Source: Amoebophrya sp. A120 (taxonomy: Eukaryota; Protista; Dinoflagellata). Taken from it: 64,000 nucleotides of DNA. The notes under the pieces were generated by a model. That model was not told the origin of the DNA, searched no databases, and saw only the letters and a program-made list of their open reading frames with translations. Within the stretch, counting starts at the first letter, position 1; the number at the start of each line of letters is the position of its first letter. Shown here in pieces: positions 1-64,000 of this stretch. A program made the position numbers and the translations under genes. Location of the stretch: contig CAJINV010000004.1 in NCBI GenBank assembly GCA_905178155.1, positions 4,644,518 through 4,708,517 of the forward strand. The letters are read 5' to 3'.

Positions 1-810
1 GGAGCTCCAAGACCACCCGGACGGCGTCCACTTCGAGGACTTTGCGAAGCACCAAAAAATAATGCGGTCCATCTTCGAGGGCCATCCCGTGTTCCAAATT
101 TCGGGCAGTGTCTGCCAGGTGCTTTTCTTAGCCTACTTTCTGCTATGAGATTGCACGACAACTTCCCTACCCCCTCCCCCTCATTTGTATTGCATGAACA
201 GCAGTACAAACGCCAGCGACCTTGGAGCTTGTGCGTGACAAACTTATGTACCTACTGTAGTACTATTTGGGCTCTCGAAACTTGTCATGCAAACAGTGCC
301 ACAAGGCAGTGGCTGGATTTGGGATTTTGCATGACAAATGAGGGGGGAGGGGGGAGTTGTGCACTCTCATATCTGCTCGCGTTGCGGGCGGAGAAGCTGC
401 GGGTGTGGGAGTTGGCGGACATGTCGTCGAGCGACGAGGACGAGGAGGTGCTCGATGAGAACGAGTTTTTGGAGCACATGTCGCTGTTGAAGAAAAACCA
501 GCCGCGTCTGCAGCGGCAGCACGCAAACAAGCGCGACACCTTGACGCTGCAAAGCCTGGCATCGACGACGACCTCCACGGTGTCGGTTGCAGGAGTAGTG
601 CCAGGAGCAGCTGGAAGTGTCCTGGTTGCAGCAGGAGCAGCAGCTCGGGAAGGCAGTAGTGCGAAAGAATCAGCTCCACCGACAGGCGCTGCTTCCACGA
701 CCGCGTCATTGCCAACGCAACAGAAAAGGATGGGGTTCGCAGGTGTGGTAAGGCCGGAAGGAGAACAAGCAGTGGCAGAAGACGGAGAACAGGTCAGGAT
801 GGTGCAATAG
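1..810 (+). CDS. 3' part of a hypothetical, probably membrane protein (5' end outside window)
   Basis: Exons 2-143 and 377-810 join as ...CQVLFLAYFL|LALRAEKLRVWE... after removing element 144-371 plus one DR; stop TAG 808-810. Confidence 0.75.
   Translation, partial: GAPRPPGRRPLRGLCEAPKNNAVHLRGPSRVPNFGQCLPGAFLSLLSAMRLHDNFPTPSPSFVLHEQQYKRQRPWSLCVTNLCTYCSTIWALETCHANSATRQWLDLGFCMTNEGGGGSCALSYLLALRAEKLRVWELADMSSSDEDEEVLDENEFLEHMSLLKKNQPRLQRQHANKRDTLTLQSLASTTTSTVSVAGVVPGAAGSVLVAAGAAAREGSSAKESAPPTGAASTTASLPTQQKRMGFAGVVRPEGEQAVAEDGEQVRMVQ
144..371. mobile_element. Introner family A (TIR TATGA-AGTGCACAACTCCCCCTCCCCCTCATTTG)
   Basis: Ends TATGAGATTGCAC...GTGCACTCTCATA; DR TCTGC/TCTGC; removal restores frame. 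Confidence 0.93.
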
Positions 811-1814
811 ACACTTCTTGACAAATGCTTTTACAACTTTTGTGAAAGTTATTCTTGTTTTTCGAGAATCATCTCCTGGGTCATGTAGTGTGGACGACGG
901 GAAGACTTGTAGAATAATGAAGAACAGGAAGAAATGTCATTACCAACCTCAGCGCCGCTGTTATACTTTTTGTTGTCAATATGCCGGCTGAGTCTTCAAT
1001 TTTTCAATGCTGATCAAAGTTTCAAAAACATTGCGTCTACATTCGGCAGTTCTACTTGTTCAATCTTGTTTCCATACAAGCACTCGCACACGACGTCGTG
1101 GACAATAAGAAAACGCCTTGTACGATATCCAGACGAAGGACAAGAACGACAGAAAATAAAGATTAGCGAAGGCACGACTTCTTCCCGCCCTCTGTTCTCC
1201 TCACTACCGTTTGCACGCGCAGCGCAGTGAGGCGCAAACAGTCGTGAGTCGTCCCCCGCAAACAACGCCTACAAATTTTCTGGTGTGCGAAACAAAACGA
1301 GGCTGCATCTGCATGTCGTGGTTGATCGACGAACTTGAACACGAAGCAAGAAGTGATTTTTTTTGTAGACGTTGACGTGATTATTATCGTGATATTCCCT
1401 GAGGCTACTAGTGAGGAAAAAGCACTTTTATACGAGAGAAATAGAGAGCTGGTTCGTCGACAGAGTGGTTTCGCCGCTGCAAAAACGCGCTCTGTAGTTT
1501 TGTTGTCGCTTCTTTTCGCCTTCTTACTACAGCTGCTACTTCTACATCAAAAATTTTGATTGAGTCATTTAGTAGGTCAATGATCTTCGCTTCTATGGTC
1601 TTTCTCAGACGGGTAGTTGTCTTACCGCGAGGAAGGTGTCTATCAGTTGTTCCTTGCATGTTTGAGTACAACGTCAAAGAGAGAGGGAGCCGTAGTTCTA
1701 GTACCAGAATATAGGTCAGAAGGTCCTCGGCCGCTGAAGCCGAAACAAGCGGGACCACGAGGACAACACGACAAATATTCAAATCATCCCAGCGCTAAAC
1801 ACAGCCCGGCTAAT

Positions 1815-4800
1815 ATGTCGGGAACAACTTTCGGCGGTGGAAACGCGTCGCCTTTTGGCGGCGACGTTTTCGAGGTGCAGTGGAAGATGCGAAACCTGTT
1901 CCAGCAGTTGGATGTGCAGCAGCAACAGCAGGCGTCCAGTGGGAAAAAGGGCACCAAAACCGTGCACCAGATGCGGCTGTGCTACCAGATGTCGCAACTG
2001 CAGGAACACTTGACAAAAACGCGCACCAAGGGCGGCACGACGCCAACGTCCGCGAGCGGGGGCACTCCCGCTGGGCGGAAAAACGCCTCCAAATCAGCAC
2101 CAAGATCTAGAGCTGCGAGTATAGGATTTTGATGTTGACCGACTTGTTTTTTTTGATGCAATAGCTGCATATGTCAGACAGTAACTCGTGCGCCATAAGA
2201 CGCGAGCAAAGGGTGTTTTTTGTGAACATCATTCTTGATTCACAAATTTTCGCTACTGTTCGTTTCTTGTTGTGCTGGATCAATGGTAATGACCAAGGGC
2301 CAAACAAGAGGTGATCATATTGACATCATACGACAAATTGTCATCACGTCAGGTCGTGACTTCGAGAAAGGCCACACGGCTGGAGGAGGTCCTCGTAACG
2401 CTTTGCAGGCACACATGAAGCAGGAGAAGCAGGCGAAGAAGGCGCAGAACAAGCTTTTCAAACGGTTTGAGGCGTTAATCGAAGGCCGGATCCACGCTGC
2501 TAGTGAGGAACAGAAAATGAACCAAATGCGGCAGTCGCTCGAGAAAGAACTGAGCGACTGTGTGAAGAAGAAAAAGTATAGAAGGCATTTTTTGATGGTT
2601 TTGTTTTTATTGATGCTGGTGTACATTAGAAGAAGTAGAACGAATTAATGCGAAGGGATAGACTATTGTTCTCTTCACAGCAGCTGCTTGCTGATCCCGC
2701 ATCTTGAATTTTACGAATACACGTAGGACGCTGATGCGCAACCAACGACCTTCGTCTGCTGCGCCGACTGGCAGTAACCCCTCGGTAATGATGTCCGGCG
2801 AGCGCAGTGCAGAGATGAAGCACCACTATCACCATCGAAGCGACTATGCTCCTGGCATGGCCGGATCCACTGCCCAGCTGCACGACCAAAGAGACGAAGT
2901 GAGAGGTACTAATGGCAAAAATGCAACCTACCCAAACAAGATGAGCGCAACCAATGCCCGTCCCCTGTCCGCGGGGCCGTGTTTGCAGCAAGCGCACCAC
3001 ACGAGTCTGGCGGACTGGAAGGCGAACCGGATGCTGCACCAAGACCACCAGCATCAGACCGGGGCGGGGGCTTTGGACAGCAAGGAGGCCAATCCGATCT
3101 TCAAACAATGGCAGCAGATACAGAAAATGATATGACAGTGCACAACTCCCCCTCCCCCTCATTTGTATGACATGAACGGCAATACAAGCATCAGCAAGAG
3201 TGCCGGTTTTGCATGACAAGTTTACAGCACTGGAGTGTAGTTCTGTTTGAGCTTCCAAGATTTGTCATGCAAACTGTGCTACAAGGCAGCAGCTGGATTT
3301 GGGGTTTTGCATTACAAGTGAGGGGGAGGGGGAGTTGTGCACTTTCATAAATGAAGTCACAAGTGCGGAAACAAATCCAGTCTTCGTCCAGACCGGTATT
3401 TATACAAATCAGATTTATTGTGATGAGACCTTGCGCTTTCAGGGGGCTTGTCAGGGGAAGTAGTAAACGATGTTGCTATAATTTTCATCTTGTATGATGC
3501 GTTGCAAGGCAACAAGTAGTTTCCCTTTCCAAACTCGGTCGAAGGTGTCTGCCAGTGGCGTGATGATGTCTAGCACAGCTGCGTCAAAGAACAGCGGCGC
3601 AAGTCCAAGTCCACCGATGGCCGGTTCATCTGCAACACAGCACCAGGACCACGGTGCGTCGACGGCTGCAGCTGCTGGCACTAGTAGTGCAACAGCGGGC
3701 AATAAGACGGATGATGAGCTGATCCTCCTTTCCCCGCCCCAGAACGTCCGGCCCTACTCGGCGCACCCGAAGTCCCTGCAACCCAAACCGAGCGCGGAGC
3801 TCGCGGACACCGGGGGTCCAGACGACGAGAATAACACGGTGAGGCGCGCTTCTGCGGGCCTCGACGACAACGCGAGCGTGTTTCTGGACAAGGCAAAGAA
3901 GCGGCCCTGGACCAGCACCGGACTCCTGCACGAAAATAACTCTTCCAAGATCCAGCAGCCCGCGCAAGTGATTGCCAATATCGTGAACAACAAACCGAAG
4001 AAGAAGCGACCGGGCGCCGCGAAGAAGCGAAACACCTCAACGGGGGAGCGAGCGATGATTCACAGCCAGATCGCCATGCTGCAGACCCAGCTGGCCGCGG
4101 CGAGCGGGTATAACACAGGAGGTGGTGGTGGAAATAATAGTGCAACAGTGTCTGGTGGAGCAACAGCGACGAATAAAATGAGTCGCGGTAACAGCTCGAG
4201 TGGCAATAAAACGCGGTCTCAGCTACGGAAGAAGTACGGCCCAGATTGCCCGATCGGCTTCGACAACGCAAATGACGGCTACGCGTCGGATGAGGCTTTC
4301 ATCATCGACGACGCCGACGACGGCTACGCGAGTGACACGTCGGAGAAAATCCGCGAGGCACACACGGGGCAGTTCTACTCCTCGGGCAATTCGAGTTCTA
4401 TGGGAATCTATCCTGTGCAAAGGTATCGCACTCGTAGTAATAAATTGCGACCATGCATGACAAACATCCCTTTTTAGCTAAGGCAGCAGTACAAACTCCA
4501 CTTGTCTTCTTGAAAAGAAAATTTGTGATGCAATTCATACTAGTACGATACTTTTGCAATGCATAGAATTATCCATCGCAAGCGGGGCTTCAGTGCCGCG
4601 AGGAAACGAGGGTTGTCTATGACAGTGCACAACTCCCCCTCCCCCTCATTTGACATGCAAAGTACCAATTCCGCCCTTTTCTCTTTGGCACATCTTGCAT
4701 GACAGATATCGGAAGCCGAACCAGCACCAGACTCGGTCGCGAGTTTGTCATGCAAAAGCTGCATTTATGCCAGCACTTGTGTTGCTGTATATGCCATTCA

Positions 4801-7800
4801 AATGAGGGGGAGGGGGAGTTGTGTACTTTCATACTGTCGGCGAAAAATCGAGAAGGCGGTAGTGGTTCTGGTAATGTTCAACATGTCGCCGGGTCAACGA
4901 CTGTTGGAGCTGCAGCTGCTTCATCCCAAGGTAGTGGAGCTGCACCTGAAGGAGCAGCAGCCCGGATGAGCACGACAGCCGCCGGTGCGGCTGCAGCTGC
5001 TAACAACTCTTCTTCATCTTCACACAAAGCAAGCGAAAAGGAAAAGAACACAATGTCCAGCAAAGTCGCTGCTGCAAACGCCCGCATCCGATCCGGTGTT
5101 GATGAAGAGCACGAGGTACTTTTTTTTCATGTTTTTTCATCAACAGATCAACATTGATGAAAACAACGACGTCTTCCCCGTGTGACACTGAAAATGCATT
5201 TTTTGTGAAAAAAGAGATGAAAATACTGCAACTCTCTGATGTATCGCTTTCATCACATCAATTTCCAGGCCACCGTGGCGTTGCTTCAGGCCGTGGCAAG
5301 TCCGAACCGGCGGCGGCGGATCAATCCGCTCGTGAACCGCCAAGTACCCATGCTCGATCTCACCCGAACGAAGAGCTTCAAGGAAGATGTCTCCTACCCC
5401 GTTCTAACCACAGCGGAAAGCTCGAACGCGGGAGGGAATGACGAGGAGGAACAGACCGACCTTCGTGACGAGGCTGCAAAAGGTTTTCGAAATAGTCGTG
5501 TTGTTGAAAACGACCTGAAAGTGCAAGATTTAAGCACTCGCCGCGAGCAGCAGCAGGTCGTGTTGAGCCAAAACCTCAAGGCTTCACAAGGAGGAGGAGC
5601 GCCCTCTGCTGCGTCCTCGTCCAGCGGTAGCAGCAACTATAGCAGCACAACGGCCGCTTCTACCTCCGCTGCAGCCTCGTTAACCTCCAGTGGCACGACC
5701 GGTGCAGGAGCGAGCAGCAAAGCCAAAGCGGGCGTGTCAGCGACAGCGTCTGCGTCCTCTGCAAGTTCTGGTACTAATTCATCTTCCAGCGCAACAAGCA
5801 GTGCCTCCAGTACTTCTAGCGTCATCAAGCGTAGTACCAAGCACCCGCTCCAAGCAAAATCTGGAGATGGAACAACCACGACTTCTATGGCCACGACCTT
5901 CAAGAGGTCCTTCACTACCGGAGTGGATGTTCTCCCGCACCCGCCGACGGGGGATGCAGTGCAGTACCACATCGAGACGACAGAGGACGGGAATGTTCAC
6001 ACGTTGATGCGCACGACGAGCACCGAGAGCGGCAAGGTGGTGTCCGGCTCGATGGTGCAGCAGCAGCCTTTGGGTGGAGGTGCAGGAGGAGCTGTGGGAG
6101 CAGGATCAACAACGGGCAGCAGTGGCGGTGTTCATCTCGGAGCTAGTACTGTAGCTGGTAGCACAGCAACAGGAACAGCATCCGCTCATCACTCGGCAAC
6201 GTCAAACACTGCTGCCGCGACACCAGTTGCTGGAAGCGCTGCGCCAGCCATGATATCTGCGAACAGCAGTAGTGCTGCTTCGTCTTCTTCATCGTCGTCC
6301 AGCAGTAGTGCTACTATCAGAAGAAGTGCGCCGAATAACGTCGCAAATGTCGGACAGCACCCGATGTTGAGTCGGTCCCTCACTACCTCCGCCACAACGA
6401 CGACCAGCATCGTGGAGCCAAAGCCCGCGGATTTGGGCCCAGGTACTATCCCCTTTCGGGGGGCTTCCAATGCAGCAGGAGAAGGACCTGTTGCCCGTCC
6501 GCGAAGCACTTCCGAAGCGCATCTGGGAGGTGGTATCGGTGGCAGCCTTTCGGGAGCTTTAGCTCTAGGACAACAAGAACAACAGCCTCCGCCGCCGACG
6601 TTGACCACGTATCCCCGGCCGCCGATCATTGCGAAAAACCTTCTGACTTCTCTCGACGCGCAGTTCGAGGAGCAGCGGCGGAGACTGGTGCAACAGGAGC
6701 AAGCTGCCGCGGGAGCTCAAGCTGCTGCTGCTGCTACCAAACACCAAAACCTGGAGAGCGAGGACGGCAGCAATACGGCTCCTGCCGGCGGGTCGCGGGC
6801 AAAAGAGGCGGTGTTTGACCGGATCGGAGAGGTCTTTGTCCGGGCGGACAGTGATGTAGTAGCAGCAAGAACCAGGACTGACAGTAGTAGCAGCAACCAG
6901 CAGCAGCGTTTGCAGGCTCTGAATGCACAAAACCTGGCTGAGCAGATTGACGCGCGAGTACAGAATTTTCAACAACGCCGAGCGTTTGGAGCGGGAACAA
7001 GTTCACCTGCCGGAGGACCACCAGGCACGACAGCGACTAGAAGTGCGAACAACGCTCCTCCTGTAGGAAGTGTAAGCAACAAGCCCATCCTGGAGATCCC
7101 GATGCCTGACGACTTGGAGGACAACTCTTCTGGAACAAGAGCGGCGTCGAGAACAAATGTAGGAGCTGCAGTATCCGCATCTTCGACGAGGAATAGAGCC
7201 AGCGCGAGTGCTGGCACCCCCTCTACTGCAGCTTTCGACCAGGAGCCGACGTACCGACAGCACACGTCGACGCATTTGTCCCGAGTTGTGGGGAAGGTCC
7301 ATGTGCAGCCTTCGGCGACCAGTTTTCACTGCCAACACTATGGGAGTATTGGGCCGTCGAGTTGTAGTAGTAGTAGTGAGGATCTTCATCAGCGACGTGA
7401 TTTTATTCCCGAGGGTAAACATCCCTGTAACGAGGAAGTGGCCGCGCGAAACGCCCTAGCGGAAACGAGTTGCGACAAGAACAAGCTCATGCAGCGAGAG
7501 GACAACATAAGCCAGGTCGTGGCGCAAAAATTCACAGGAGCACTCCCCCCGAGATATAACAGCAATATCGGCGAGGCGAACTTTCTGGTCTTCCCGCCAC
7601 CTGAACCAAAAGTGGACAGGTTTTTACCACCGAAAATAAACACAACTTCCTCTTCTTCAAAGTCGGGTGATACTAGCAGCGACGCGAAGAGAACTTTGGG
7701 ATCATCAGGGGCGAGAACAGTTGTCAACAACGACGAGATGATATCAAATGTAAAAATGTCTGGGTCTGGAAACTTGTGATGCTGGTTGAGAAAGACGAGG

Positions 7801-8960
7801 ACGCCTCAATTGACTTGCAAGCATGACAAGTTTTGGAGGTGCTACAGTCTTGGCTTCTCTACGTGACAAAGTGAGCTTCTGCATGACAGAAAAGTGGAAC
7901 TTTTAGGTAATGCGCATGACAGACTTGAGAGTCATGTCAGACAAGCATGACAAACTTCCGCTCTTCCAGACCCAGACATTCTTACAATCCATAGATGATG
8001 TTAAACGCCGAGAGAATCGTTGTGAGCAGGGAGGTTCCCGCGTTTACGAAGAAGCAGACAGCACCTCTGTTGCGACCAAATAACGACCGCACCAGGAACT
8101 ACAGCACCAACAACTTAAATCAGCTGTCGCTTTCAACTTCGTCTCTGCAACAGCAACAAGAGCAGTTATTGGAACTGCCACTAAAAGTGGTGAATAGTGA
8201 CATGCCAGGGACGATGAAAGAGGATCATGAGTCGCTGCTTTCTGACGTCGAAGCTGCTCCTGGAACGAGAAGCAGTTCTAGTAGTACCACTTTCGACAAA
8301 AGTGGAAGTAGAAGCAGGAGTGGGACGTCTATCAACAAAATGAGCAACATCAAATCGAGCAGCAAGAACGTCGGCCTCGGCGGAGGTGATCCTAGAGCTG
8401 TAACGACTTCGTACGATAATTTTGTCTACCCGTTTCTGTCGCCGTCGCTCTGGTCGGAAGAGGACAAGGAAAACGTGGAGGTAATGGATCGATTCTTGAA
8501 AACGCAAGAACCGCCAAACTGGACCACAGCAGGTCGTCGGCCACCTGCGAGGAAGGAGAGCGGACTTGTTTTTCATGACCAACAGCAGATGAAGATGAGT
8601 TCTTCGTTTCTATCTTCGGACAGTAGCGGTGGAAACAGAGCTCCTTCGTTGTTCCCAGCAGCTGCAACTACTGCTTCGAATAAATCAATCCTGCTGCCAG
8701 AGGTCGGTGCAGCAGCGCAGAAAAGTGGTGCATCGAGTAGTTCATCTTTTCAACATCGCACTCAAACTGCAGCTCATAGTCATAGTACTACCTCCACCTC
8801 GTCCTCCTCCGGAAATAAAGTCGGCAGTAGTTCCTCGTCACTTGCCTCTTCGTCAGCGAGCCTTTTCCAGAAGCCGACAAATCCGAGGCGAAGCCTGGAG
8901 CGCGAAAGTTTGAACTTAGAGATTGAGGACGAGTTTCTGGCGTCACTCGGGATGCTGTGA
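1815..8960 (+). CDS. Large low-complexity (Ser/Ala/Gly/Gln-rich) hypothetical protein, 9 exons
   Basis: Exons 1815-2118, 2353-2575, 2727-3130, 3355-3395, 3509-4408, 4571-4617, 4839-5115, 5269-7741, 7999-8960 join in frame. GT-AG introns: 2119-2352, 2576-2726, 3396-3508, 5116-5268. Four introners. No recognisable domain. Confidence 0.7.
3131..3349. mobile_element. Introner family A
   Basis: TATGACAGTGCACAACTCCCCCTCCCCCTCA...TGAGGGGGAGGGGGAGTTGTGCACTTTCATA; DR AATGA/AATGA; spliced QKM|KSQVRKQ. Confidence 0.95.
4409..4565. mobile_element. Introner family B (about 150 bp; TIR TATCCTGTGCAAAAGTATCG-ACTCGTA)
   Basis: TATCCTGTGCAAAGGTATCG...CGATACTTTTGCAATGCATA; DR GAATC/GAATT; spliced MGI|IHRKRG. 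Confidence 0.93.
4618..4833. mobile_element. Introner family A
   Basis: About 33-bp TIR; DR TTGTC/CTGTC; spliced RGLS|AKNREG. Confidence 0.95.
7742..7993. mobile_element. Introner family C (TIR TATCAAATGCAAAAATGTCTGGGTCTGGAA)
   Basis: TATCAAATGTAAAAATGTCTGGGTCTGGAA...TTCCAGACCCAGACATTCTTACAATCCATA; DR GATGA/GATGA; spliced DEM|MLNAER. Confidence 0.94.
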
Positions 8961-11927
8961 AGTTGTAGACGAGGCGGGTACTAGAAGTACTACTACGCTT
9001 TGCGAGAGTCGTTACTAGTGGGTGGGTGGAAACAGTAAATAAGTGGAAATCGAAATTCTAGTGAGCTAGTTGTAGTCCTTATCCTTTCGACGTCTTGAGA
9101 AATGTGTTTTCTTTTCATGCTTCTAACTGGCTTCATGGTCAACATGCAGCTTCTATGAGATGGAGCAAAGTTGAAGTTTATGTCGTGGCGCTCTAGTACC
9201 TTTCACTTTCTTGAGTAAAAAATTCGAAATAGAACGACACAAGAGGAAATGAGTCGCGGGATAGATGAAAGCGATCAATCATCAGCATGAGTAAAAAAGT
9301 GAAGCATGACTTTTGATGTCCCGCGATTTGCGTTTAGATTTACGCCCACTGCTAATGCTGTCAAAATTGAATTCCAAATACACTTCCATGTAGTTTCCTC
9401 TTACTTTTAGTCTTATCGAGATACTTACTATCCTCCACGAGATATTTTATGAACCAAACGTCGAACTCGAACGCAAGCACTCTACTACTTCGTGCGACGG
9501 AACTACCGAGACCCGCCTGCAGAACTTCTCTAGACATGAAGAACATGAACTTTTGTTTGCAATCAGTTTATAAATAACCCAATCTAGTCTTACTCTTAGT
9601 CTTATAGCATAGCTCACACCACCAGGAGTATTTGTTACTAACTACCAGCTACTTGAGCTTTCCAAACGTTAATGTGATACAATAGTGGACGAATAAGGAC
9701 AGAGTGTCCACCTCGTCGTGGTTATGAAGCATTGAAAAGAAAATATCCGCCGTGGGGGCCAAATAAAGAAAATGAGCTAGTTTCCGCAATACATACAACT
9801 GTCTATGTTTTTTAATGTGCCACTCAATTTTTTAGCTTTCCGCATTAGAGATATGAATATATCGAATATTAAAGCCGAAAAATGTCTTTCGCAGCGGATT
9901 CGTGTGCTGATGATCGAAAGTGTGAGCTTGCTTAGCCGTGATAATGTTTTTTTAGTGACATCAACTCCAGCTGTCCAGCATGACTAGCTCCCCTAGGGTG
10001 CTGCTTTAAGCAACGTCTGATCTTGCCACCATCTGCTATCAAGAAGTATAATTTGGCAAGCTGCCTGTGTAGGATACATAGTTTGACTTCTGCACCACCG
10101 GTCAAGACAACAAGGAAGACAAATATAGAAAAATGCCTAGTTTCAGAGACTGACAACTCTGGACATCAATGATGATACCTTCCCAGCACTTTGACTGCCC
10201 GACATGCATTCCAGAATGTTGTCAAATGGTTTGCCACGCTCTAGTACTACCGCCCCCGTGCACGACGTTGCATTCGTCGAGGACCTGTAAAACTAAGTAC
10301 AAGCGTAAATGGAAGTACCATGCCCATCAGACAAAATCCTTGACATGCAATCAAAATCAATCAAATGCTAACGCAATGAGAATGTCAACGTATACTCTTA
10401 CGAGACCGCTGCATGATGTCAGTACGATGCTGCCACAGAACCAGCACAGATCAGGGCGTTTCCTTCTCTACCTAGCTAGAAATATGTGGACAGGACAAGA
10501 ATTGATATTGAACAGTTGCGATTAGAATTTCAAAAGAGCGTTGGAATATTATTTGCAGTAGAACTATAGTATGACTTTGATTCAGCTTACGCTTTCGTTT
10601 GAAAAAAGTAATAAAAGATGAAGATGAACAGAAAAATTAAATCCATGAGTAACAACTCCAAGATGAGCTTTTGTTTGTGAGAAATAGCAATAGTAGTTTC
10701 GTTTTTTTCGAGGATATTGATTTCTACACCAATGCACAGAGCTCTCTTTGACCATCCGAAATAAATCAATATGTAGACCATTGAGCCACTAATATGGTAT
10801 CGGAAAAATAGGATTTCTAAATTTCTTTGCAATTTCTCAAGAAGTAAACGAGAAAACGCGCAGCTGAAGCAGGTGACGCTGCGTTTTTTGCGCCCTGTGC
10901 GGCAGCCTGACGACGGTCGAGGTTGTGTGTGTTGCAAGTTGATTGTGTTTTCAACATCGTACAGCGCCACTGCAAAACTGCAGAAAAATATCGGTAAGAG
11001 CCAAATGAAACTGACGTCCAACAAAAATTACGTAGAGTGAATCCTTCGGCTTCGTGCACAAAGCGACGTGAGCGCACAGTCGACTCGTTGAGAGATAAAT
11101 AAGTACTAAATTTCGGACACTGCTCCAGCAGAACACGCCCCTCTGTCGGTCCTTTGTTGATGTTCGTGAGAGCAGAAGAGTTTCGCTTATGAGAGGTGGA
11201 CATTTTTGATTGATTTTTGAGCACAGTTGTACTTGTAGTTGTTATGCCTATGCGTACTCTAACTCTTTGTCTTTTTGCACTTGCATTTCGTTCTGACAAC
11301 TTCTACGTCGCACAACTCGTACAATAAACGCTGTCGAAGAACAAGAACTTTCACCCCCGTGCCTCATCAAACTCATCCGAAATCATCCCTTGCGAAGGGA
11401 TCGCAAAATTCCACATCTGTTGATCCCAACCTCCATTTCCAGGTGGCTGCACTTCACATTTTGACCTTTTACCCGAATCTATTTCAAATCTCTGTTCCAG
11501 AAGTTATTTCCCGCTCTTTCTTCAACAGATTTCTCTACGTTTTACTCTTGTTCGCTCTCTCTATCTCCGCTGTATAGTGGTAAGTAATACCGGTCGTGAT
11601 CTTATCATTATTTCTCTTTCCAGCAGGGTGAGGCTTCCGGAAAGAGAAGAGTAGTAAACAACAAGAAGAGGCGTAATAGTCACGACTACTTCACCCGTCG
11701 TGCTGTACTTGTCTAATACGCAAAAATAACCATGATCGTCAAAAAAAATTTACGACTTTCTGTACTCATTTATAACTTTAGGAGTCCTACAACTTAATCA
11801 GCTCAAGCTTATCAGCTTTGGCGAGCGACAAAATCCTGTTGTGACCACCTGGTGCGGTCTTTATTTTCTTTGATCTTTTTATCTACGAAAAAATCAGCTT
11901 TTGTTCTTGAATAGTCTGTACCAAAAA

Positions 11928-13784
11928 ATGTCGAACCACCCTAGCGAGACGACGCGAAACAGCGGGAATAAACACGCCCGGCCCTACGTAAACGACTATG
12001 ACCTGGTCGAGTCCCTCCCCGGGGCACAGTGCGATTGCACGGGCCCGCAGAGGGCGGAGTTCGTGACGCGGGCGAAAAAATTGTGGGAAATGGAGAAACA
12101 AGAAGACTTGGAGCAGCAGTATACAATTATTGAATAAAATAAGTAGAATTTTTCGAATTCTGTACCTACAGTATTACTGCGCCATGGCCAACATGATCCC
12201 GAGTTCATCCATCATGTTGAATGAGACTACCACATCAACTCGCTAATCGAAGAACCGAAAATCATGGTGAAGAAAATAAATCATAATCTATCAGAACCCG
12301 CACCCGGCAACAAGGCGCTTTGCGTGCTGAGCGGGAGATGGAGACGTTGTGCGAAATGTTTCCGCTATTGGAAAAGGCCCTGGTGCACAGTCTGTATTGC
12401 GAGCTCCACCAAGACATGAACGCCACGATTGAGCAGTGCGTTTCCCTCTGCGCCAGCATGGAAAGCAACGGCAGCGGCAGTGGGGGACTGATCGTCCCAG
12501 CGGAGGTGGTCGTGGAAGGGCAACAAGCGGCTTCATCTTCAAGTTCTGCGGAGCCCGCTCCGAAGACGGTGGATGAGTCTGGTATAATAAAGATTTCTTT
12601 GCATGATAACATATTCGTCATGCCACTTGTTCGGTATAAAATATTAATTCTGGTGACAGACACAGATCTGTGATGCTGCATAGACCTCCACGACACGAGA
12701 CGACCCCTACAAGAACACCGCTAAAAACGTATACAGACGCCGACTTCTTTTCTGCGGAAAGTCGCCAGAAGCGGAAGGCCGGTCTGGTGGTCACTGGGGA
12801 CTGGCCAGCACTCACCAATGCCGATGGCTGGGAGGTATACATCGATGCAACTACTGAAAGAAAAAGCGTTTGCTACAGCCGTTGCCGTTTCTTGGTTCTT
12901 TACTTACTCAAACGATTCTCATTTTGTTTTTGTCTGCTAGTGCTCGTCGATGATTTTGATGATGCAAACCTTGTTCTATGTGTTGGAGAAGGTGAATAAT
13001 CACAAACGTTAAAAAAAGGCTCTTTATCTACTTAAGTACCTTCATTATTGCAGGTCTGCAATGCGAAGGACGAGGTGAAATTGGAAGACCTGGCGATGGA
13101 TGAGACCGATGCGGAGAAATCCTCGTGTATCCTGTGTAAAAACGTCTCCACATCAGAGCCAAGATGGGGAATCTGCTAGACAACTCAGCCAGCTTTGCTT
13201 GTTTGGCATGACAAGTTTGTTCGCGTAGTGTAATCCTGTTTAGCTAGTTAAGAAGCATCACAGTTCTAGCATAGAATGCTGATTCTAGCATCACAAATTC
13301 CAAAACACGAATAAAAAATGCTTCGCATAGGGCTCCGCATGAGAATCTTTCTTGGCATGCAGAATTGCATGACAACTATGGGGTGGGGACGTTTTTACTC
13401 AGGATATCGTGGTCTCAAGTTGTCAAGGCGGCGAAGGACTTGCCCGACCCCCGGTACTCCGGTTCTTACCAGGACTACGACGGATCCTGCGACTACTCGC
13501 CGAAACTGCAGCCCTGCCAGTACGGGAAAATTTCTCCGAAGAAGAAGTGCGACAAGGACAGTGCTGCCGATGACGAGTACGACTACTACAAGTCGAACAC
13601 CAAGAAGCCTGAGCTGGAGGACTGGGAGCTCCGGCGGTCGCGGGGCCAGGCCAGTCGCGACAAGCGGAAGATCTTCGTGCACCCCCGCAGCTGCCGCGCG
13701 GAGTCCATGAGCACGGACACCGGGAGCGGGGTCGGGGAAGAAGTGGCGTTCGATGGTGGGGAAATGGGGATTCAGGACGAGTGA
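11928..13784 (+). CDS. CUE (ubiquitin-binding) domain-containing protein
   Basis: METLCEMFPLLEKALVHSLYCELHQDMNATIEQCV matches the CUE MFP motif. Exons 11928-12118, 12295-12581, 12737-12834, 13054-13127, 13412-13784 (3 GT-AG introns plus 1 introner). Confidence 0.7.
13128..13406. mobile_element. Introner family E (279 bp; TIR TATCCTG-GTAAAAACGTC-CCAC)
   Basis: TATCCTGTGTAAAAACGTCTCCAC...GTGGGGACGTTTTTACTCAGGATA; DR TCGTG/TCGTG; spliced KSS|WSQVVK. Confidence 0.94.
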
Positions 13785-16046
13785 AGAAAATGCTCAACAA
13801 GAAGTTTGATTTGATGAAGGATTTTCTACTTCTGCTGGCTACATAGATGGATTATGGTGTGACCTCCACGGCTACTGCAGATGTTAAGATGACCTTCGAT
13901 TTGATGTTCAAAATCTTCCTCTCTGATTTATTCCGACGACAAAACCACCTAGCAGATCGATCAGTAGTTGTAACAGCGACGAGAATTTTCCCACTATCTC
14001 CATCGACTGTGTTTCCGTTTCGCGACCAGCACGAGTAGTTTATTTATTACGAGCAGTACGACGTAAGTGATTTTCATTTTCTGCAGAATCTAGTAAAAAT
14101 ACACCTGTCATCAGCGGAGTTTTTGTTATAAGGATCTACCACTCCAATGAAATCAGTCTAGTATTTAGAAATACTGCTCGTGCTCAGCTCTAGTAGTATA
14201 AAGTAAGCAGCAGGAGGCCCTCTTGCTCTAATCTGAGTACTTCTTCAACCACCGAACTCATTTTGCAAGCAGCGACGCCAAACAAGCCGAAGGCAACTAC
14301 GAAGGAGCCAGAGGCCAGATTAGACGACTAATAACTTCTACACGACCAAGGAATCACGGCCGCTGTATTGCTACATGAAAAAGAGCAGTTTAATATTTTG
14401 TGGTGGAGGTCCAGAAGATGTTTGAAGATTACTTACCCAGGTTTGACGTTGTAAAAATATTTTCCCCTGCAGCTTTCAGAAGTCGGATGGATAGCGAATC
14501 GAATGCTTTAATACTATACGACAAGAACGAGCTGCGACGTCGAGAAATAGTCCCAAAATGTATGGTATAATCCGACTTGAAAATACATCGTTCAAGAAGC
14601 GAACGCTAGTCTCTCTTGTGCAGAGCCAGGACATTTCAAAATAGGTAAAAATTGCTTCATCTATCAAAAAACAGTAGTAAACCGAATCTAAACGGCGCTC
14701 CTCTAGTATTCTCGGAAGCCCCCACCTCCGCGTCCGCAGGTCTTGGATTGCAGTCAACAAGCCGCCCGGTCTTTTTGCTCTCCTTTGCGGGAGCTAGATG
14801 GCCGTGTGCTTGAAGAAGGCAAAGGCCTTGATCTTGCTGCCGTCGTCGGTGTTGTGCACGGGACAACGAGAACTACGAAGAAGCGCTTGAATAATTCCAG
14901 GCAGCTACGCAAGCTAGCTTCCAGAAGCGGTTTTTGACTCTTGAGCTTACATGTTTGCAGCACGTCGGGCTTAGTACAACGAGAAGACGATACTATCAGC
15001 GACTTCTTTTATCGATCGTAATAATTTTAGAAGATTTTATGTGAATTGAGCCTATTCACGTATCCCCAAGCGACAGACCGACCACTTCTTTCGGCCGAAA
15101 AAAAAATTCGCAGATTTGCTTCTTTGCCGTTCCACTGGTAAAGCCGCGGCCTGTGAATGAAGATTTGGTGGCGAAAGTGAAAAGAAAAAGAAAATTATTT
15201 ACGAGGATGCGCAGCAGTTGTACAACTGCAGCTGCGTGGGGAAAAATTTTCCGGTTTCATGGGGCAGCTGGTCCAGCAGCCCGCACTGTTCCATCGATAT
15301 CGGCATGCCGAGAAATCGGATTGGAAAACAACCAAGCTGAAGCTATAATATCGGTATTCGTGGGAAATGTCAGTGTCGTAAATTCTATTGTTGCTTTTCG
15401 TTTCGGTTTTATTGCCGTTCGTCTTGTAGTTACCGTGCTTCCGCTTCCACACAGGACTGGTCCCTAGCACCAGCAGATCGTATTTTTACATATCGTCCAG
15501 GTAGCAATTGCGAGAAATAAGTCCAGTACATGTCTTCTACTCGGTGCCGTTTCATGCTCTTCGTTTGTCAGTCCGAATACCGTGTCGTGATTCATCAGTT
15601 TTTGCCACATTCCTTGGCTGTGCTATTCGTGGTATTCAAGTTTCGTTGGAACTTCTGTAAGGGTACTGTTCTGAACAAGTACACACAGCCACTCCCACAG
15701 TTGTCTCCATTGCCATCCCCTTTAGTGGTTGAAGACCGAAAAAATACGAGAACCAAAGAAGGCACCCCCTTTTTGGTACTTCACCGTAAGATTTTCACCC
15801 AGGAGACCCGTCCCACCGTAGCTGCAAACGCATTTCAAACTACATCAAGTTTCTTATGAAGAAGCTTTAGATAAATCCATCGCATACAGTACACCGACGA
15901 GAATTATCAACTGTGACGAACAAGTCGTAAAAAATAATGCAACGCACGATTATACTGTTGGCGGTGTGCTGACGAGGTCGTAGAAAATGCAAGGCATAAT
16001 GCTCTTGGCGGAGTGGAACTAAGCGTGAAGCAGGCCGCGCAAGAAG

Positions 16047-18137
16047 ATGTTGCATCGAAAGGAAAAATCGGGTGCAACGAATAGGGGTCGTTTTCGTTTT
16101 CCTCCCTTCCCTCGCACTCCTTGCTGCCTTCTGATTAGTGCGTCGACCATTGCAGCGGTGCGGACGTTTTTCGTCGACGTTTTCCTCGTCGCACATGGTT
16201 TCCAGCTACAGGTCGCAAGAAGGACCAAGCAGCAGCAGCACCTGGTCGTCCACCAGAACCATGGTAAAAAAAGAAATACCAAAACCCAACAAAGCCAGAT
16301 GGTGAATAAAAAGTCGGGACTAAGAGAACAAGATATGAACACGACCGGTGAAACCCCCCGCGCGGGCTGGCCGGATTACACCCACAAGAAGTATTCCAAA
16401 GACAATCCCTACTGCCGGGAGTGGGAGGACCACGAGCACGAGGACTGGTGGCTCGCAGACCTGTGCGACATTGAACTGGCCAACACCGACAAAGCGAAAA
16501 ACGCGTTGAAAGCCGCGGCCGTCGCGTATGAAGGCTTCAGGTTGGAAATCCTTAAAGTGAAAATGATCTGTAATGCAAAAAAACGACACCAGTTGAAGCA
16601 TCATTTCTATTCGGCGCATGACAATAAATTTCCCGGACACTCAGAGCGTGTCTGTCATGCTAGTTAGGCAAAGGGGTGGCCTTCTCTCGTGCTAATGAGC
16701 AGCCCAACTCTGAACCCGTAGAAGCACAATAGTCGGCCTTCATTGCGTTCTTTGCAATACAGTTTTTTTGGTGTCGCATTTCATGCATCACAAATTATTT
16801 TCACTTTGAGGAAGAGGATTTCCATTCTGAGGCTTTCATATCGCGCAAGTCAACAGCGACAACTTTGACCCGCGGGAGATCGGCCACGGCTACGTCATGG
16901 AGAAGACCCAGCAAGAGCAAGCGGCGCCGTATTGCGTCAATGGAGCCCAGTACGCGCAGTCGTTTCGGGAGAAGTTACTGGATGATAACGGGAACGTCAA
17001 GCACGACGCGGAAGCGGGTGAAGTCAAGCAGATGATCCAAAATCTGTTTCCCACGCGCACCTTCACGAATAGTGACTACGAGGAGAATTTCGAATATGGA
17101 TGTGTCAGGATTGAAATCGACAAAGTTGAAATGATTTGTCATGCATAAAATGGATGCCAGGTGGTAGCCCAATTTCCAAGCGGCGCATGACAAATTTTCG
17201 GAGCGTTGAATCCAATTTGTCATGCTGTTTGGGCACAGAAGACTGCTTTTGTCATGCTCTTTTGGCAGCTCTATCCCAAACCCTAAATAGGCTCACAATC
17301 TGCCTCACTTGCCATCCCGGCAAGACAGGCGCTTCATGTTTCGCATTTTATGCATGACAAATCATTTCAACTTTGACGCTTTCAATCCTGACAGTTCCAT
17401 ATCGAATGGATGTGCAAGATGACGTGCGACTACATGGGACCGGAGTGCATCATATCCAGTGCAAAAGTATCGTACTCGTATTGCAATCATGCATTACAAA
17501 TTCTTTTCTTAAGGTAGATCTGCATTACAAATTTCATTTCTCATGCTGAGGAAACTTGTAATGCATTTATACGAGTACGATACAATACTTTTGCAGTTCA
17601 TAAATCATCTACAGCTACGTATCAAATGCAAATACAATGTCTGGGTGGTCTGGAAACTCGAATTTGTGATGCTAGTTCGTGAATGGTGGGAAAACTGCAA
17701 TTATACGTAGCCACGCATGACAAGTTTTTGGGCTGCTCCTATAATGTGTTGCGCTTTCCGCATGGAGGTAAGCTGTAATTTTGCATGACAGGCAGTACCA
17801 GTTGTAGGCTTTTCTTCTGCTCCTGCATTACAGATTTAAGAGGATGGAATGGGAAACAAGCATGACAAACTTGCATCCTTCCAAACCCTGGCATATTTGC
17901 AATGCATACTGTGGCAACAAGGACTACTTCGACAAATGGAAGAACGACTACACGCACCACTGTTGGACCAAGGCGCAGGACAACTACGACTTATCGAGGG
18001 GAACGACGGGGAAAAATAACATTTTTTCTTCGCGCTGCGTGAGGCGCGCGTGCGACACGGGCACCTGGGTCCTGAATCAGGGGGGCAATGAGGACCTGAA
18101 CTGGAAAAGCGTTGCGTGTGCGGAGACGGCGAGATGA
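16047..18137 (+). CDS. Putative secreted Cys-rich protein with a PAN/Apple-like domain
   Basis: Exons 16047-16526, 16846-17094, 17407-17452, 17608-17619, 17914-18137. Spliced product has CKMTCDYMGPECIIYSYG...HHCWTK (PAN-like Cys spacing) and a hydrophobic N-terminal stretch. Start uncertain. Confidence 0.65.
16527..16840. mobile_element. Introner, divergent family D
   Basis: TATGAAGGCTTCAGGTTGGAAATCCT...AGGATTTCCATTCTGAGGCTTTCATA; DR TCGCG/TCGCG; spliced AVA|QVNSDN. Confidence 0.93.
17095..17401. mobile_element. Introner family D (about 310 bp; TIR TATGGA---GTCAGGATTGAAATCG-CAAAGTTGAAAT)
   Basis: About 55-bp TIR; DR TCGAA/TCGAA; spliced ENFE|WMCKMTC. Confidence 0.96.
17453..17602. mobile_element. 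Introner family B
   Basis: TATCCAGTGCAAAAGTAT...ATACTTTTGCAGTTCATA; DR CATCA/AATCA; spliced ECI|IYSY. Confidence 0.92.
17620..17908. mobile_element. Introner family C (degenerate DR)
   Basis: TATCAAATGCAAATAC...ATATTTGCAATGCATA; DR CTACG/CTGTG; spliced YSY|GNKDYF. Confidence 0.88.
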
Positions 18138-19630
18138 AGGGATGTAGTTTATCAACGACTTCTACTACGACCACTTCATATACATATAAAGTTTTGCAGT
18201 CAACTGCTCGTGTCTATGTGTCGTTTGGATAAGTTTGTTCTTGATGATGCAGTTGCCCTCGCTCTGAATTCTGTATACAAGATCGTGCTGTTGGACATAT
18301 TTGTTGTATCCATTTGAGTCGTCATCGATAAATTTCAGAAATGGTATTCCGCTCTCGTGGCGAAGTTGTTCGTGCTGTGCGTCGTGCGCACGACAGTGAT
18401 GTTCGACCATGAAAATTACTCAACTGGTCGCGCTGGAGCAACGTAGAGACTTGCTTCTCGTGAAACAAGCTAAATAAGGTAACCCTTGTTGAGTATGAGT
18501 TCGATTGCCTTGCGCGGTTTCTTGATCGCCCAGAAAAGTGAAAGGCGACATACTAGACCTAGAGTTGTAGATCATCGGTGAAATAAGCTGCGATCCCGTC
18601 AAAAAAGTAGACAATGACAATCAAGTTCAAGATCGGAATCAAACGAAGATAAGAACAAGGTGCGAAACAAGCACTCAGGTCTTGAGTGTTGAACTCGAAA
18701 TATTCAGACGAGAATAAAGTTCAGCGGAATTATGATGATGGATCAAGGTTGACGTCGTGGTAATGGTAAATGAAATCGAGCTCCTGAGTGACATTGATGA
18801 TCTTGTTGACTTATGACTATGAGTCACAACTGGATCATCCCGTTGCCACTGCAGATGAAATTGCAATGACAATGATCAATTCCGACCTGCTCCGTAAAAA
18901 AATCACTATACTACATCCGGCACACACTACCGAACTCAGGTCGAACTAGGGCTGCTTTCGCATTTCATATTCTCGGAAGTATATATACTTCCGGATCCGA
19001 ACGGCTCTATGCGCGGGGATTTTGACGTTTTTTTCTGATTTTATCTCTTAGTTACGGAGAGTACTTAGCTATCCAAGTCGTGTATAATATTAATTGGAGG
19101 TGGATCGAATGCGATTTCTATAGAAATCAGTGATATATCATTTCTTATTCTTTTGTTTTGCAAGGACGACAGATTCTTTTCTACGACATTTTGAAAGATC
19201 TGAACATTGACGTCTCGTCGACCGATGTATAATATGAACGAAAGCATTGACTACATGCAGCTAGAGATTAGCGCTACACCTACAACTACTAGAGCACCAT
19301 TCTCATGATGTGTGCTAAAAATATTCAAACAGCGACGAAAACTAGCGACAGCACCACGTTACCACTTTAACAAAATCTCCGCCGCGGAGGGAAAATTATC
19401 GAGACAACTCGCAGTGAGTTGCGAGTTGGGGCGGCACAGGCAGATTTGCAAGAAGTTCAAGAAAAAAAAGTACCTGATTACATATACCTCTAGTTCAACA
19501 TCCAGTTGGTTCATATATTGCTTGCAAATCCAGATCGGGAAAAGCGAACTCAGGCTGGCCCTCCTGACAGGTGAAGGTACTAACCGACACCCTCGGTAGT
19601 TGTTCTTGTTGTCACAGGAACAATATCAAA

Positions 19631-22600
19631 ATGAACGCTCTGCTCCAGCAGCTTGGCGTGATGACAGCGCCCACCATCGAGGAGCTGATGACCGTGGGCC
19701 CCAACGGATCGTACGTGGTGGATGTGGTATTAGCAGAACAACAGCAGGCGGCCGCCGCCGCCCACATGGCGGACGACATGAGTGCTCTCAATTTCAAAGC
19801 TGCCGGCAATAGTAATGGAACCGCAGGAGCACTACCTATACAACAACTTCCTCCGGCGGTCCCGGCTGCCACGGCGCCCGCGAAGCATTTTGCGGAACAG
19901 GGCTACTTGCGGCGCAGCCAGCTGTTGATTCACCACGAGACGAATTTGACGATGTGCCTGATGTTTCTGACCAGCATCATGTTTGCGTGGTACGGCATTC
20001 GGCAGGCGGTCAGCACGTACAAAGTGACCCCCCGGGCGCGGGACCTGATGCGGCGGTTCGGGTTTTTCGATTATTTAGACCACGGGGGGACGGCGGACGA
20101 GAAGGCAACGTGCTTACGCCTGATTTTGTCCCACAGCTCCAAAGACCTCTCCACCATCATTGCGGACTGCAGCCACGTGCCCGGGCAAGTGCTCACCGCG
20201 TGTCTGTACATCGCGTCGATCCTGGTTACCACGGTGGATTTCAACATCATCAACTACGCGCGGACGGACGGGACCTGGTTTCTGTACGTCGCCGTAAACT
20301 GGATCCGGAAGTGCAGTTTGCTGTGTTTGATTATGGTCCTCGCATTCCCCTTACCCAAAGACGACCAGTTCTGGACGATTTGCGCGGTATCGAGTGCAAA
20401 AATGTCTTGGTCTGGAAAAATTGGAATCTGTAATGCGTGTCCTCCACTCCTGTAAAATCTAAATCTGTTGTATTGCGCGACCGACAAAAGCGCGAATTCT
20501 TTGTCATGCAAAAACGCAGTTTCTCATGCGGATTACACATGAGACGGCGACCTGAAAATTTGTCATGCTTGGCTGCACTCAGGGGTGTGCTCAGTCATCG
20601 CCACTTGGCACCAGAAATTTCCAGACCCAGATATATTTGCAATGCATACGCGGAGTCGCACGACAAAAAGCAGATGGACCGCAAGGAGATCCGGAAAAAT
20701 ATGGCGTTCTCAACTGTTACATTCTCAAGTGTTACATGGATTTGTCATGCAAGAATGGGAAAAGTGAAAGGAGGAAGATTGCGCCTTTTGCATTACAAGT
20801 TTGGCGCAGATTTAGATGCTGTTTAGCCCTTCCGATATTTGTCATGCGAAGCAGCTCGATCATCTGCCAGCTGAAGGCACTTTTGCATGACAAATCCATG
20901 TAACGGTTGAGAATGTAACGTTTGAGAGCGCCATAAAAAACATCCGGAACCGAACAGTCGAGCCTTTCGTGAAGTGCCAGTGGCACAACCTCGCGGCCTG
21001 TTCCGTCGCGACCCTGACGCCGATCAACCTGTTGATGTTGGTCATCGACTTTGTGCACTTCTTTTCCGAGATCCCCTTCTACCAAAACAGCTTTTCCCAG
21101 GCGGACACGAAGGCGGAATTGTATGAATTTCTCAAGGACGGGACGGTCCGGGGGGAAGCGAAGGTGCCTGTGATGAACATAAATGGTCCAACCGCAGCAG
21201 CTCTTGCTGGCGGACAAGGACAACACCATCCAGGTTCGTCTCCGCTGGGTCTTCTACTTCCACAAGCCGAAGTCGCTGCGAACAAGTGCGTTTTCCCGTC
21301 CTCCTTCCAGCGCTGGGGGGCCTGGGGGACGGTGCTGCACTGCTGGGTCCCCTCGCCAGTGTACATCTGGTTCGTGTTGTCCGTTCTCCGCTTGGTGATC
21401 ATCATTCTGATATGCATTGCAAATGTGTCCGGGTCTGAATCTCTGCAACCTGTCATGCTAAATCTGAATCATGCAAAAATTTGTGTTGCATGCCTACCAA
21501 ATGCTGCCCACTTTTGATCAAGGTGAAATGCAGTTTCTCATGCAGGATAGGCATGGTTGGTAGTGATCTCGCGGAATCTGTCATGCTAGGTCCTCCATAG
21601 CAGATCATATGGGTCATGGACAACCTGCATGACAAGTCTAGCATTCTTCCAGACCCAGACACATTTGCATTTGATATCTGAACCTGCACACCGCGACCCG
21701 GATCGCGCACCACTTCTCCCACAGCAAGCCGGGAAACAAGAACACCATGCAGGGCTTCCGCTGCGAGATCACCTTTTTCAAGTCCATGCTCCGCGAATGC
21801 GCGTTGGCCGCTCTGGCAGGGATGTTCGCGCCCTACGCGAGCTACGACTGCTACAGCTACTTCTTCTACGTGCTGTGGACGGCCAAGAGCAACCCGGCCG
21901 TGAGCAACAAGATGCTGGTGGACCTGCAGATCTTCCAAAACAACCTCACCCGGTCGCTGATGACGCTCCTGGCAGTCTACCTGACGGTGTCCACCACCTC
22001 CTGGCTGTTCTGGCGGATCCGGCTCGCGATCCGGGACTTCGACTACAGCGACAAGGAGCTGGCCCTCATGTTCGACGAGTCGTGGGCCCCGCACGAGGCA
22101 AACTTGGAGGACCTGATCCTAACCCAGTACGCCGCGCCCGAAGACAACGGGGGCTCGAATGCGTCTGGCTCGTTGAACGGAACGACGACGTGTGTGGTTG
22201 AGGAAGACGAGGAGGATAGTTGTGACGAGGAGGATGTAGTTCAACGTGATCTCTATGGTGACAATAACGATAAGCCTGCTGGTATAGCTTCGAAGAAGAA
22301 AATCGAGAGCAGCTCTTTTGTCCTCCTTCAGCGGTCTAACACTGCGAATACGGTAAACTTTCACGACCTGATGTACAATAGCATGTTGTCATACACAAGC
22401 GAAAACGAGGCGGGTCAGCAGGCGGGGAATCAGGATTTGTGCGGGGCCTCCGGAAAGGAAATTATACAAAATCTTGTTGATGAGCAGCGCAGAACTAGCC
22501 TCCAGATGAACAATCATACCATGCAGCAGATCAAATGCGATCATCTTCCTGCGCGGGGGGTCTCAAATGAAGAAGAATTATACGCTGGTGACAATCATGC

Positions 22601-24071
22601 CAGTAGAGACCACAACATCACGGACGAAGGAGATGATCGCAGAGCTGCGTCCGGGCAGCACCAGCCCCAGGAGCTGCATCCTCATTTACTACCTGTCGAA
22701 AACAATAACACGCCAAGCACCGTCGGGACTGGGTCTGGTTCTTCGCCAGTAGATAAAGACATGAATAATTTTGACACCACATCTGCAAAGGGAAGCGTTG
22801 GTGGATTGGGATCCTCCACATCTAGATCGACCCCTCCACGAGATAGAAGACTGGAAAACGAAAATGCAAGAGATCCTCTAGCGGCGCCGGATCAAGCCCA
22901 AGACGTCGGCGAAGAACGTCACGACAAAGACGTGTCTTCACCTTCCACATTTCCTTCAAGAACCATTCCGCCGCTGGCAGGAGCGACAGGATCTACTGCT
23001 GGTGTTCCAGCAGCAGCTGCTACAGGAGCATCCTCTTCCTCATTGCAGCATCGTAACTCGCCTTCACCTCCTGCCCATATAATTCCGCAAGAAAATTATA
23101 ACGCATCTTCCGTTCCGTCCAGCAGCCCGCGCTCGGTGAAAATCAATCCGGACGCAGATTTGTCGGCTTACAGCTACAGTGCCGGTTTGCCGCAGTTATC
23201 GTCCTCGCCGCTGCTGCAAATTCCGCTCCCGCCTGGTAGGTCCTCGTCTTCGACGGTGCCAAGGGCGAACTCTTCTCAGGCCGGCGCGGCTTTCAACAGT
23301 AATGCCGCAGAAATAACTGGTGCGACTGCGACCTACACAACTACGAATGACTCTCACTATTCGTATAATTCCCGGAGGTCGCTCAATTCTTTCACGCTGC
23401 AATCCTCCGGAACACGGAGTTCTTGCACGACCGGAGGTTTGATTCCCGGTTGTGTAACTACTGAATCCACGAGGATCGAGACTGGAACGAAAATGAGGAT
23501 GAACAGTGCTGGAAACAACAACTCGCGAAACGATGATTTTATTACCGCGGAGCAGCAAAATCAGCAGCACATCATGAATACCACCTTCAGCCGCAGCCCG
23601 AGAAGTATAATCCCTACGACGCCACCAGGCGCAGCAGCAGGTCCTGGTCGTAGTAACACAACTACTTCTAGTACGCACAACCACGCCGCAGGCGGGGCCT
23701 CCACGGGAAGGGAGAGCACGAGCAACAGGAAAAATAAAGATCGGAAGAATAAATTATCGATGAGCGGGACTACGAGCACAGGCAAGAAGAAGAGAAACGA
23801 GACTGCGTTCCTCGAGCACATTGAGGAAGCGAACCGCCGGAATCTCGCTTTGCGGGAAGCAACTCGGCTAGAGTCCGCCAGGTCGCTTGCGTCCTCGAGT
23901 GGGCAGCAGCATGGAGTTGTGCAACCTAATCGAGGAAATCGCAACTTCTATGGCGGAGAAGCAGGAGCCGCGCAACAGGGTCGTGGGCAGAGAGGTCGAA
24001 CCTCCTCGCACAGTAACCCTGACCCCGCGGCGCTCGCTTTGCTGGCAAGCACGGATCATGTGGACCTTTAG
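19631..24071 (+). CDS. Multi-pass membrane protein with a long disordered C-terminal tail, function unknown
   Basis: Exons 19631-20387, 20654-20699, 20941-21410, 21682-24071 are in frame after removing three introners. Several hydrophobic helices, e.g. LTMCLMFLTSIMFAWYGI and VYIWFVLSVLRLVIIIL. Confidence 0.8.
20388..20648. mobile_element. Introner family C
   Basis: TATCGAGTGCAAAAATGTCTTGGTCTGGAAA...TTTCCAGACCCAGATATATTTGCAATGCATA; DR CGCGG/CGCGG; spliced TICA|ESHDKK. Confidence 0.94.
20700..20935. mobile_element. Introner family F (about 235 bp; TIR TATGGCG-TCTCAACTGTTACATTCTCAA-TGTTACATG)
   Basis: About 55-bp TIR; DR AAAAA/AAAAA; spliced IRK|NIRNRT. Confidence 0.95.
21411..21676. mobile_element. 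Introner family C, reverse orientation relative to 42545-42840
   Basis: TATGCATTGCAAATGTGTCCGGGTCTG...CAGACCCAGACACATTTGCATTTGATA; DR TCTGA/TCTGA; spliced IIIL|NLHTAT. Confidence 0.95.
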
Positions 24072-26055
24072 CTAGACCCGGCTTGTTATTACGCAGTTGT
24101 TAGCGGAGTAGACATTGGCATTGCTTGACATTGACAAAAGCAACAAGCGGCGACGCGACCGGGTCTGAAGCTGTGTGGCTTCCGTATCCGTACCTTAATG
24201 TTCGCAAGTGTACAAAAAACCTGGAGCAACGTGCTCCCCCGAGCAGCGCGACTGCGCCTGAAGCTGTGTGGCTTCCTTATCTTTGGAAGGGGGAAAAACT
24301 TGATGCGTGCTGTTGTTGTAGTTGTTTACAGCAAGAAAAAGAATCGTAAATGCATACATGTTGATGCAACTCCACCTGTACTTCGTTGCTTTAACCGTTG
24401 AGAGAACAGTATTGGAAACTATCCCAGAAGAAGTGTCGGGACCTCTAGTACAATTTGACGTAATTTGATGAATAACCAGCGAGTTGCACCCCTACCTCCC
24501 TAACCCTTCACTCACAAAACTATTTTGTTGAACGAGACGTAGTTCTCTCGCTTTCAAAAATCGGAGGAACACAATGATGGAGTGCTTTTCGTCGACGTCC
24601 TCAGCATACTTACAAAGAAGTCGTGGTCCTCCCCTTTATGCAAGCTGCAGCCGGACGGGTGTCTCGAGGCGCTTGCATGGAGGGCGGCACTGCTCATGAA
24701 GGCCAGTATAAGTTAGTCTTAGCTCGAACTATGGGAAGATCAGCTGCCATACTTTTTTGTGACTGCCAAGCATTCACCGACCGTAGACAGTGTTCTACGG
24801 TTTTCCTGTAGTTGTTGATGTGTAAGTAGCGACCAGGATTTTATCGACGTCATGTTATCACTGATAGTTCTTGTAAAGGTGCTAGAAGGTGTGCACAACT
24901 CGAAGGAGCAGTAGAGGTACGCGATGCATGATTTTGCAGAAGTCACCTTCTACCCTCTCACTGTCACAACTTCCTTGACAGACAAGTCATGTCGGGCGCA
25001 TGCATAATTCTTACGCAGTGGCGGGAAAAATCTGTGCTGTAGCTGCAATCTGGGTTTTGATGCCCAATGTCGTGTACTGATGTTAGGCGTGTACTGATGT
25101 TAGCAGAACTTGTAGATGTAGTTCTGGACGGGTAGTTCTTGGAGTGTCTTAGAGACTCAGACTTGAATAGCGACTGGCTCCTCACGACACGCAGTTGCAC
25201 TTAATAGCAGCTTTCCATAGTGTAGCTCTTTACGACCGTCAGGAAGCTTCATCTTGCAGATTCTCATTCTGGATGTTGACTAGGACTACCTCGACGTTCT
25301 TGATCCGTACCCCGGATTGGGTTGTCTCCACCATTTTATGTTGCACATCATTCGACGAGTAAGCATCATTGCAGTTGTGGTCCTCGCTGCAGACCATGTC
25401 GCCTAGAAGTAAGAACTTTTCCGGTTGTACATGAGCACGGCAGGATTTATTCTGTTAAGGTCAACATGTGATAATTGATTGTCATTTATCAACAACGACT
25501 TGGCCTGCTTTAAAGCGGATCGTAGATTCTCACAACCCTTGGTAAATGTGACAGCACTGCATCAACATACGAGGTCCACCGACGGGTGTGAGCAGCATTC
25601 CAACCAATACATGAAGATGTAACTACGCAACCCGCTGTTTATTGCTCTTCTTGCCATCCCCATGAAGAAGAAGATCGTGCGAAAATGATTATGAATGAGT
25701 CAGGAGATGATTCTGTGTTCATGAACCAAGATAAGAAGCGTCTCCATGATGACCCCTTGCGAAAGCAGTAGTGCAGGAAGTCTGTGAAAATAGTCGCAAC
25801 GACCAACTGTCGTCGTTCTGTGTGCGAGCTTTCGTGTTTCTGGTAGTTGCTCCTGGTGTGTGTATTCGTGTTGTGGTTGCCTTCGTTTTTCTTGCAGTAG
25901 ACGCTTTGGAGGTGATAAGTTCAGCAACATTTTCTGCCGGTCTAGATGACTCAGTGCCCGCGCTTCGACGTCAAGAGGAAGAGAGGACCCCCACCGCCTG
26001 CAGCGAGCATTTTCCCGCCGAATGATAAAATTAGATCCGGTTTTGTTGATTGATC

Positions 26056-29000
26056 ATGAAGCGCGTCCTTCAGAAAACCTCCGAACACCTTGCGGACCGA
26101 ACCGGTCCACGCATTTGTGTCCTCGGAGACGAACTCGCTGGGTTAGCGACCGCTTTTCTGCTGCGGGAAAAGCTACCACACGCGGAGGTGTTTCTGATTG
26201 GTTTTAGCTCTGGTGTGAATCGCCGGGTCGGGTCACGAAGCGAGTGGTTCCGGGCGAGGACGGGGAGAGATGTTGCGGATTGCCAACAGCGCGCTGCTGA
26301 AGGCGAATATGAAGCAACGCGAACGCGAGCCGGTACCCTTCATCTGCAGCAGCTGTGCGACAGACCTGGCAGGAGCACTGTGCCTCCTTCACCTTCTAAG
26401 ACTTCTGTACAACATCTGCAGAAAGCCAGTTCGGCCGAGAACTACATCACCGGTAGTTATTTCCTTCTGGAAAGTGGCATGTACTCGTCCATTACGTGCA
26501 ACCGCGCAGGGCGGGAGGCGTTGGGATTGGTAAAACGGCTGAACGTCGCGCATCACTTACGCCTCGCCGAGGCCAAACCCTCGTCGAAATACTACTGCAA
26601 ACTCGACCGCAGGAAGCTTTCCTGGACGTTTTGGCTGTGGGATAGCATAAGGCTTGCCCTCTCAAGTAGTAGAGCCGGAAGCACCTTAGACGGAGAAGCT
26701 GCAAGTAGGTCTTCATCTTCTACTTCGCCCCTCCTGCCACTGAGCGTCGTCCCACCTGCTGCAAGAACGTCTACTCGAGGAACAACGCCCTCAGTTGTTA
26801 CCACCTGCAGTGACAGAACTACGTCGTGGAATATAGTGGCAGAAGCTCCTGCTTGTCAAAGGGGTCAACATGATTTGGCCTGCTCTTTTGTCCTCCGCGA
26901 CCCGCTCTCGGCTCGCGGCGTTTTCCGTTTTGGAATCTCGTTTCTCAGCGATCTGGTCCGACCGCGGATGTTGTTCCAGTGGAAACGAGATCTGGTCACG
27001 GGAATGGAAACCCTCTGGAGAGCGATATTTGCGAAGATGAACGTGGCACTAACTAGTGACGGGTTGATATTCAACAAGCTCCTTAGTTCGCTGGCTGCAA
27101 AGACAGCGAGGAGACACGACGAGCCCCGTGAATTTGCGCTGGCAACGGCAGGGGTCCCGGCAGATGTTGGAGCAAGCAGTACTGGGAGTTCATCAAATTC
27201 TGATGTCTTGTCGCGGACCTACAACTCAACAAGCGATGGCGTTTTAGGACTCTTTCGAAATAAATCTGGAGCCGATGGTACCTGCAAAAATGATGATGTG
27301 ATCAGAAGTACCTCCAACGTGGTTGCTCCCGCTAACGGACAGCTCGTCGAAGTACCAAAATTTGCTTCCGCCAAGGGATCAGAAGTACCAAAGGAAAAGG
27401 TCTCTTCCGCCACCCCCATAATTGAAGATGCAACGACCTCTATAGCAGGTCCGGAACTCACTGTGCGTGATTTTTTCCAAGAACGGTTTGGGGCCGGTGT
27501 AGCTCGGAATTTGCTGGACGCCGTGGTACACGCGCAATATGGAGTGAAAGAAGGCCGCGCGGCGGCCGCAACTACATCTACAAATCATGCTGGAGCAAGC
27601 CCATCAAATTCAATACACATCTCGCCCCGCCACTGTTTTCCGCGCATCTACGCAAATTCGCGATTCTACAGTCGGTACCTGGGCTCCGTGCTCCTCGGCG
27701 GATTTTGGAGCTTGTTCCACCCGAACAGAAGCTGGCTCTGCCTCTCGGCCTGTGACCCGCTCTTGCTGCAAGTGCTGCACACGAAGGGGCGGTGCTACTC
27801 GTTCGTTGGCGGCCTCGAGTTCCTCGCGAAAACCCTGGAATGGCGCATCGCGACGCGAGCGATAGGAGAGTCTTCATTAAGAGCTTCCTCTTACCACCAC
27901 GAAAGAATTCTATCGAGGTTGGCGGCGCCTCATGGTGTGCCACGACCATCGTCAACGGGACAAAAAGAAAACGAAGAAACTGCTGCCTGTTCATCCAGTG
28001 CTCAGGCGGTCGGTCGCGAGCTGCAGACAACACAAAGAGAACAGAGGCAGACCACTACAACGCCTACAACCATACGCCAGGACGAGTCTCGTCTTATAGA
28101 TTCGACAAGCGCACCGCCTGGCCAAGAAAGCACCGACATCACAGACATCTTGCGGATCTGTACGTCGACACCGGAACAAGTGGACCACGACCATTACGAT
28201 GCCCTTTCCAGCGTGCGGCGAACGAAATTTGCAGTCGCTTATCGCAATGACGCTCTAGATGGGGACTACCTGGCCCGGTTGAAACAGGATCTGAAATTCT
28301 CAGATCATACCCAAGCGCAGCAGGAGACGAGGAGAAAAAGCGATGTTGTATCCCAGTCTTGTTCACGAGCGAGGACTTCTGCAAGAGATGCATCCCTGCA
28401 GCTCGAGGACAGTTGTCGCATTTCCAATGGCAATGCGCACCAGAGTTCCGTCGAATCCGAGGACGACGCGGCGCACCGGCAACGCCAATGCCCTCAAGAG
28501 CATTTTGTCAAACTACGAGGAGACAGAAGGCTAGAACAAGATAACGTGAAGGATCGTGAAGCATCTAGTGGGCCGGAAGATCATGGGACAAACACGACGC
28601 CGAGCTCATCTTGGACTGAGATTCGGGACGTGGATTGTCTCGTGTCCGCTCTACCAGCGCAGGAGACTGCAAAGCTCCTCCTCGCGATGGAACCGGAAAG
28701 AAGTTGTAGGCCGGACGTCGACAACATACAGAGAAATGAAACACAACAAGCACCAGGGGACGATGCAGATCTCAGACCGACACCGGTTGCTCTGAAGGCT
28801 CTCCGGGAACTGGGTGCGAGCTTGCGTGATCTGCAAACGGTGGCCTGCAGCGTCGTCTCGCTCTTATGGACGGAAAAGCTAAAGCCAAAGCTTCTAAAAG
28901 GCGGAGGTTACTATGCGGCATCGAGTTCCACAGTCTCTTCCGCTACTTTTCATTCGAGGCTGTTCCCACCCCTACGTCGGACGACAGTTACTGTTACTAT

Positions 29001-29514
29001 GGGTGATGTTGTTGGGCGAGCGGTGGATGGACGCGGAAGCGAGCAGGGAAATGTGAACACGAACACTGCTGGAAGAACGGCAGGCATTGGAGATGTCATT
29101 CAGTTCTTCGTACCCGAAACGATCCCGGGCACACGGCACGAGAACGAAGCTACTGCAGCAAGGGGTCCCACGTTGTACAATGGCGGGAATAGTACAACAA
29201 AAATTGCGGGACCACACAATACTAAGCTCGCGGACCACGAGTATGCCTGCGGCATTGGTGCCGAAGAGGCACAGCAATTTCTCAAAATTCCGCACCCCGC
29301 CGACCACTCCACTTCCACAGCCCACAAGTACGCCTTCCCCGTCTACGAGGCGGAGACGCACACGAAGCTCCTGCGTCAGGCGGTGCGCTGCGGCGCCGCG
29401 GCGAATTTTCATGTGGTGGGGCGAAGTTACCATGGTGTCTCTCCAGCGGAGGAGGTGGTCGCAGCACGAAAGCTTGTCGACCGGATTTCTGGCAGGTTCG
29501 GAAATAGCGTGTAG
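26056..29514 (+). CDS. PPOX: Divergent, insertion-expanded protoporphyrinogen oxidase (HemY/PPOX family)
   Basis: Collinear PPOX-like blocks: RICVLGDELAGLATAFLL, TVRDFFQERFGAGVARNLLDAVV, YSFVGGLEFLAKTL, AFPVY, FHVVGRSYHGVSPAEEVVAARKLV. Single 1152-aa ORF. Confidence 0.75.
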   Translation: MKRVLQKTSEHLADRTGPRICVLGDELAGLATAFLLREKLPHAEVFLIGFSSGVNRRVGSRSEWFRARTGRDVADCQQRAAEGEYEATRTRAGTLHLQQLCDRPGRSTVPPSPSKTSVQHLQKASSAENYITGSYFLLESGMYSSITCNRAGREALGLVKRLNVAHHLRLAEAKPSSKYYCKLDRRKLSWTFWLWDSIRLALSSSRAGSTLDGEAASRSSSSTSPLLPLSVVPPAARTSTRGTTPSVVTTCSDRTTSWNIVAEAPACQRGQHDLACSFVLRDPLSARGVFRFGISFLSDLVRPRMLFQWKRDLVTGMETLWRAIFAKMNVALTSDGLIFNKLLSSLAAKTARRHDEPREFALATAGVPADVGASSTGSSSNSDVLSRTYNSTSDGVLGLFRNKSGADGTCKNDDVIRSTSNVVAPANGQLVEVPKFASAKGSEVPKEKVSSATPIIEDATTSIAGPELTVRDFFQERFGAGVARNLLDAVVHAQYGVKEGRAAAATTSTNHAGASPSNSIHISPRHCFPRIYANSRFYSRYLGSVLLGGFWSLFHPNRSWLCLSACDPLLLQVLHTKGRCYSFVGGLEFLAKTLEWRIATRAIGESSLRASSYHHERILSRLAAPHGVPRPSSTGQKENEETAACSSSAQAVGRELQTTQREQRQTTTTPTTIRQDESRLIDSTSAPPGQESTDITDILRICTSTPEQVDHDHYDALSSVRRTKFAVAYRNDALDGDYLARLKQDLKFSDHTQAQQETRRKSDVVSQSCSRARTSARDASLQLEDSCRISNGNAHQSSVESEDDAAHRQRQCPQEHFVKLRGDRRLEQDNVKDREASSGPEDHGTNTTPSSSWTEIRDVDCLVSALPAQETAKLLLAMEPERSCRPDVDNIQRNETQQAPGDDADLRPTPVALKALRELGASLRDLQTVACSVVSLLWTEKLKPKLLKGGGYYAASSSTVSSATFHSRLFPPLRRTTVTVTMGDVVGRAVDGRGSEQGNVNTNTAGRTAGIGDVIQFFVPETIPGTRHENEATAARGPTLYNGGNSTTKIAGPHNTKLADHEYACGIGAEEAQQFLKIPHPADHSTSTAHKYAFPVYEAETHTKLLRQAVRCGAAANFHVVGRSYHGVSPAEEVVAARKLVDRISGRFGNSV

Positions 29515-30062
29515 GCGTGGAGCTCGTCCTTGGAAAACAGAAGCAGCGCTGCGCGGACGTGTTTTTTCTGCAAAAGGAAATACAAATATCCGCGTGTGTA
29601 TATTACATGGGAGAACTCTTTTTGCAAAATAAACATAAGCTGTCGCCGCGAAAAGAACCACGCTTTTATTTCGCTGAATGTGTGCAGCTGCAGCTACAGC
29701 TTCCCCGATCATAGAGTGGGTCAATTAAAGAATTATGACGCTTGCATTCATGATCCACATCCCCTGGCCAGCGCCAGGAAGATTGAGGGCTTCTTCGCAT
29801 TGATGTTCTTCAAGCTGTGATGTTCTGTGAAAATATTTTGTTTGGCGGTCCTGTTTCCGATCGGTCTATGTAGAGGAACGCCGGGCAACGTGAACGCCAC
29901 TCGACGATGTGTACAGTAGTAACAAACTAGGGGGAGCAGCACCAGCATTGATCACCAGATATAGAAGATGTACAAGAAGTTGCTCTTCAATTCCTTTCCA
30001 TTTTGTCAGCAGCCTATTTACAAATAATCTCGAGTGGACTTCATCAAACCCCAACTTCTACC

Positions 30063-31611
30063 ATGTCCCCCGAAGTGACAGTCTTCTTCGCGACCTGGAA
30101 CCAGGATTCCGTTGCGTTTCGAGATGCGATCAAAGCGCAAGTGGCGGACCAGCACGAGGACCACAACCAAAATCTTACCTTCACCGACGTCGATACTCTC
30201 GACGAGGACCTGGACGAGCTCTTCCCAACGTCAGATAAGCTCGCCTCCAGCGACGAAGATTATTTGGCGCTCCCCTTCGCCGAGCTGAAACAGGACAGCG
30301 TGTCGATTTTAGTCCCCAGAGCAGAGATTTTTTCGGAAGCGGCGGTGTGTGCTGACAGTGCTTCAGCAGCTGCTTCCGGAGCAGGAGGTCCTCGTGCGGG
30401 GAATGTCAAGATTGACTTCGCCTCGACCGCCCACCGCTTTCTCAATACGATTTTAACGCAGAAAGACCCGGGAAACGCGGCCCGCGAGAAGTACCGACAG
30501 GCCGCCCTGGGCGTGGACGTGGTGGGCGGGGCCAGCAGCGGGTGCTGCAACCCGGGACGGGACTTCACGGCGGTTTCCCGGCAACTGGGCTACACGGATG
30601 CCGACATGGCAGCGAACCAGGAGGCCAACCTGGGTCTCGGGTGCGGCAACCCGCGGGACTTCGCCAAATTGCTTCCCGGGGAGACGTATGTATTGCAAAA
30701 GTATCGTACTCGTATAAATGCATTACAAATTTCCTCAGCATGAGAAAGTGAAAGAAAATTTGTAATGCGGACTTGCCTTAAGAAAAGTTTTCATGATTGC
30801 AATACGAGCGTGATGCTTTTGGACAGGATACGACGGTCATGGACCTCGGGTCGGGGGCGGGCTTCGACTGCTTCCTCTGCAGCGACGTGGTGGGACCGAC
30901 GGGTAAAGTGATCGGAGTGGACATGACACCCGAGATGCTTGCGAAGGCCCGGGCGATTTTGGCGCAGAAGAAGGACAAGGAGATGATAACGATGGCGAAT
31001 CAGGAAAGCGAAAGTACGAATCGCCAGTCTCCTCATGCAATATTAAACGTCGAGTTTCGACTCGGGGAGCTGGACAACCTGCCGTGCGGCGACGGGCTGG
31101 TCGACTGCGTGATTTCGAACTGCGTGATCAACTTGGTGCCCGACAAGAAGCGGGTCTACGGCGAAATGCTGCGCGTCCTGAAGCCCGGGGGCAGGATTGC
31201 GGTCTCCGACATCGTATGCATTGCAAAAGTATCGCACTCGTATAAATGCATTTCATTAAATTTCCGCAGCATTAGATAGAAATGAAATTTGTAGTGAGGG
31301 TTTACCTTGAGAAAAAAAATAATGCATGACTGCAATTACCACGAGTGCGATACTTTTGCACAGGATACCTCGTGAAGCTGTCGGCAAAGGAGCTGCCCAC
31401 GGCCCTGAAGTCGGACGAATCCTACGCCTGCTGAGTCGGGGGCGCGGTGGGAGTCACCGCGCTGCAACAAGACCTGGAGGACGCGGGTTTCGCGGCCGTT
31501 CAGGTGCTGATCAAAGAGGAAAGTCGAGAGGTTATCGCGGGCTGGCTACCGGGCAGTGGAGCCGAAAAGTACGTCGCCTCCGCACAAATTACGGCCCAGA
31601 AGCCGTTGTAA
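30063..31611 (+). CDS. arsM: Arsenite S-adenosylmethionine methyltransferase (ArsM/AS3MT family), predicted selenoprotein
   Basis: Exons 30063-30686, 30836-31214, 31373-31611. Motifs [12 protein letters not shown]|[31 protein letters not shown]|V, YAC(TGA)[19 protein letters not shown]. Stop TAA 31609-31611. Confidence 0.92.
30687..30830. mobile_element. Introner family B, reverse orientation
   Basis: TATGTATTGCAAAAGTATCG...TGATGCTTTTGGACAGGATA; DR AGACG/CGACG; splits the SAM-binding motif PGET|VMDLGSG. Confidence 0.94.
31215..31367. mobile_element. Introner family B, reverse orientation
   Basis: TATGCATTGCAAAAGTATCGCACTCGT...ACGAGTGCGATACTTTTGCACAGGATA; DR CATCG/CCTCG; spliced SDI|VKL. Confidence 0.95.
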
Positions 31612-32760
31612 CGTCTGCTCAGAGAAAAGTCGTTCCGCAAAGTTCTGTTGACGAGGAGCTGCAGCAGAAAATGTGCCATTCGTGGCTCGTGCTTTTTCAT
31701 CAACACTCGAATCAAATGCAAGAAGTACAGCTCCTTCACAGCTTCAAATAATATCGTGGCGTTTTGTTTTTTTTTCCAATCAAGTACAGACAGTGTATCA
31801 GTGACAATTCATGCTGGTTGTGTATCCTACTAGAAAGTGAAGTAAGCCAAAGGACCTGAGTAAGTGACAATCAGCCATGAGTTTGATATTCTTCACGCAA
31901 CCATGATCATCAGGATCTATTAGAAAACGGAAGGCACCGTGTGGCTTTCGTAAAAGACACTACGAAGGAGCAATCATCAAGTTGCTAAACTCACGTGAGT
32001 AGTTTTTAATTATTTTGATTTCGAGCAGGAACGGCAAAGCAAGAGGAACGAACCTGCAAGGAAGAAAACCCGACAGCGAACTCCTACTGACATTTTATCG
32101 TTATACGTGCCAAGAAATGTTGCGTTGGCGTTGATTTCCGCCTGGTCGGGATCCCAGTGGACAAGCCCAAGTGGTTTTCTTTTCGTAAAAAAAGAAGAAC
32201 TCGCATTTTTGTGCTAGCGGGCTTCCTCCTTCTTGCTGGTACATCATTTCGTTTTCATTCTCTTCGACGTATGGTTGAGTGAAGACACTGACTTGTTTGA
32301 TGAGAGCTTCAAGAGCAGCCCGGGAGCGGTTGCAGGCCTTTTCTCTTTGATTCGCTGATTTTATTTTTGCGTGTTTGATGTGCTCGCTTTCACTCGACGT
32401 AAATAAACTAACTGATTCGGCCAGATAAACCTCGTGGTCCGCTAATATTTATTTTTGAATTTTTTCGCCGCCGTCGTAGCATCACAACAAACTACGCGAG
32501 GCCCCCTGCTCGTGTTTTGGCTTATCCGGTGCGCCCTATGCAAGCAGGTCACAACTGTTGCTGCTGCCATCCCAAAGAGAGCGAGGGCGTAGCCGCAGCT
32601 ACATTAAGTGCACAGTTCTTGTTGATGAAGAACTTAAAGTTATCGTCCGGTAAGTGTTGTTTCTTGTAAGTGCACTTGCATACTTAACAAGGATAAGTAA
32701 CAAACGGTAAAAACCAGCTCCCACAAGTAACAAACGCCACAGAACGATCATCACAAGAAC

Positions 32761-34663
32761 ATGTTCGTCCGAGGTTTAGACGTGTCGCCGCCGCAGCGGG
32801 CCCTGAACGGGGGTCGGGAGACCATGACAAACCTCCGGGCGCTGAACGTTCCCTCGCTGTTCACGGGGAAAACTGGGTGTAGTATTCCCAGTCTGCAACA
32901 TTTTCTCCGGGACGACGAGCGGCTTGGTATAGATTCAGTCATATAGAGAAGATCAAGATTTAGCCACATACAACGTAGAAACATTTTCATCTATGCTTGG
33001 CTTCTCTTTTCACAATAAGAATAAACGTTGAAACTTTTTTACCACCTGCACTTCGTTTATCCAAGCTGGACCGCCACTGAGCAACATGCATCCACAACTA
33101 CAGATCCGAAGGAAACCCGCACCAGTTTTTTGTCACGGGACCGCAAGGTCGCGAAAAACGTGGTGTTTGGCACGATGGCGCGGCCCTGTTCGCTGCCGAC
33201 CTTGAAACCGATGGTCTTGGACGAACTGCAACAAGATTACACGTCGTCCGCCTCCCCGAAAAAGACGCGGCCACGAGCCGCCGGGGGCAGCCCGCCCAGG
33301 GTAAGCGTGTAGTAGGTCGTGTGTGTGTGTTTTGCTGGCGACCTAGACCACCTTTTCTTCGGTTTATTACAACAACATCAAGAGTTATCGAGGATCATGG
33401 CCATTGGATGTATCTATGCATTGTAAGTACTACGTGGCGACTCCGACTGCGATCGCGATTATGCAATTCTGAACCAAGTCCTTCTCTATTTCTTGAAATG
33501 ACCTCACTACATCGCAGGGTTTCGTCCGCCAATGGGTGAACGTGCGACAGCAGCTGCGTCAGTTGAACGGCGAGGTCGCGGTGCCCACGAGCCAGGAGCG
33601 CTTCCCCTGCGTTTCCCACACCCCGGGCCCAGGGACCTACGATCTCGTGGCGGAGGCCGCACCCGTGTTGACAATCGGGGGCAGCAGTGGTGCGTCGTCC
33701 TCGTCTACCGGTTCGAATCACCAAGGACAATTATATCAAGGTGCTGGGGCGAGCTCCATTGGCGGCGGAGCAGGTTCAAGTACTATCGGCGGCTCGTCGT
33801 CATCGGGCTCAGGTTCATCATCTTCTTCATCGTCAAAAAGCAAAGCGCTTCCGTCGTACACGCCAGAAGACCCCCTGGCGCACAAGTTCGCGGAAACGAA
33901 GAAGAAATTGTTGCACGGCCGCGACAAGACCGAATTCCAGTGCTTCGGCAGCTTCGCGGACCGGGGGCTGAGCGCCAGCCCCTTGAAGCAGCACGAGAAG
34001 AAGCAGAAGCCGCGGAGAAGCAAAAGCAAGAACACAACATCTTCCAATTACGTCCCCGTCACCGGGGCCGCAGGAGGCGGCACAAACACAAACAGCAACA
34101 ATAGTTTCATGCCTTCCTACTACACCATGACGCAAATGGGCAACGGCGGCGGCCAGAACAGCTCGTCGCAGCTATCGCCGTCTCTCAACAACTTCGGCGC
34201 GCCGTCACCGGGACCAGCTGCATCCGCTGCGCTCCAGAACAACGGTCCGGCATACTCGTCACCGCCGCATGCTGGGGGAGGGAAAAATGGAGGCTCATCT
34301 CTGGGTAAAAACCATCCGCCCAAGCAAGTAGCCGGCGTGCCCGCATCCCTCATGCCGGCGCCGGCGTTCCAGATCCACGGCAAGCCGAGCCCTCACCGAG
34401 GAAATCTGGACCGCAGCAAGATGGGGCTGATGCAGCCCGATTTTTGCTTCGACGACCACGACGGCAACCCCACAGGAAACAACAACTACAGCACGCCTTT
34501 TGTCTTCGCCGCGGAGGGCAGCAAGGCTGGGATTCAGCAGCCGGAGCAGCAGCCAGTGGGGCGGCGAATCTCGGAGGACACCAAAAATCGGTTTGAAATT
34601 TCCATGAACAAGTCCAAGTTCCCGCGCCCGGATATCGCGAATTTACCATACGATTTGAGTTGA
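32761..34663 (+). CDS. Hypothetical protein with one PGPGTY (SHIPPO/ODF3-like) motif
   Basis: Exons 32761-32926, 33104-33300, 33518-34663 joined by GT-AG introns 32927-33103 and 33301-33517; motif TPGPGTYD. Confidence 0.65.
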
Positions 34664-37600
34664 AACGAACCTCCCGCGATGTACTTCCATACCTACGTAA
34701 AGGTAAAATGAAAATGAAATAAATAAAAAGCACTCTGCCCAGTTTCGTCAACCAGTTGTCCACCACTGTATGATGGCCGTGGCCCCACCAGGCGACAGCG
34801 TTCTACAGATAAAGTGTTGTTAGAAGAATTCAGTTGGGCCATAGTGGAACAAAATTCAATGAACGCAATGCAACGATGTGGCTCGCCTTTCTATAAGAGT
34901 TGTGCACAGTGATGTCCTGCTCAGTGACGCCCGAGCAACAGAGGTGGGAATATTAAACAAGAGGTGTTAGAGCAAGTCGCGCAACAAGGTTGCCGCCGGT
35001 TGTATGGGATAGGCAGTGGACAAAACATTAAGCCGCTCCCACGAATGTTCGCGTGCTGCGATAAGAAAAAGTTCTTGATGCTGCTGATGGAACATGTTTT
35101 TTTTTCGTTTCACCGATCCATTGCTGAAAGATCCCTTCTGATCCTCGATACGTTTGCTTCATGATCCGCGCGACCTGTTTTGGTACATGAGTTTTTCCTG
35201 CTCAAGAAGTGAACGCTGTGCAAAGCTGAACAGGTGGCAGCGCTCTGCAGCCCCTACGCCTACGCCACAAGCACAACTACCTTGAACAGATGTAGCGTAC
35301 TGGCGTGAAGATCTCAACAAGCGTTCTGGTGCTCTTTCCTGAGTAGTGGCCCCGACTGCTTGATGATGTTGCTGGCTGGTGATTTTCAGCTGGTCAAGGG
35401 AGCATCGCTGTTCTTCCTAAAAGCGTCGAGACTAGACATATGACTTCAAAAGCGACAACATTACCACTTGGCTTCCTTTACTGCAGCATGATTCGCATCT
35501 AATTTGATTTGTTTGATGTCATTGTCAAGACCAAGAGTAAGAGCAAGATGTTTTTGCGACATGTTATAAATATTTATCGCGCGCTAGCGCTACGTCGAGT
35601 ACGAAGCACTAGCTGTACCGGGCGGCGACATCTAGAATGAACACGACAAGATGAACTACTTACGAATTGAAAACAACTTCACACGTATAACAAAATTGAA
35701 AAGCCAAAAAAGCGGCTGCCGCCATCGGCACATCGCGACGCCACTGGTCCCCCCGGCTGTGCTGGGAGCGGAACTCATCAAATTACGATCTATCTCAATG
35801 TGTCGACAACTCATTCTCTTCTGGAGCTCGGCGTAACGACTCGACACAAAAAAGGGACCGACTTCGAGGTAGCTACCCGTGGCACAACCCTTGCTGTGCA
35901 GCACCGACTGCGGAAAACGTCTGCGGTTGTTGCAAGGGTGAGCACGACCGCGTCGACCGAGGATTAATTATTGACCCAGCCGCACGACCAGGACCGTGAT
36001 AGTGGTATGATTCAAATTCTCCGACTACACCTAGAAATCAAAGAAGTGCCTGCGATTATTGCCTTTTCTCTACGTGAAACTGCAAGGAAGTCGAAATTTT
36101 TATAATCACCCCAATCGCTAAACGCTATCGCGTTTATCCACTCCGAACGTCCCTGCATTTATACGGATCGGAAAAACAAAAAAAATGAACATATCCTGTA
36201 CCAGGTACTGGAGTGTAGATACTCCGAGTTTCCATTCCCTTACAACACGAGCCCGAAAATAAGTAGGCCGCTGAACGAAAGGCGTGGCGCGTGGTAACCC
36301 TAAGGCTGCGTGCTTTGTTGAATCCGTGCAGGGATAAAAGCCTGGTTTGTGAAGCTGGTGGAGGCGGAGGCAAGCCTTTTGAAGTGCGCTGCTGTGGTCA
36401 GGGTCACCAACATCGTATTTCTTTTGTGATGAAGAGGACTCATATTTAATTTTACCAGACGCGTGTGTAAGTTTCCGTAATGGAGGCTCTCTACACCAGA
36501 GGACCTTCTCCCAGCTTATGCTCAACGTCAACACAGGTAGTTCAACGTGTACACCTCTACGCGTTTCGTTCAACTCGCTACGCGTGCTCCCACACCACAC
36601 GACTTGGAGCGCTCTTGTCGCCGCCCTGGTCTGGAGCACCACGCACCGCCTTGGCGGGTGCGGCTAGTCGACTCTTTGGAGGTGCGACCAAGCATATTTG
36701 ACGCACGGGCTCGTAATTAAGTACGGGAGACGGAGGACACGGGAACCATCGCACAAGCATTCATGAATGACAATCGTGATCATGTATGAACTTCAAAGAG
36801 AGTTTCATTTTTTTTTTTACCAACATAGCATTGGCACTGTCGAAATGCATTCCTTCTCACGTATACATGGTTGCGTGCCTCTAGTACAACTAGCATGGTA
36901 GAAGTGACGAGACAACAGATTTACCACATAAAACTAGCAGCTCAACAACTTCCACTCTAGGTACGAGTCGGCCGGTCTGAATTTTTTACTTGGTCTCCAA
37001 GACGACTTCATCTGAAGGCTTATTCTTGGAGGTCGTCGACGCCACAAGGCGTAGTCTTAGAGCTCGTCGACGCCACAAGAAGAACTCCAGTCGCGTTTGT
37101 AAAGGAGCTGGAGTGCGACGGGTGAGCATTATACATAGATATTCGAGAACAGCGACGTATCACCCGCTACCGACTTGTTCGAGAACTACAACCGAAGAAC
37201 TTGATTGCCATTTCGCTTTGATGAATATAGAATCATGTGCGAGGTCACTTCGTAATCATTGTTCATGAATATTATCTTGGAAAATAAGTGGTCATTCACC
37301 CATGTATCAGGTGCATCCAATTTATTACAACGAGGAGAACCTCCGCCGTTTTTCTTCTCGTGCGTGAACACGAGCCAGATTCTGGCTGGAACTAAAAACG
37401 CGTGCCAGAGCTGCTATAAAACCTCTCTGCTCGTGCTGTCCAGGATCACGTTGAAGGGCAGCAAGGCTGTGAAGGAGAACGAGAACGACACTAAGGCAAA
37501 TACCATATCCGAGGCGGGGGACTCTCGTAACATTTTCATAATTTTTTGAATAGAGATAACAGGAATAAATTGGTGTAAAAGTAGATAAAGTGATGAATTT

Positions 37601-37906
37601 CTGCTAGAATAGAAAAAAAACTCCTGTTCCTCGATGCTTTTGCTAGTCAGACAGACGATTCATAATTTTCAGGTACGGCGGGCCGCTCGTCGTAGGTCCG
37701 TTGGAGGGCGGTGTTTCGCCTGGACCTCCTGGAGCCCGTAGATTGCAACCCCATTATTTTCATCTCCACCAAGGAGAAGTGTGCAGGTGCAGGACAAGAC
37801 CGCATATTACTTAATAAGACCATCTACAACACGCAAGTCGGAGCACCATCCGGCTTTTTTTTGAGACGAGGAGGAAGCGAGGACCACGACAACTACTTGG
37901 AACACG

Positions 37907-40900
37907 ATGAAGTTGAACCACTTAGCCCGCACGGCCGCAGCTCTTGCTGCGGGCTGCACATTCCGGGGGTACTTGACGGAGTTGATATCCCTCAACGACA
38001 TCGCTATCCTGTTTTCCACCGGGCCGCAGCCCTGCGTTTTGTTCGCTGCCGCGGACGAAATAATCGTAAGCGGAGCGAAGGATCATGACTACACGGGGGA
38101 GGGAAAAATCAACATCAAGGACGTCGTCTTGGACGACACAAAGAACAACAAACCGGCAACGCAGCCGAAGCTCGACGAAGAATATTTGCTTGCTGCAGGA
38201 GCCGAGGAACTGAAAAATCTTGCCGGGACCACGGCCACGACATCTTTGCCCAAAGCGGATGTCTCTACTACTTCGCAAGAAGATCCGGTTGACGGCAATA
38301 AAGACCTCGGTAGTGGCGGGGAGAAACGGGCACAGGACAAGAGCAGGGAACGGCGGACGGAATCTGCTGCTGCAGCTAATGCGGGAACTACTACTGCGCC
38401 TACAGCTACAGGATCTGCTACTGCTGCAATGGAAGCAGGAACCGGGCCTCCACATGCAGGGCAGGTGGTCCGAGAAGACGATCAGCAGATGAACCGCTAT
38501 AATTTTGAGGTTGCTCTTCCTGATACGGGAAATAAACCAGGGGTGGCGACGAAGGACGGAGAGAACGAGAAGGGGGATGGAGCAGGTGAAGAGCCCAAAA
38601 CCTCGAGCTCCATCGCATCCTTGAACAATGCACAGGAAGATCCAGATCTTCTTGCAGAGAAACAACAGGAAAAGCATCATGCGCCTCAGCCGGTTTCGAC
38701 GGTGCAGCAACATGGCGTGAAGACGGCGCCCACGACACCAGGGTTGGCTGCAGGAGCTCAGAACAAGGAGCAGAAGGCTGCTGGCTCGCAGCCGGGATCT
38801 CTGTCGCACGACAGCGGCCGCGGCTCCGAGGAAGATCTGTTAAAACTGAAGAATGAACAAGTTCAACCCGGCGCTCCTCCATCGGAGAGTACTACAGGAC
38901 CTCCAGCGAATCATCACGGGAAGGCTGAACCTGAAGCAGCTGCAGCTGTGCAAGAAGAAGAACTGAAAAATCTTCCCGGCACGATGACAGCGACATCTTT
39001 GCCGCCCGAACAAGCGGATATAGTCTCTTCGCAACCGGCATCAAACGGCAAGCACCACGGAGGAGCAGGTGGGGAGAAAAAGAACAAGGCAGCGGGCCAG
39101 AGCGGGGAAAAACGGATGGATGCTGCTCCTACTGGTGCTGCTGCCACTACTACAACTGTCGGCACAACTTCGGATGGGGGTACATCGAGCAGTGAAAAGG
39201 AGATGGTTGCTGCTCCTGCTGCTGGTGCAGGAGCCAGTGCTACTACTACAACTGTCGGCACAACTACAGATGGGGCTACAACGCCGAGCAGCGAAGGGCG
39301 GATGGATGCTGCTGGTCCTGGTGTAGTTGGTACAACTACAGATGGGGCTAGTACAACACCGACTGGCAAAAATACAGGTGAAGCTGCAGTTGTACAACCT
39401 GAGCGAGCATTTGGGAAGAAAAAGTTGGAACAAGACGAGTACGACCAGAAAAGCGTTGAGGGAACAACTTCTACCACGACGGAAAACAAAGATCTACCAG
39501 GGGCTGGGGAGATGAAGCAAGATCACTTCGAACACGAACAACAGCAAGATCAAGATGTACTTCTCAAAGAGTCCGCAACAAATGATCCGCAGGTGAACAA
39601 CAATGAAAAGCATGATCATGATCATGATCATGCCAACAACTACGATGTGAATGCAGTTGCGGAACAAGATGAACAAAAGGAGGACACCAGCAAAACTACA
39701 ACAACTCGATCGATTTCTGCCGTGCAGCAGCCAGAGGAGGCGGAGACCACAGCGGGGTCGTCCTTGGCAAAGCAGACTGATGACCAGGCTGCTGGCGCGG
39801 GGGCATCAGCTTCACCACGCCGCAGCAACGAAGAAGAAGAAGCAAAACTGAAGGGAGATGGACTTGGACAGCAACAAACTCAAGCCGGACCCGCCTCGCT
39901 GTCGAGTACAACTTCTACAACGTCTTCAGCTAAGGACGAAAATAAAGATGAAGCTGCACCTGGGAAGAAACTGAAAAATCCTCCCGGACCGAAGACCACG
40001 ACGGCGGCGACGTCGAAAGACACCGACTCCACCCAGGACAGCGAAGTCGATAGAAGAGAAAAGAAGCGATTGATGGCGTATGCAGCCCACAAGGAAGCTG
40101 AGGCCGAAAAGCGGAGAAAAAAAAGAATGGCAGCGGTGGAGCGGCATAAAAACGAGGAGCACGGACCACCGCTGGATACGGTGACAGTCCCCGTTTTCGT
40201 CCAGCCAGTGCCGATGTATGACGGCACTGCCGATCGCTACGACCATGACCACCGGCACCAAATCATTGCGGAAAAGACGCACGACCTGTCGATTCACCTG
40301 GAGGATCGCGCCTATGGCGCTACGACGGTGCTGACTCTGGCGTTTCTGCTGTCCATTTCATCGCCAGTGGAAAGGCTTGTTTTGCGAATACCCGAGGACT
40401 ACCAAATGGTCAAAGTTGGCTCGGCTGAGCTGCAAGATGCAGATGACCAAACCTGTCCACTGATTGACCTGCAAGAATCCCCCAGCATGAAATTCCAGCC
40501 AGACGGAGGGAACAAGCCGGGAAATGGGCAAGCAGCTTCTGGGTCATCTGACGCTGCTCAACAACAATCTGCAAGTACTGAGATGAACGATCGCGTGCTG
40601 CGCTACCTGCCCGCCGCAAAAGTTTCGTTTTCCGAATGTGTGAAGCGAAAAAACGCAAACCTGTTTGACATCTCCTTTTCCAAAAACGATCTCCTCTGCC
40701 CGTTTCAGCCAGAAGTGACGAACGTGCACTGCAGCGAGCCGGGACGCGGCGCCGTACACGCAAAAGTAGAAGAGGCGAAGCAAGGCACTGGGCACGTAGA
40801 GCTGCGACAGCAATACGCACTCCAGCTGCTTGTCCATTTGCCCGACCGCAAGCAGTTTTCTTTGAATGACTTCCGTTTGACAGCAGTGAGCACTATGCCG

Positions 40901-43900
40901 AGTACCAAGCATCTAGGCACTGAAAAAGATGACGTGCCCGAGGGGAACGCGGAGGACGTAGCAACTGGAAAAGCGGTGCCAGGTATGCATATGCACGAGG
41001 TGACGGTCACGATTCATGCAGATGGGCCAGCTTTGAAACAGCGAACAGCAACCCGATCGGAGGAGCTCGATTTCGCGCAGAGGGAAAAGGAAAGGACTGA
41101 ATGCACCTACTCCCAATGGGTCGACTGGAACTGCAACACGGAGTGCGGTGGGGGCGTTCGGTTGCGCACACGACGAATGCTCCTCAAAGGCTGTGCTGAA
41201 CCAGAACCCGTGACAGAATTCATCCCTTGCAACACGTTCCCTTGCGAAGCGAATTTGCAGTGCCAAATCAGCCCATTTGCGGCTAACGAGCCGCCGTTAT
41301 GCTCGTCTACCTGCTGCGGCGGTCAGCGAAGCTACCGGGATGGTATGTACGGGGGGCACTGTCCGGACTACATGGATTTTGGAGTAGAGTTATCACAGGG
41401 AATAAAAGTGCTAAATGTTCTTAACGGACTTTCGCATGCTGGAATACACGAGAAATGATGCGCCGCAGGTTTGTATTTTTGCATAGCATGTATCATGATA
41501 CTGATCATACAGATAGATAGCGAACATTAGTCATGGATGATTGCAAGAGTGTGATGAATAAGAATGCCTCAACACGAACCGCGTTAACGTTAAGCACTTC
41601 TTTTTTGTCTGATAAGAGCGTCATGAGCCGTGCGTAACACAAGAGGAGGAGCAGGAGGGCAAAGCAATCAGCCAGGGCGTTGATGCGCCGGAAAAGTCAG
41701 CGGCAGCACGGACAGATTCTTCAGCAAGTTCACCTTCAAGCGTCTCTGGTAGCACCCGCAACGAGGAACAAGCGCAGGAGAATTCCAGAAACGACCCCAT
41801 GCTCCACAACATTGATCCACCGCAAGGGAGTATCGCAAGAAAAAAACTGTCTCGGTCCTCTCAAACCGTTGCAGGCTCAGCAACGGAAATTTGCTCAGCA
41901 TGACCTGGCAAGCCTGCGATGCGTCAGACGCAAGGGAAAACACATATGGAAGACGATAGTCTTGCATGTCGAGCATGACAAAAGACGGTCTCAAGCTGCT
42001 CCAAAATGCGCATTACAGGTTGCGGCCGAGATGACAGGAGTTTTTTCTCACGATATAGAGTACGAGTACCCAGTGGCGCGGGTACCAAGCGGACTGCGAG
42101 TACGAAGTCGACGAGGATGGGAATGAGGTATGGACGCCTACGGGGGAGTGCTCCGAATTCTGCGGACAGGGGCTGGAGCATTTCCTTCGAATGACCACGA
42201 ACAAGCGGTTTTCGCAGGACTGCCCGATCCCGCAGAAGTATGAGTCCTGCATCGGAGTTGCTAGCACCATGCTCGGCGAAACTACCTGTCGACCGTTCAT
42301 GTTACTTCTGCGGCGCCCGGGCGAGATGCAGTACTTGTACGAACTCGAAATGGACGCTATGAACTTTCTAGCCCAAGAACAGGAGACGATCGCTTCGAAC
42401 AAGAAAGACAAATCTGCTGCCGGAGGACAAGACACATCAACATCTTCTGGAGGCAAGACCACATCCACGGAAACCTCCGACAGTAGAAACCCAGTGGCCC
42501 TTACCGGATCCGTGTTTGAAGTTACTCTGATCTTTCAACCGAAATATCAAATGCAAAAATCAAAATGTCTAGTTCTGTAAGATTTAGATTGCTAGGTTTG
42601 TCATGTAGGTTTTCCAGCATGACCCGCGCGGTGGCGGTCGCGGTCTGGCATGCACGGCCTAGCATGACAGATTCTGCGAGATCTCTGTCATGCCTTTCCT
42701 GCATGAGAAATTGCCTCTAAACTTGTTCAAAAGTGGACAACTTTTGGTTATCTTGCAACACAAATTTTTTCACGATCCAGATGTTTGATGTAGCATGACA
42801 AGTTACACTCTTCCAGACCCAGACATATTTGCAATGCATACGAAGTCTTCCGGCACCATGCTAGAGGTCACTGCGCCTCCGGGGTACTCGTTCCTCCCTG
42901 ATGCAGGTACCAAGGCGGAGAGTCAACTGATCGCGGCTGGGGAAGCGGGCGTGCCCTGTCCAGAGTCCTTGATTCGGGATTCGAGCTTGCCCATGTTAAA
43001 GTCTTACGTCGAAAACCCATGCACCGTGACACTGACAAGTACTACAGGCGAGGAGTCCGCCTCGATGATGGAACAACAAGAACCGTCCGCATCTCTTCAG
43101 GTTCAGGTTGCGAAAACCACCGCCGGTGATGAAATCGAGCAGACCTTGGAAAAATCGTCACAGTCGAGCAGATATCCTGTGCAAGAGTATCGCACTCGTA
43201 TAAATGCATTACCAATTATTTTCTCAGCATGAGAAATAAAATTTGTAAATGCGGATTTGCCTAACGAAAAAGATTTGTAATGCATGACTGCAATTACCAC
43301 GAGTGCGATACTTTTGCAGTTCATAGCAGACCTCAGCAGCGCGCGAGTGACGGTGACAAACAGTCGGCCGCCAAAGGAGGACTTCTGCCAGATGGCACTG
43401 CGGATCGTGACGGGGCAGCGCCGGTGGGAGGGGTAAAAAGCAATAAAGAGACTGGCACTAAATCGAAATCCGACAGCACGGCGAAGCCGAGCGCCAAACC
43501 ACCGCAGAAGAGTCAAACCATCCGACTGGACCTGCACGACGTGGTGACCCCGAAAAGACCTCCGCGAAGCGTGTGCTGGCTTGCGCGGGGGAGCGAGTCC
43601 GAGTGGTATGAGGAGAACAAAAACTCCAAGCTTTGTCTGATTAGACACCCCCGCACGTACTACTTGACCGTCGCGGTGGCAGCGCCGACGAGCTTGTGCA
43701 ACGGCAGCTTCGAGCGTGTTGAAGTCGGGTTTGACCTCTCGGAACTCCGTTGCAAAGAGGACCCGGGGTTCTGGAGCTACACCGTGAAGGGCCGAAAGAC
43801 CGCGACTATGGCGCGGACGCGGGCTATGGGAGTGTCAGGATTGAAATCGGCAAAGTTGAAATAAGAAGAACTTGTAATGCATGCAATCGATACCAGTTGG

Positions 43901-44621
43901 AAGCCTAACTGCCAAGCGGCGCATGACAAACTTCGACACCGTCCAAATCCAGTTTGTCATGTTGTTTAGGGACAGAAGGCGTCCTCTGTCATGCTACTTT
44001 AGCAGCTGCATCGCAGACCCCAAACAGGCTGACGGTCGACCTCACTTGCCATCCCTGCAAGAGAGGCACTTCATGCCTTGCAGTTTATGCATGAGAAATT
44101 ATTTCAACTTTGACGATTTCAATCCTGACGGTTCCATACGGGCCCACTCGAGGGTGATGAAGGCGCGCTCCGCTATGGCGCTCTCAACTGTTACATTCTC
44201 AGCTGTTACATGAATTTGTCATCCAAAAACAGCAATAGGGAAAGGGGCAAGCTTGCAAGTCTTGCATCACCAATCTGGCACGGATTTAGATGCTGTTTAG
44301 CCCTTCGACAATTTGTCATGCGAAGCAGCGTGATTATCTTGCGGCCCCTGGTCATTTTGCATGACAAATCATGTAACAGTTGAGAGTGTAACGCTTGGGA
44401 ACGCCATATCCGTGGTGGACAGCTTGGACACCGACAGCTTTGTCACCGCGGGAAAGGTTTCCTGTGGCGTCTCGCGACCCTGTCCGGTGGAGAAACCCTA
44501 TTGCCGGGCGGAGTTCGACGGGGTTTGCACCGCAGAGTCGGAGTTTTTCGGGATCCCGTTGCAGAGAATGGACCGCGGAGCCGCGGAAGATCCTGGGGAG
44601 GTTGTGAAGGCAGAGGTGTAG
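37907..44621 (+). CDS. Large surface/secreted protein with thrombospondin type-1 (TSP1) repeats and a repetitive N-terminal region
   Basis: CTYSQWVDWNCNTECGGGVRLRTR, CSSTCCGGQRSYR, WTPTGECSEFCGQGLEHFLR. Exons 37907-41390, 41620-41830, 42061-42544, 42846-43172, 43331-43824, 44144-44173, 44414-44621 (6 introners). Confidence 0.8.
38190..40030 (+). repeat. Intragenic degenerate duplications in the TSP1 protein
   Basis: GAACTGAAAAATCTT / EELKNL-GT-TATSLP recurs near 38205, 38955 and 39965. TTTTVGTT(S/T)DG units are tandem at about 39140-39360. Confidence 0.7.
41391..41614. mobile_element. Introner family G (single copy here)
   Basis: TATCACAGGGAATAAAAGTGCTAAATGTT...AACGTTAAGCACTTCTTTTTTGTCTGATA; DR AGAGT/AGAGC; frame restored to HEPCVTQ. 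Confidence 0.87.
41831..42055. mobile_element. Introner family H (single copy here)
   Basis: TATCGCAAGAAAAAAACT...AGTTTTTTCTCACGATA; DR GGGAG/TAGAG; spliced PQGS|TSTQWRG. Confidence 0.87.
42545..42840. mobile_element. Introner family C
   Basis: TATCAAATGCAAAAAT...CAGACCCAGACATATTTGCAATGCATA; DR CGAAA/CGAAG; spliced FQPK|SSGTML. Confidence 0.93.
43173..43325. mobile_element. Introner family B
   Basis: TATCCTGTGCAAGAGTATCGCACTCGT...ACGAGTGCGATACTTTTGCAGTTCATA; DR GCAGA/GCAGA. Confidence 0.95.
43825..44138. mobile_element. Introner family D
   Basis: TATGGGAGTGTCAGGATTGAAATCG...CGATTTCAATCCTGACGGTTCCATA; DR CGGGC/CGGGC; spliced RTRA|HSRV. Confidence 0.95.
44174..44408. mobile_element. Introner family F
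   Basis: TATGGCGCTCTCAACTGTTAC...GTAACGCTTGGGAACGCCATA; DR TCCGC/TCCGT; collinear with 20700-20935. Confidence 0.95.
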
Positions 44622-44645
44622 CCGGAGTCGGTCTTGGCTGTGCAG

Positions 44646-46687
44646 ATGATGTCGGAACAGTTTGCCGACATGTTCTCGCACTTGACTGGAACGATGGGGC
44701 GTAGCCAAGTACCACAGCCAAAATTGCGTCGCGGTGCTACTTACGTGCCTCTTGGTGAGGACGAGGAGGATGCCGATATCAGTGAATTTCTTGATGATGT
44801 GTTTGATCGTCTCCCTGCTGGTCGGGGCCGCGACGACTGGCTGAGGGTTATACCCTTGCCGAAGGAACCGCCTGCGCCGTACGACCCTCGGGTGGAGTCA
44901 CCAAATATGATGCCGAGCCGCGTTGAGCCGGTTGACTACCTTTGCAAATGTACGGGAAGCGTCGAAGCTATAGGAACAGAGAGTGCAAGTGCAGTGGAAT
45001 TACAAGGCCCCACAATCGCCGTAAAAGAGCGACTCGTGCAGTGGAATCCAGCGTCCCTCAAATATCCACAGGACGAGGCCTACGCGAAGCGAGATTTTCC
45101 AAACTGGCTCGAGTACTTTGGTAGCGATGTGATCGCTACCGATAACGATAAGACGAAGAAGAGTCGATTGATGCGCTATTTCTTCCCGAAAGCGAAACAA
45201 GCCAAAGCAAGCATTTTTGAAGTCAAGCGGAAACAACTAGTGACGCCGAACTCAGAGCAGCCGGGAACAACAGTAGACGTCGTAGAGGTGGAATACAAGC
45301 TTTCCCCGACCGAAGCCGAACCTGGTGCAATTGCAAAAGAAGGTAGCTTCAAGTTGATAAAGGCACCGAGACCCAACAAGCAGGATCCAGACTTTCAGGA
45401 AGAGTACATAAAGCCGATGCTGATGTTGGAGTTCCAGGACGAGGACGCAGAAACTCCAAAAACCGGCCCCATCAGTTTTCGCCTCTTCGAGAAAATCAGC
45501 GCAACTACGACCGCTTCAGCTGTGACACTCTCAACTGTTACCTTTAAGCACATCTTTTTGCGTTGTGGTTATGACGCAAAAAAATGATAAGCAGATACAA
45601 CTTCTTGATTGGGTTTATTGCTTCGGCTTTATTAGTTTGCTCAAAAAGTAAAAGTATGCGGCTCGGCAGTATGATACTGCCAAGCCACATACTTTTACTT
45701 TTTGAGCAAAATAATGTAGCTTTTTTGCCGCCTGCGTGAGCCTGGCATGATGCAAAAGGCGATCGAGGGAGATTTCTGTTTTGCATTGTCAGAAATCGCC
45801 AAAAACCTGTAACACCTGAAGTCGTCACATCAGCTGGGGATCTCATACACTTGCTAAAGGAAAAGGAGAGCAGCATTGCGAAGTTACTCCGGGAGGCGTT
45901 CATGATCGGCTACAATCCTTCAGTACGTTCTGGAAAGCGTGTTTCTGCTAGGAACATACCCCCGCCGGGGACAAGCTGGGTTTTCAAAGGACGCGAGACG
46001 GAGAAGGAGAAGGCGAGCGCATTGGAAGTTACTTCAGCGGCCGCCGTCGGCGCTGTTTTGAAGATAGACGAAGAAATCATAGATGACAGTCTCGATGCGC
46101 TCATAAAAGATAAAGATTTTATTTTATCTCAGTCTCGACAGCAACGAATCAGGAAAATAAACGATGGCCTACGTGCTGCGGAACAGACGCGCCCTTCCTT
46201 CCGCTCAGAAGACCGCTTGAAGATGAAGTTGCTTCAGAACGCCGCATCCACAATGATCGAGGTTGTCAAAGAGCAGGTCAACGAGGAAAAAGAACAGAAC
46301 GTGCGCACCGAATCGAGGGTTTTGGCTGTAACTTGCCACAATGCATGCCTCAACCTCGTGCGCGACGCCGATGGACAAGAAGGCGGCATACGCGGCACCT
46401 TTAAAAGTACAGCTCCGAACATGATCCGCTCCGCCCTCGTTCCCTTTTCAGCAACAGCCCTCGCGTCCCAGGAAACCATCAACGACAGGGTCCAATCGTA
46501 TTTACGAATCAATCCCAGTCCCGATAAAGAGCCGAGCCAGTTCACTTCGCATTTATTGGTTCCAGACAGGCCGGGAGGGAGCCTGACTAATGTGCTCACG
46601 TATATAGGGCTTTTGAGGCCAGGTTCTTCAGGCTCGCTGGCACACGTCGCCACGCTCAATGGCGGAAAAGTGAACAGTCTCACTTAA
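44646..46687 (+). CDS. Hypothetical protein, or in-frame continuation of the TSP1 gene past a single TAG
   Basis: Exons 44646-45520 and 45835-46687 join as ASA|GDLIHLLKE. Same frame as the upstream exon ending at TAG 44619-44621. Confidence 0.6.
45521..45829. mobile_element. Introner, family F-related, with TGT...ACA termini
   Basis: TGTGACACTCTCAACTGTTAC...GTAACACCTGAAGTCGTCACA; DR TCAGC/TCAGC; frame restored. Confidence 0.88.
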
Positions 46688-47216
46688 ATAAAGTTTGGCA
46701 CGTGATTCCGCGAAATCAAACTTCGAATCATGAAGCTGCAAATTAATATATCAATCAATCTTCTTCCCCGTGCGACGAAGATTTGGCTCTCTGTATCTGT
46801 GAGTCGTTTTTTTGCTTCGTTCTCCTTCCACTCTAGTGATCGTTAACGCCATCAAGGATAAGGATCAAAAACTGCGACAAGAAAACGAGCAAACGTGATC
46901 GTTTGGTAAGATGAATGAAGATCGCAATCGCTGAAGGTCGAAGGCAAAACGATAAAAGCAACGTAATCTCAGTACGCACCCTGCAGCAAAGAAAGATAGA
47001 TTCTATTAAAGCAGAAGCTATTCTGAAGCGAAGGCCAGCCTTACTTTAGGTTTGCGTTTCTCTACCATCAGGAGTAATTTTCCGGTCCTGCAACTGTATC
47101 TGCATCTACTTGAGTAAGTATAAACTTGTTCGTACTGCTTGGTACTGGTAACACTGTCTAGGTCTTGGTCTACTTACGTAATTATAAAGTTGGTTAAGCT
47201 ACAGAAAATCATCATC

Positions 47217-50152
47217 ATGACGGACTTTGTGACATGGGAAAAGAAGGCTAAAAACCTGGTATGAGAGTGCACAACACCCCCTCCTTGTCGCCCTCATTTA
47301 AAGGGTGCGCAGCCCCGGGAGAAATCGAAATTGTGGCTTCCGCATGGACATGTGAATTGTAGCATTTTTTTCTGCTTCGGCTTCAAAAATTGCGACGCGA
47401 ACAGTTGTGCTCAAAGACAAGGTACATTTGGTATTTTGCATCACAATGAATGAGGGGGGAGCTGGGGTGCACCCTCATACCTGGTCGACGAGTGCGAGAA
47501 GCAGGAGGAGGCGGAGAAAGACGCGAGCAACAAAGACCTGGGCATCGACCCCGACCGGGTGGAGGGACCGCCGGTGGCCGCGGCGAGGCAGCAATTGCAT
47601 TATGCATTGCAAATCTTCAAGTAAGTATCGTATTGCGTACATATTGCATATACAAATTCTTTTTCTTTCAGCATGAACGAGAGTAGAGGTTGTGGTCATG
47701 TTAGTCTACCTTGGGAAGGAGCTGATTTGTCATGCATGTCCGCAAAAAGATAGAGGGATTACGATATTTTTGCAGTGGATACGCAGGAGCTGAAGACGAT
47801 TTCGGAGGACCGCCGGAACTTGATCGGGAAGATCACCAACAAGGAAATCACGCTTTCAAATGTTGTGGCGAACAAAATCCAGTCTAGTAGGACGACGCCG
47901 AACAGCACGACGGAAGATGCTGTTCTTGAAGGAACATCTTCTATTGCTGCCAGTGCAGAAGCGGCTGCCCCAGGAGCTGCAGCATCAACATCGACCACCA
48001 ACGTCGACGTCTCCTCTTCATCCACCACGACCACTACTGGTGCAAGAACGGCGAGTAATCCTACTTCGCAAAACAACCCCGCCCGCGGCTCGTCCTCTTC
48101 GTCCCTAGATCCTGAAACGGCCCGCCTGGTTGATTCCACGTTTCTGGAGAAGCCGGGCTACATTGAAGTCCAGGCGGTCGAGAAGGGCGTGCGGATCGAA
48201 AACGCGAAGGACAGCACGATCCGGTTCAAGGGCAAAGTGTGGAAAATTTTCGTGGCCAACTGCGAAAACTGCCGCATCGAGGTGGACGCGGAAGTGTCTA
48301 CGTCCAGCTCCGAGGTGTACAACAGCAAAGACTGCGTCCTCTACTACCGCTGCGCGATGGAATCCGTGCAGGTGGACGCGTGTCAGCGCGTGCAGTGCTA
48401 CTGGAGCGAAGAGGCGTTTTTCAAGTACGTCGTCAGCCACGCGTGCGCGGACTTGGAGTACTACTTCGACGACAAACTGCAGGAAGTAGTGGTGGTGGAC
48501 GACGAGGACGAGGTGGATCGTGGCATAAACACTAGTAGTGCATCAACAACAGCCGAGGGGGCATCCGCATCCGCATCACAAGACAAAGACCCCAAGATGC
48601 AAGTGCAATACCTGACCGCGGTAGAACCAAAAACGAAGAAACTCGTGACGATGCCGGTGCAGCGCGACGCGGAAAAGGAATTCCCGGTTTTCTTTGGCGG
48701 CGACCAACAGATGCAAGCGGGCGCTGGCGGCGCCGGGGGCGGTGTGCGACCAGCAACGGGCGAAGTCGGCGGAGGTACTAGCAATGGGCATTTGCACTTC
48801 TCTGGTGGTGCTTCGAATGGAACCACAACTCCTGAGGCAAATCGTGCCGCAGCGCTGAGAAAGAAGGAGGAGGGGATATCAAATGCAAAAATGTCTGGGG
48901 CTGGAAGAATGCAGGAGTTTGTCATGCAGATTTTGCATGACCCATGAGGTCTTTGATGCATGACCTAGCATCAGAGATTTTGCGAGGGCTTTCTGATGCT
49001 CATACCGCATGAGAAACGCCCTCTCCGCGTAGCACAAATTACACCTCTTTTGCTTTTCATGCAATACAGATTTTATGTAGATTCCAAAAGTAGCATCACA
49101 AGTCGTATCCTTCCAGACCCAGCCACTTTTGCAATCCATAGAGGAACGCGGCTTTCAAAACGAGCGACTTCATGCAGGCAGCGGCCTTTTACACACTTTC
49201 GCTTGAGGTACATAGAGTACTGCTCGTATAGACATGATACATCCTTCCATGGCTCCTTATGAGCGAATGAGTAAAGAAAAAGAAGTACTTAGTAATCTTG
49301 GTAGTTTGATGTGAAGTGCATCGGGTTTGGAACACTGCACACTATGTTGTATAACTGCAAACTGACCCACCCAACACCAACGTAAAATCAAAATGACAGG
49401 CCTACCCCGACCCGGTCGTGTTGGCCAACCGGGCTCAGTGCTGGTTGAAAACGGGGGAATTCGGGAAAGCCATCAAGGTATCAATTGCAAAAGTGTCTGG
49501 GTCTGGGAGATTCTGAAACCTGTTATGCACGTTTTGCATGAGCCATGATGTCTGTGATGCATGCCGTAGCATCACAGATTTTTCGAGGGCTTCTTGATGC
49601 CTATTTCGCATGACAAATACCGTATCCGCGTAGCAAAAATTACACTCACTTTGCTACTCATGCAATACAAATTTTTTTGGAATCCAAATGCAGCATCACA
49701 AGTTGCATTCTTCCAGACCCAGACACTTTTGCATTTGATACAAGGACTGCGAAGAGGCCATCACGCTGGACGAGGGCAACCCGAAGGCGTGGTTCCGGCA
49801 GGGGATGGCGCGGCACGGGTTGGCCACCGGCTTGGAGAAGGACAAAACCGCGGAGGCCAAATCCTCGGCGGAACGGGAGTATCCTGTGCAAAAGTATCGT
49901 ACTCGTAGTAATTGCGTTTATGCATTACAAATATCTTTCTCAACGGTAAATCAGCATTACAAATTCAATTTGTAATGCTGGGCTAATTTGCAATGCAATT
50001 TATCTTAGCACGATGCTTTTGCATTGCATAGAGAGTTCAAGCTGGCCTTGGACTGCCTCGGCAAGGCGGAAAAACTGGACCCAAAGAACAAACAAATCAC
50101 CGACGCGATCGGCATGGTCAGCCTTAAAATGAGGAGACAACTTGCAGCGTAA
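47217..50152 (+). CDS. Protein with a C-CAP/cofactor-C beta-helix domain and C-terminal TPR repeats
   Basis: VRIENAKDSTIRFKGKVWKIFVANCENCRIEV...VQVDAC (C-CAP-like); KEEG|NAAFK, VLANRAQCWLKTG, NPKAWFRQG, LDPKNKQI (TPR). Exons 47217-47259, 47485-47600, 47787-48876, 49146-49207, 49400-49478, 49746-49879, 50036-50152. Confidence 0.85.
47260..47479. mobile_element. Introner family A
   Basis: TATGAGAGTGCAC...GTGCACCCTCATA; DR CCTGG/CCTGG; spliced AKNL|VDECEK. Confidence 0.93.
47601..47781. mobile_element. Introner family B-like, degenerate
   Basis: TATGCATTGCAAA...TACGATATTTTTGCAGTGGATA; DR TGCAT/CGCAG; frame restored to ELKTISED. Confidence 0.82.
48877..49140. mobile_element. Introner family C
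   Basis: DR GGGGA/GAGGA; splits the TPR motif KEEG|NAAFK. Confidence 0.95.
49479..49740. mobile_element. Introner family C
   Basis: TATCAATTGCAAAAGTGTCTGGGTCTGG...CCAGACCCAGACACTTTTGCATTTGATA; DR CAAGG/CAAGG; spliced AIK|DCEEAI. Confidence 0.96.
49880..50030. mobile_element. Introner family B
   Basis: TATCCTGTGCAAAAGTATCGT...ACGATGCTTTTGCATTGCATA; DR GGGAG/GAGAG; spliced ERE|FKLAL. Confidence 0.93.
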
Positions 50153-51269
50153 GTAAGCTTCACCCTCGGGGGCTGCTGCAGTCGAAGCACAACTGCTCCG
50201 CGTCGTCCAAGGGAGTTGTGATGAAGCTGCTCAAGTTTAGTTTTATTTCACGACGCGTTCACGTAGAAGTACCAAGTATATCAGGCGAGCGACTGTTGAA
50301 CCTCTCTTCTCGGGTCGTATTGAGAAGCAGGAGTGCTATGAAAGAAAGTACTCTGTAGTACCAACTTAAGCTTAACTAGTATCGCGAAAATAAGCACCTC
50401 TGTTCAACTTCGACCGACCTGCTGGCATGCTTTCCTCGATATCGTCGAAGATGTGTTCCACTTCCTTTGCGCTCGAGAGAGAAATAGAAGGTACTGGCAC
50501 ACGGCCACTTGTAGATTTCGTTATTTGTTGATGCGTCCGGGATCATGATTTTCATCTCTTTGTCGGATCTTCATGTTGGGTCGTCATTTGATCACCAATT
50601 TTTGCGACCTCGCGGCTCGTTATCGATTTCGGGTCGTTCTTGGAATGTTACCATTGCTTCTAGACTAGACTTCTTCAATCCAAATGGAAATGTTCTAAAA
50701 CTTTTTCTAGGCGATTTTTTTCGCGATGTGTGCGGCGATGGATGAGGATCAATCTTCTGACAATGTCGATCGTACAAGGGGTGTATCTATGAATACAATT
50801 GCTAGCCGTAGAGTAAATTTATGAATGGATAGCGGTTCGGTATCATAAGCTAGAGTGTCCCGCCGTTGCTTATCTTCTCTCGTTTCCTTGCTCCCATTGT
50901 GTCTTGAAGATCGCAGCGTCTTCTCCTGCTGACCTTGCTGAAATCTTCGCGCGGTCGTCGAGCCAAGAAGGGGTCCTTTATCGGAGACGTTCTACAAGAA
51001 CCGCAAGAAAGCGCATTGCAGCGAGCATTCCGCCCCCCGTGGGGCGGAGGCGGTACGGGTAGGACGAGAACAGAAGAACCACGGAACGAAAGGTTACTCG
51101 GTGTACCGTAGTTAAAGAAACTACTTGAACGGCAGGGGCCGCACGAGGCTTGAGCTGTGGTGCCACAACTAGCACGAGATTACCACGTTGATAGCCAGCA
51201 GAACGAGAACACCAACACCTCCTTTTCTTGCCAGAAAACGTAAACTTTGCCAAGTAAAACTACGATATC

Positions 51270-54064
51270 ATGGTGGACAAGTTGTCCGAGCTTCGGGGAA
51301 AAGCTGGCGTCAGCGAGCCGGCAAGTCGCTACGGATCCCTGGACGAAGCTGACGCAGATGATCTTGGTGGCTGGGGAGAAGGGAAAACGTTAATGACCTC
51401 GCTCGTCGAAACTTCCAAGGTATAGCTTTCCACTAGTTTTGCGGCATCTACTTATGTGGGTACGAAGCAGAAGCAGATTCAACGTGAACGTTGATGATTT
51501 CTTGTTGTGCTACAGAAGTGCTGTCATCTTGCTCGTGGCGACAGCACAGCATGAGCTTTTGCATCGGGGGAACTATGAAAGAAAATTTCTTCTAAAGATG
51601 AAGTCAATAAAAAAAATGGTGCAGCCTAAGGAATTCGAACTGGCACATCTTATTTTACACGTACAGGAACTTCTCCCTATGACCGATTCCGTAAGGGAAA
51701 CCTCGGACCGTGTGCGCGAGCTGACCCGGCAAGCCGTGATGGCCACTTCCGCAGAAAAGGAGCGGAAGATCGGGGCGGCCGTGTCCAAGTATATCAACGA
51801 GGGGAAGGAAATATGCATTGCACGAGCATCGCACTTCTAGGGGGAGTTGCAGCGTTGCAAATTTTTCAAGAAGCAGGAATAGCTAAAGGCAAGCTGAGTT
51901 TGTCATGCCGATCAAAGTTGAAAAGAAAACTTGTCATGCGATATTGCAACTACTAGGACAAGCACGTCGATGCTCTTGTAAAAATGCATAGGAAAACATC
52001 ATGCAGGTGAAGAACATGCTGGACGAGTTGAAGTATCCTGTGCAAAAGTATCGTACTCGTAGTAATTGCAATCATCCATTACAGATTTTTTTCTAAAGGT
52101 GCACTCGCATTTCTTATGCTGAGGGAACAATATCAAATCGTTCCCTCAGCATGAGAAACTGCCCCAATTTGTCATGCATTTATACGAGTGCCGTACTTCT
52201 GCAATGCATATGAAGCGGCTAGAGATCGAGGAGGGAGACACCATGAGCCCGGCGGAAACGCAGATGGTGCACGCGATCATAAGGTCGGCTAGTCAAAGGT
52301 TCAAACTGAATATCACCGACTACATGAAGGTATGAATATGAGAAGATCAAGACTCTTTTTTTTGTGAAGATTTTCTACCGGAATCGGAATACAATTAAAA
52401 TTAATGCTTCAACCGTCTGACTCCGTGACTTTTTGAGTTCGTGTTGTTGCGCGACCTTCTCTCCATCTACTGCCCTGAGACGAAACGGAAAGAACGCTCA
52501 AACACACACATCAGGCCCAAGAGGAGTATAAGACGGCAGTAAAATCAAAAGTCGAGCGCCAACTCCGAATCGCGTATCCTGACGCCGCAGAGGAGGAAAT
52601 TCAGCAGCTTGCAGAGGAGGATCCGCTCAGCGTCCGAGAAGCGATTCAGGCACAGCTGAAGTCCGGCGGGAAAAACTCACTGCAGGTAGAGGAGGTTTTG
52701 TTTGTTCTGTTTCTTACATGATGCCAACATGGGGATCAACTTAATACTACTAGTGATTGTACATGTACGCACTGCCACTGCATTTCTATTCTATCTTGAC
52801 GGAGACAACTTGGCGCACTTGAAGATTCTTGAAGATGTTCTTGATCTCAACAACTACTACAGTCCACATTGTACGACCTGCACGAGAAGTATGGAACTGT
52901 CAGGATTGAAATCGTCAAAGTTGAAATAATTTCTCATGCATAAATTGCAGGGCATGAAGTGCCTCTCTTGCAGGGATGGCAAGTGGGGCAGATTGTGAGC
53001 CTATTTGGGGTTTGAAATAGCGCTGCTAAAAGAGCATGGCAAAAGCCGTCTTCTGTGCCCAAACAGCATGACAAATTGGATTCCGGTGCTCCGAAAATTT
53101 GTCATGCGCCACTTGAAAACTGGGTTCCAACTGGCATCCACTTTATGCATGACAAATTGTTTCAACTTTGTCGATTTCAAACCTGACACATCCATAAGAA
53201 GTATTCGGATATGAAGAAGTTAGAGGAGTCCGTGCTGTATCCTGTGCAAAAGTATCGTACTCGTATTGCAATCATGCATTACAAATCTTTATCTCAAGGT
53301 AAATCCGCATTACAAATTTTCTCTCTCATGCTGAGGAAATTTGTAATGCATGTATACGAGTACGATGCTTTTGCAGTTCATATGCTGGAGTTGCACGACC
53401 TGTTCCTTTTTCTCTCCGCCTTGGTGGACGAACAGGGCATGATGTTGGACTCGATCGAGGCCAACGTGGAGAATTATGAAAATGCATAACTCATTTCCCT
53501 CTACATGCCTCTCATTTTTCATGCAGAATACTAAGCCTAGCCATAGCGCGTTGTCGTTGCCTCGTGCTTGTGGACCACTTGCATGACAAGCTACAGCTGC
53601 ACGCCAACCCGCACTAGTACAACATTCCGTGTGGGGATTGGTCATGCCTTTAAAAATAGCTACATCCCTGTTCTTGCTTCATCTGTTGCTGCCCATGTTA
53701 TTTATACTTATTCGACACATCACAAATGGGGAGACGAGGAGGAGCAGTTCCACTTGTGCACTTTCATAAGAACACGCGAGAATACACGGGCGTGGCGGTT
53801 GAGCACCTCGCGGAGGCGAAACGAAGTAAGGACGCCTATGACCGGAAGCGGTTTTGGTTCTACGCCATGAGCGTCGTTTCCGCCATCGTCTGTATACTAG
53901 TCATCCTCTGCCTCCTCGGACCCAGCTTGCACTTCTTTTCGATGTTTCTTCCCAGCGGCGGCGGGAGCAATGCAAACAACCACGATCAACATAACAGCAT
54001 CAACAACAATAACCTCCGAGGGGGAGGCGGTGGCGGACTGCCACCGGCACAACCGAACGGATAG
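51270..54064 (+). CDS. Syntaxin (Qa-SNARE, plasma-membrane type)
   Basis: MVDKLSEL..., KVERQLRIAYPDA, SNARE motif DMKKLEESVL|ELHDLFLFLSALVDEQGMMLDSIEANVEN|TREY, C-terminal TM. Exons 51270-51419, 51667-51811, 51996-52033, 52216-52329, 52515-52685, 52863-52889, 53202-53237, 53388-53474, 53774-54064 (3 GT-AG introns, 5 introners). Confidence 0.92.
51812..51990. mobile_element. Introner, family B-related
   Basis: TATGCATTGCACGAGCATCG...CGATGCTCTTGTAAAAATGCATA; DR GGAAA/GGAAA; spliced GKE|NIMQV. Confidence 0.9.
52034..52210. mobile_element. Introner family B with an internal fold-back
   Basis: TATCCTGTGCAAAAGTA...TACTTCTGCAATGCATA; DR TGAAG/TGAAG. Confidence 0.93.
52890..53196. mobile_element. 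Introner family D, reverse orientation relative to 17095-17401
   Basis: TATGGAACTGTCAGGATTGAAATCG...CGATTTCAAACCTGACACATCCATA; DR AGAAG/AGAAG; spliced HEK|YSDMKK. Confidence 0.96.
53238..53382. mobile_element. Introner family B
   Basis: DR TGCTG/TGCTG; splits the SNARE motif ESVL|ELHDLF. Confidence 0.96.
53475..53768. mobile_element. Introner family A, divergent
   Basis: TATGAAAATGCATAA...TTGTGCACTTTCATA; DR AGAAT/AGAAC; spliced NVEN|TREY. Confidence 0.9.
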
Positions 54065-55567
54065 AAGGTTACTGAGTGATGCCGTAGCTGCGGCAGTAGC
54101 AGTACTTCTACAAGCGTAGCTGCTCACACAACTCCGCGCAAAGTAGTTTATGCTTTTGAAATTAGTAGAGATGATGATGCCTACCATATACCATTTACCA
54201 AATCATGGACTATCTTGTAAAAAATGCCTTGAAGAAATTGACAAGTTGCCTCGCAACGACCGCAATGTACTCTAAGTGTTGACGGACTTCTTGAATGCCT
54301 TTAACTTTGTCGAAATTAAACGAACGAGGAGAAACACAGGAGACACGCGCAGCTGGCGCGCTGTCTTCTAGGTGAAATTGTTTCTCTTTGTAGGTGGAAT
54401 GCAAGTGGGTGGCGAAAGTGGTGGGCGTAGTACGGGCCTCTTTTGACGATTTTTGGATGCATTTGTACAACTACTAACTTCCGTGATCATAAATTGTGAA
54501 GATCACGACCACGATCAGTGCGCGTGGCATGTATCGAAGTGTCGTGCATCTATCAATCTTTCCATATCGTGAAGATCAAGATTAACCTCTTCTCTTCTTG
54601 TAGCCTCTTTTGCAATTATCACCATGATGCGGATCATGTGATAGTGATCATGTTGTTGAAGGAAGAACAAGAACTGAAAGCGCCAACAAAATAATAACTA
54701 ACTCCAACATTATCAGCATCAAAGAGGAGACCCACCTGGTGCCCAGGCCCCCTGCCCACCAGCTTTTTTTTTGTGAGTTATGTATCAATCCTTATGTGTC
54801 GTGGCATCGTCCTCCTGGTTGTCGTGCTAGTACTTAGCTTTCGGATATATGTGACAATGGATATGGACCGCGTATCCAACTATAGTATTCGTATCGGTTC
54901 TTCTTGCAAATCCACACGAAAAAAAGCGTCGGACAAGAGGCCGCATGCCAAGCCGTTTTGATTGTGAACACGAGTTGAAGTAGAACATACCGACCGAGGG
55001 AAAGGAGCGACAGAGCGGATCGGCACAGTGATAGTGTCTTATTCTTGAGGGGAGGAGACAGCGAGAAAAAAGTTGGGCCGCAGTGACTGTGGCATATTCG
55101 GAGTAGTGCAGCAATCCCTTGCGACTACAGTTCCAACTCGATCTATGGGAATCTAGAAAAATGCCGTTCTTGTTCTGTTTTCGAGCAGCCGAAGAGCGTC
55201 TTTATCGCGATTTTATGCCTTCTTTCCTATATCAAAATTGAAATTATGCTCCGGCTACAGTGACCTACTCAAACTTCTGTTTGGATTTTACACTGCAATA
55301 TAAATATCAAAATGAATGGCGTGAGTTCTCTACATCTCGGCCTTGATCCTCCGTTTTGCGGCAGACGAGGAGCGATGCCTCTCTCTTCATCGTTCTCTTA
55401 ATAGCCCGAAGACGCTCAGATGAAGTGGCAGAGCACCGCCAGAAACCTGAGTCTGCTGCTGATCTGCACTTTTTAAAAGGACGAGAAAAACAAACTTCCG
55501 ACAAGCGCACAGACCTCCGCGAGGAGCATTTATTTTGCGTTTAATCAACAACAACAAACCAGCGACA

Positions 55568-58500
55568 ATGCAAGGCACGACGGGCAGAAGCTCCTCTTCC
55601 ACTTCCACAGCACGACCCGCACCGAGCCCGAACTTGCAGCGGCCCTCTCTGATCTTCAACATCGACGCGGAAAAGCATCAAGCAGCGCGGGCGAGCGCAA
55701 GTGCAAGGAGCAGCAAGGCCACCATTTCGCCGAAGTCGGATGGCAGTGGTTCAACGATAAAGCCCGATTTACTAGGTGGATACGGTGGCGAGGAACATCA
55801 AGCAGCTGCACTCGTATGCATTGCAAAAGTAACGTACTAGTATAAATTGCATTTACAAAATTCGGCAAGAAGAAAAGTGGAATTTGTCATGCTGTTTTAC
55901 CATAGGAGGAAGATTTGTCATGCATATTTGCAATTAGTACGAGTGCGATACTTTTGCACAGCATAACTCGCAAACGTCAGCAACTTGCTGCATCAAGCGG
56001 TCGACGTGGAGCATGTGGAGATTACCGAGCGGGACTTCGACCACGCCCATATCGTGCAGGACAGCGTTTTCGCGCGTCTGGGTCGGCACGTTTGCGACAG
56101 AATCGTGGTGTCGGGATTTCCGAAGCAGTATGCTAGAGTAAAAAAAGCAGCGGTATCTACTTCGCGTCTTTCAGTTTGTATTGCATATCTATCATGTTAT
56201 GACATGCACCTATATAAATCCGATTATCTTCGTGTACAACTAGGGTGGACATCATGACTTGTAGCTGGGCAGCACGAGCGCGCTGATTTTGCAGCTGATT
56301 TTACATGGCATAAAAAGCTTCGGTACTACAACCGAGGGTCGGCCTATTTCCCATCCGACAAAGCGCATGACATCAACGGGCATTATTTGTACGACAACGT
56401 TCTGGGGTTGTACCGGAAAGAGAACGTCGCGACAGGAAGTACTATCATGGCAGGGGGATCAGGCGATAATGTTAGAGATGCACAGGAGAGCGCGGGCAAA
56501 ACTAAACCGTTCAAAGACCACGAACAGCGCATCCAGCCGCGGTCCTTCAGTAGCCGCGTGAGCGAAAGTAGAGGTGGCGTGGGCGGAGGTGGAACAATGG
56601 ATCCAGCTCAAGGGATCATGATGAGCCAACTTTCTGCAGGACGAGGAGACGAGGAAGATCCGGATAGCCACCTGTACCTTCAGTGGGTGTCCGACCACCT
56701 GGGGAGGTGGGTGGTGCACGAAATCCTGCCGGGCACCGCGTTTGACGCTACCACCGGGCATTTCAACTGGGACGAGGTGTCGGAGCACGACGACCGGGTG
56801 CTGGCCGTCATTCCCGACCCCCACTTCCTGTGCTTCCACGAGACCCCACGACAGATCGTGCAGGAGGCTTTTTTTTGGAACGGCAGGGCGGATGTGAGAA
56901 ACAAGCAAGGTAGCTTCATGAAGAAGCACGTGCACTTGCGGTTCTGCGGCAACCACATCGACGCCATCTGCGTGCAGGGCAGCCACAAGGTGCGGCAGTC
57001 CTACGTGGGCGGCGCGCGGGAGCAGGCCTCGAGGCTCTACTTACCGATCGAGCAGTGCGGCTGGAACCAGCTGGTGCGCAGTGCGAAGAAGGAAGTTGAT
57101 GTCGTGGGGAAAAGTAGTAGTCCTACTGCTGCTGCCGATAAAGAAGATGATCCTGTGACGAGTGACAGATATCGAGAGCTGAGTCACCAGGGCGCGAAAG
57201 AATTCGTTGACCAAAAGAAAATCCACCTGCACTCCGCCAGGAAAGGGAAAAATGGACGAGAAGATGTTGGCACAGAAAACAACAACAACGCAGCAAGCGG
57301 CAGGTCGTCAACCCGCGCTCCGAGAAGTCCAGAGGATGCCGACGACCTGGGCGTCACATTGGACGACAACTTGACGGATCTGGACCGGTTTTCCGCCGAT
57401 CTGGGAACGCACAGCTTTGAGATCTGCAACCTCAAATACATGGTCGAAAAGGAGAAAGGAAAACAAGCAAATAGAAATAGTGGTCCCGGCACCGCACCGG
57501 GTAGTGCGAAGTCCCCGGAAGCTTCAACATCATCGAGCTCGAAACGCAAAAGCAAAGAGAGCGCAACAGCAGGAGAGTCCTCAACAAAGTCAGGGAAAAT
57601 AAATCCTACCGCCACGACGACTGACCACGTCGACGACTACAACCTTGTCCTATTAGAGACGCGCAAGAATCTGCCCGCCACGGTGCCGTTCACCTTGCGC
57701 GAGATCGTGGACCGAAACCGGGAATTTGTGTTGCAAAACCTGGAAGAGTTCAACATGCTGGGCGCCGTGGTCACCGTGAATCACCGACAGGAGCCGCTTC
57801 TCCGCCGCATGGTAGAATGCTCGAGGGAAAAAGAGGACGTAGAAGAAGCGATAGCGAACGAGGAGGAGAGGACCGCGGAAGAGCAGGATGCAAGGGTAAA
57901 CACAACAACCGCAGATGGACCGAGGAAGCCTCCCCCGCCTCTAGCAGCGAAACCTAGTGCACCTGGTGCACAGATGAATAAAATTGCCGACGGCGAAGAT
58001 CTCCAAGCCCCCGAAGAAAAAAGTAGAATGTCAAACTCCCAAAACCACTCGTCTCTGTTGCAGCAGCTATTCGCGCATAATCTCGTCCGGTCCGTTTCCC
58101 TCGGTCCGACGCTGTGGTCCTTCCCCTACATCAGTCTCGTCGGGGCACCCGCCTGCGATTTCCACTGCAACGGGGTGTATGAGAAATTGCACCCGCTGCA
58201 GGACAAGGAGGAGCAGCAGGGCATTCTGCACGTGTACCGGCGGAGCTGGGTCAACGTACACGGCGACGTGCACGAACGGTTTCTATTGGTCCGGATGGAC
58301 ACGAAAAAAACCGTGCTGCATTGGCGCTTGCAAAAGCACTACAAGCTGCTGGAAGGCGGTGAGGTGGACTTTGACGACGACGGGATAGACGACGGTAGTA
58401 GGAACAAAGGCTCTAGCGGCACTGCTGTATCAAGGCGAAGATCATCCAGGCGGAACAGTGGCAGTGCGTCTTTCTCGCCCGCTCGGCGAAGCAGGTCGAG

Positions 58501-60688
58501 CGCACAAGAAGAGCAGGAACAGAAAAGGTAGAGGATCAAAGTAGTAGTAAGTGCGACGCTGCTCCTCGTCTAACTATCATGTGGTTATCGTTTATCATGG
58601 TCATCTGGATGAGCGGCTGATATTTCACTGTAGCTGTATATGTATTCTTATCATGAATGTTGATCTGCAGCAGCCAGCAGGACTACATCGGCGATGATAT
58701 TTGAGACCTCTTTGCTTCGTCCTTTTTCTCTGGTCAACATGCGTCACACTGTATACGAATCAATCGCCACAATACAGTACTTATTGTTATTCATTGTTCT
58801 TCAAGTGCCTCCCTTTGTCCACTCTCACAGGTACACCGAGCGCGGGGAGGTTTTGTTCCACGCCACTACACCGCAGGAACTCGAGTTGCACGGCCGCTTG
58901 GGGCTGCTGCAACTGCAGGGCGCTTGGAATAACATAAACATGGCCCTTCTTGGGGAGGTAAATAAAACGAGTTCCCCGACAGCTGCACACCAACATCAAA
59001 CCATTCTGCTTCATTTCGGACACGAAGTTCACGAGGACATGCTTGTTTCCTCCGAAGACGACGACAGCGAGGACAGCAGTACGGAGGAGCTGGAACTTAT
59101 GGGTGTGTCAGGATCGAAATCGTCAAAGTTGAAATAGTTTGTAATGCAGAAAATGCATGGCGCGAGGTACGTGCGTTGCAGAGCAGGCAAGTGAGGCCGA
59201 TTGTAAGCCTGTTTGGGGTTAGAGCTCGAGCTGCTAAAGTAGCATGAGAAAATCAGTCTTATTCGCCTAAACAGCATGACAAACTGGATTTCAGGACCAC
59301 CGAAATTTGTCACGCGCCACTTGGAAACTGGGTTCCAACTGGCATCCATTTTATGCATGACAAACCATTTCAACTTTGTCAATTTCAATCCTGCTAGTTC
59401 CATAGAACTTGGCTATAAACAACCGCAGAGAAGAAAAAGCAGCTCGGAGTTGAAGCAGGAAGTGCTGAAAGACCTGAAAACGGTGAATGTAGGTGACAGG
59501 AGCTCCTTCTCCTCGTCGCAGCATGTAGACCACGAAGGGTCGACGAGCCGCAGCGGTGCAAATGCGATGAACAAGACAAATAGCAAACCCAACTACACTT
59601 CTTCTACCCAAAGTGCTGGTGCGGCCCCCTCCTCGCGACGGATCCTCTCCCGATTAGATTCGGAGGCGATGGGGAACTGTGCGCTGAAGCTCGTAACCAG
59701 TCTCCCGGGCGGGGAGTGGTGCAACGGGGTCTACACCAGAATCGACAATGTCTTACTTCCTTCAGACTCGTCCAATAGAAGTCATGATTTTGTTCTTGAT
59801 GCGCACGCGCGGGAAATTGTGATGCAGAAGAGGCAGGAAGTCCAGACAAACCACGAGAAAGACCCGGAGTTGCACAAGTCGGAATCCTGCCTGCTTTTCG
59901 TTCGAACACACGTGGAGGTCGACGGTTTCATGCACCCGATCCTGAATCACCAAGCGCCGATAGAGATGGTGGGGGAACAGCAGAATCATTTTCCAGATGA
60001 CGTTAAACATCTACACCAACCATCGCAAGCTGACGATCCAGCACCAGGTGGAGAGATGAATTTGGATTATGCAGCACAAGAGGACCTCGCGTACAAGAAA
60101 TCCCAAGTTGAGAGCGCGAAGAGCGACATCTTTTTCCTACACTACAACCCAAACACCTTTGGTGGCAGCTGGGTCGTTTCGTGGAAGGAACATCCGCCAC
60201 CACTGAAAGAGAATCAAAAATCTTCTGGTGTTGCAAATAAGGCGAGAAAAACTTCTTCTTCCCCTGAGAAATCGTCTCCGAGCACCAAGGAAGATGATTT
60301 AGTACCCGACAACTACTATCACAAACCCGTCCGTGGAGGTTCTCCGACGAACCGCACGAAGATAAAGCTGAAACTGAGCAAGGCCGCGGCGGAACAGGTG
60401 AAAGGAAAGAGTGAAAATCCGGGAGCGGTTGACGCGATCGACGATACAGCAGCAGGGGCCGTCGACCACTCTGCTTCGGATATCATCGGTGTCATTCCCG
60501 ACCCATTTCGGTACCACTGGAAGGACCGGAGTTACGAAGGCGATTCGGAGTACGCGGGACACCACTTTTCCTGGGGACACTTCCAGAACACGGAGTTCGA
60601 CCTCTGTCTCGGAATGTTTCTGGACGACAACTACGCTTGGCAGTCTCGGGTGACCGAACTGATCACGCTGCAGCCCTTTATTGCATAG
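55568..60688 (+). CDS. Large hypothetical protein with internally repeated motifs (CNGVY, VIPDP)
   Basis: Exons 55568-55814, 55971-56128, 56318-58527, 58831-59097, 59410-60688 are in frame (3 introners plus GT-AG intron 58528-58830). Confidence 0.75.
55815..55965. mobile_element. Introner family B, reverse orientation
   Basis: TATGCATTGCAAAAGTAACG...CGATACTTTTGCACAGCATA; DR ACTCG/ACTCG. Confidence 0.94.
56129..56312. mobile_element. Degenerate introner
   Basis: TATGCTAGAGTAAAAAAAGCAGC...GCAGCTGATTTTACATGGCATA; weak DR AGCAG/AAAAG; spliced FPKQ|LRYYN is in frame with ORF 56387. Confidence 0.7.
59098..59404. mobile_element. Introner family D
   Basis: TATGGGTGTGTCAGGATCGAAATCG...TTTCAATCCTGCTAGTTCCATA; DR GAACT/GAACT; spliced LEL|GYKQP. 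Confidence 0.95.
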
Positions 60689-61628
60689 GACTTTCTACAA
60701 CTACTTAATACCCGTTGCTGTTTCCAAGAAGAAATTTCGAGCTAGATTACGTGTAAGATGGATACGAAGAATCTTGTCTTGCTACCTGCCTCTACCGCCC
60801 TCGTCCTCCTGTTTCCAAGAACTACAGATGAAAGTAGAAAAGTATAAGTACTGCCAACAAAAAGTAGTGGTGCTGCAAGCTGCTGTACCGGCAGGGGGCT
60901 GCACAGGTGTCGCGCTTTTGCCTGCGATGCCAGCATATACCGCTGACATTCCGATGCTTCCTTTGAGTTCACCTACGTGACTGCTGACACGAAAAGCTTC
61001 GTCTTGATGCTCAATCAAGCCCAACTCAAATAAACTTCGTGACATGGTCAGGCGTCGATCTTCCATCAAGAATATTTAGAAGGGAAAAACCTCGCAGTTC
61101 TACGGTACATCTAAATTGCTCCATCGCGGCTTTCGTCATCGTCAAACGGCTCGGTAGTTCACCTCTCGTGTCATCTGAAGATGAAGACATATGATCATGT
61201 TAGAAAATGTCCCACGACGTTCGTCTGTTTCTGACTCCAACAGTGTAGCTGTACTCGTTCTGGTCGTAAGGATATGAAGCTGCTGTCAACATCAAAGGGC
61301 CTCTAGCAACATCTCCGCCTTGTTGCCATACTTAGAATGAATCGTGAACGCAGTCGTGGTCGTAGCTCATCGTGGTCGTGGTTTATAAGGAACTAAGAAA
61401 TTAGTACGAATAATGGCTGTAGAAGTACTACTGCCATTTCTGACGAATCTATGAAATCCAACTGTCGATACCTGCATGAATTTTTTCATTTTCTTTTTCC
61501 GCGCACGCGCAGCTTTTTTTCTTTGCAATTTCGCTAGTTCGGGGCAAAATAAAAAAAAGATCACAACTCGTAGTTTTTACAGTTGTGCTCCTGTGACGCA
61601 CGTTCTCCTGGCTGCAAAGCTGCTTTCG

Positions 61629-64000
61629 ATGAAGGAAGAATTGTCATTTTCTGAAGTAAGAAGCGGCTGCACAGATCACGTCATGGCGCCATCAAAAATG
61701 CCAGTGAAGATCATGAAGAGTTTATCTGCAGGCCAGCCTGGTGGCTCGTCGTCGTCCTGGGCGTTGAGGTGGACATTTTACAGCCTGGCCACCATTTCCA
61801 CCGGAGGACCTGTCGTCGCATTAGGCTCCTCCGCCCCGACGTCTCAAGCGCAATCTTATCCGCCCCCGAGACGCACCCTCACAGGAGGAGCTGGCGGCGC
61901 TGTGCGAAAACCGCCACCGCCGGGTCGTGACAACAAGCTACAAGCTACAGCTCCAAGTAGACCTACAAGCGCCGTGACAACAACCTACAATCTACCACAG
62001 GAGCAAGTTGTGCTTGATCTGACCACTACCCCCACACCCAGCACCTTTTCATCAACGAGCCAAACGAAAATCGTTCTCCAGAACGACCACGGCCACAACC
62101 ACTCCCGTGCCCTCCAGACCGACAACAGTGCGCGGGGCAGCATCAGTGCCATTTCCGCGCGGTCCTGGGCGATCCGAAACGATGAAGTGATGGAGTACGG
62201 CTGGCGGATCGCGGAGCTGAACTTTTACGAAGACGCCGCCTGCAGCAAGAAACTGGAGCCCGTTCGCAACGTGCAGGGACCCACGGACGTGGACTACGCG
62301 ACCGCGATTTCGTCTTCCATGCGAGTCGTCCCGCCAAACTGCATATGCGTTTTTGCATCCCAAGTATCGTAGTGCTGCTGGTTTTCGCATTTTTACAAAT
62401 TTTCCCAAGAAAGCGAAGGTCAAAGACACAGTTTGAGTTTGTAATGGTGATGCAGGTAAGAACAATGGAATGTTGAGAATTAGTACGACTGCGATACTTC
62501 TTACTTTTGCAAGGGATACTGCCCCGGCTGGAGCCCGAATGTGGAGAACAAAGCGTACGATGTATTCTGTTCAAAAACATCCCCAGTCCAGAGCTGTCAT
62601 GCAGGTTTGTAATCACAGGAATGCTTGTAATGCGCATCCCCATCGAGAGGCGCTTTCCATAGTATTTTGGCATTTGTCATTCTGGAAACAGGATCAGGAG
62701 ATGGATTTGTCATGCGGATGCACTTGCTAACCTGCACTACCATACAGAGAGAAACTTGTCATGCTTGACTCCCGGGGGGGACGGCGTCTTCGGGTTGATC
62801 AATATGATCACCCACGCCCCCCTTGCACAGCATTGTGAATCTAATTGTAATTTGCTTGCTGTTGCTTTGTATGATTTGTATGACTCCTCATTAAAAAGCT
62901 TTTGTATTATTTCGTTTCGTAATTGGCTGCAAAAGAAAAAGATCGTATGGCTTCGTATCGTCAAAGGAAAGGAGAAAAAGCTCGCATTACTTCGTATCGT
63001 ATTGCCTCCGAAGGAGCTTGATCGCAAATTCGTACGCTCCTCATGCTGAAAGGTCCGATCTTCCCTGCTGCTCCCTCCCGCGTTCCCACGTAGATATAGG
63101 TCTCTACCCTTTTACTTCCTCCTTGTCGTCTCGCTTACTTCTGGAATCCTTGTAGCGCTAGGTAGCGGATCCCGCATGGCTTGCAGGGGCAGTTGTTTCT
63201 TTTTTTTCCGTCTTGCCAGCGGGCTGATCGGGGTGGGCAGATAGATGCTAACTATAGTATACATGGTCGCCATTTGCATTTACTTTACGTTTACGGCCAT
63301 ACCTTCACAGCTTGCCGGTGCTAATTACATAGTTTTCTCTCTCGAGGCCTTCTCTCCTCGTTCCTCATTTTCTCCTTTCCCTTAACTTTTCGCTGGTCTA
63401 TCAATTATCCGGCCTTCACCCCGGGTCCCAGCTGTTCGCGTTTTTCCTCCCGGCTGCTGTGCTCCTGTGTACCAATGTTATTTATCGTTTGGGCCTTCGC
63501 TCCCGCTTTTCTAGCTATTTTACTGTACTTACTACATCCGTGTTTAAGCTCCTGTCTACCTACACACACTTTTCAACCCTTCGGGGGGGAGGCCTTCATC
63601 CCTCCTTACATATCTTCTTGTTTCTTTCTTCTTGTTTCCGTCGGTCGCGCATGTGCGATGTTACCTGCTCGGAGTCTTTTGTTTTCCATGCGACTCCGCA
63701 GCCTCCTTGCACAGGTTTGTCATGATTGTCTCTTCAAGTCTGATGACTTGATTTGGTGCACGCACATTCGAGATCGGTGGGGCGAGGGAGGGACTCAAGC
63801 CAAAAAAAAAAATTCACCTGATACACAATGTCCCGCCCGTAGTAGCACAGTCTGTTTATGTCATGCTTGACTCCCAAAACTTCTGGACTTGTGTTGCAGA
63901 CTTCCCAACTTGATCAGGGGTGGGGACGTTTTTACACAGGATGCGACGGCATGCAAAACACGTTTTGGCAGTCGCGGTGCTGCCCCTGCCGGCGGTGGGA
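61629..64000 (+). CDS. 5' part of a putative secreted protein with an F5/8-type (discoidin/galactose-binding-like) domain
   Basis: Exons 61629 (or 61683)-62343, 62524-62562, 63949-64000+. Spliced WRIAELNFYEDAAC...PPNC|TGWSPNVENKAYD|GMQNTFWQSRC contains an AxDG...TxW motif. Runs off the window. Confidence 0.7.
62344..62518. mobile_element. Introner family B, reverse orientation, degenerate
   Basis: TATGCGTTTTTGCA...AAGTATCG ... CGATACTT...TTTTGCAAGGGATA; DR CTGCA/CTGCC. Confidence 0.85.
62563..63943. mobile_element. Introner family E (reverse orientation) expanded by a nested insertion
   Basis: TATTCTGTTCAAAAACATCCCCA...TGGGGACGTTTTTACACAGGATG; DR CGATG/CGACG. Without the nested insert it is 279 bp, the same length as 13128-13406. 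Confidence 0.92.
62774..63858. mobile_element. Nested 1085-bp insertion of unknown class with a 17-bp target-site duplication
   Basis: Perfect direct repeat TGTCATGCTTGACTCCC at 62757-62773 and 63859-63875; no TIRs; no convincing ORF. Confidence 0.85.

Follow-up and report, generated by a model that had tools for sequence, protein, structure and literature searches.

Amoebophrya is a marine parasite, and non-canonical introns make up more than 60% of the total in these genomes. Introner elements of strain A120 (Farhat 2021, PMC7789003) have inverted repeats (IRs) consisting of TAT, about 7 variable nt and an A-run, with direct repeats (DRs) of 3–5 nt at the exon/intron borders; 58 introner families are counted in this strain (Gozashti et al. 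2025, PMC12130899). Each of the nine A120 classes listed by Farhat carries T at +2, and in strain A25, with TT donors and IRs beginning TTA, the pattern is likewise N-T-A (Farhat Table S4, PMC7789003). The A120 spliceosome is near-complete, with U2, U4, U5 and U6 present; no U1 snRNA was found. The elements analyzed here resemble these introners in their TAT-starting IRs with an A-run, a length of about 240 nt, the 5-bp DR of the published example, strain-specific families, RNA-supported removal and lack of an internal transposase (PMC7789003). They carry the IR motif and DR, are repeated, lack GT-AG ends and are spliced from RNA, and thus belong to the published class, as the original prediction had recognized. 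What appears to be new is a single register, with intron borders one base ahead of TAT and four bases past ATA; a DR of 5, a strand-specific U/A constraint and an internal motif common to several families are further additions to a description of the same kind of element.

Three other systems are comparable. Euglena nonconventional introns are also MITE-like and non-GT-AG, have a TIR stem at fixed offsets and occur beside GT-AG introns, but they follow an N3CDG / CH'GN5-6|R code with paired motifs, and circles, not lariats, have been reported (PMC12501133; PMC11282704). That code is absent here, where the ends read N-TATS / SATA-N4 at offsets of 1 and 4, the two invariant bases do not pair with one another and exon +1 is unconstrained (A+G 0.57 at DR position 5, the same as in flanks, hence no purine bias). 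Introns of Giardia, Trichomonas and Spironucleus share a VTATGTT donor with variable first base, a branch A near the 3' end at fixed distance and end-pairing; they differ in keeping a full CTRAC branch motif and AG, in being few and in not being described as transposon-derived (PMC6679479). The non-canonical introns of Fritillaria borealis are likewise TIR/TSD-derived and non-GT-AG alongside a conserved U2-type spliceosome, but prefer AG-AC/AT ends and an exonic TAC and retain U1 (PMC11282704; PMC13326754).

The window, that is, the whole 64-kb stretch of DNA analyzed, holds 37 TIR-bounded elements between positions 144 and 63943 (29 found in a first pass and 8 more in a second), all within coding frames and 35 of them TAT..ATA, which confirms the predicted count and termini. 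The exceptions are TGT..ACA at 45521-45829 and TAT..ATG at 62563-63943, and T(A/G)T starts all 37. They sort into six multi-copy families plus seven singletons. The predicted intron for each element listed below runs from start-1 to end+4.

144..371, + strand, family D element; DR perfect
3131..3349, + strand, family D element; DR perfect
4409..4565, + strand, family A element, orientation 1; DR mismatch at position 5
4618..4833, + strand, family D element, opposite orientation; DR mismatch at position 1
7742..7993, + strand, family B element; DR perfect
13128..13406, + strand, family E element; DR perfect
16527..16840, + strand, family C element, orientation 1; DR perfect
17095..17401, + strand, family C element, orientation 1; DR perfect
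17453..17602, + strand, family A element, orientation 1; DR mismatch at position 1; followed by a 12-nt net micro-exon
17620..17908, + strand, family B element; DR mismatches at positions 3 and 4
20388..20648, + strand, family B element; DR perfect; insertion shared with orthologous locus L040, 96% identical
20700..20935, + strand, family F element; DR AAAAA; insertion shared with L040, 100% identical
21411..21676, + strand, family B element; DR perfect
30687..30830, + strand, family A element, orientation 2, in a SAM-methyltransferase (arsM-like) gene; DR mismatch at position 1
31215..31367, + strand, family A element, orientation 2, in the same arsM-like gene as 30687; DR mismatch at position 2
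41391..41614, + strand, singleton element with weak hairpin (z +0.5); DR mismatch at position 5
41831..42055, + strand, singleton element; DR mismatches at positions 1 and 2
42545..42840, + strand, family B element; DR mismatch at position 5
43173..43325, + strand, family A element, orientation 2; DR perfect
43825..44138, + strand, family C element, orientation 1; DR perfect
44174..44408, + strand, family F element; DR mismatch at position 5
45521..45829, + strand, TGT..ACA element with arm like family F, without the internal motif; DR perfect
47260..47479, + strand, family D element in a CAP_C/TPR gene; DR perfect
47601..47781, + strand, family A element, orientation 2; DR mismatches at positions 1 and 5; RNA contig restarts at 47783
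48877..49140, + strand, family B element; DR mismatch at position 2
49479..49740, + strand, family B element; DR CAAGG; sole GT-AG-capable element, register k=1
49880..50030, + strand, family A element, orientation 1; DR mismatch at position 2
51812..51990, + strand, A-like singleton element in a syntaxin-like gene; counted in the X2 length match
52034..52210, + strand, family A element, orientation 1; counted in the X2 length match
52890..53196, + strand, family C element, orientation 2; counted in the X2 length match
53238..53382, + strand, family A element, orientation 1; X2 length demands removal although retention is in frame and stop-free
53475..53768, + strand, D-like singleton element; DR mismatch at position 5; RNA contig restarts at 53769
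55815..55965, + strand, family A element, orientation 2; DR perfect
56129..56312, + strand, singleton element; DR mismatches at positions 2 and 3
59098..59404, + strand, family C element, orientation 2; DR perfect
62344..62518, + strand, degenerate A-like singleton element; DR mismatch at position 5
62563..63943, + strand, long element (1381 bp) with family E ends, TAT..ATG; DR mismatch at position 4

The predicted 5-nt DR is present but perfect in only 20 of the 37 elements, with 21 mismatches in total. A strict TIR+DR catalogue recovered 26/37 with zero extra calls within the window, and 0 elements in each of three Markov-shuffled 64-kb controls. When stems were scanned blind to their termini (a redundant set of 769), a perfect 5-nt DR flanked 329, 294 of them with TAT..ATA termini; repeats of 6, 7 and 8 nt numbered 28, 24 and 3. 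Positions 11-12 of the arm are A in 89-93% of 205 copies. TIRs, a TSD, short length, absence of coding content, high copy number and insertion in either orientation are all MITE traits, and the view of the elements as non-autonomous, with a 5-bp target duplication, is supported. Sixteen frames from three of five long copies gave no Pfam match, and no transposase or Gypsy-like integrase was found in the long copies tested; for 62563..63943, eight internal frames were covered, with 0 Pfam matches. Mobilization may depend on a trans-acting DDE transposase that would bind the shared subterminal motif GCATGACAA. Ginger2/TDD integrase-type transposons likewise have TIRs, with a 5-bp TSD in TDD-4/5, and TGT or ACA ends occur in a few of the present copies, but Ginger termini are TGTNR with TSDs of mostly 4 bp (PMC2836005), in contrast to TATS in the window; among strand-called copies from a related assembly, 323 of 331 5' arms begin TAT and two TGT.

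Retention in DNA and precise removal from RNA without G+1 or 3' AG are both supported by contigs. The transcript-like contig X2 is 2237 nt long, which equals the span 50736-54708 minus three GT-AG introns and five elements with 5 nt each (+4 would give 2242 and +6, 2232), and its middle part matches at 615/615 nt. DNA contigs X5 (depth ∼43) traverse eight whole elements with 0 differences, and locus L040, 92% identical to the window, carries 2/2 shared insertions. In sister loci bearing these families, exons match proteins deposited as Amoebophrya sp. A120 with 100% identity. Deletion of the element plus 5 nt, said to rebuild the frame every time, restores a full ORF for 30/37, in nine complete gene models, and +5 is the sole restoring offset among 3-7 for 27 of those 30; the other seven, in three genes (two with GT-AG models that do not close and a third running off the window), are open across the junction. 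GT-AG ends are achievable in any register for only 1/37 (49479), as expected for most copies. For the roughly 14 GT-AG introns of the original prediction, 14 candidates were listed, three of them backed by X2 length.

Seven junctions with mismatched DRs bear on the register. RNA contigs carry the upstream base at DR position 2 (48873) for 48877..49140, and the downstream base at position 5 for both 47601..47781 (47786) and 53475..53768 (53773). At 17453, a downstream base at position 1 is excluded, as it would make an in-frame TGA. Deposited proteins P0001 (at L078:1121) and P0002 (at L027:502) are compatible with only k=0-2 and k=0-1, and the P0004 residue at L009:29 is obtainable from k=1 only. 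The intron is therefore likely to comprise the last DR base, the element and four bases from the start of the second DR (N-U-A-U-S ... A-U-A-N4), given few sites, one register assumed for all and deposited proteins of another assembly taken as mRNA proxies. A codon-usage test of DR-mismatch direction was weak.

Strand asymmetry was assessed in the related assembly using 331 strand-called copies out of 417, from families found in both orientations. Base changes at arm positions 1/2/3 number 0/2/6 in the 5' arm and 10/3/0 in the 3' arm, such that no change falls on the initial T of the sense strand (intron +2) or on the A at element −3, against 16 at their mirror positions (p 3e-5, or ∼1e-4 once four patterns are allowed for). 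Because the intron ends four bases past ATA in the inferred register, this A is intron −7. Termini-blind detection gave 0 vs. 8 changes in 213 of 256 copies (p 0.008, same loci reused), and splitting that set by contig strand gave counts of 3, 2, 3, and 4. Three low-confidence copies had been dropped from the 331-copy set, L061 and L079 (strand undetermined) and L017 (DR 3/5); as oriented, their −3 A is changed. A-7 to G was never seen, though a U-G pair would survive. From these comparisons, the termini are judged to be under transcript-strand-specific constraint beyond what base pairing explains. The original prediction had removal proceed by structure or terminus rather than by splice-site reading; as stated, that part is not supported, given this constraint on U+2 and A-7.

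U+2 is present in 37/37 window elements and 331/331 copies. G+1 occurs in 116/331 (35% vs. 30% background, p 0.055) and 3' AG in 18/331, which is background (6.6% in flanks), so the elements have neither the G+1 U+2 donor nor the 3' AG of U2-type introns. The constrained N-U-A-U donor nonetheless resembles host GTA(T) donors, of which 12 correctly placed ones have A+3 in 11 and T+4 in 6. To judge from sequence patterns, U+2 of this donor and A-7 look like residual spliceosomal signals, with the spliceosome a candidate catalyst, and the invariance of A-7 makes it a candidate branch adenosine.

We put at roughly even chance the reading in which MITE-like elements persist in the DNA but are excised from mRNA, in a likely fixed register, by a probably relaxed U2-type spliceosome using the first U as +2 and A-7 as branch point. 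Such a spliceosome would read N-U-A-U, in which +2 is the U that opens the element, and would branch at the A lying third from the element end. Acting as a scaffold, the TIR hairpin would hold the donor close to this A, and distance, not sequence, would set the 3' splice site. Giardia offers a precedent: its donors are VTATGTT, the branch lies at a fixed distance from the 3'SS, and base pairing draws the intron ends together (PMC6679479). Since the flanking 1 and 4 nt add up to the 5-bp duplication, and TAT opens either strand of the element, the message would be restored whichever way round an insertion lies. Slightly short of even, in our estimate, is the wider proposal that the Amoebophrya spliceosome needs neither G+1 nor 3' AG, only U+2, a hairpin-presented branch A-7 and a measured 3' splice site; TAT..ATA ends and a 5-bp duplication would fit this 1+4 geometry, any insertion would be a ready-made scarless intron, and the N-U-A rule would also cover the A25 TTA elements. 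With a fixed register and two constrained bases, the excision question becomes one of single-nucleotide predictions, covering the lariat branch site and splicing-blocking mutations, and tens of thousands of junctions now arbitrarily placed within the repeat could be annotated. If true, spliceosomal reading would show the minimal sequence need of a spliceosome and explain how elements invaded coding exons, where their density is 0.6-0.8 per kb.

A separate, Euglena-like machinery could instead recognize the hairpin termini, cut 1 nt upstream of TAT and 4 nt downstream of ATA, ligate the exons and release a circular or linear RNA, with U+2 and A-7 as enzyme contacts. We consider this rather unlikely. 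In its favor, neither G+1 nor AG is required, U1 was not found, in Euglena, too, the code sets a stem at constant distances from the two junctions and circles have been reported, and any RNA-level enzyme also predicts fixed register and strand asymmetry. Hairpins joining the element ends are strong, with folding z ≤ −2 in 31/36 elements (14/14 GT-AG candidates lie within z ±1.5), yet the other 5/36 fold no better than shuffles, and conservation is higher at the termini than in the stem, where arm positions 4-7 are often unpaired. Also against such a machinery, the constrained base at +2 of the donor is followed by A-T, as in host GT-AG donors, and no candidate enzyme is known.

Removal might also be spliceosomal with A-7 serving as a ruler for the 3' splice site or as a protein contact, and with the branch point further upstream, e.g., in the TTTTGCA-rich arm, an improbable variant for which the donor evidence is identical to that for branching at A-7. 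It would account for the poor match of the A-7 context to the U2 branch consensus (U at −2 in 13/37) and for the GT-AG candidates, which lack a −7 signal (A in 6/14 only). However, no other 3'-arm position shows strand asymmetry (arm positions 4-7), and among families with unrelated arms the terminal ATA is the sole common 3'-arm feature, both of which speak against this variant.

IES-like DNA elimination or polymorphism, with transcripts made from element-free templates, would suit the TIR plus DR anatomy, and, among the joints listed, the contigs show elements to be present but do not show that rare excised DNA is absent; we regard it as very improbable, since DNA contigs cross whole elements at uniform depth, a second assembly has identical insertions and a double-stranded reaction offers no reason for sense-strand asymmetry. 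Least probable of all, and largely refuted at the junctions seen, is that transcripts use nearby ordinary GT-AG sites, an in-frame GT..AG pair lying within 21 nt for 31/37, or retain the elements, for which an open frame results in only 1/30 (read-through at 53238), against the exact X2 length, the RNA piece boundaries and deposited proteins that read exactly across 5/5 catalogued elements in L027 and 3/5 in L078.

Inverted- and direct-repeat scans of the whole window returned 37 elements between positions 144 and 63943, grouped into six multi-copy families and seven singletons. Element ends were TAT..ATA in 35 of the 37, with TGT..ACA in one (45521) and TAT..ATG in another (62563, 1381 bp). 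The 5-nt direct repeat (DR) originally predicted to flank every element held in length, whereas a perfect repeat, with both copies identical, was present in only 20 of 37. A strict catalogue recovered 26 of the 37 with zero additional calls, and zero elements in three Markov controls. An intergenic stretch at 36160-36827, with TAT..ATA ends, a perfect 5-nt DR, arms consisting chiefly of A/T runs and no internal motif, was excluded because its score fell inside the control range; it is possibly a 38th, non-coding insertion.

Host genes of all 37 elements lie on the + strand, as does every gene model in the window. All 37 elements fell within coding frames (p ~7e-9, given that ~60% of element-free sequence is coding in our own models), in agreement with the original prediction, and its claim that deleting the element plus exactly 5 nt rebuilds the frame was also borne out: in nine complete models, which together hold 30 elements, such deletion restored a full ORF, +5 being the sole ORF-restoring offset among 3-7 for 27 of the 30, and the frame was open locally around the junction for the other seven elements. 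Pfam identified methyltransferase and CAP_C domains among the hosts, with weak TPR and TSP1 matches; "arsM" and "syntaxin" we take as labels for host genes, and two syntaxin exons examined had no Pfam match. Selenocysteine occurs in some ArsM/AS3MT proteins, and the arsM-like gene has an in-frame TGA (31432-31434) that comes after a Cys codon and is followed by ~58 more open codons until TAA; this TGA is probably a selenocysteine codon. A lone in-frame TAG (44619-44621) between a 1741-aa ORF starting at 37919 and a same-frame 575-aa ORF may mean that the stop is read through, that there are two genes, or that the gene is broken. A 1154-codon ORF (26050-29511) is insertion-free and without Pfam match.

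Four sequencing runs were compared with positions 41200-60000, the stretch to which RNA-like evidence is confined. The X2 contigs, whose RNA status is a guess (no source run is on record as RNA), were treated as RNA because GT-AG introns are also missing from them. An X2 contig running from 50736 to 54708 measures 2237 nt, exactly the length predicted after subtracting three GT-AG introns and five elements with 5 nt each; offsets of +4 and +6 would give 2242 and 2232, and keeping any element at least 2387. Within this stretch, precise removal at the RNA level was supported. RNA-supported window cases of family A included both orientations. A raw RNA run, X8, gave no match to 41200-60000 beyond 38 partial reads at one spot.

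The arm pattern of family B retrieved at least 138 loci from one related assembly (505,667 nt once merged), yielding a catalogue of 417 elements with strand assigned by coding model; neighbors agreed in 114 of 119 cases at a margin of 6. A terminus-blind scan of the loci again gave a 5-nt DR and TAT..ATA ends. One locus, L040, is orthologous to window 18005-21060 (92%) with both insertions present, and the exons of two other loci, L078 and L027, match proteins source-named Amoebophrya sp. A120 at 100% identity; a homolog search for L026 found none. Both orientations relative to the transcript were found in seven reference families (e.g., 38:47, 25:20 and 14:16, among the matches listed). Among 198 framed copies, insertions were not spread evenly over codon phases: the DR end fell at the three codon positions in a ratio of 94:60:44.

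We define the splice register k as the number of upstream-DR bases falling inside the intron. In RNA pieces matching with zero differences, the upstream base is present at DR position 2 (48873), and position 5 (47786, 53773) carries the downstream base, therefore k is 1-3. Deposited proteins P0001-P0004 served as mRNA proxies, the A120 gene models having been built on transcript alignments in another assembly. P0001 permits k of 0-2 at L078:1121, and P0002, which reads exactly over all five catalogued elements of L027, permits 0-1 at L027:502. At L009:29, where positions 4 and 5 both differ, the residue in P0004 (an 80% homolog) is obtained only with k=1, and at 17453 use of the downstream base at position 1 would create a stop codon. 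P0003 reads into the element and says nothing on register, PDB alignments ended before the junction residues, and AT-bias and codon-usage tests of which DR copy had mutated were too weak. Every register datum agrees with k=1, that is, an intron N-TAT-S...S-ATA-N4, assuming a single register for all copies.

Substitutions at the element ends were counted in 331 of the 417 copies (strand vote ≥5, DR ≥4/5, among the matches listed). The first T had 0 changes vs. 10 in its mirror, the last A; the third T had 6 vs. 0 in its mirror, the A at element position −3 (pooled 0 vs. 16, p = 3e-5). Among the rows left out are three low-confidence copies that, in the orientation assigned, differ at the −3 A. 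With the inner-arm core as anchor, the same loci gave 0 vs. 8 in 213 of 256 copies (p = 0.008), and these counts were symmetric when sorted by contig strand. At k=1 the constrained bases are U+2 and A-7. By inference, the pattern is explained neither by a transposase, nor by stem pairing, nor by simple strand-biased mutation: the two invariant bases do not pair with each other, and positions of the A-to-T type behave in opposite fashion at the two sites.

We place about even confidence in removal by a relaxed U2-type spliceosome, a reading drawn from sequence, in which N-U-A-U would be read as donor, A-7 would serve as branch, a hairpin would juxtapose the two, and the acceptor would be placed by distance measurement. 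End-to-end folding was predicted at z ≤ −2 in 31 of 36 elements, against 12 shuffles per element, and the fold frequently has a loop at arm positions 4-7. No such fold was seen in the GT-AG candidates, and 11 and 6 of 12 correctly placed host donors began GTA and GTAT, respectively. Giardia introns (PMC6679479) set a precedent with their variable first base, TATG donors and fixed branch distance, but retain AG. A 12-nt net micro-exon (17603-17619) sits between two elements and seven further inter-element spacings are <50 nt; exon definition is therefore unlikely to drive splicing.

Non-spliceosomal excision resembling that in Euglena (PMC12501133; PMC11282704) is a distinctly less probable alternative. 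G+1 occurs in 35% of copies vs. 30% background and AG in 5.4% vs. 6.6%; a GT bias suggested by G+1 in 16 of 37 window elements is at most slight (116/331, p = 0.055). In the loci, each of the five DR positions accepts mismatches (11, 12, 7, 12, 9), so the window's scarcity at positions 3-4 was not reproduced. A tRNA-endonuclease bulge-helix-bulge model was dropped by inference, the DRs not being complementary. Spliceosomal removal with a branch elsewhere than A-7 is improbable; the loci yielded only three predicted GT-AG introns, too few for a branch profile. DNA elimination is very improbable: X5 DNA contigs (depth 42-47) run through eight whole elements with zero differences, so the elements are retained in DNA, and the depth over elements, hundreds to thousands of times higher, is as expected of high-copy repeats and not a copy number. 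Use of nearby GT-AG sites is scarcely credible. Only 49479 can itself become GT-AG, as had been foreseen for most copies. GT-AG models for genes 1815-8960 and 12338-13784 failed to close. A GT-AG candidate at 12582-12683, whose host model did not close, starts GTAT, ends CATAG, contains the element motif and is possibly a decayed element.

The elements are real and their class is already known. Among 22 of 58 A120 rows in Gozashti 2025 (PMC12130899), most families are classed as TIR DNA whose superfamily is unknown, and the splice-site and TSD calls are mixed. What appears to be new is the fixed register and, with it, the strand-specific U/A constraint; together they open the excision question to direct testing. 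A literature search covering few subscription journals found no paper with either a fixed register or a branch site for these introns.

Every large family carries the internal motif GCAT(G/T/C)A(C/G)A, pointing in both directions. In the window, 89 of 112 matches lie within 6.5 kb, and the loci hold 1470 within 106 kb against 517 within 400 kb (sense 507, antisense 564). We read the GCATGACAA motif as a putative transposase-binding subterminal repeat. Long copies span 0.6-1.4 kb.

Long copies in four loci and the window
L013, 505-1608, long copy, normal ends
L053, 6024-6995, long copy, normal ends
L005, 5001-6255, long copy, normal ends
L036, 3862-4492, long copy, normal ends
Window, 62563-63943, long copy, ends TAT..ATG

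Frames of three long copies examined had no Pfam match; the long copies may descend by deletion from an autonomous element, or may be nested insertions. The family A pattern had 0 matches in viral contigs, and Rfam gave 0 matches. A near-perfect inverted repeat without a DR of its own (45630-45716) lies within the TGT..ACA element. In families A and B, arm positions 4-7 vary freely between copies and between ends, with conserved neighbors on both sides; position 4 is almost invariably C or G, with T very rare at position 5.
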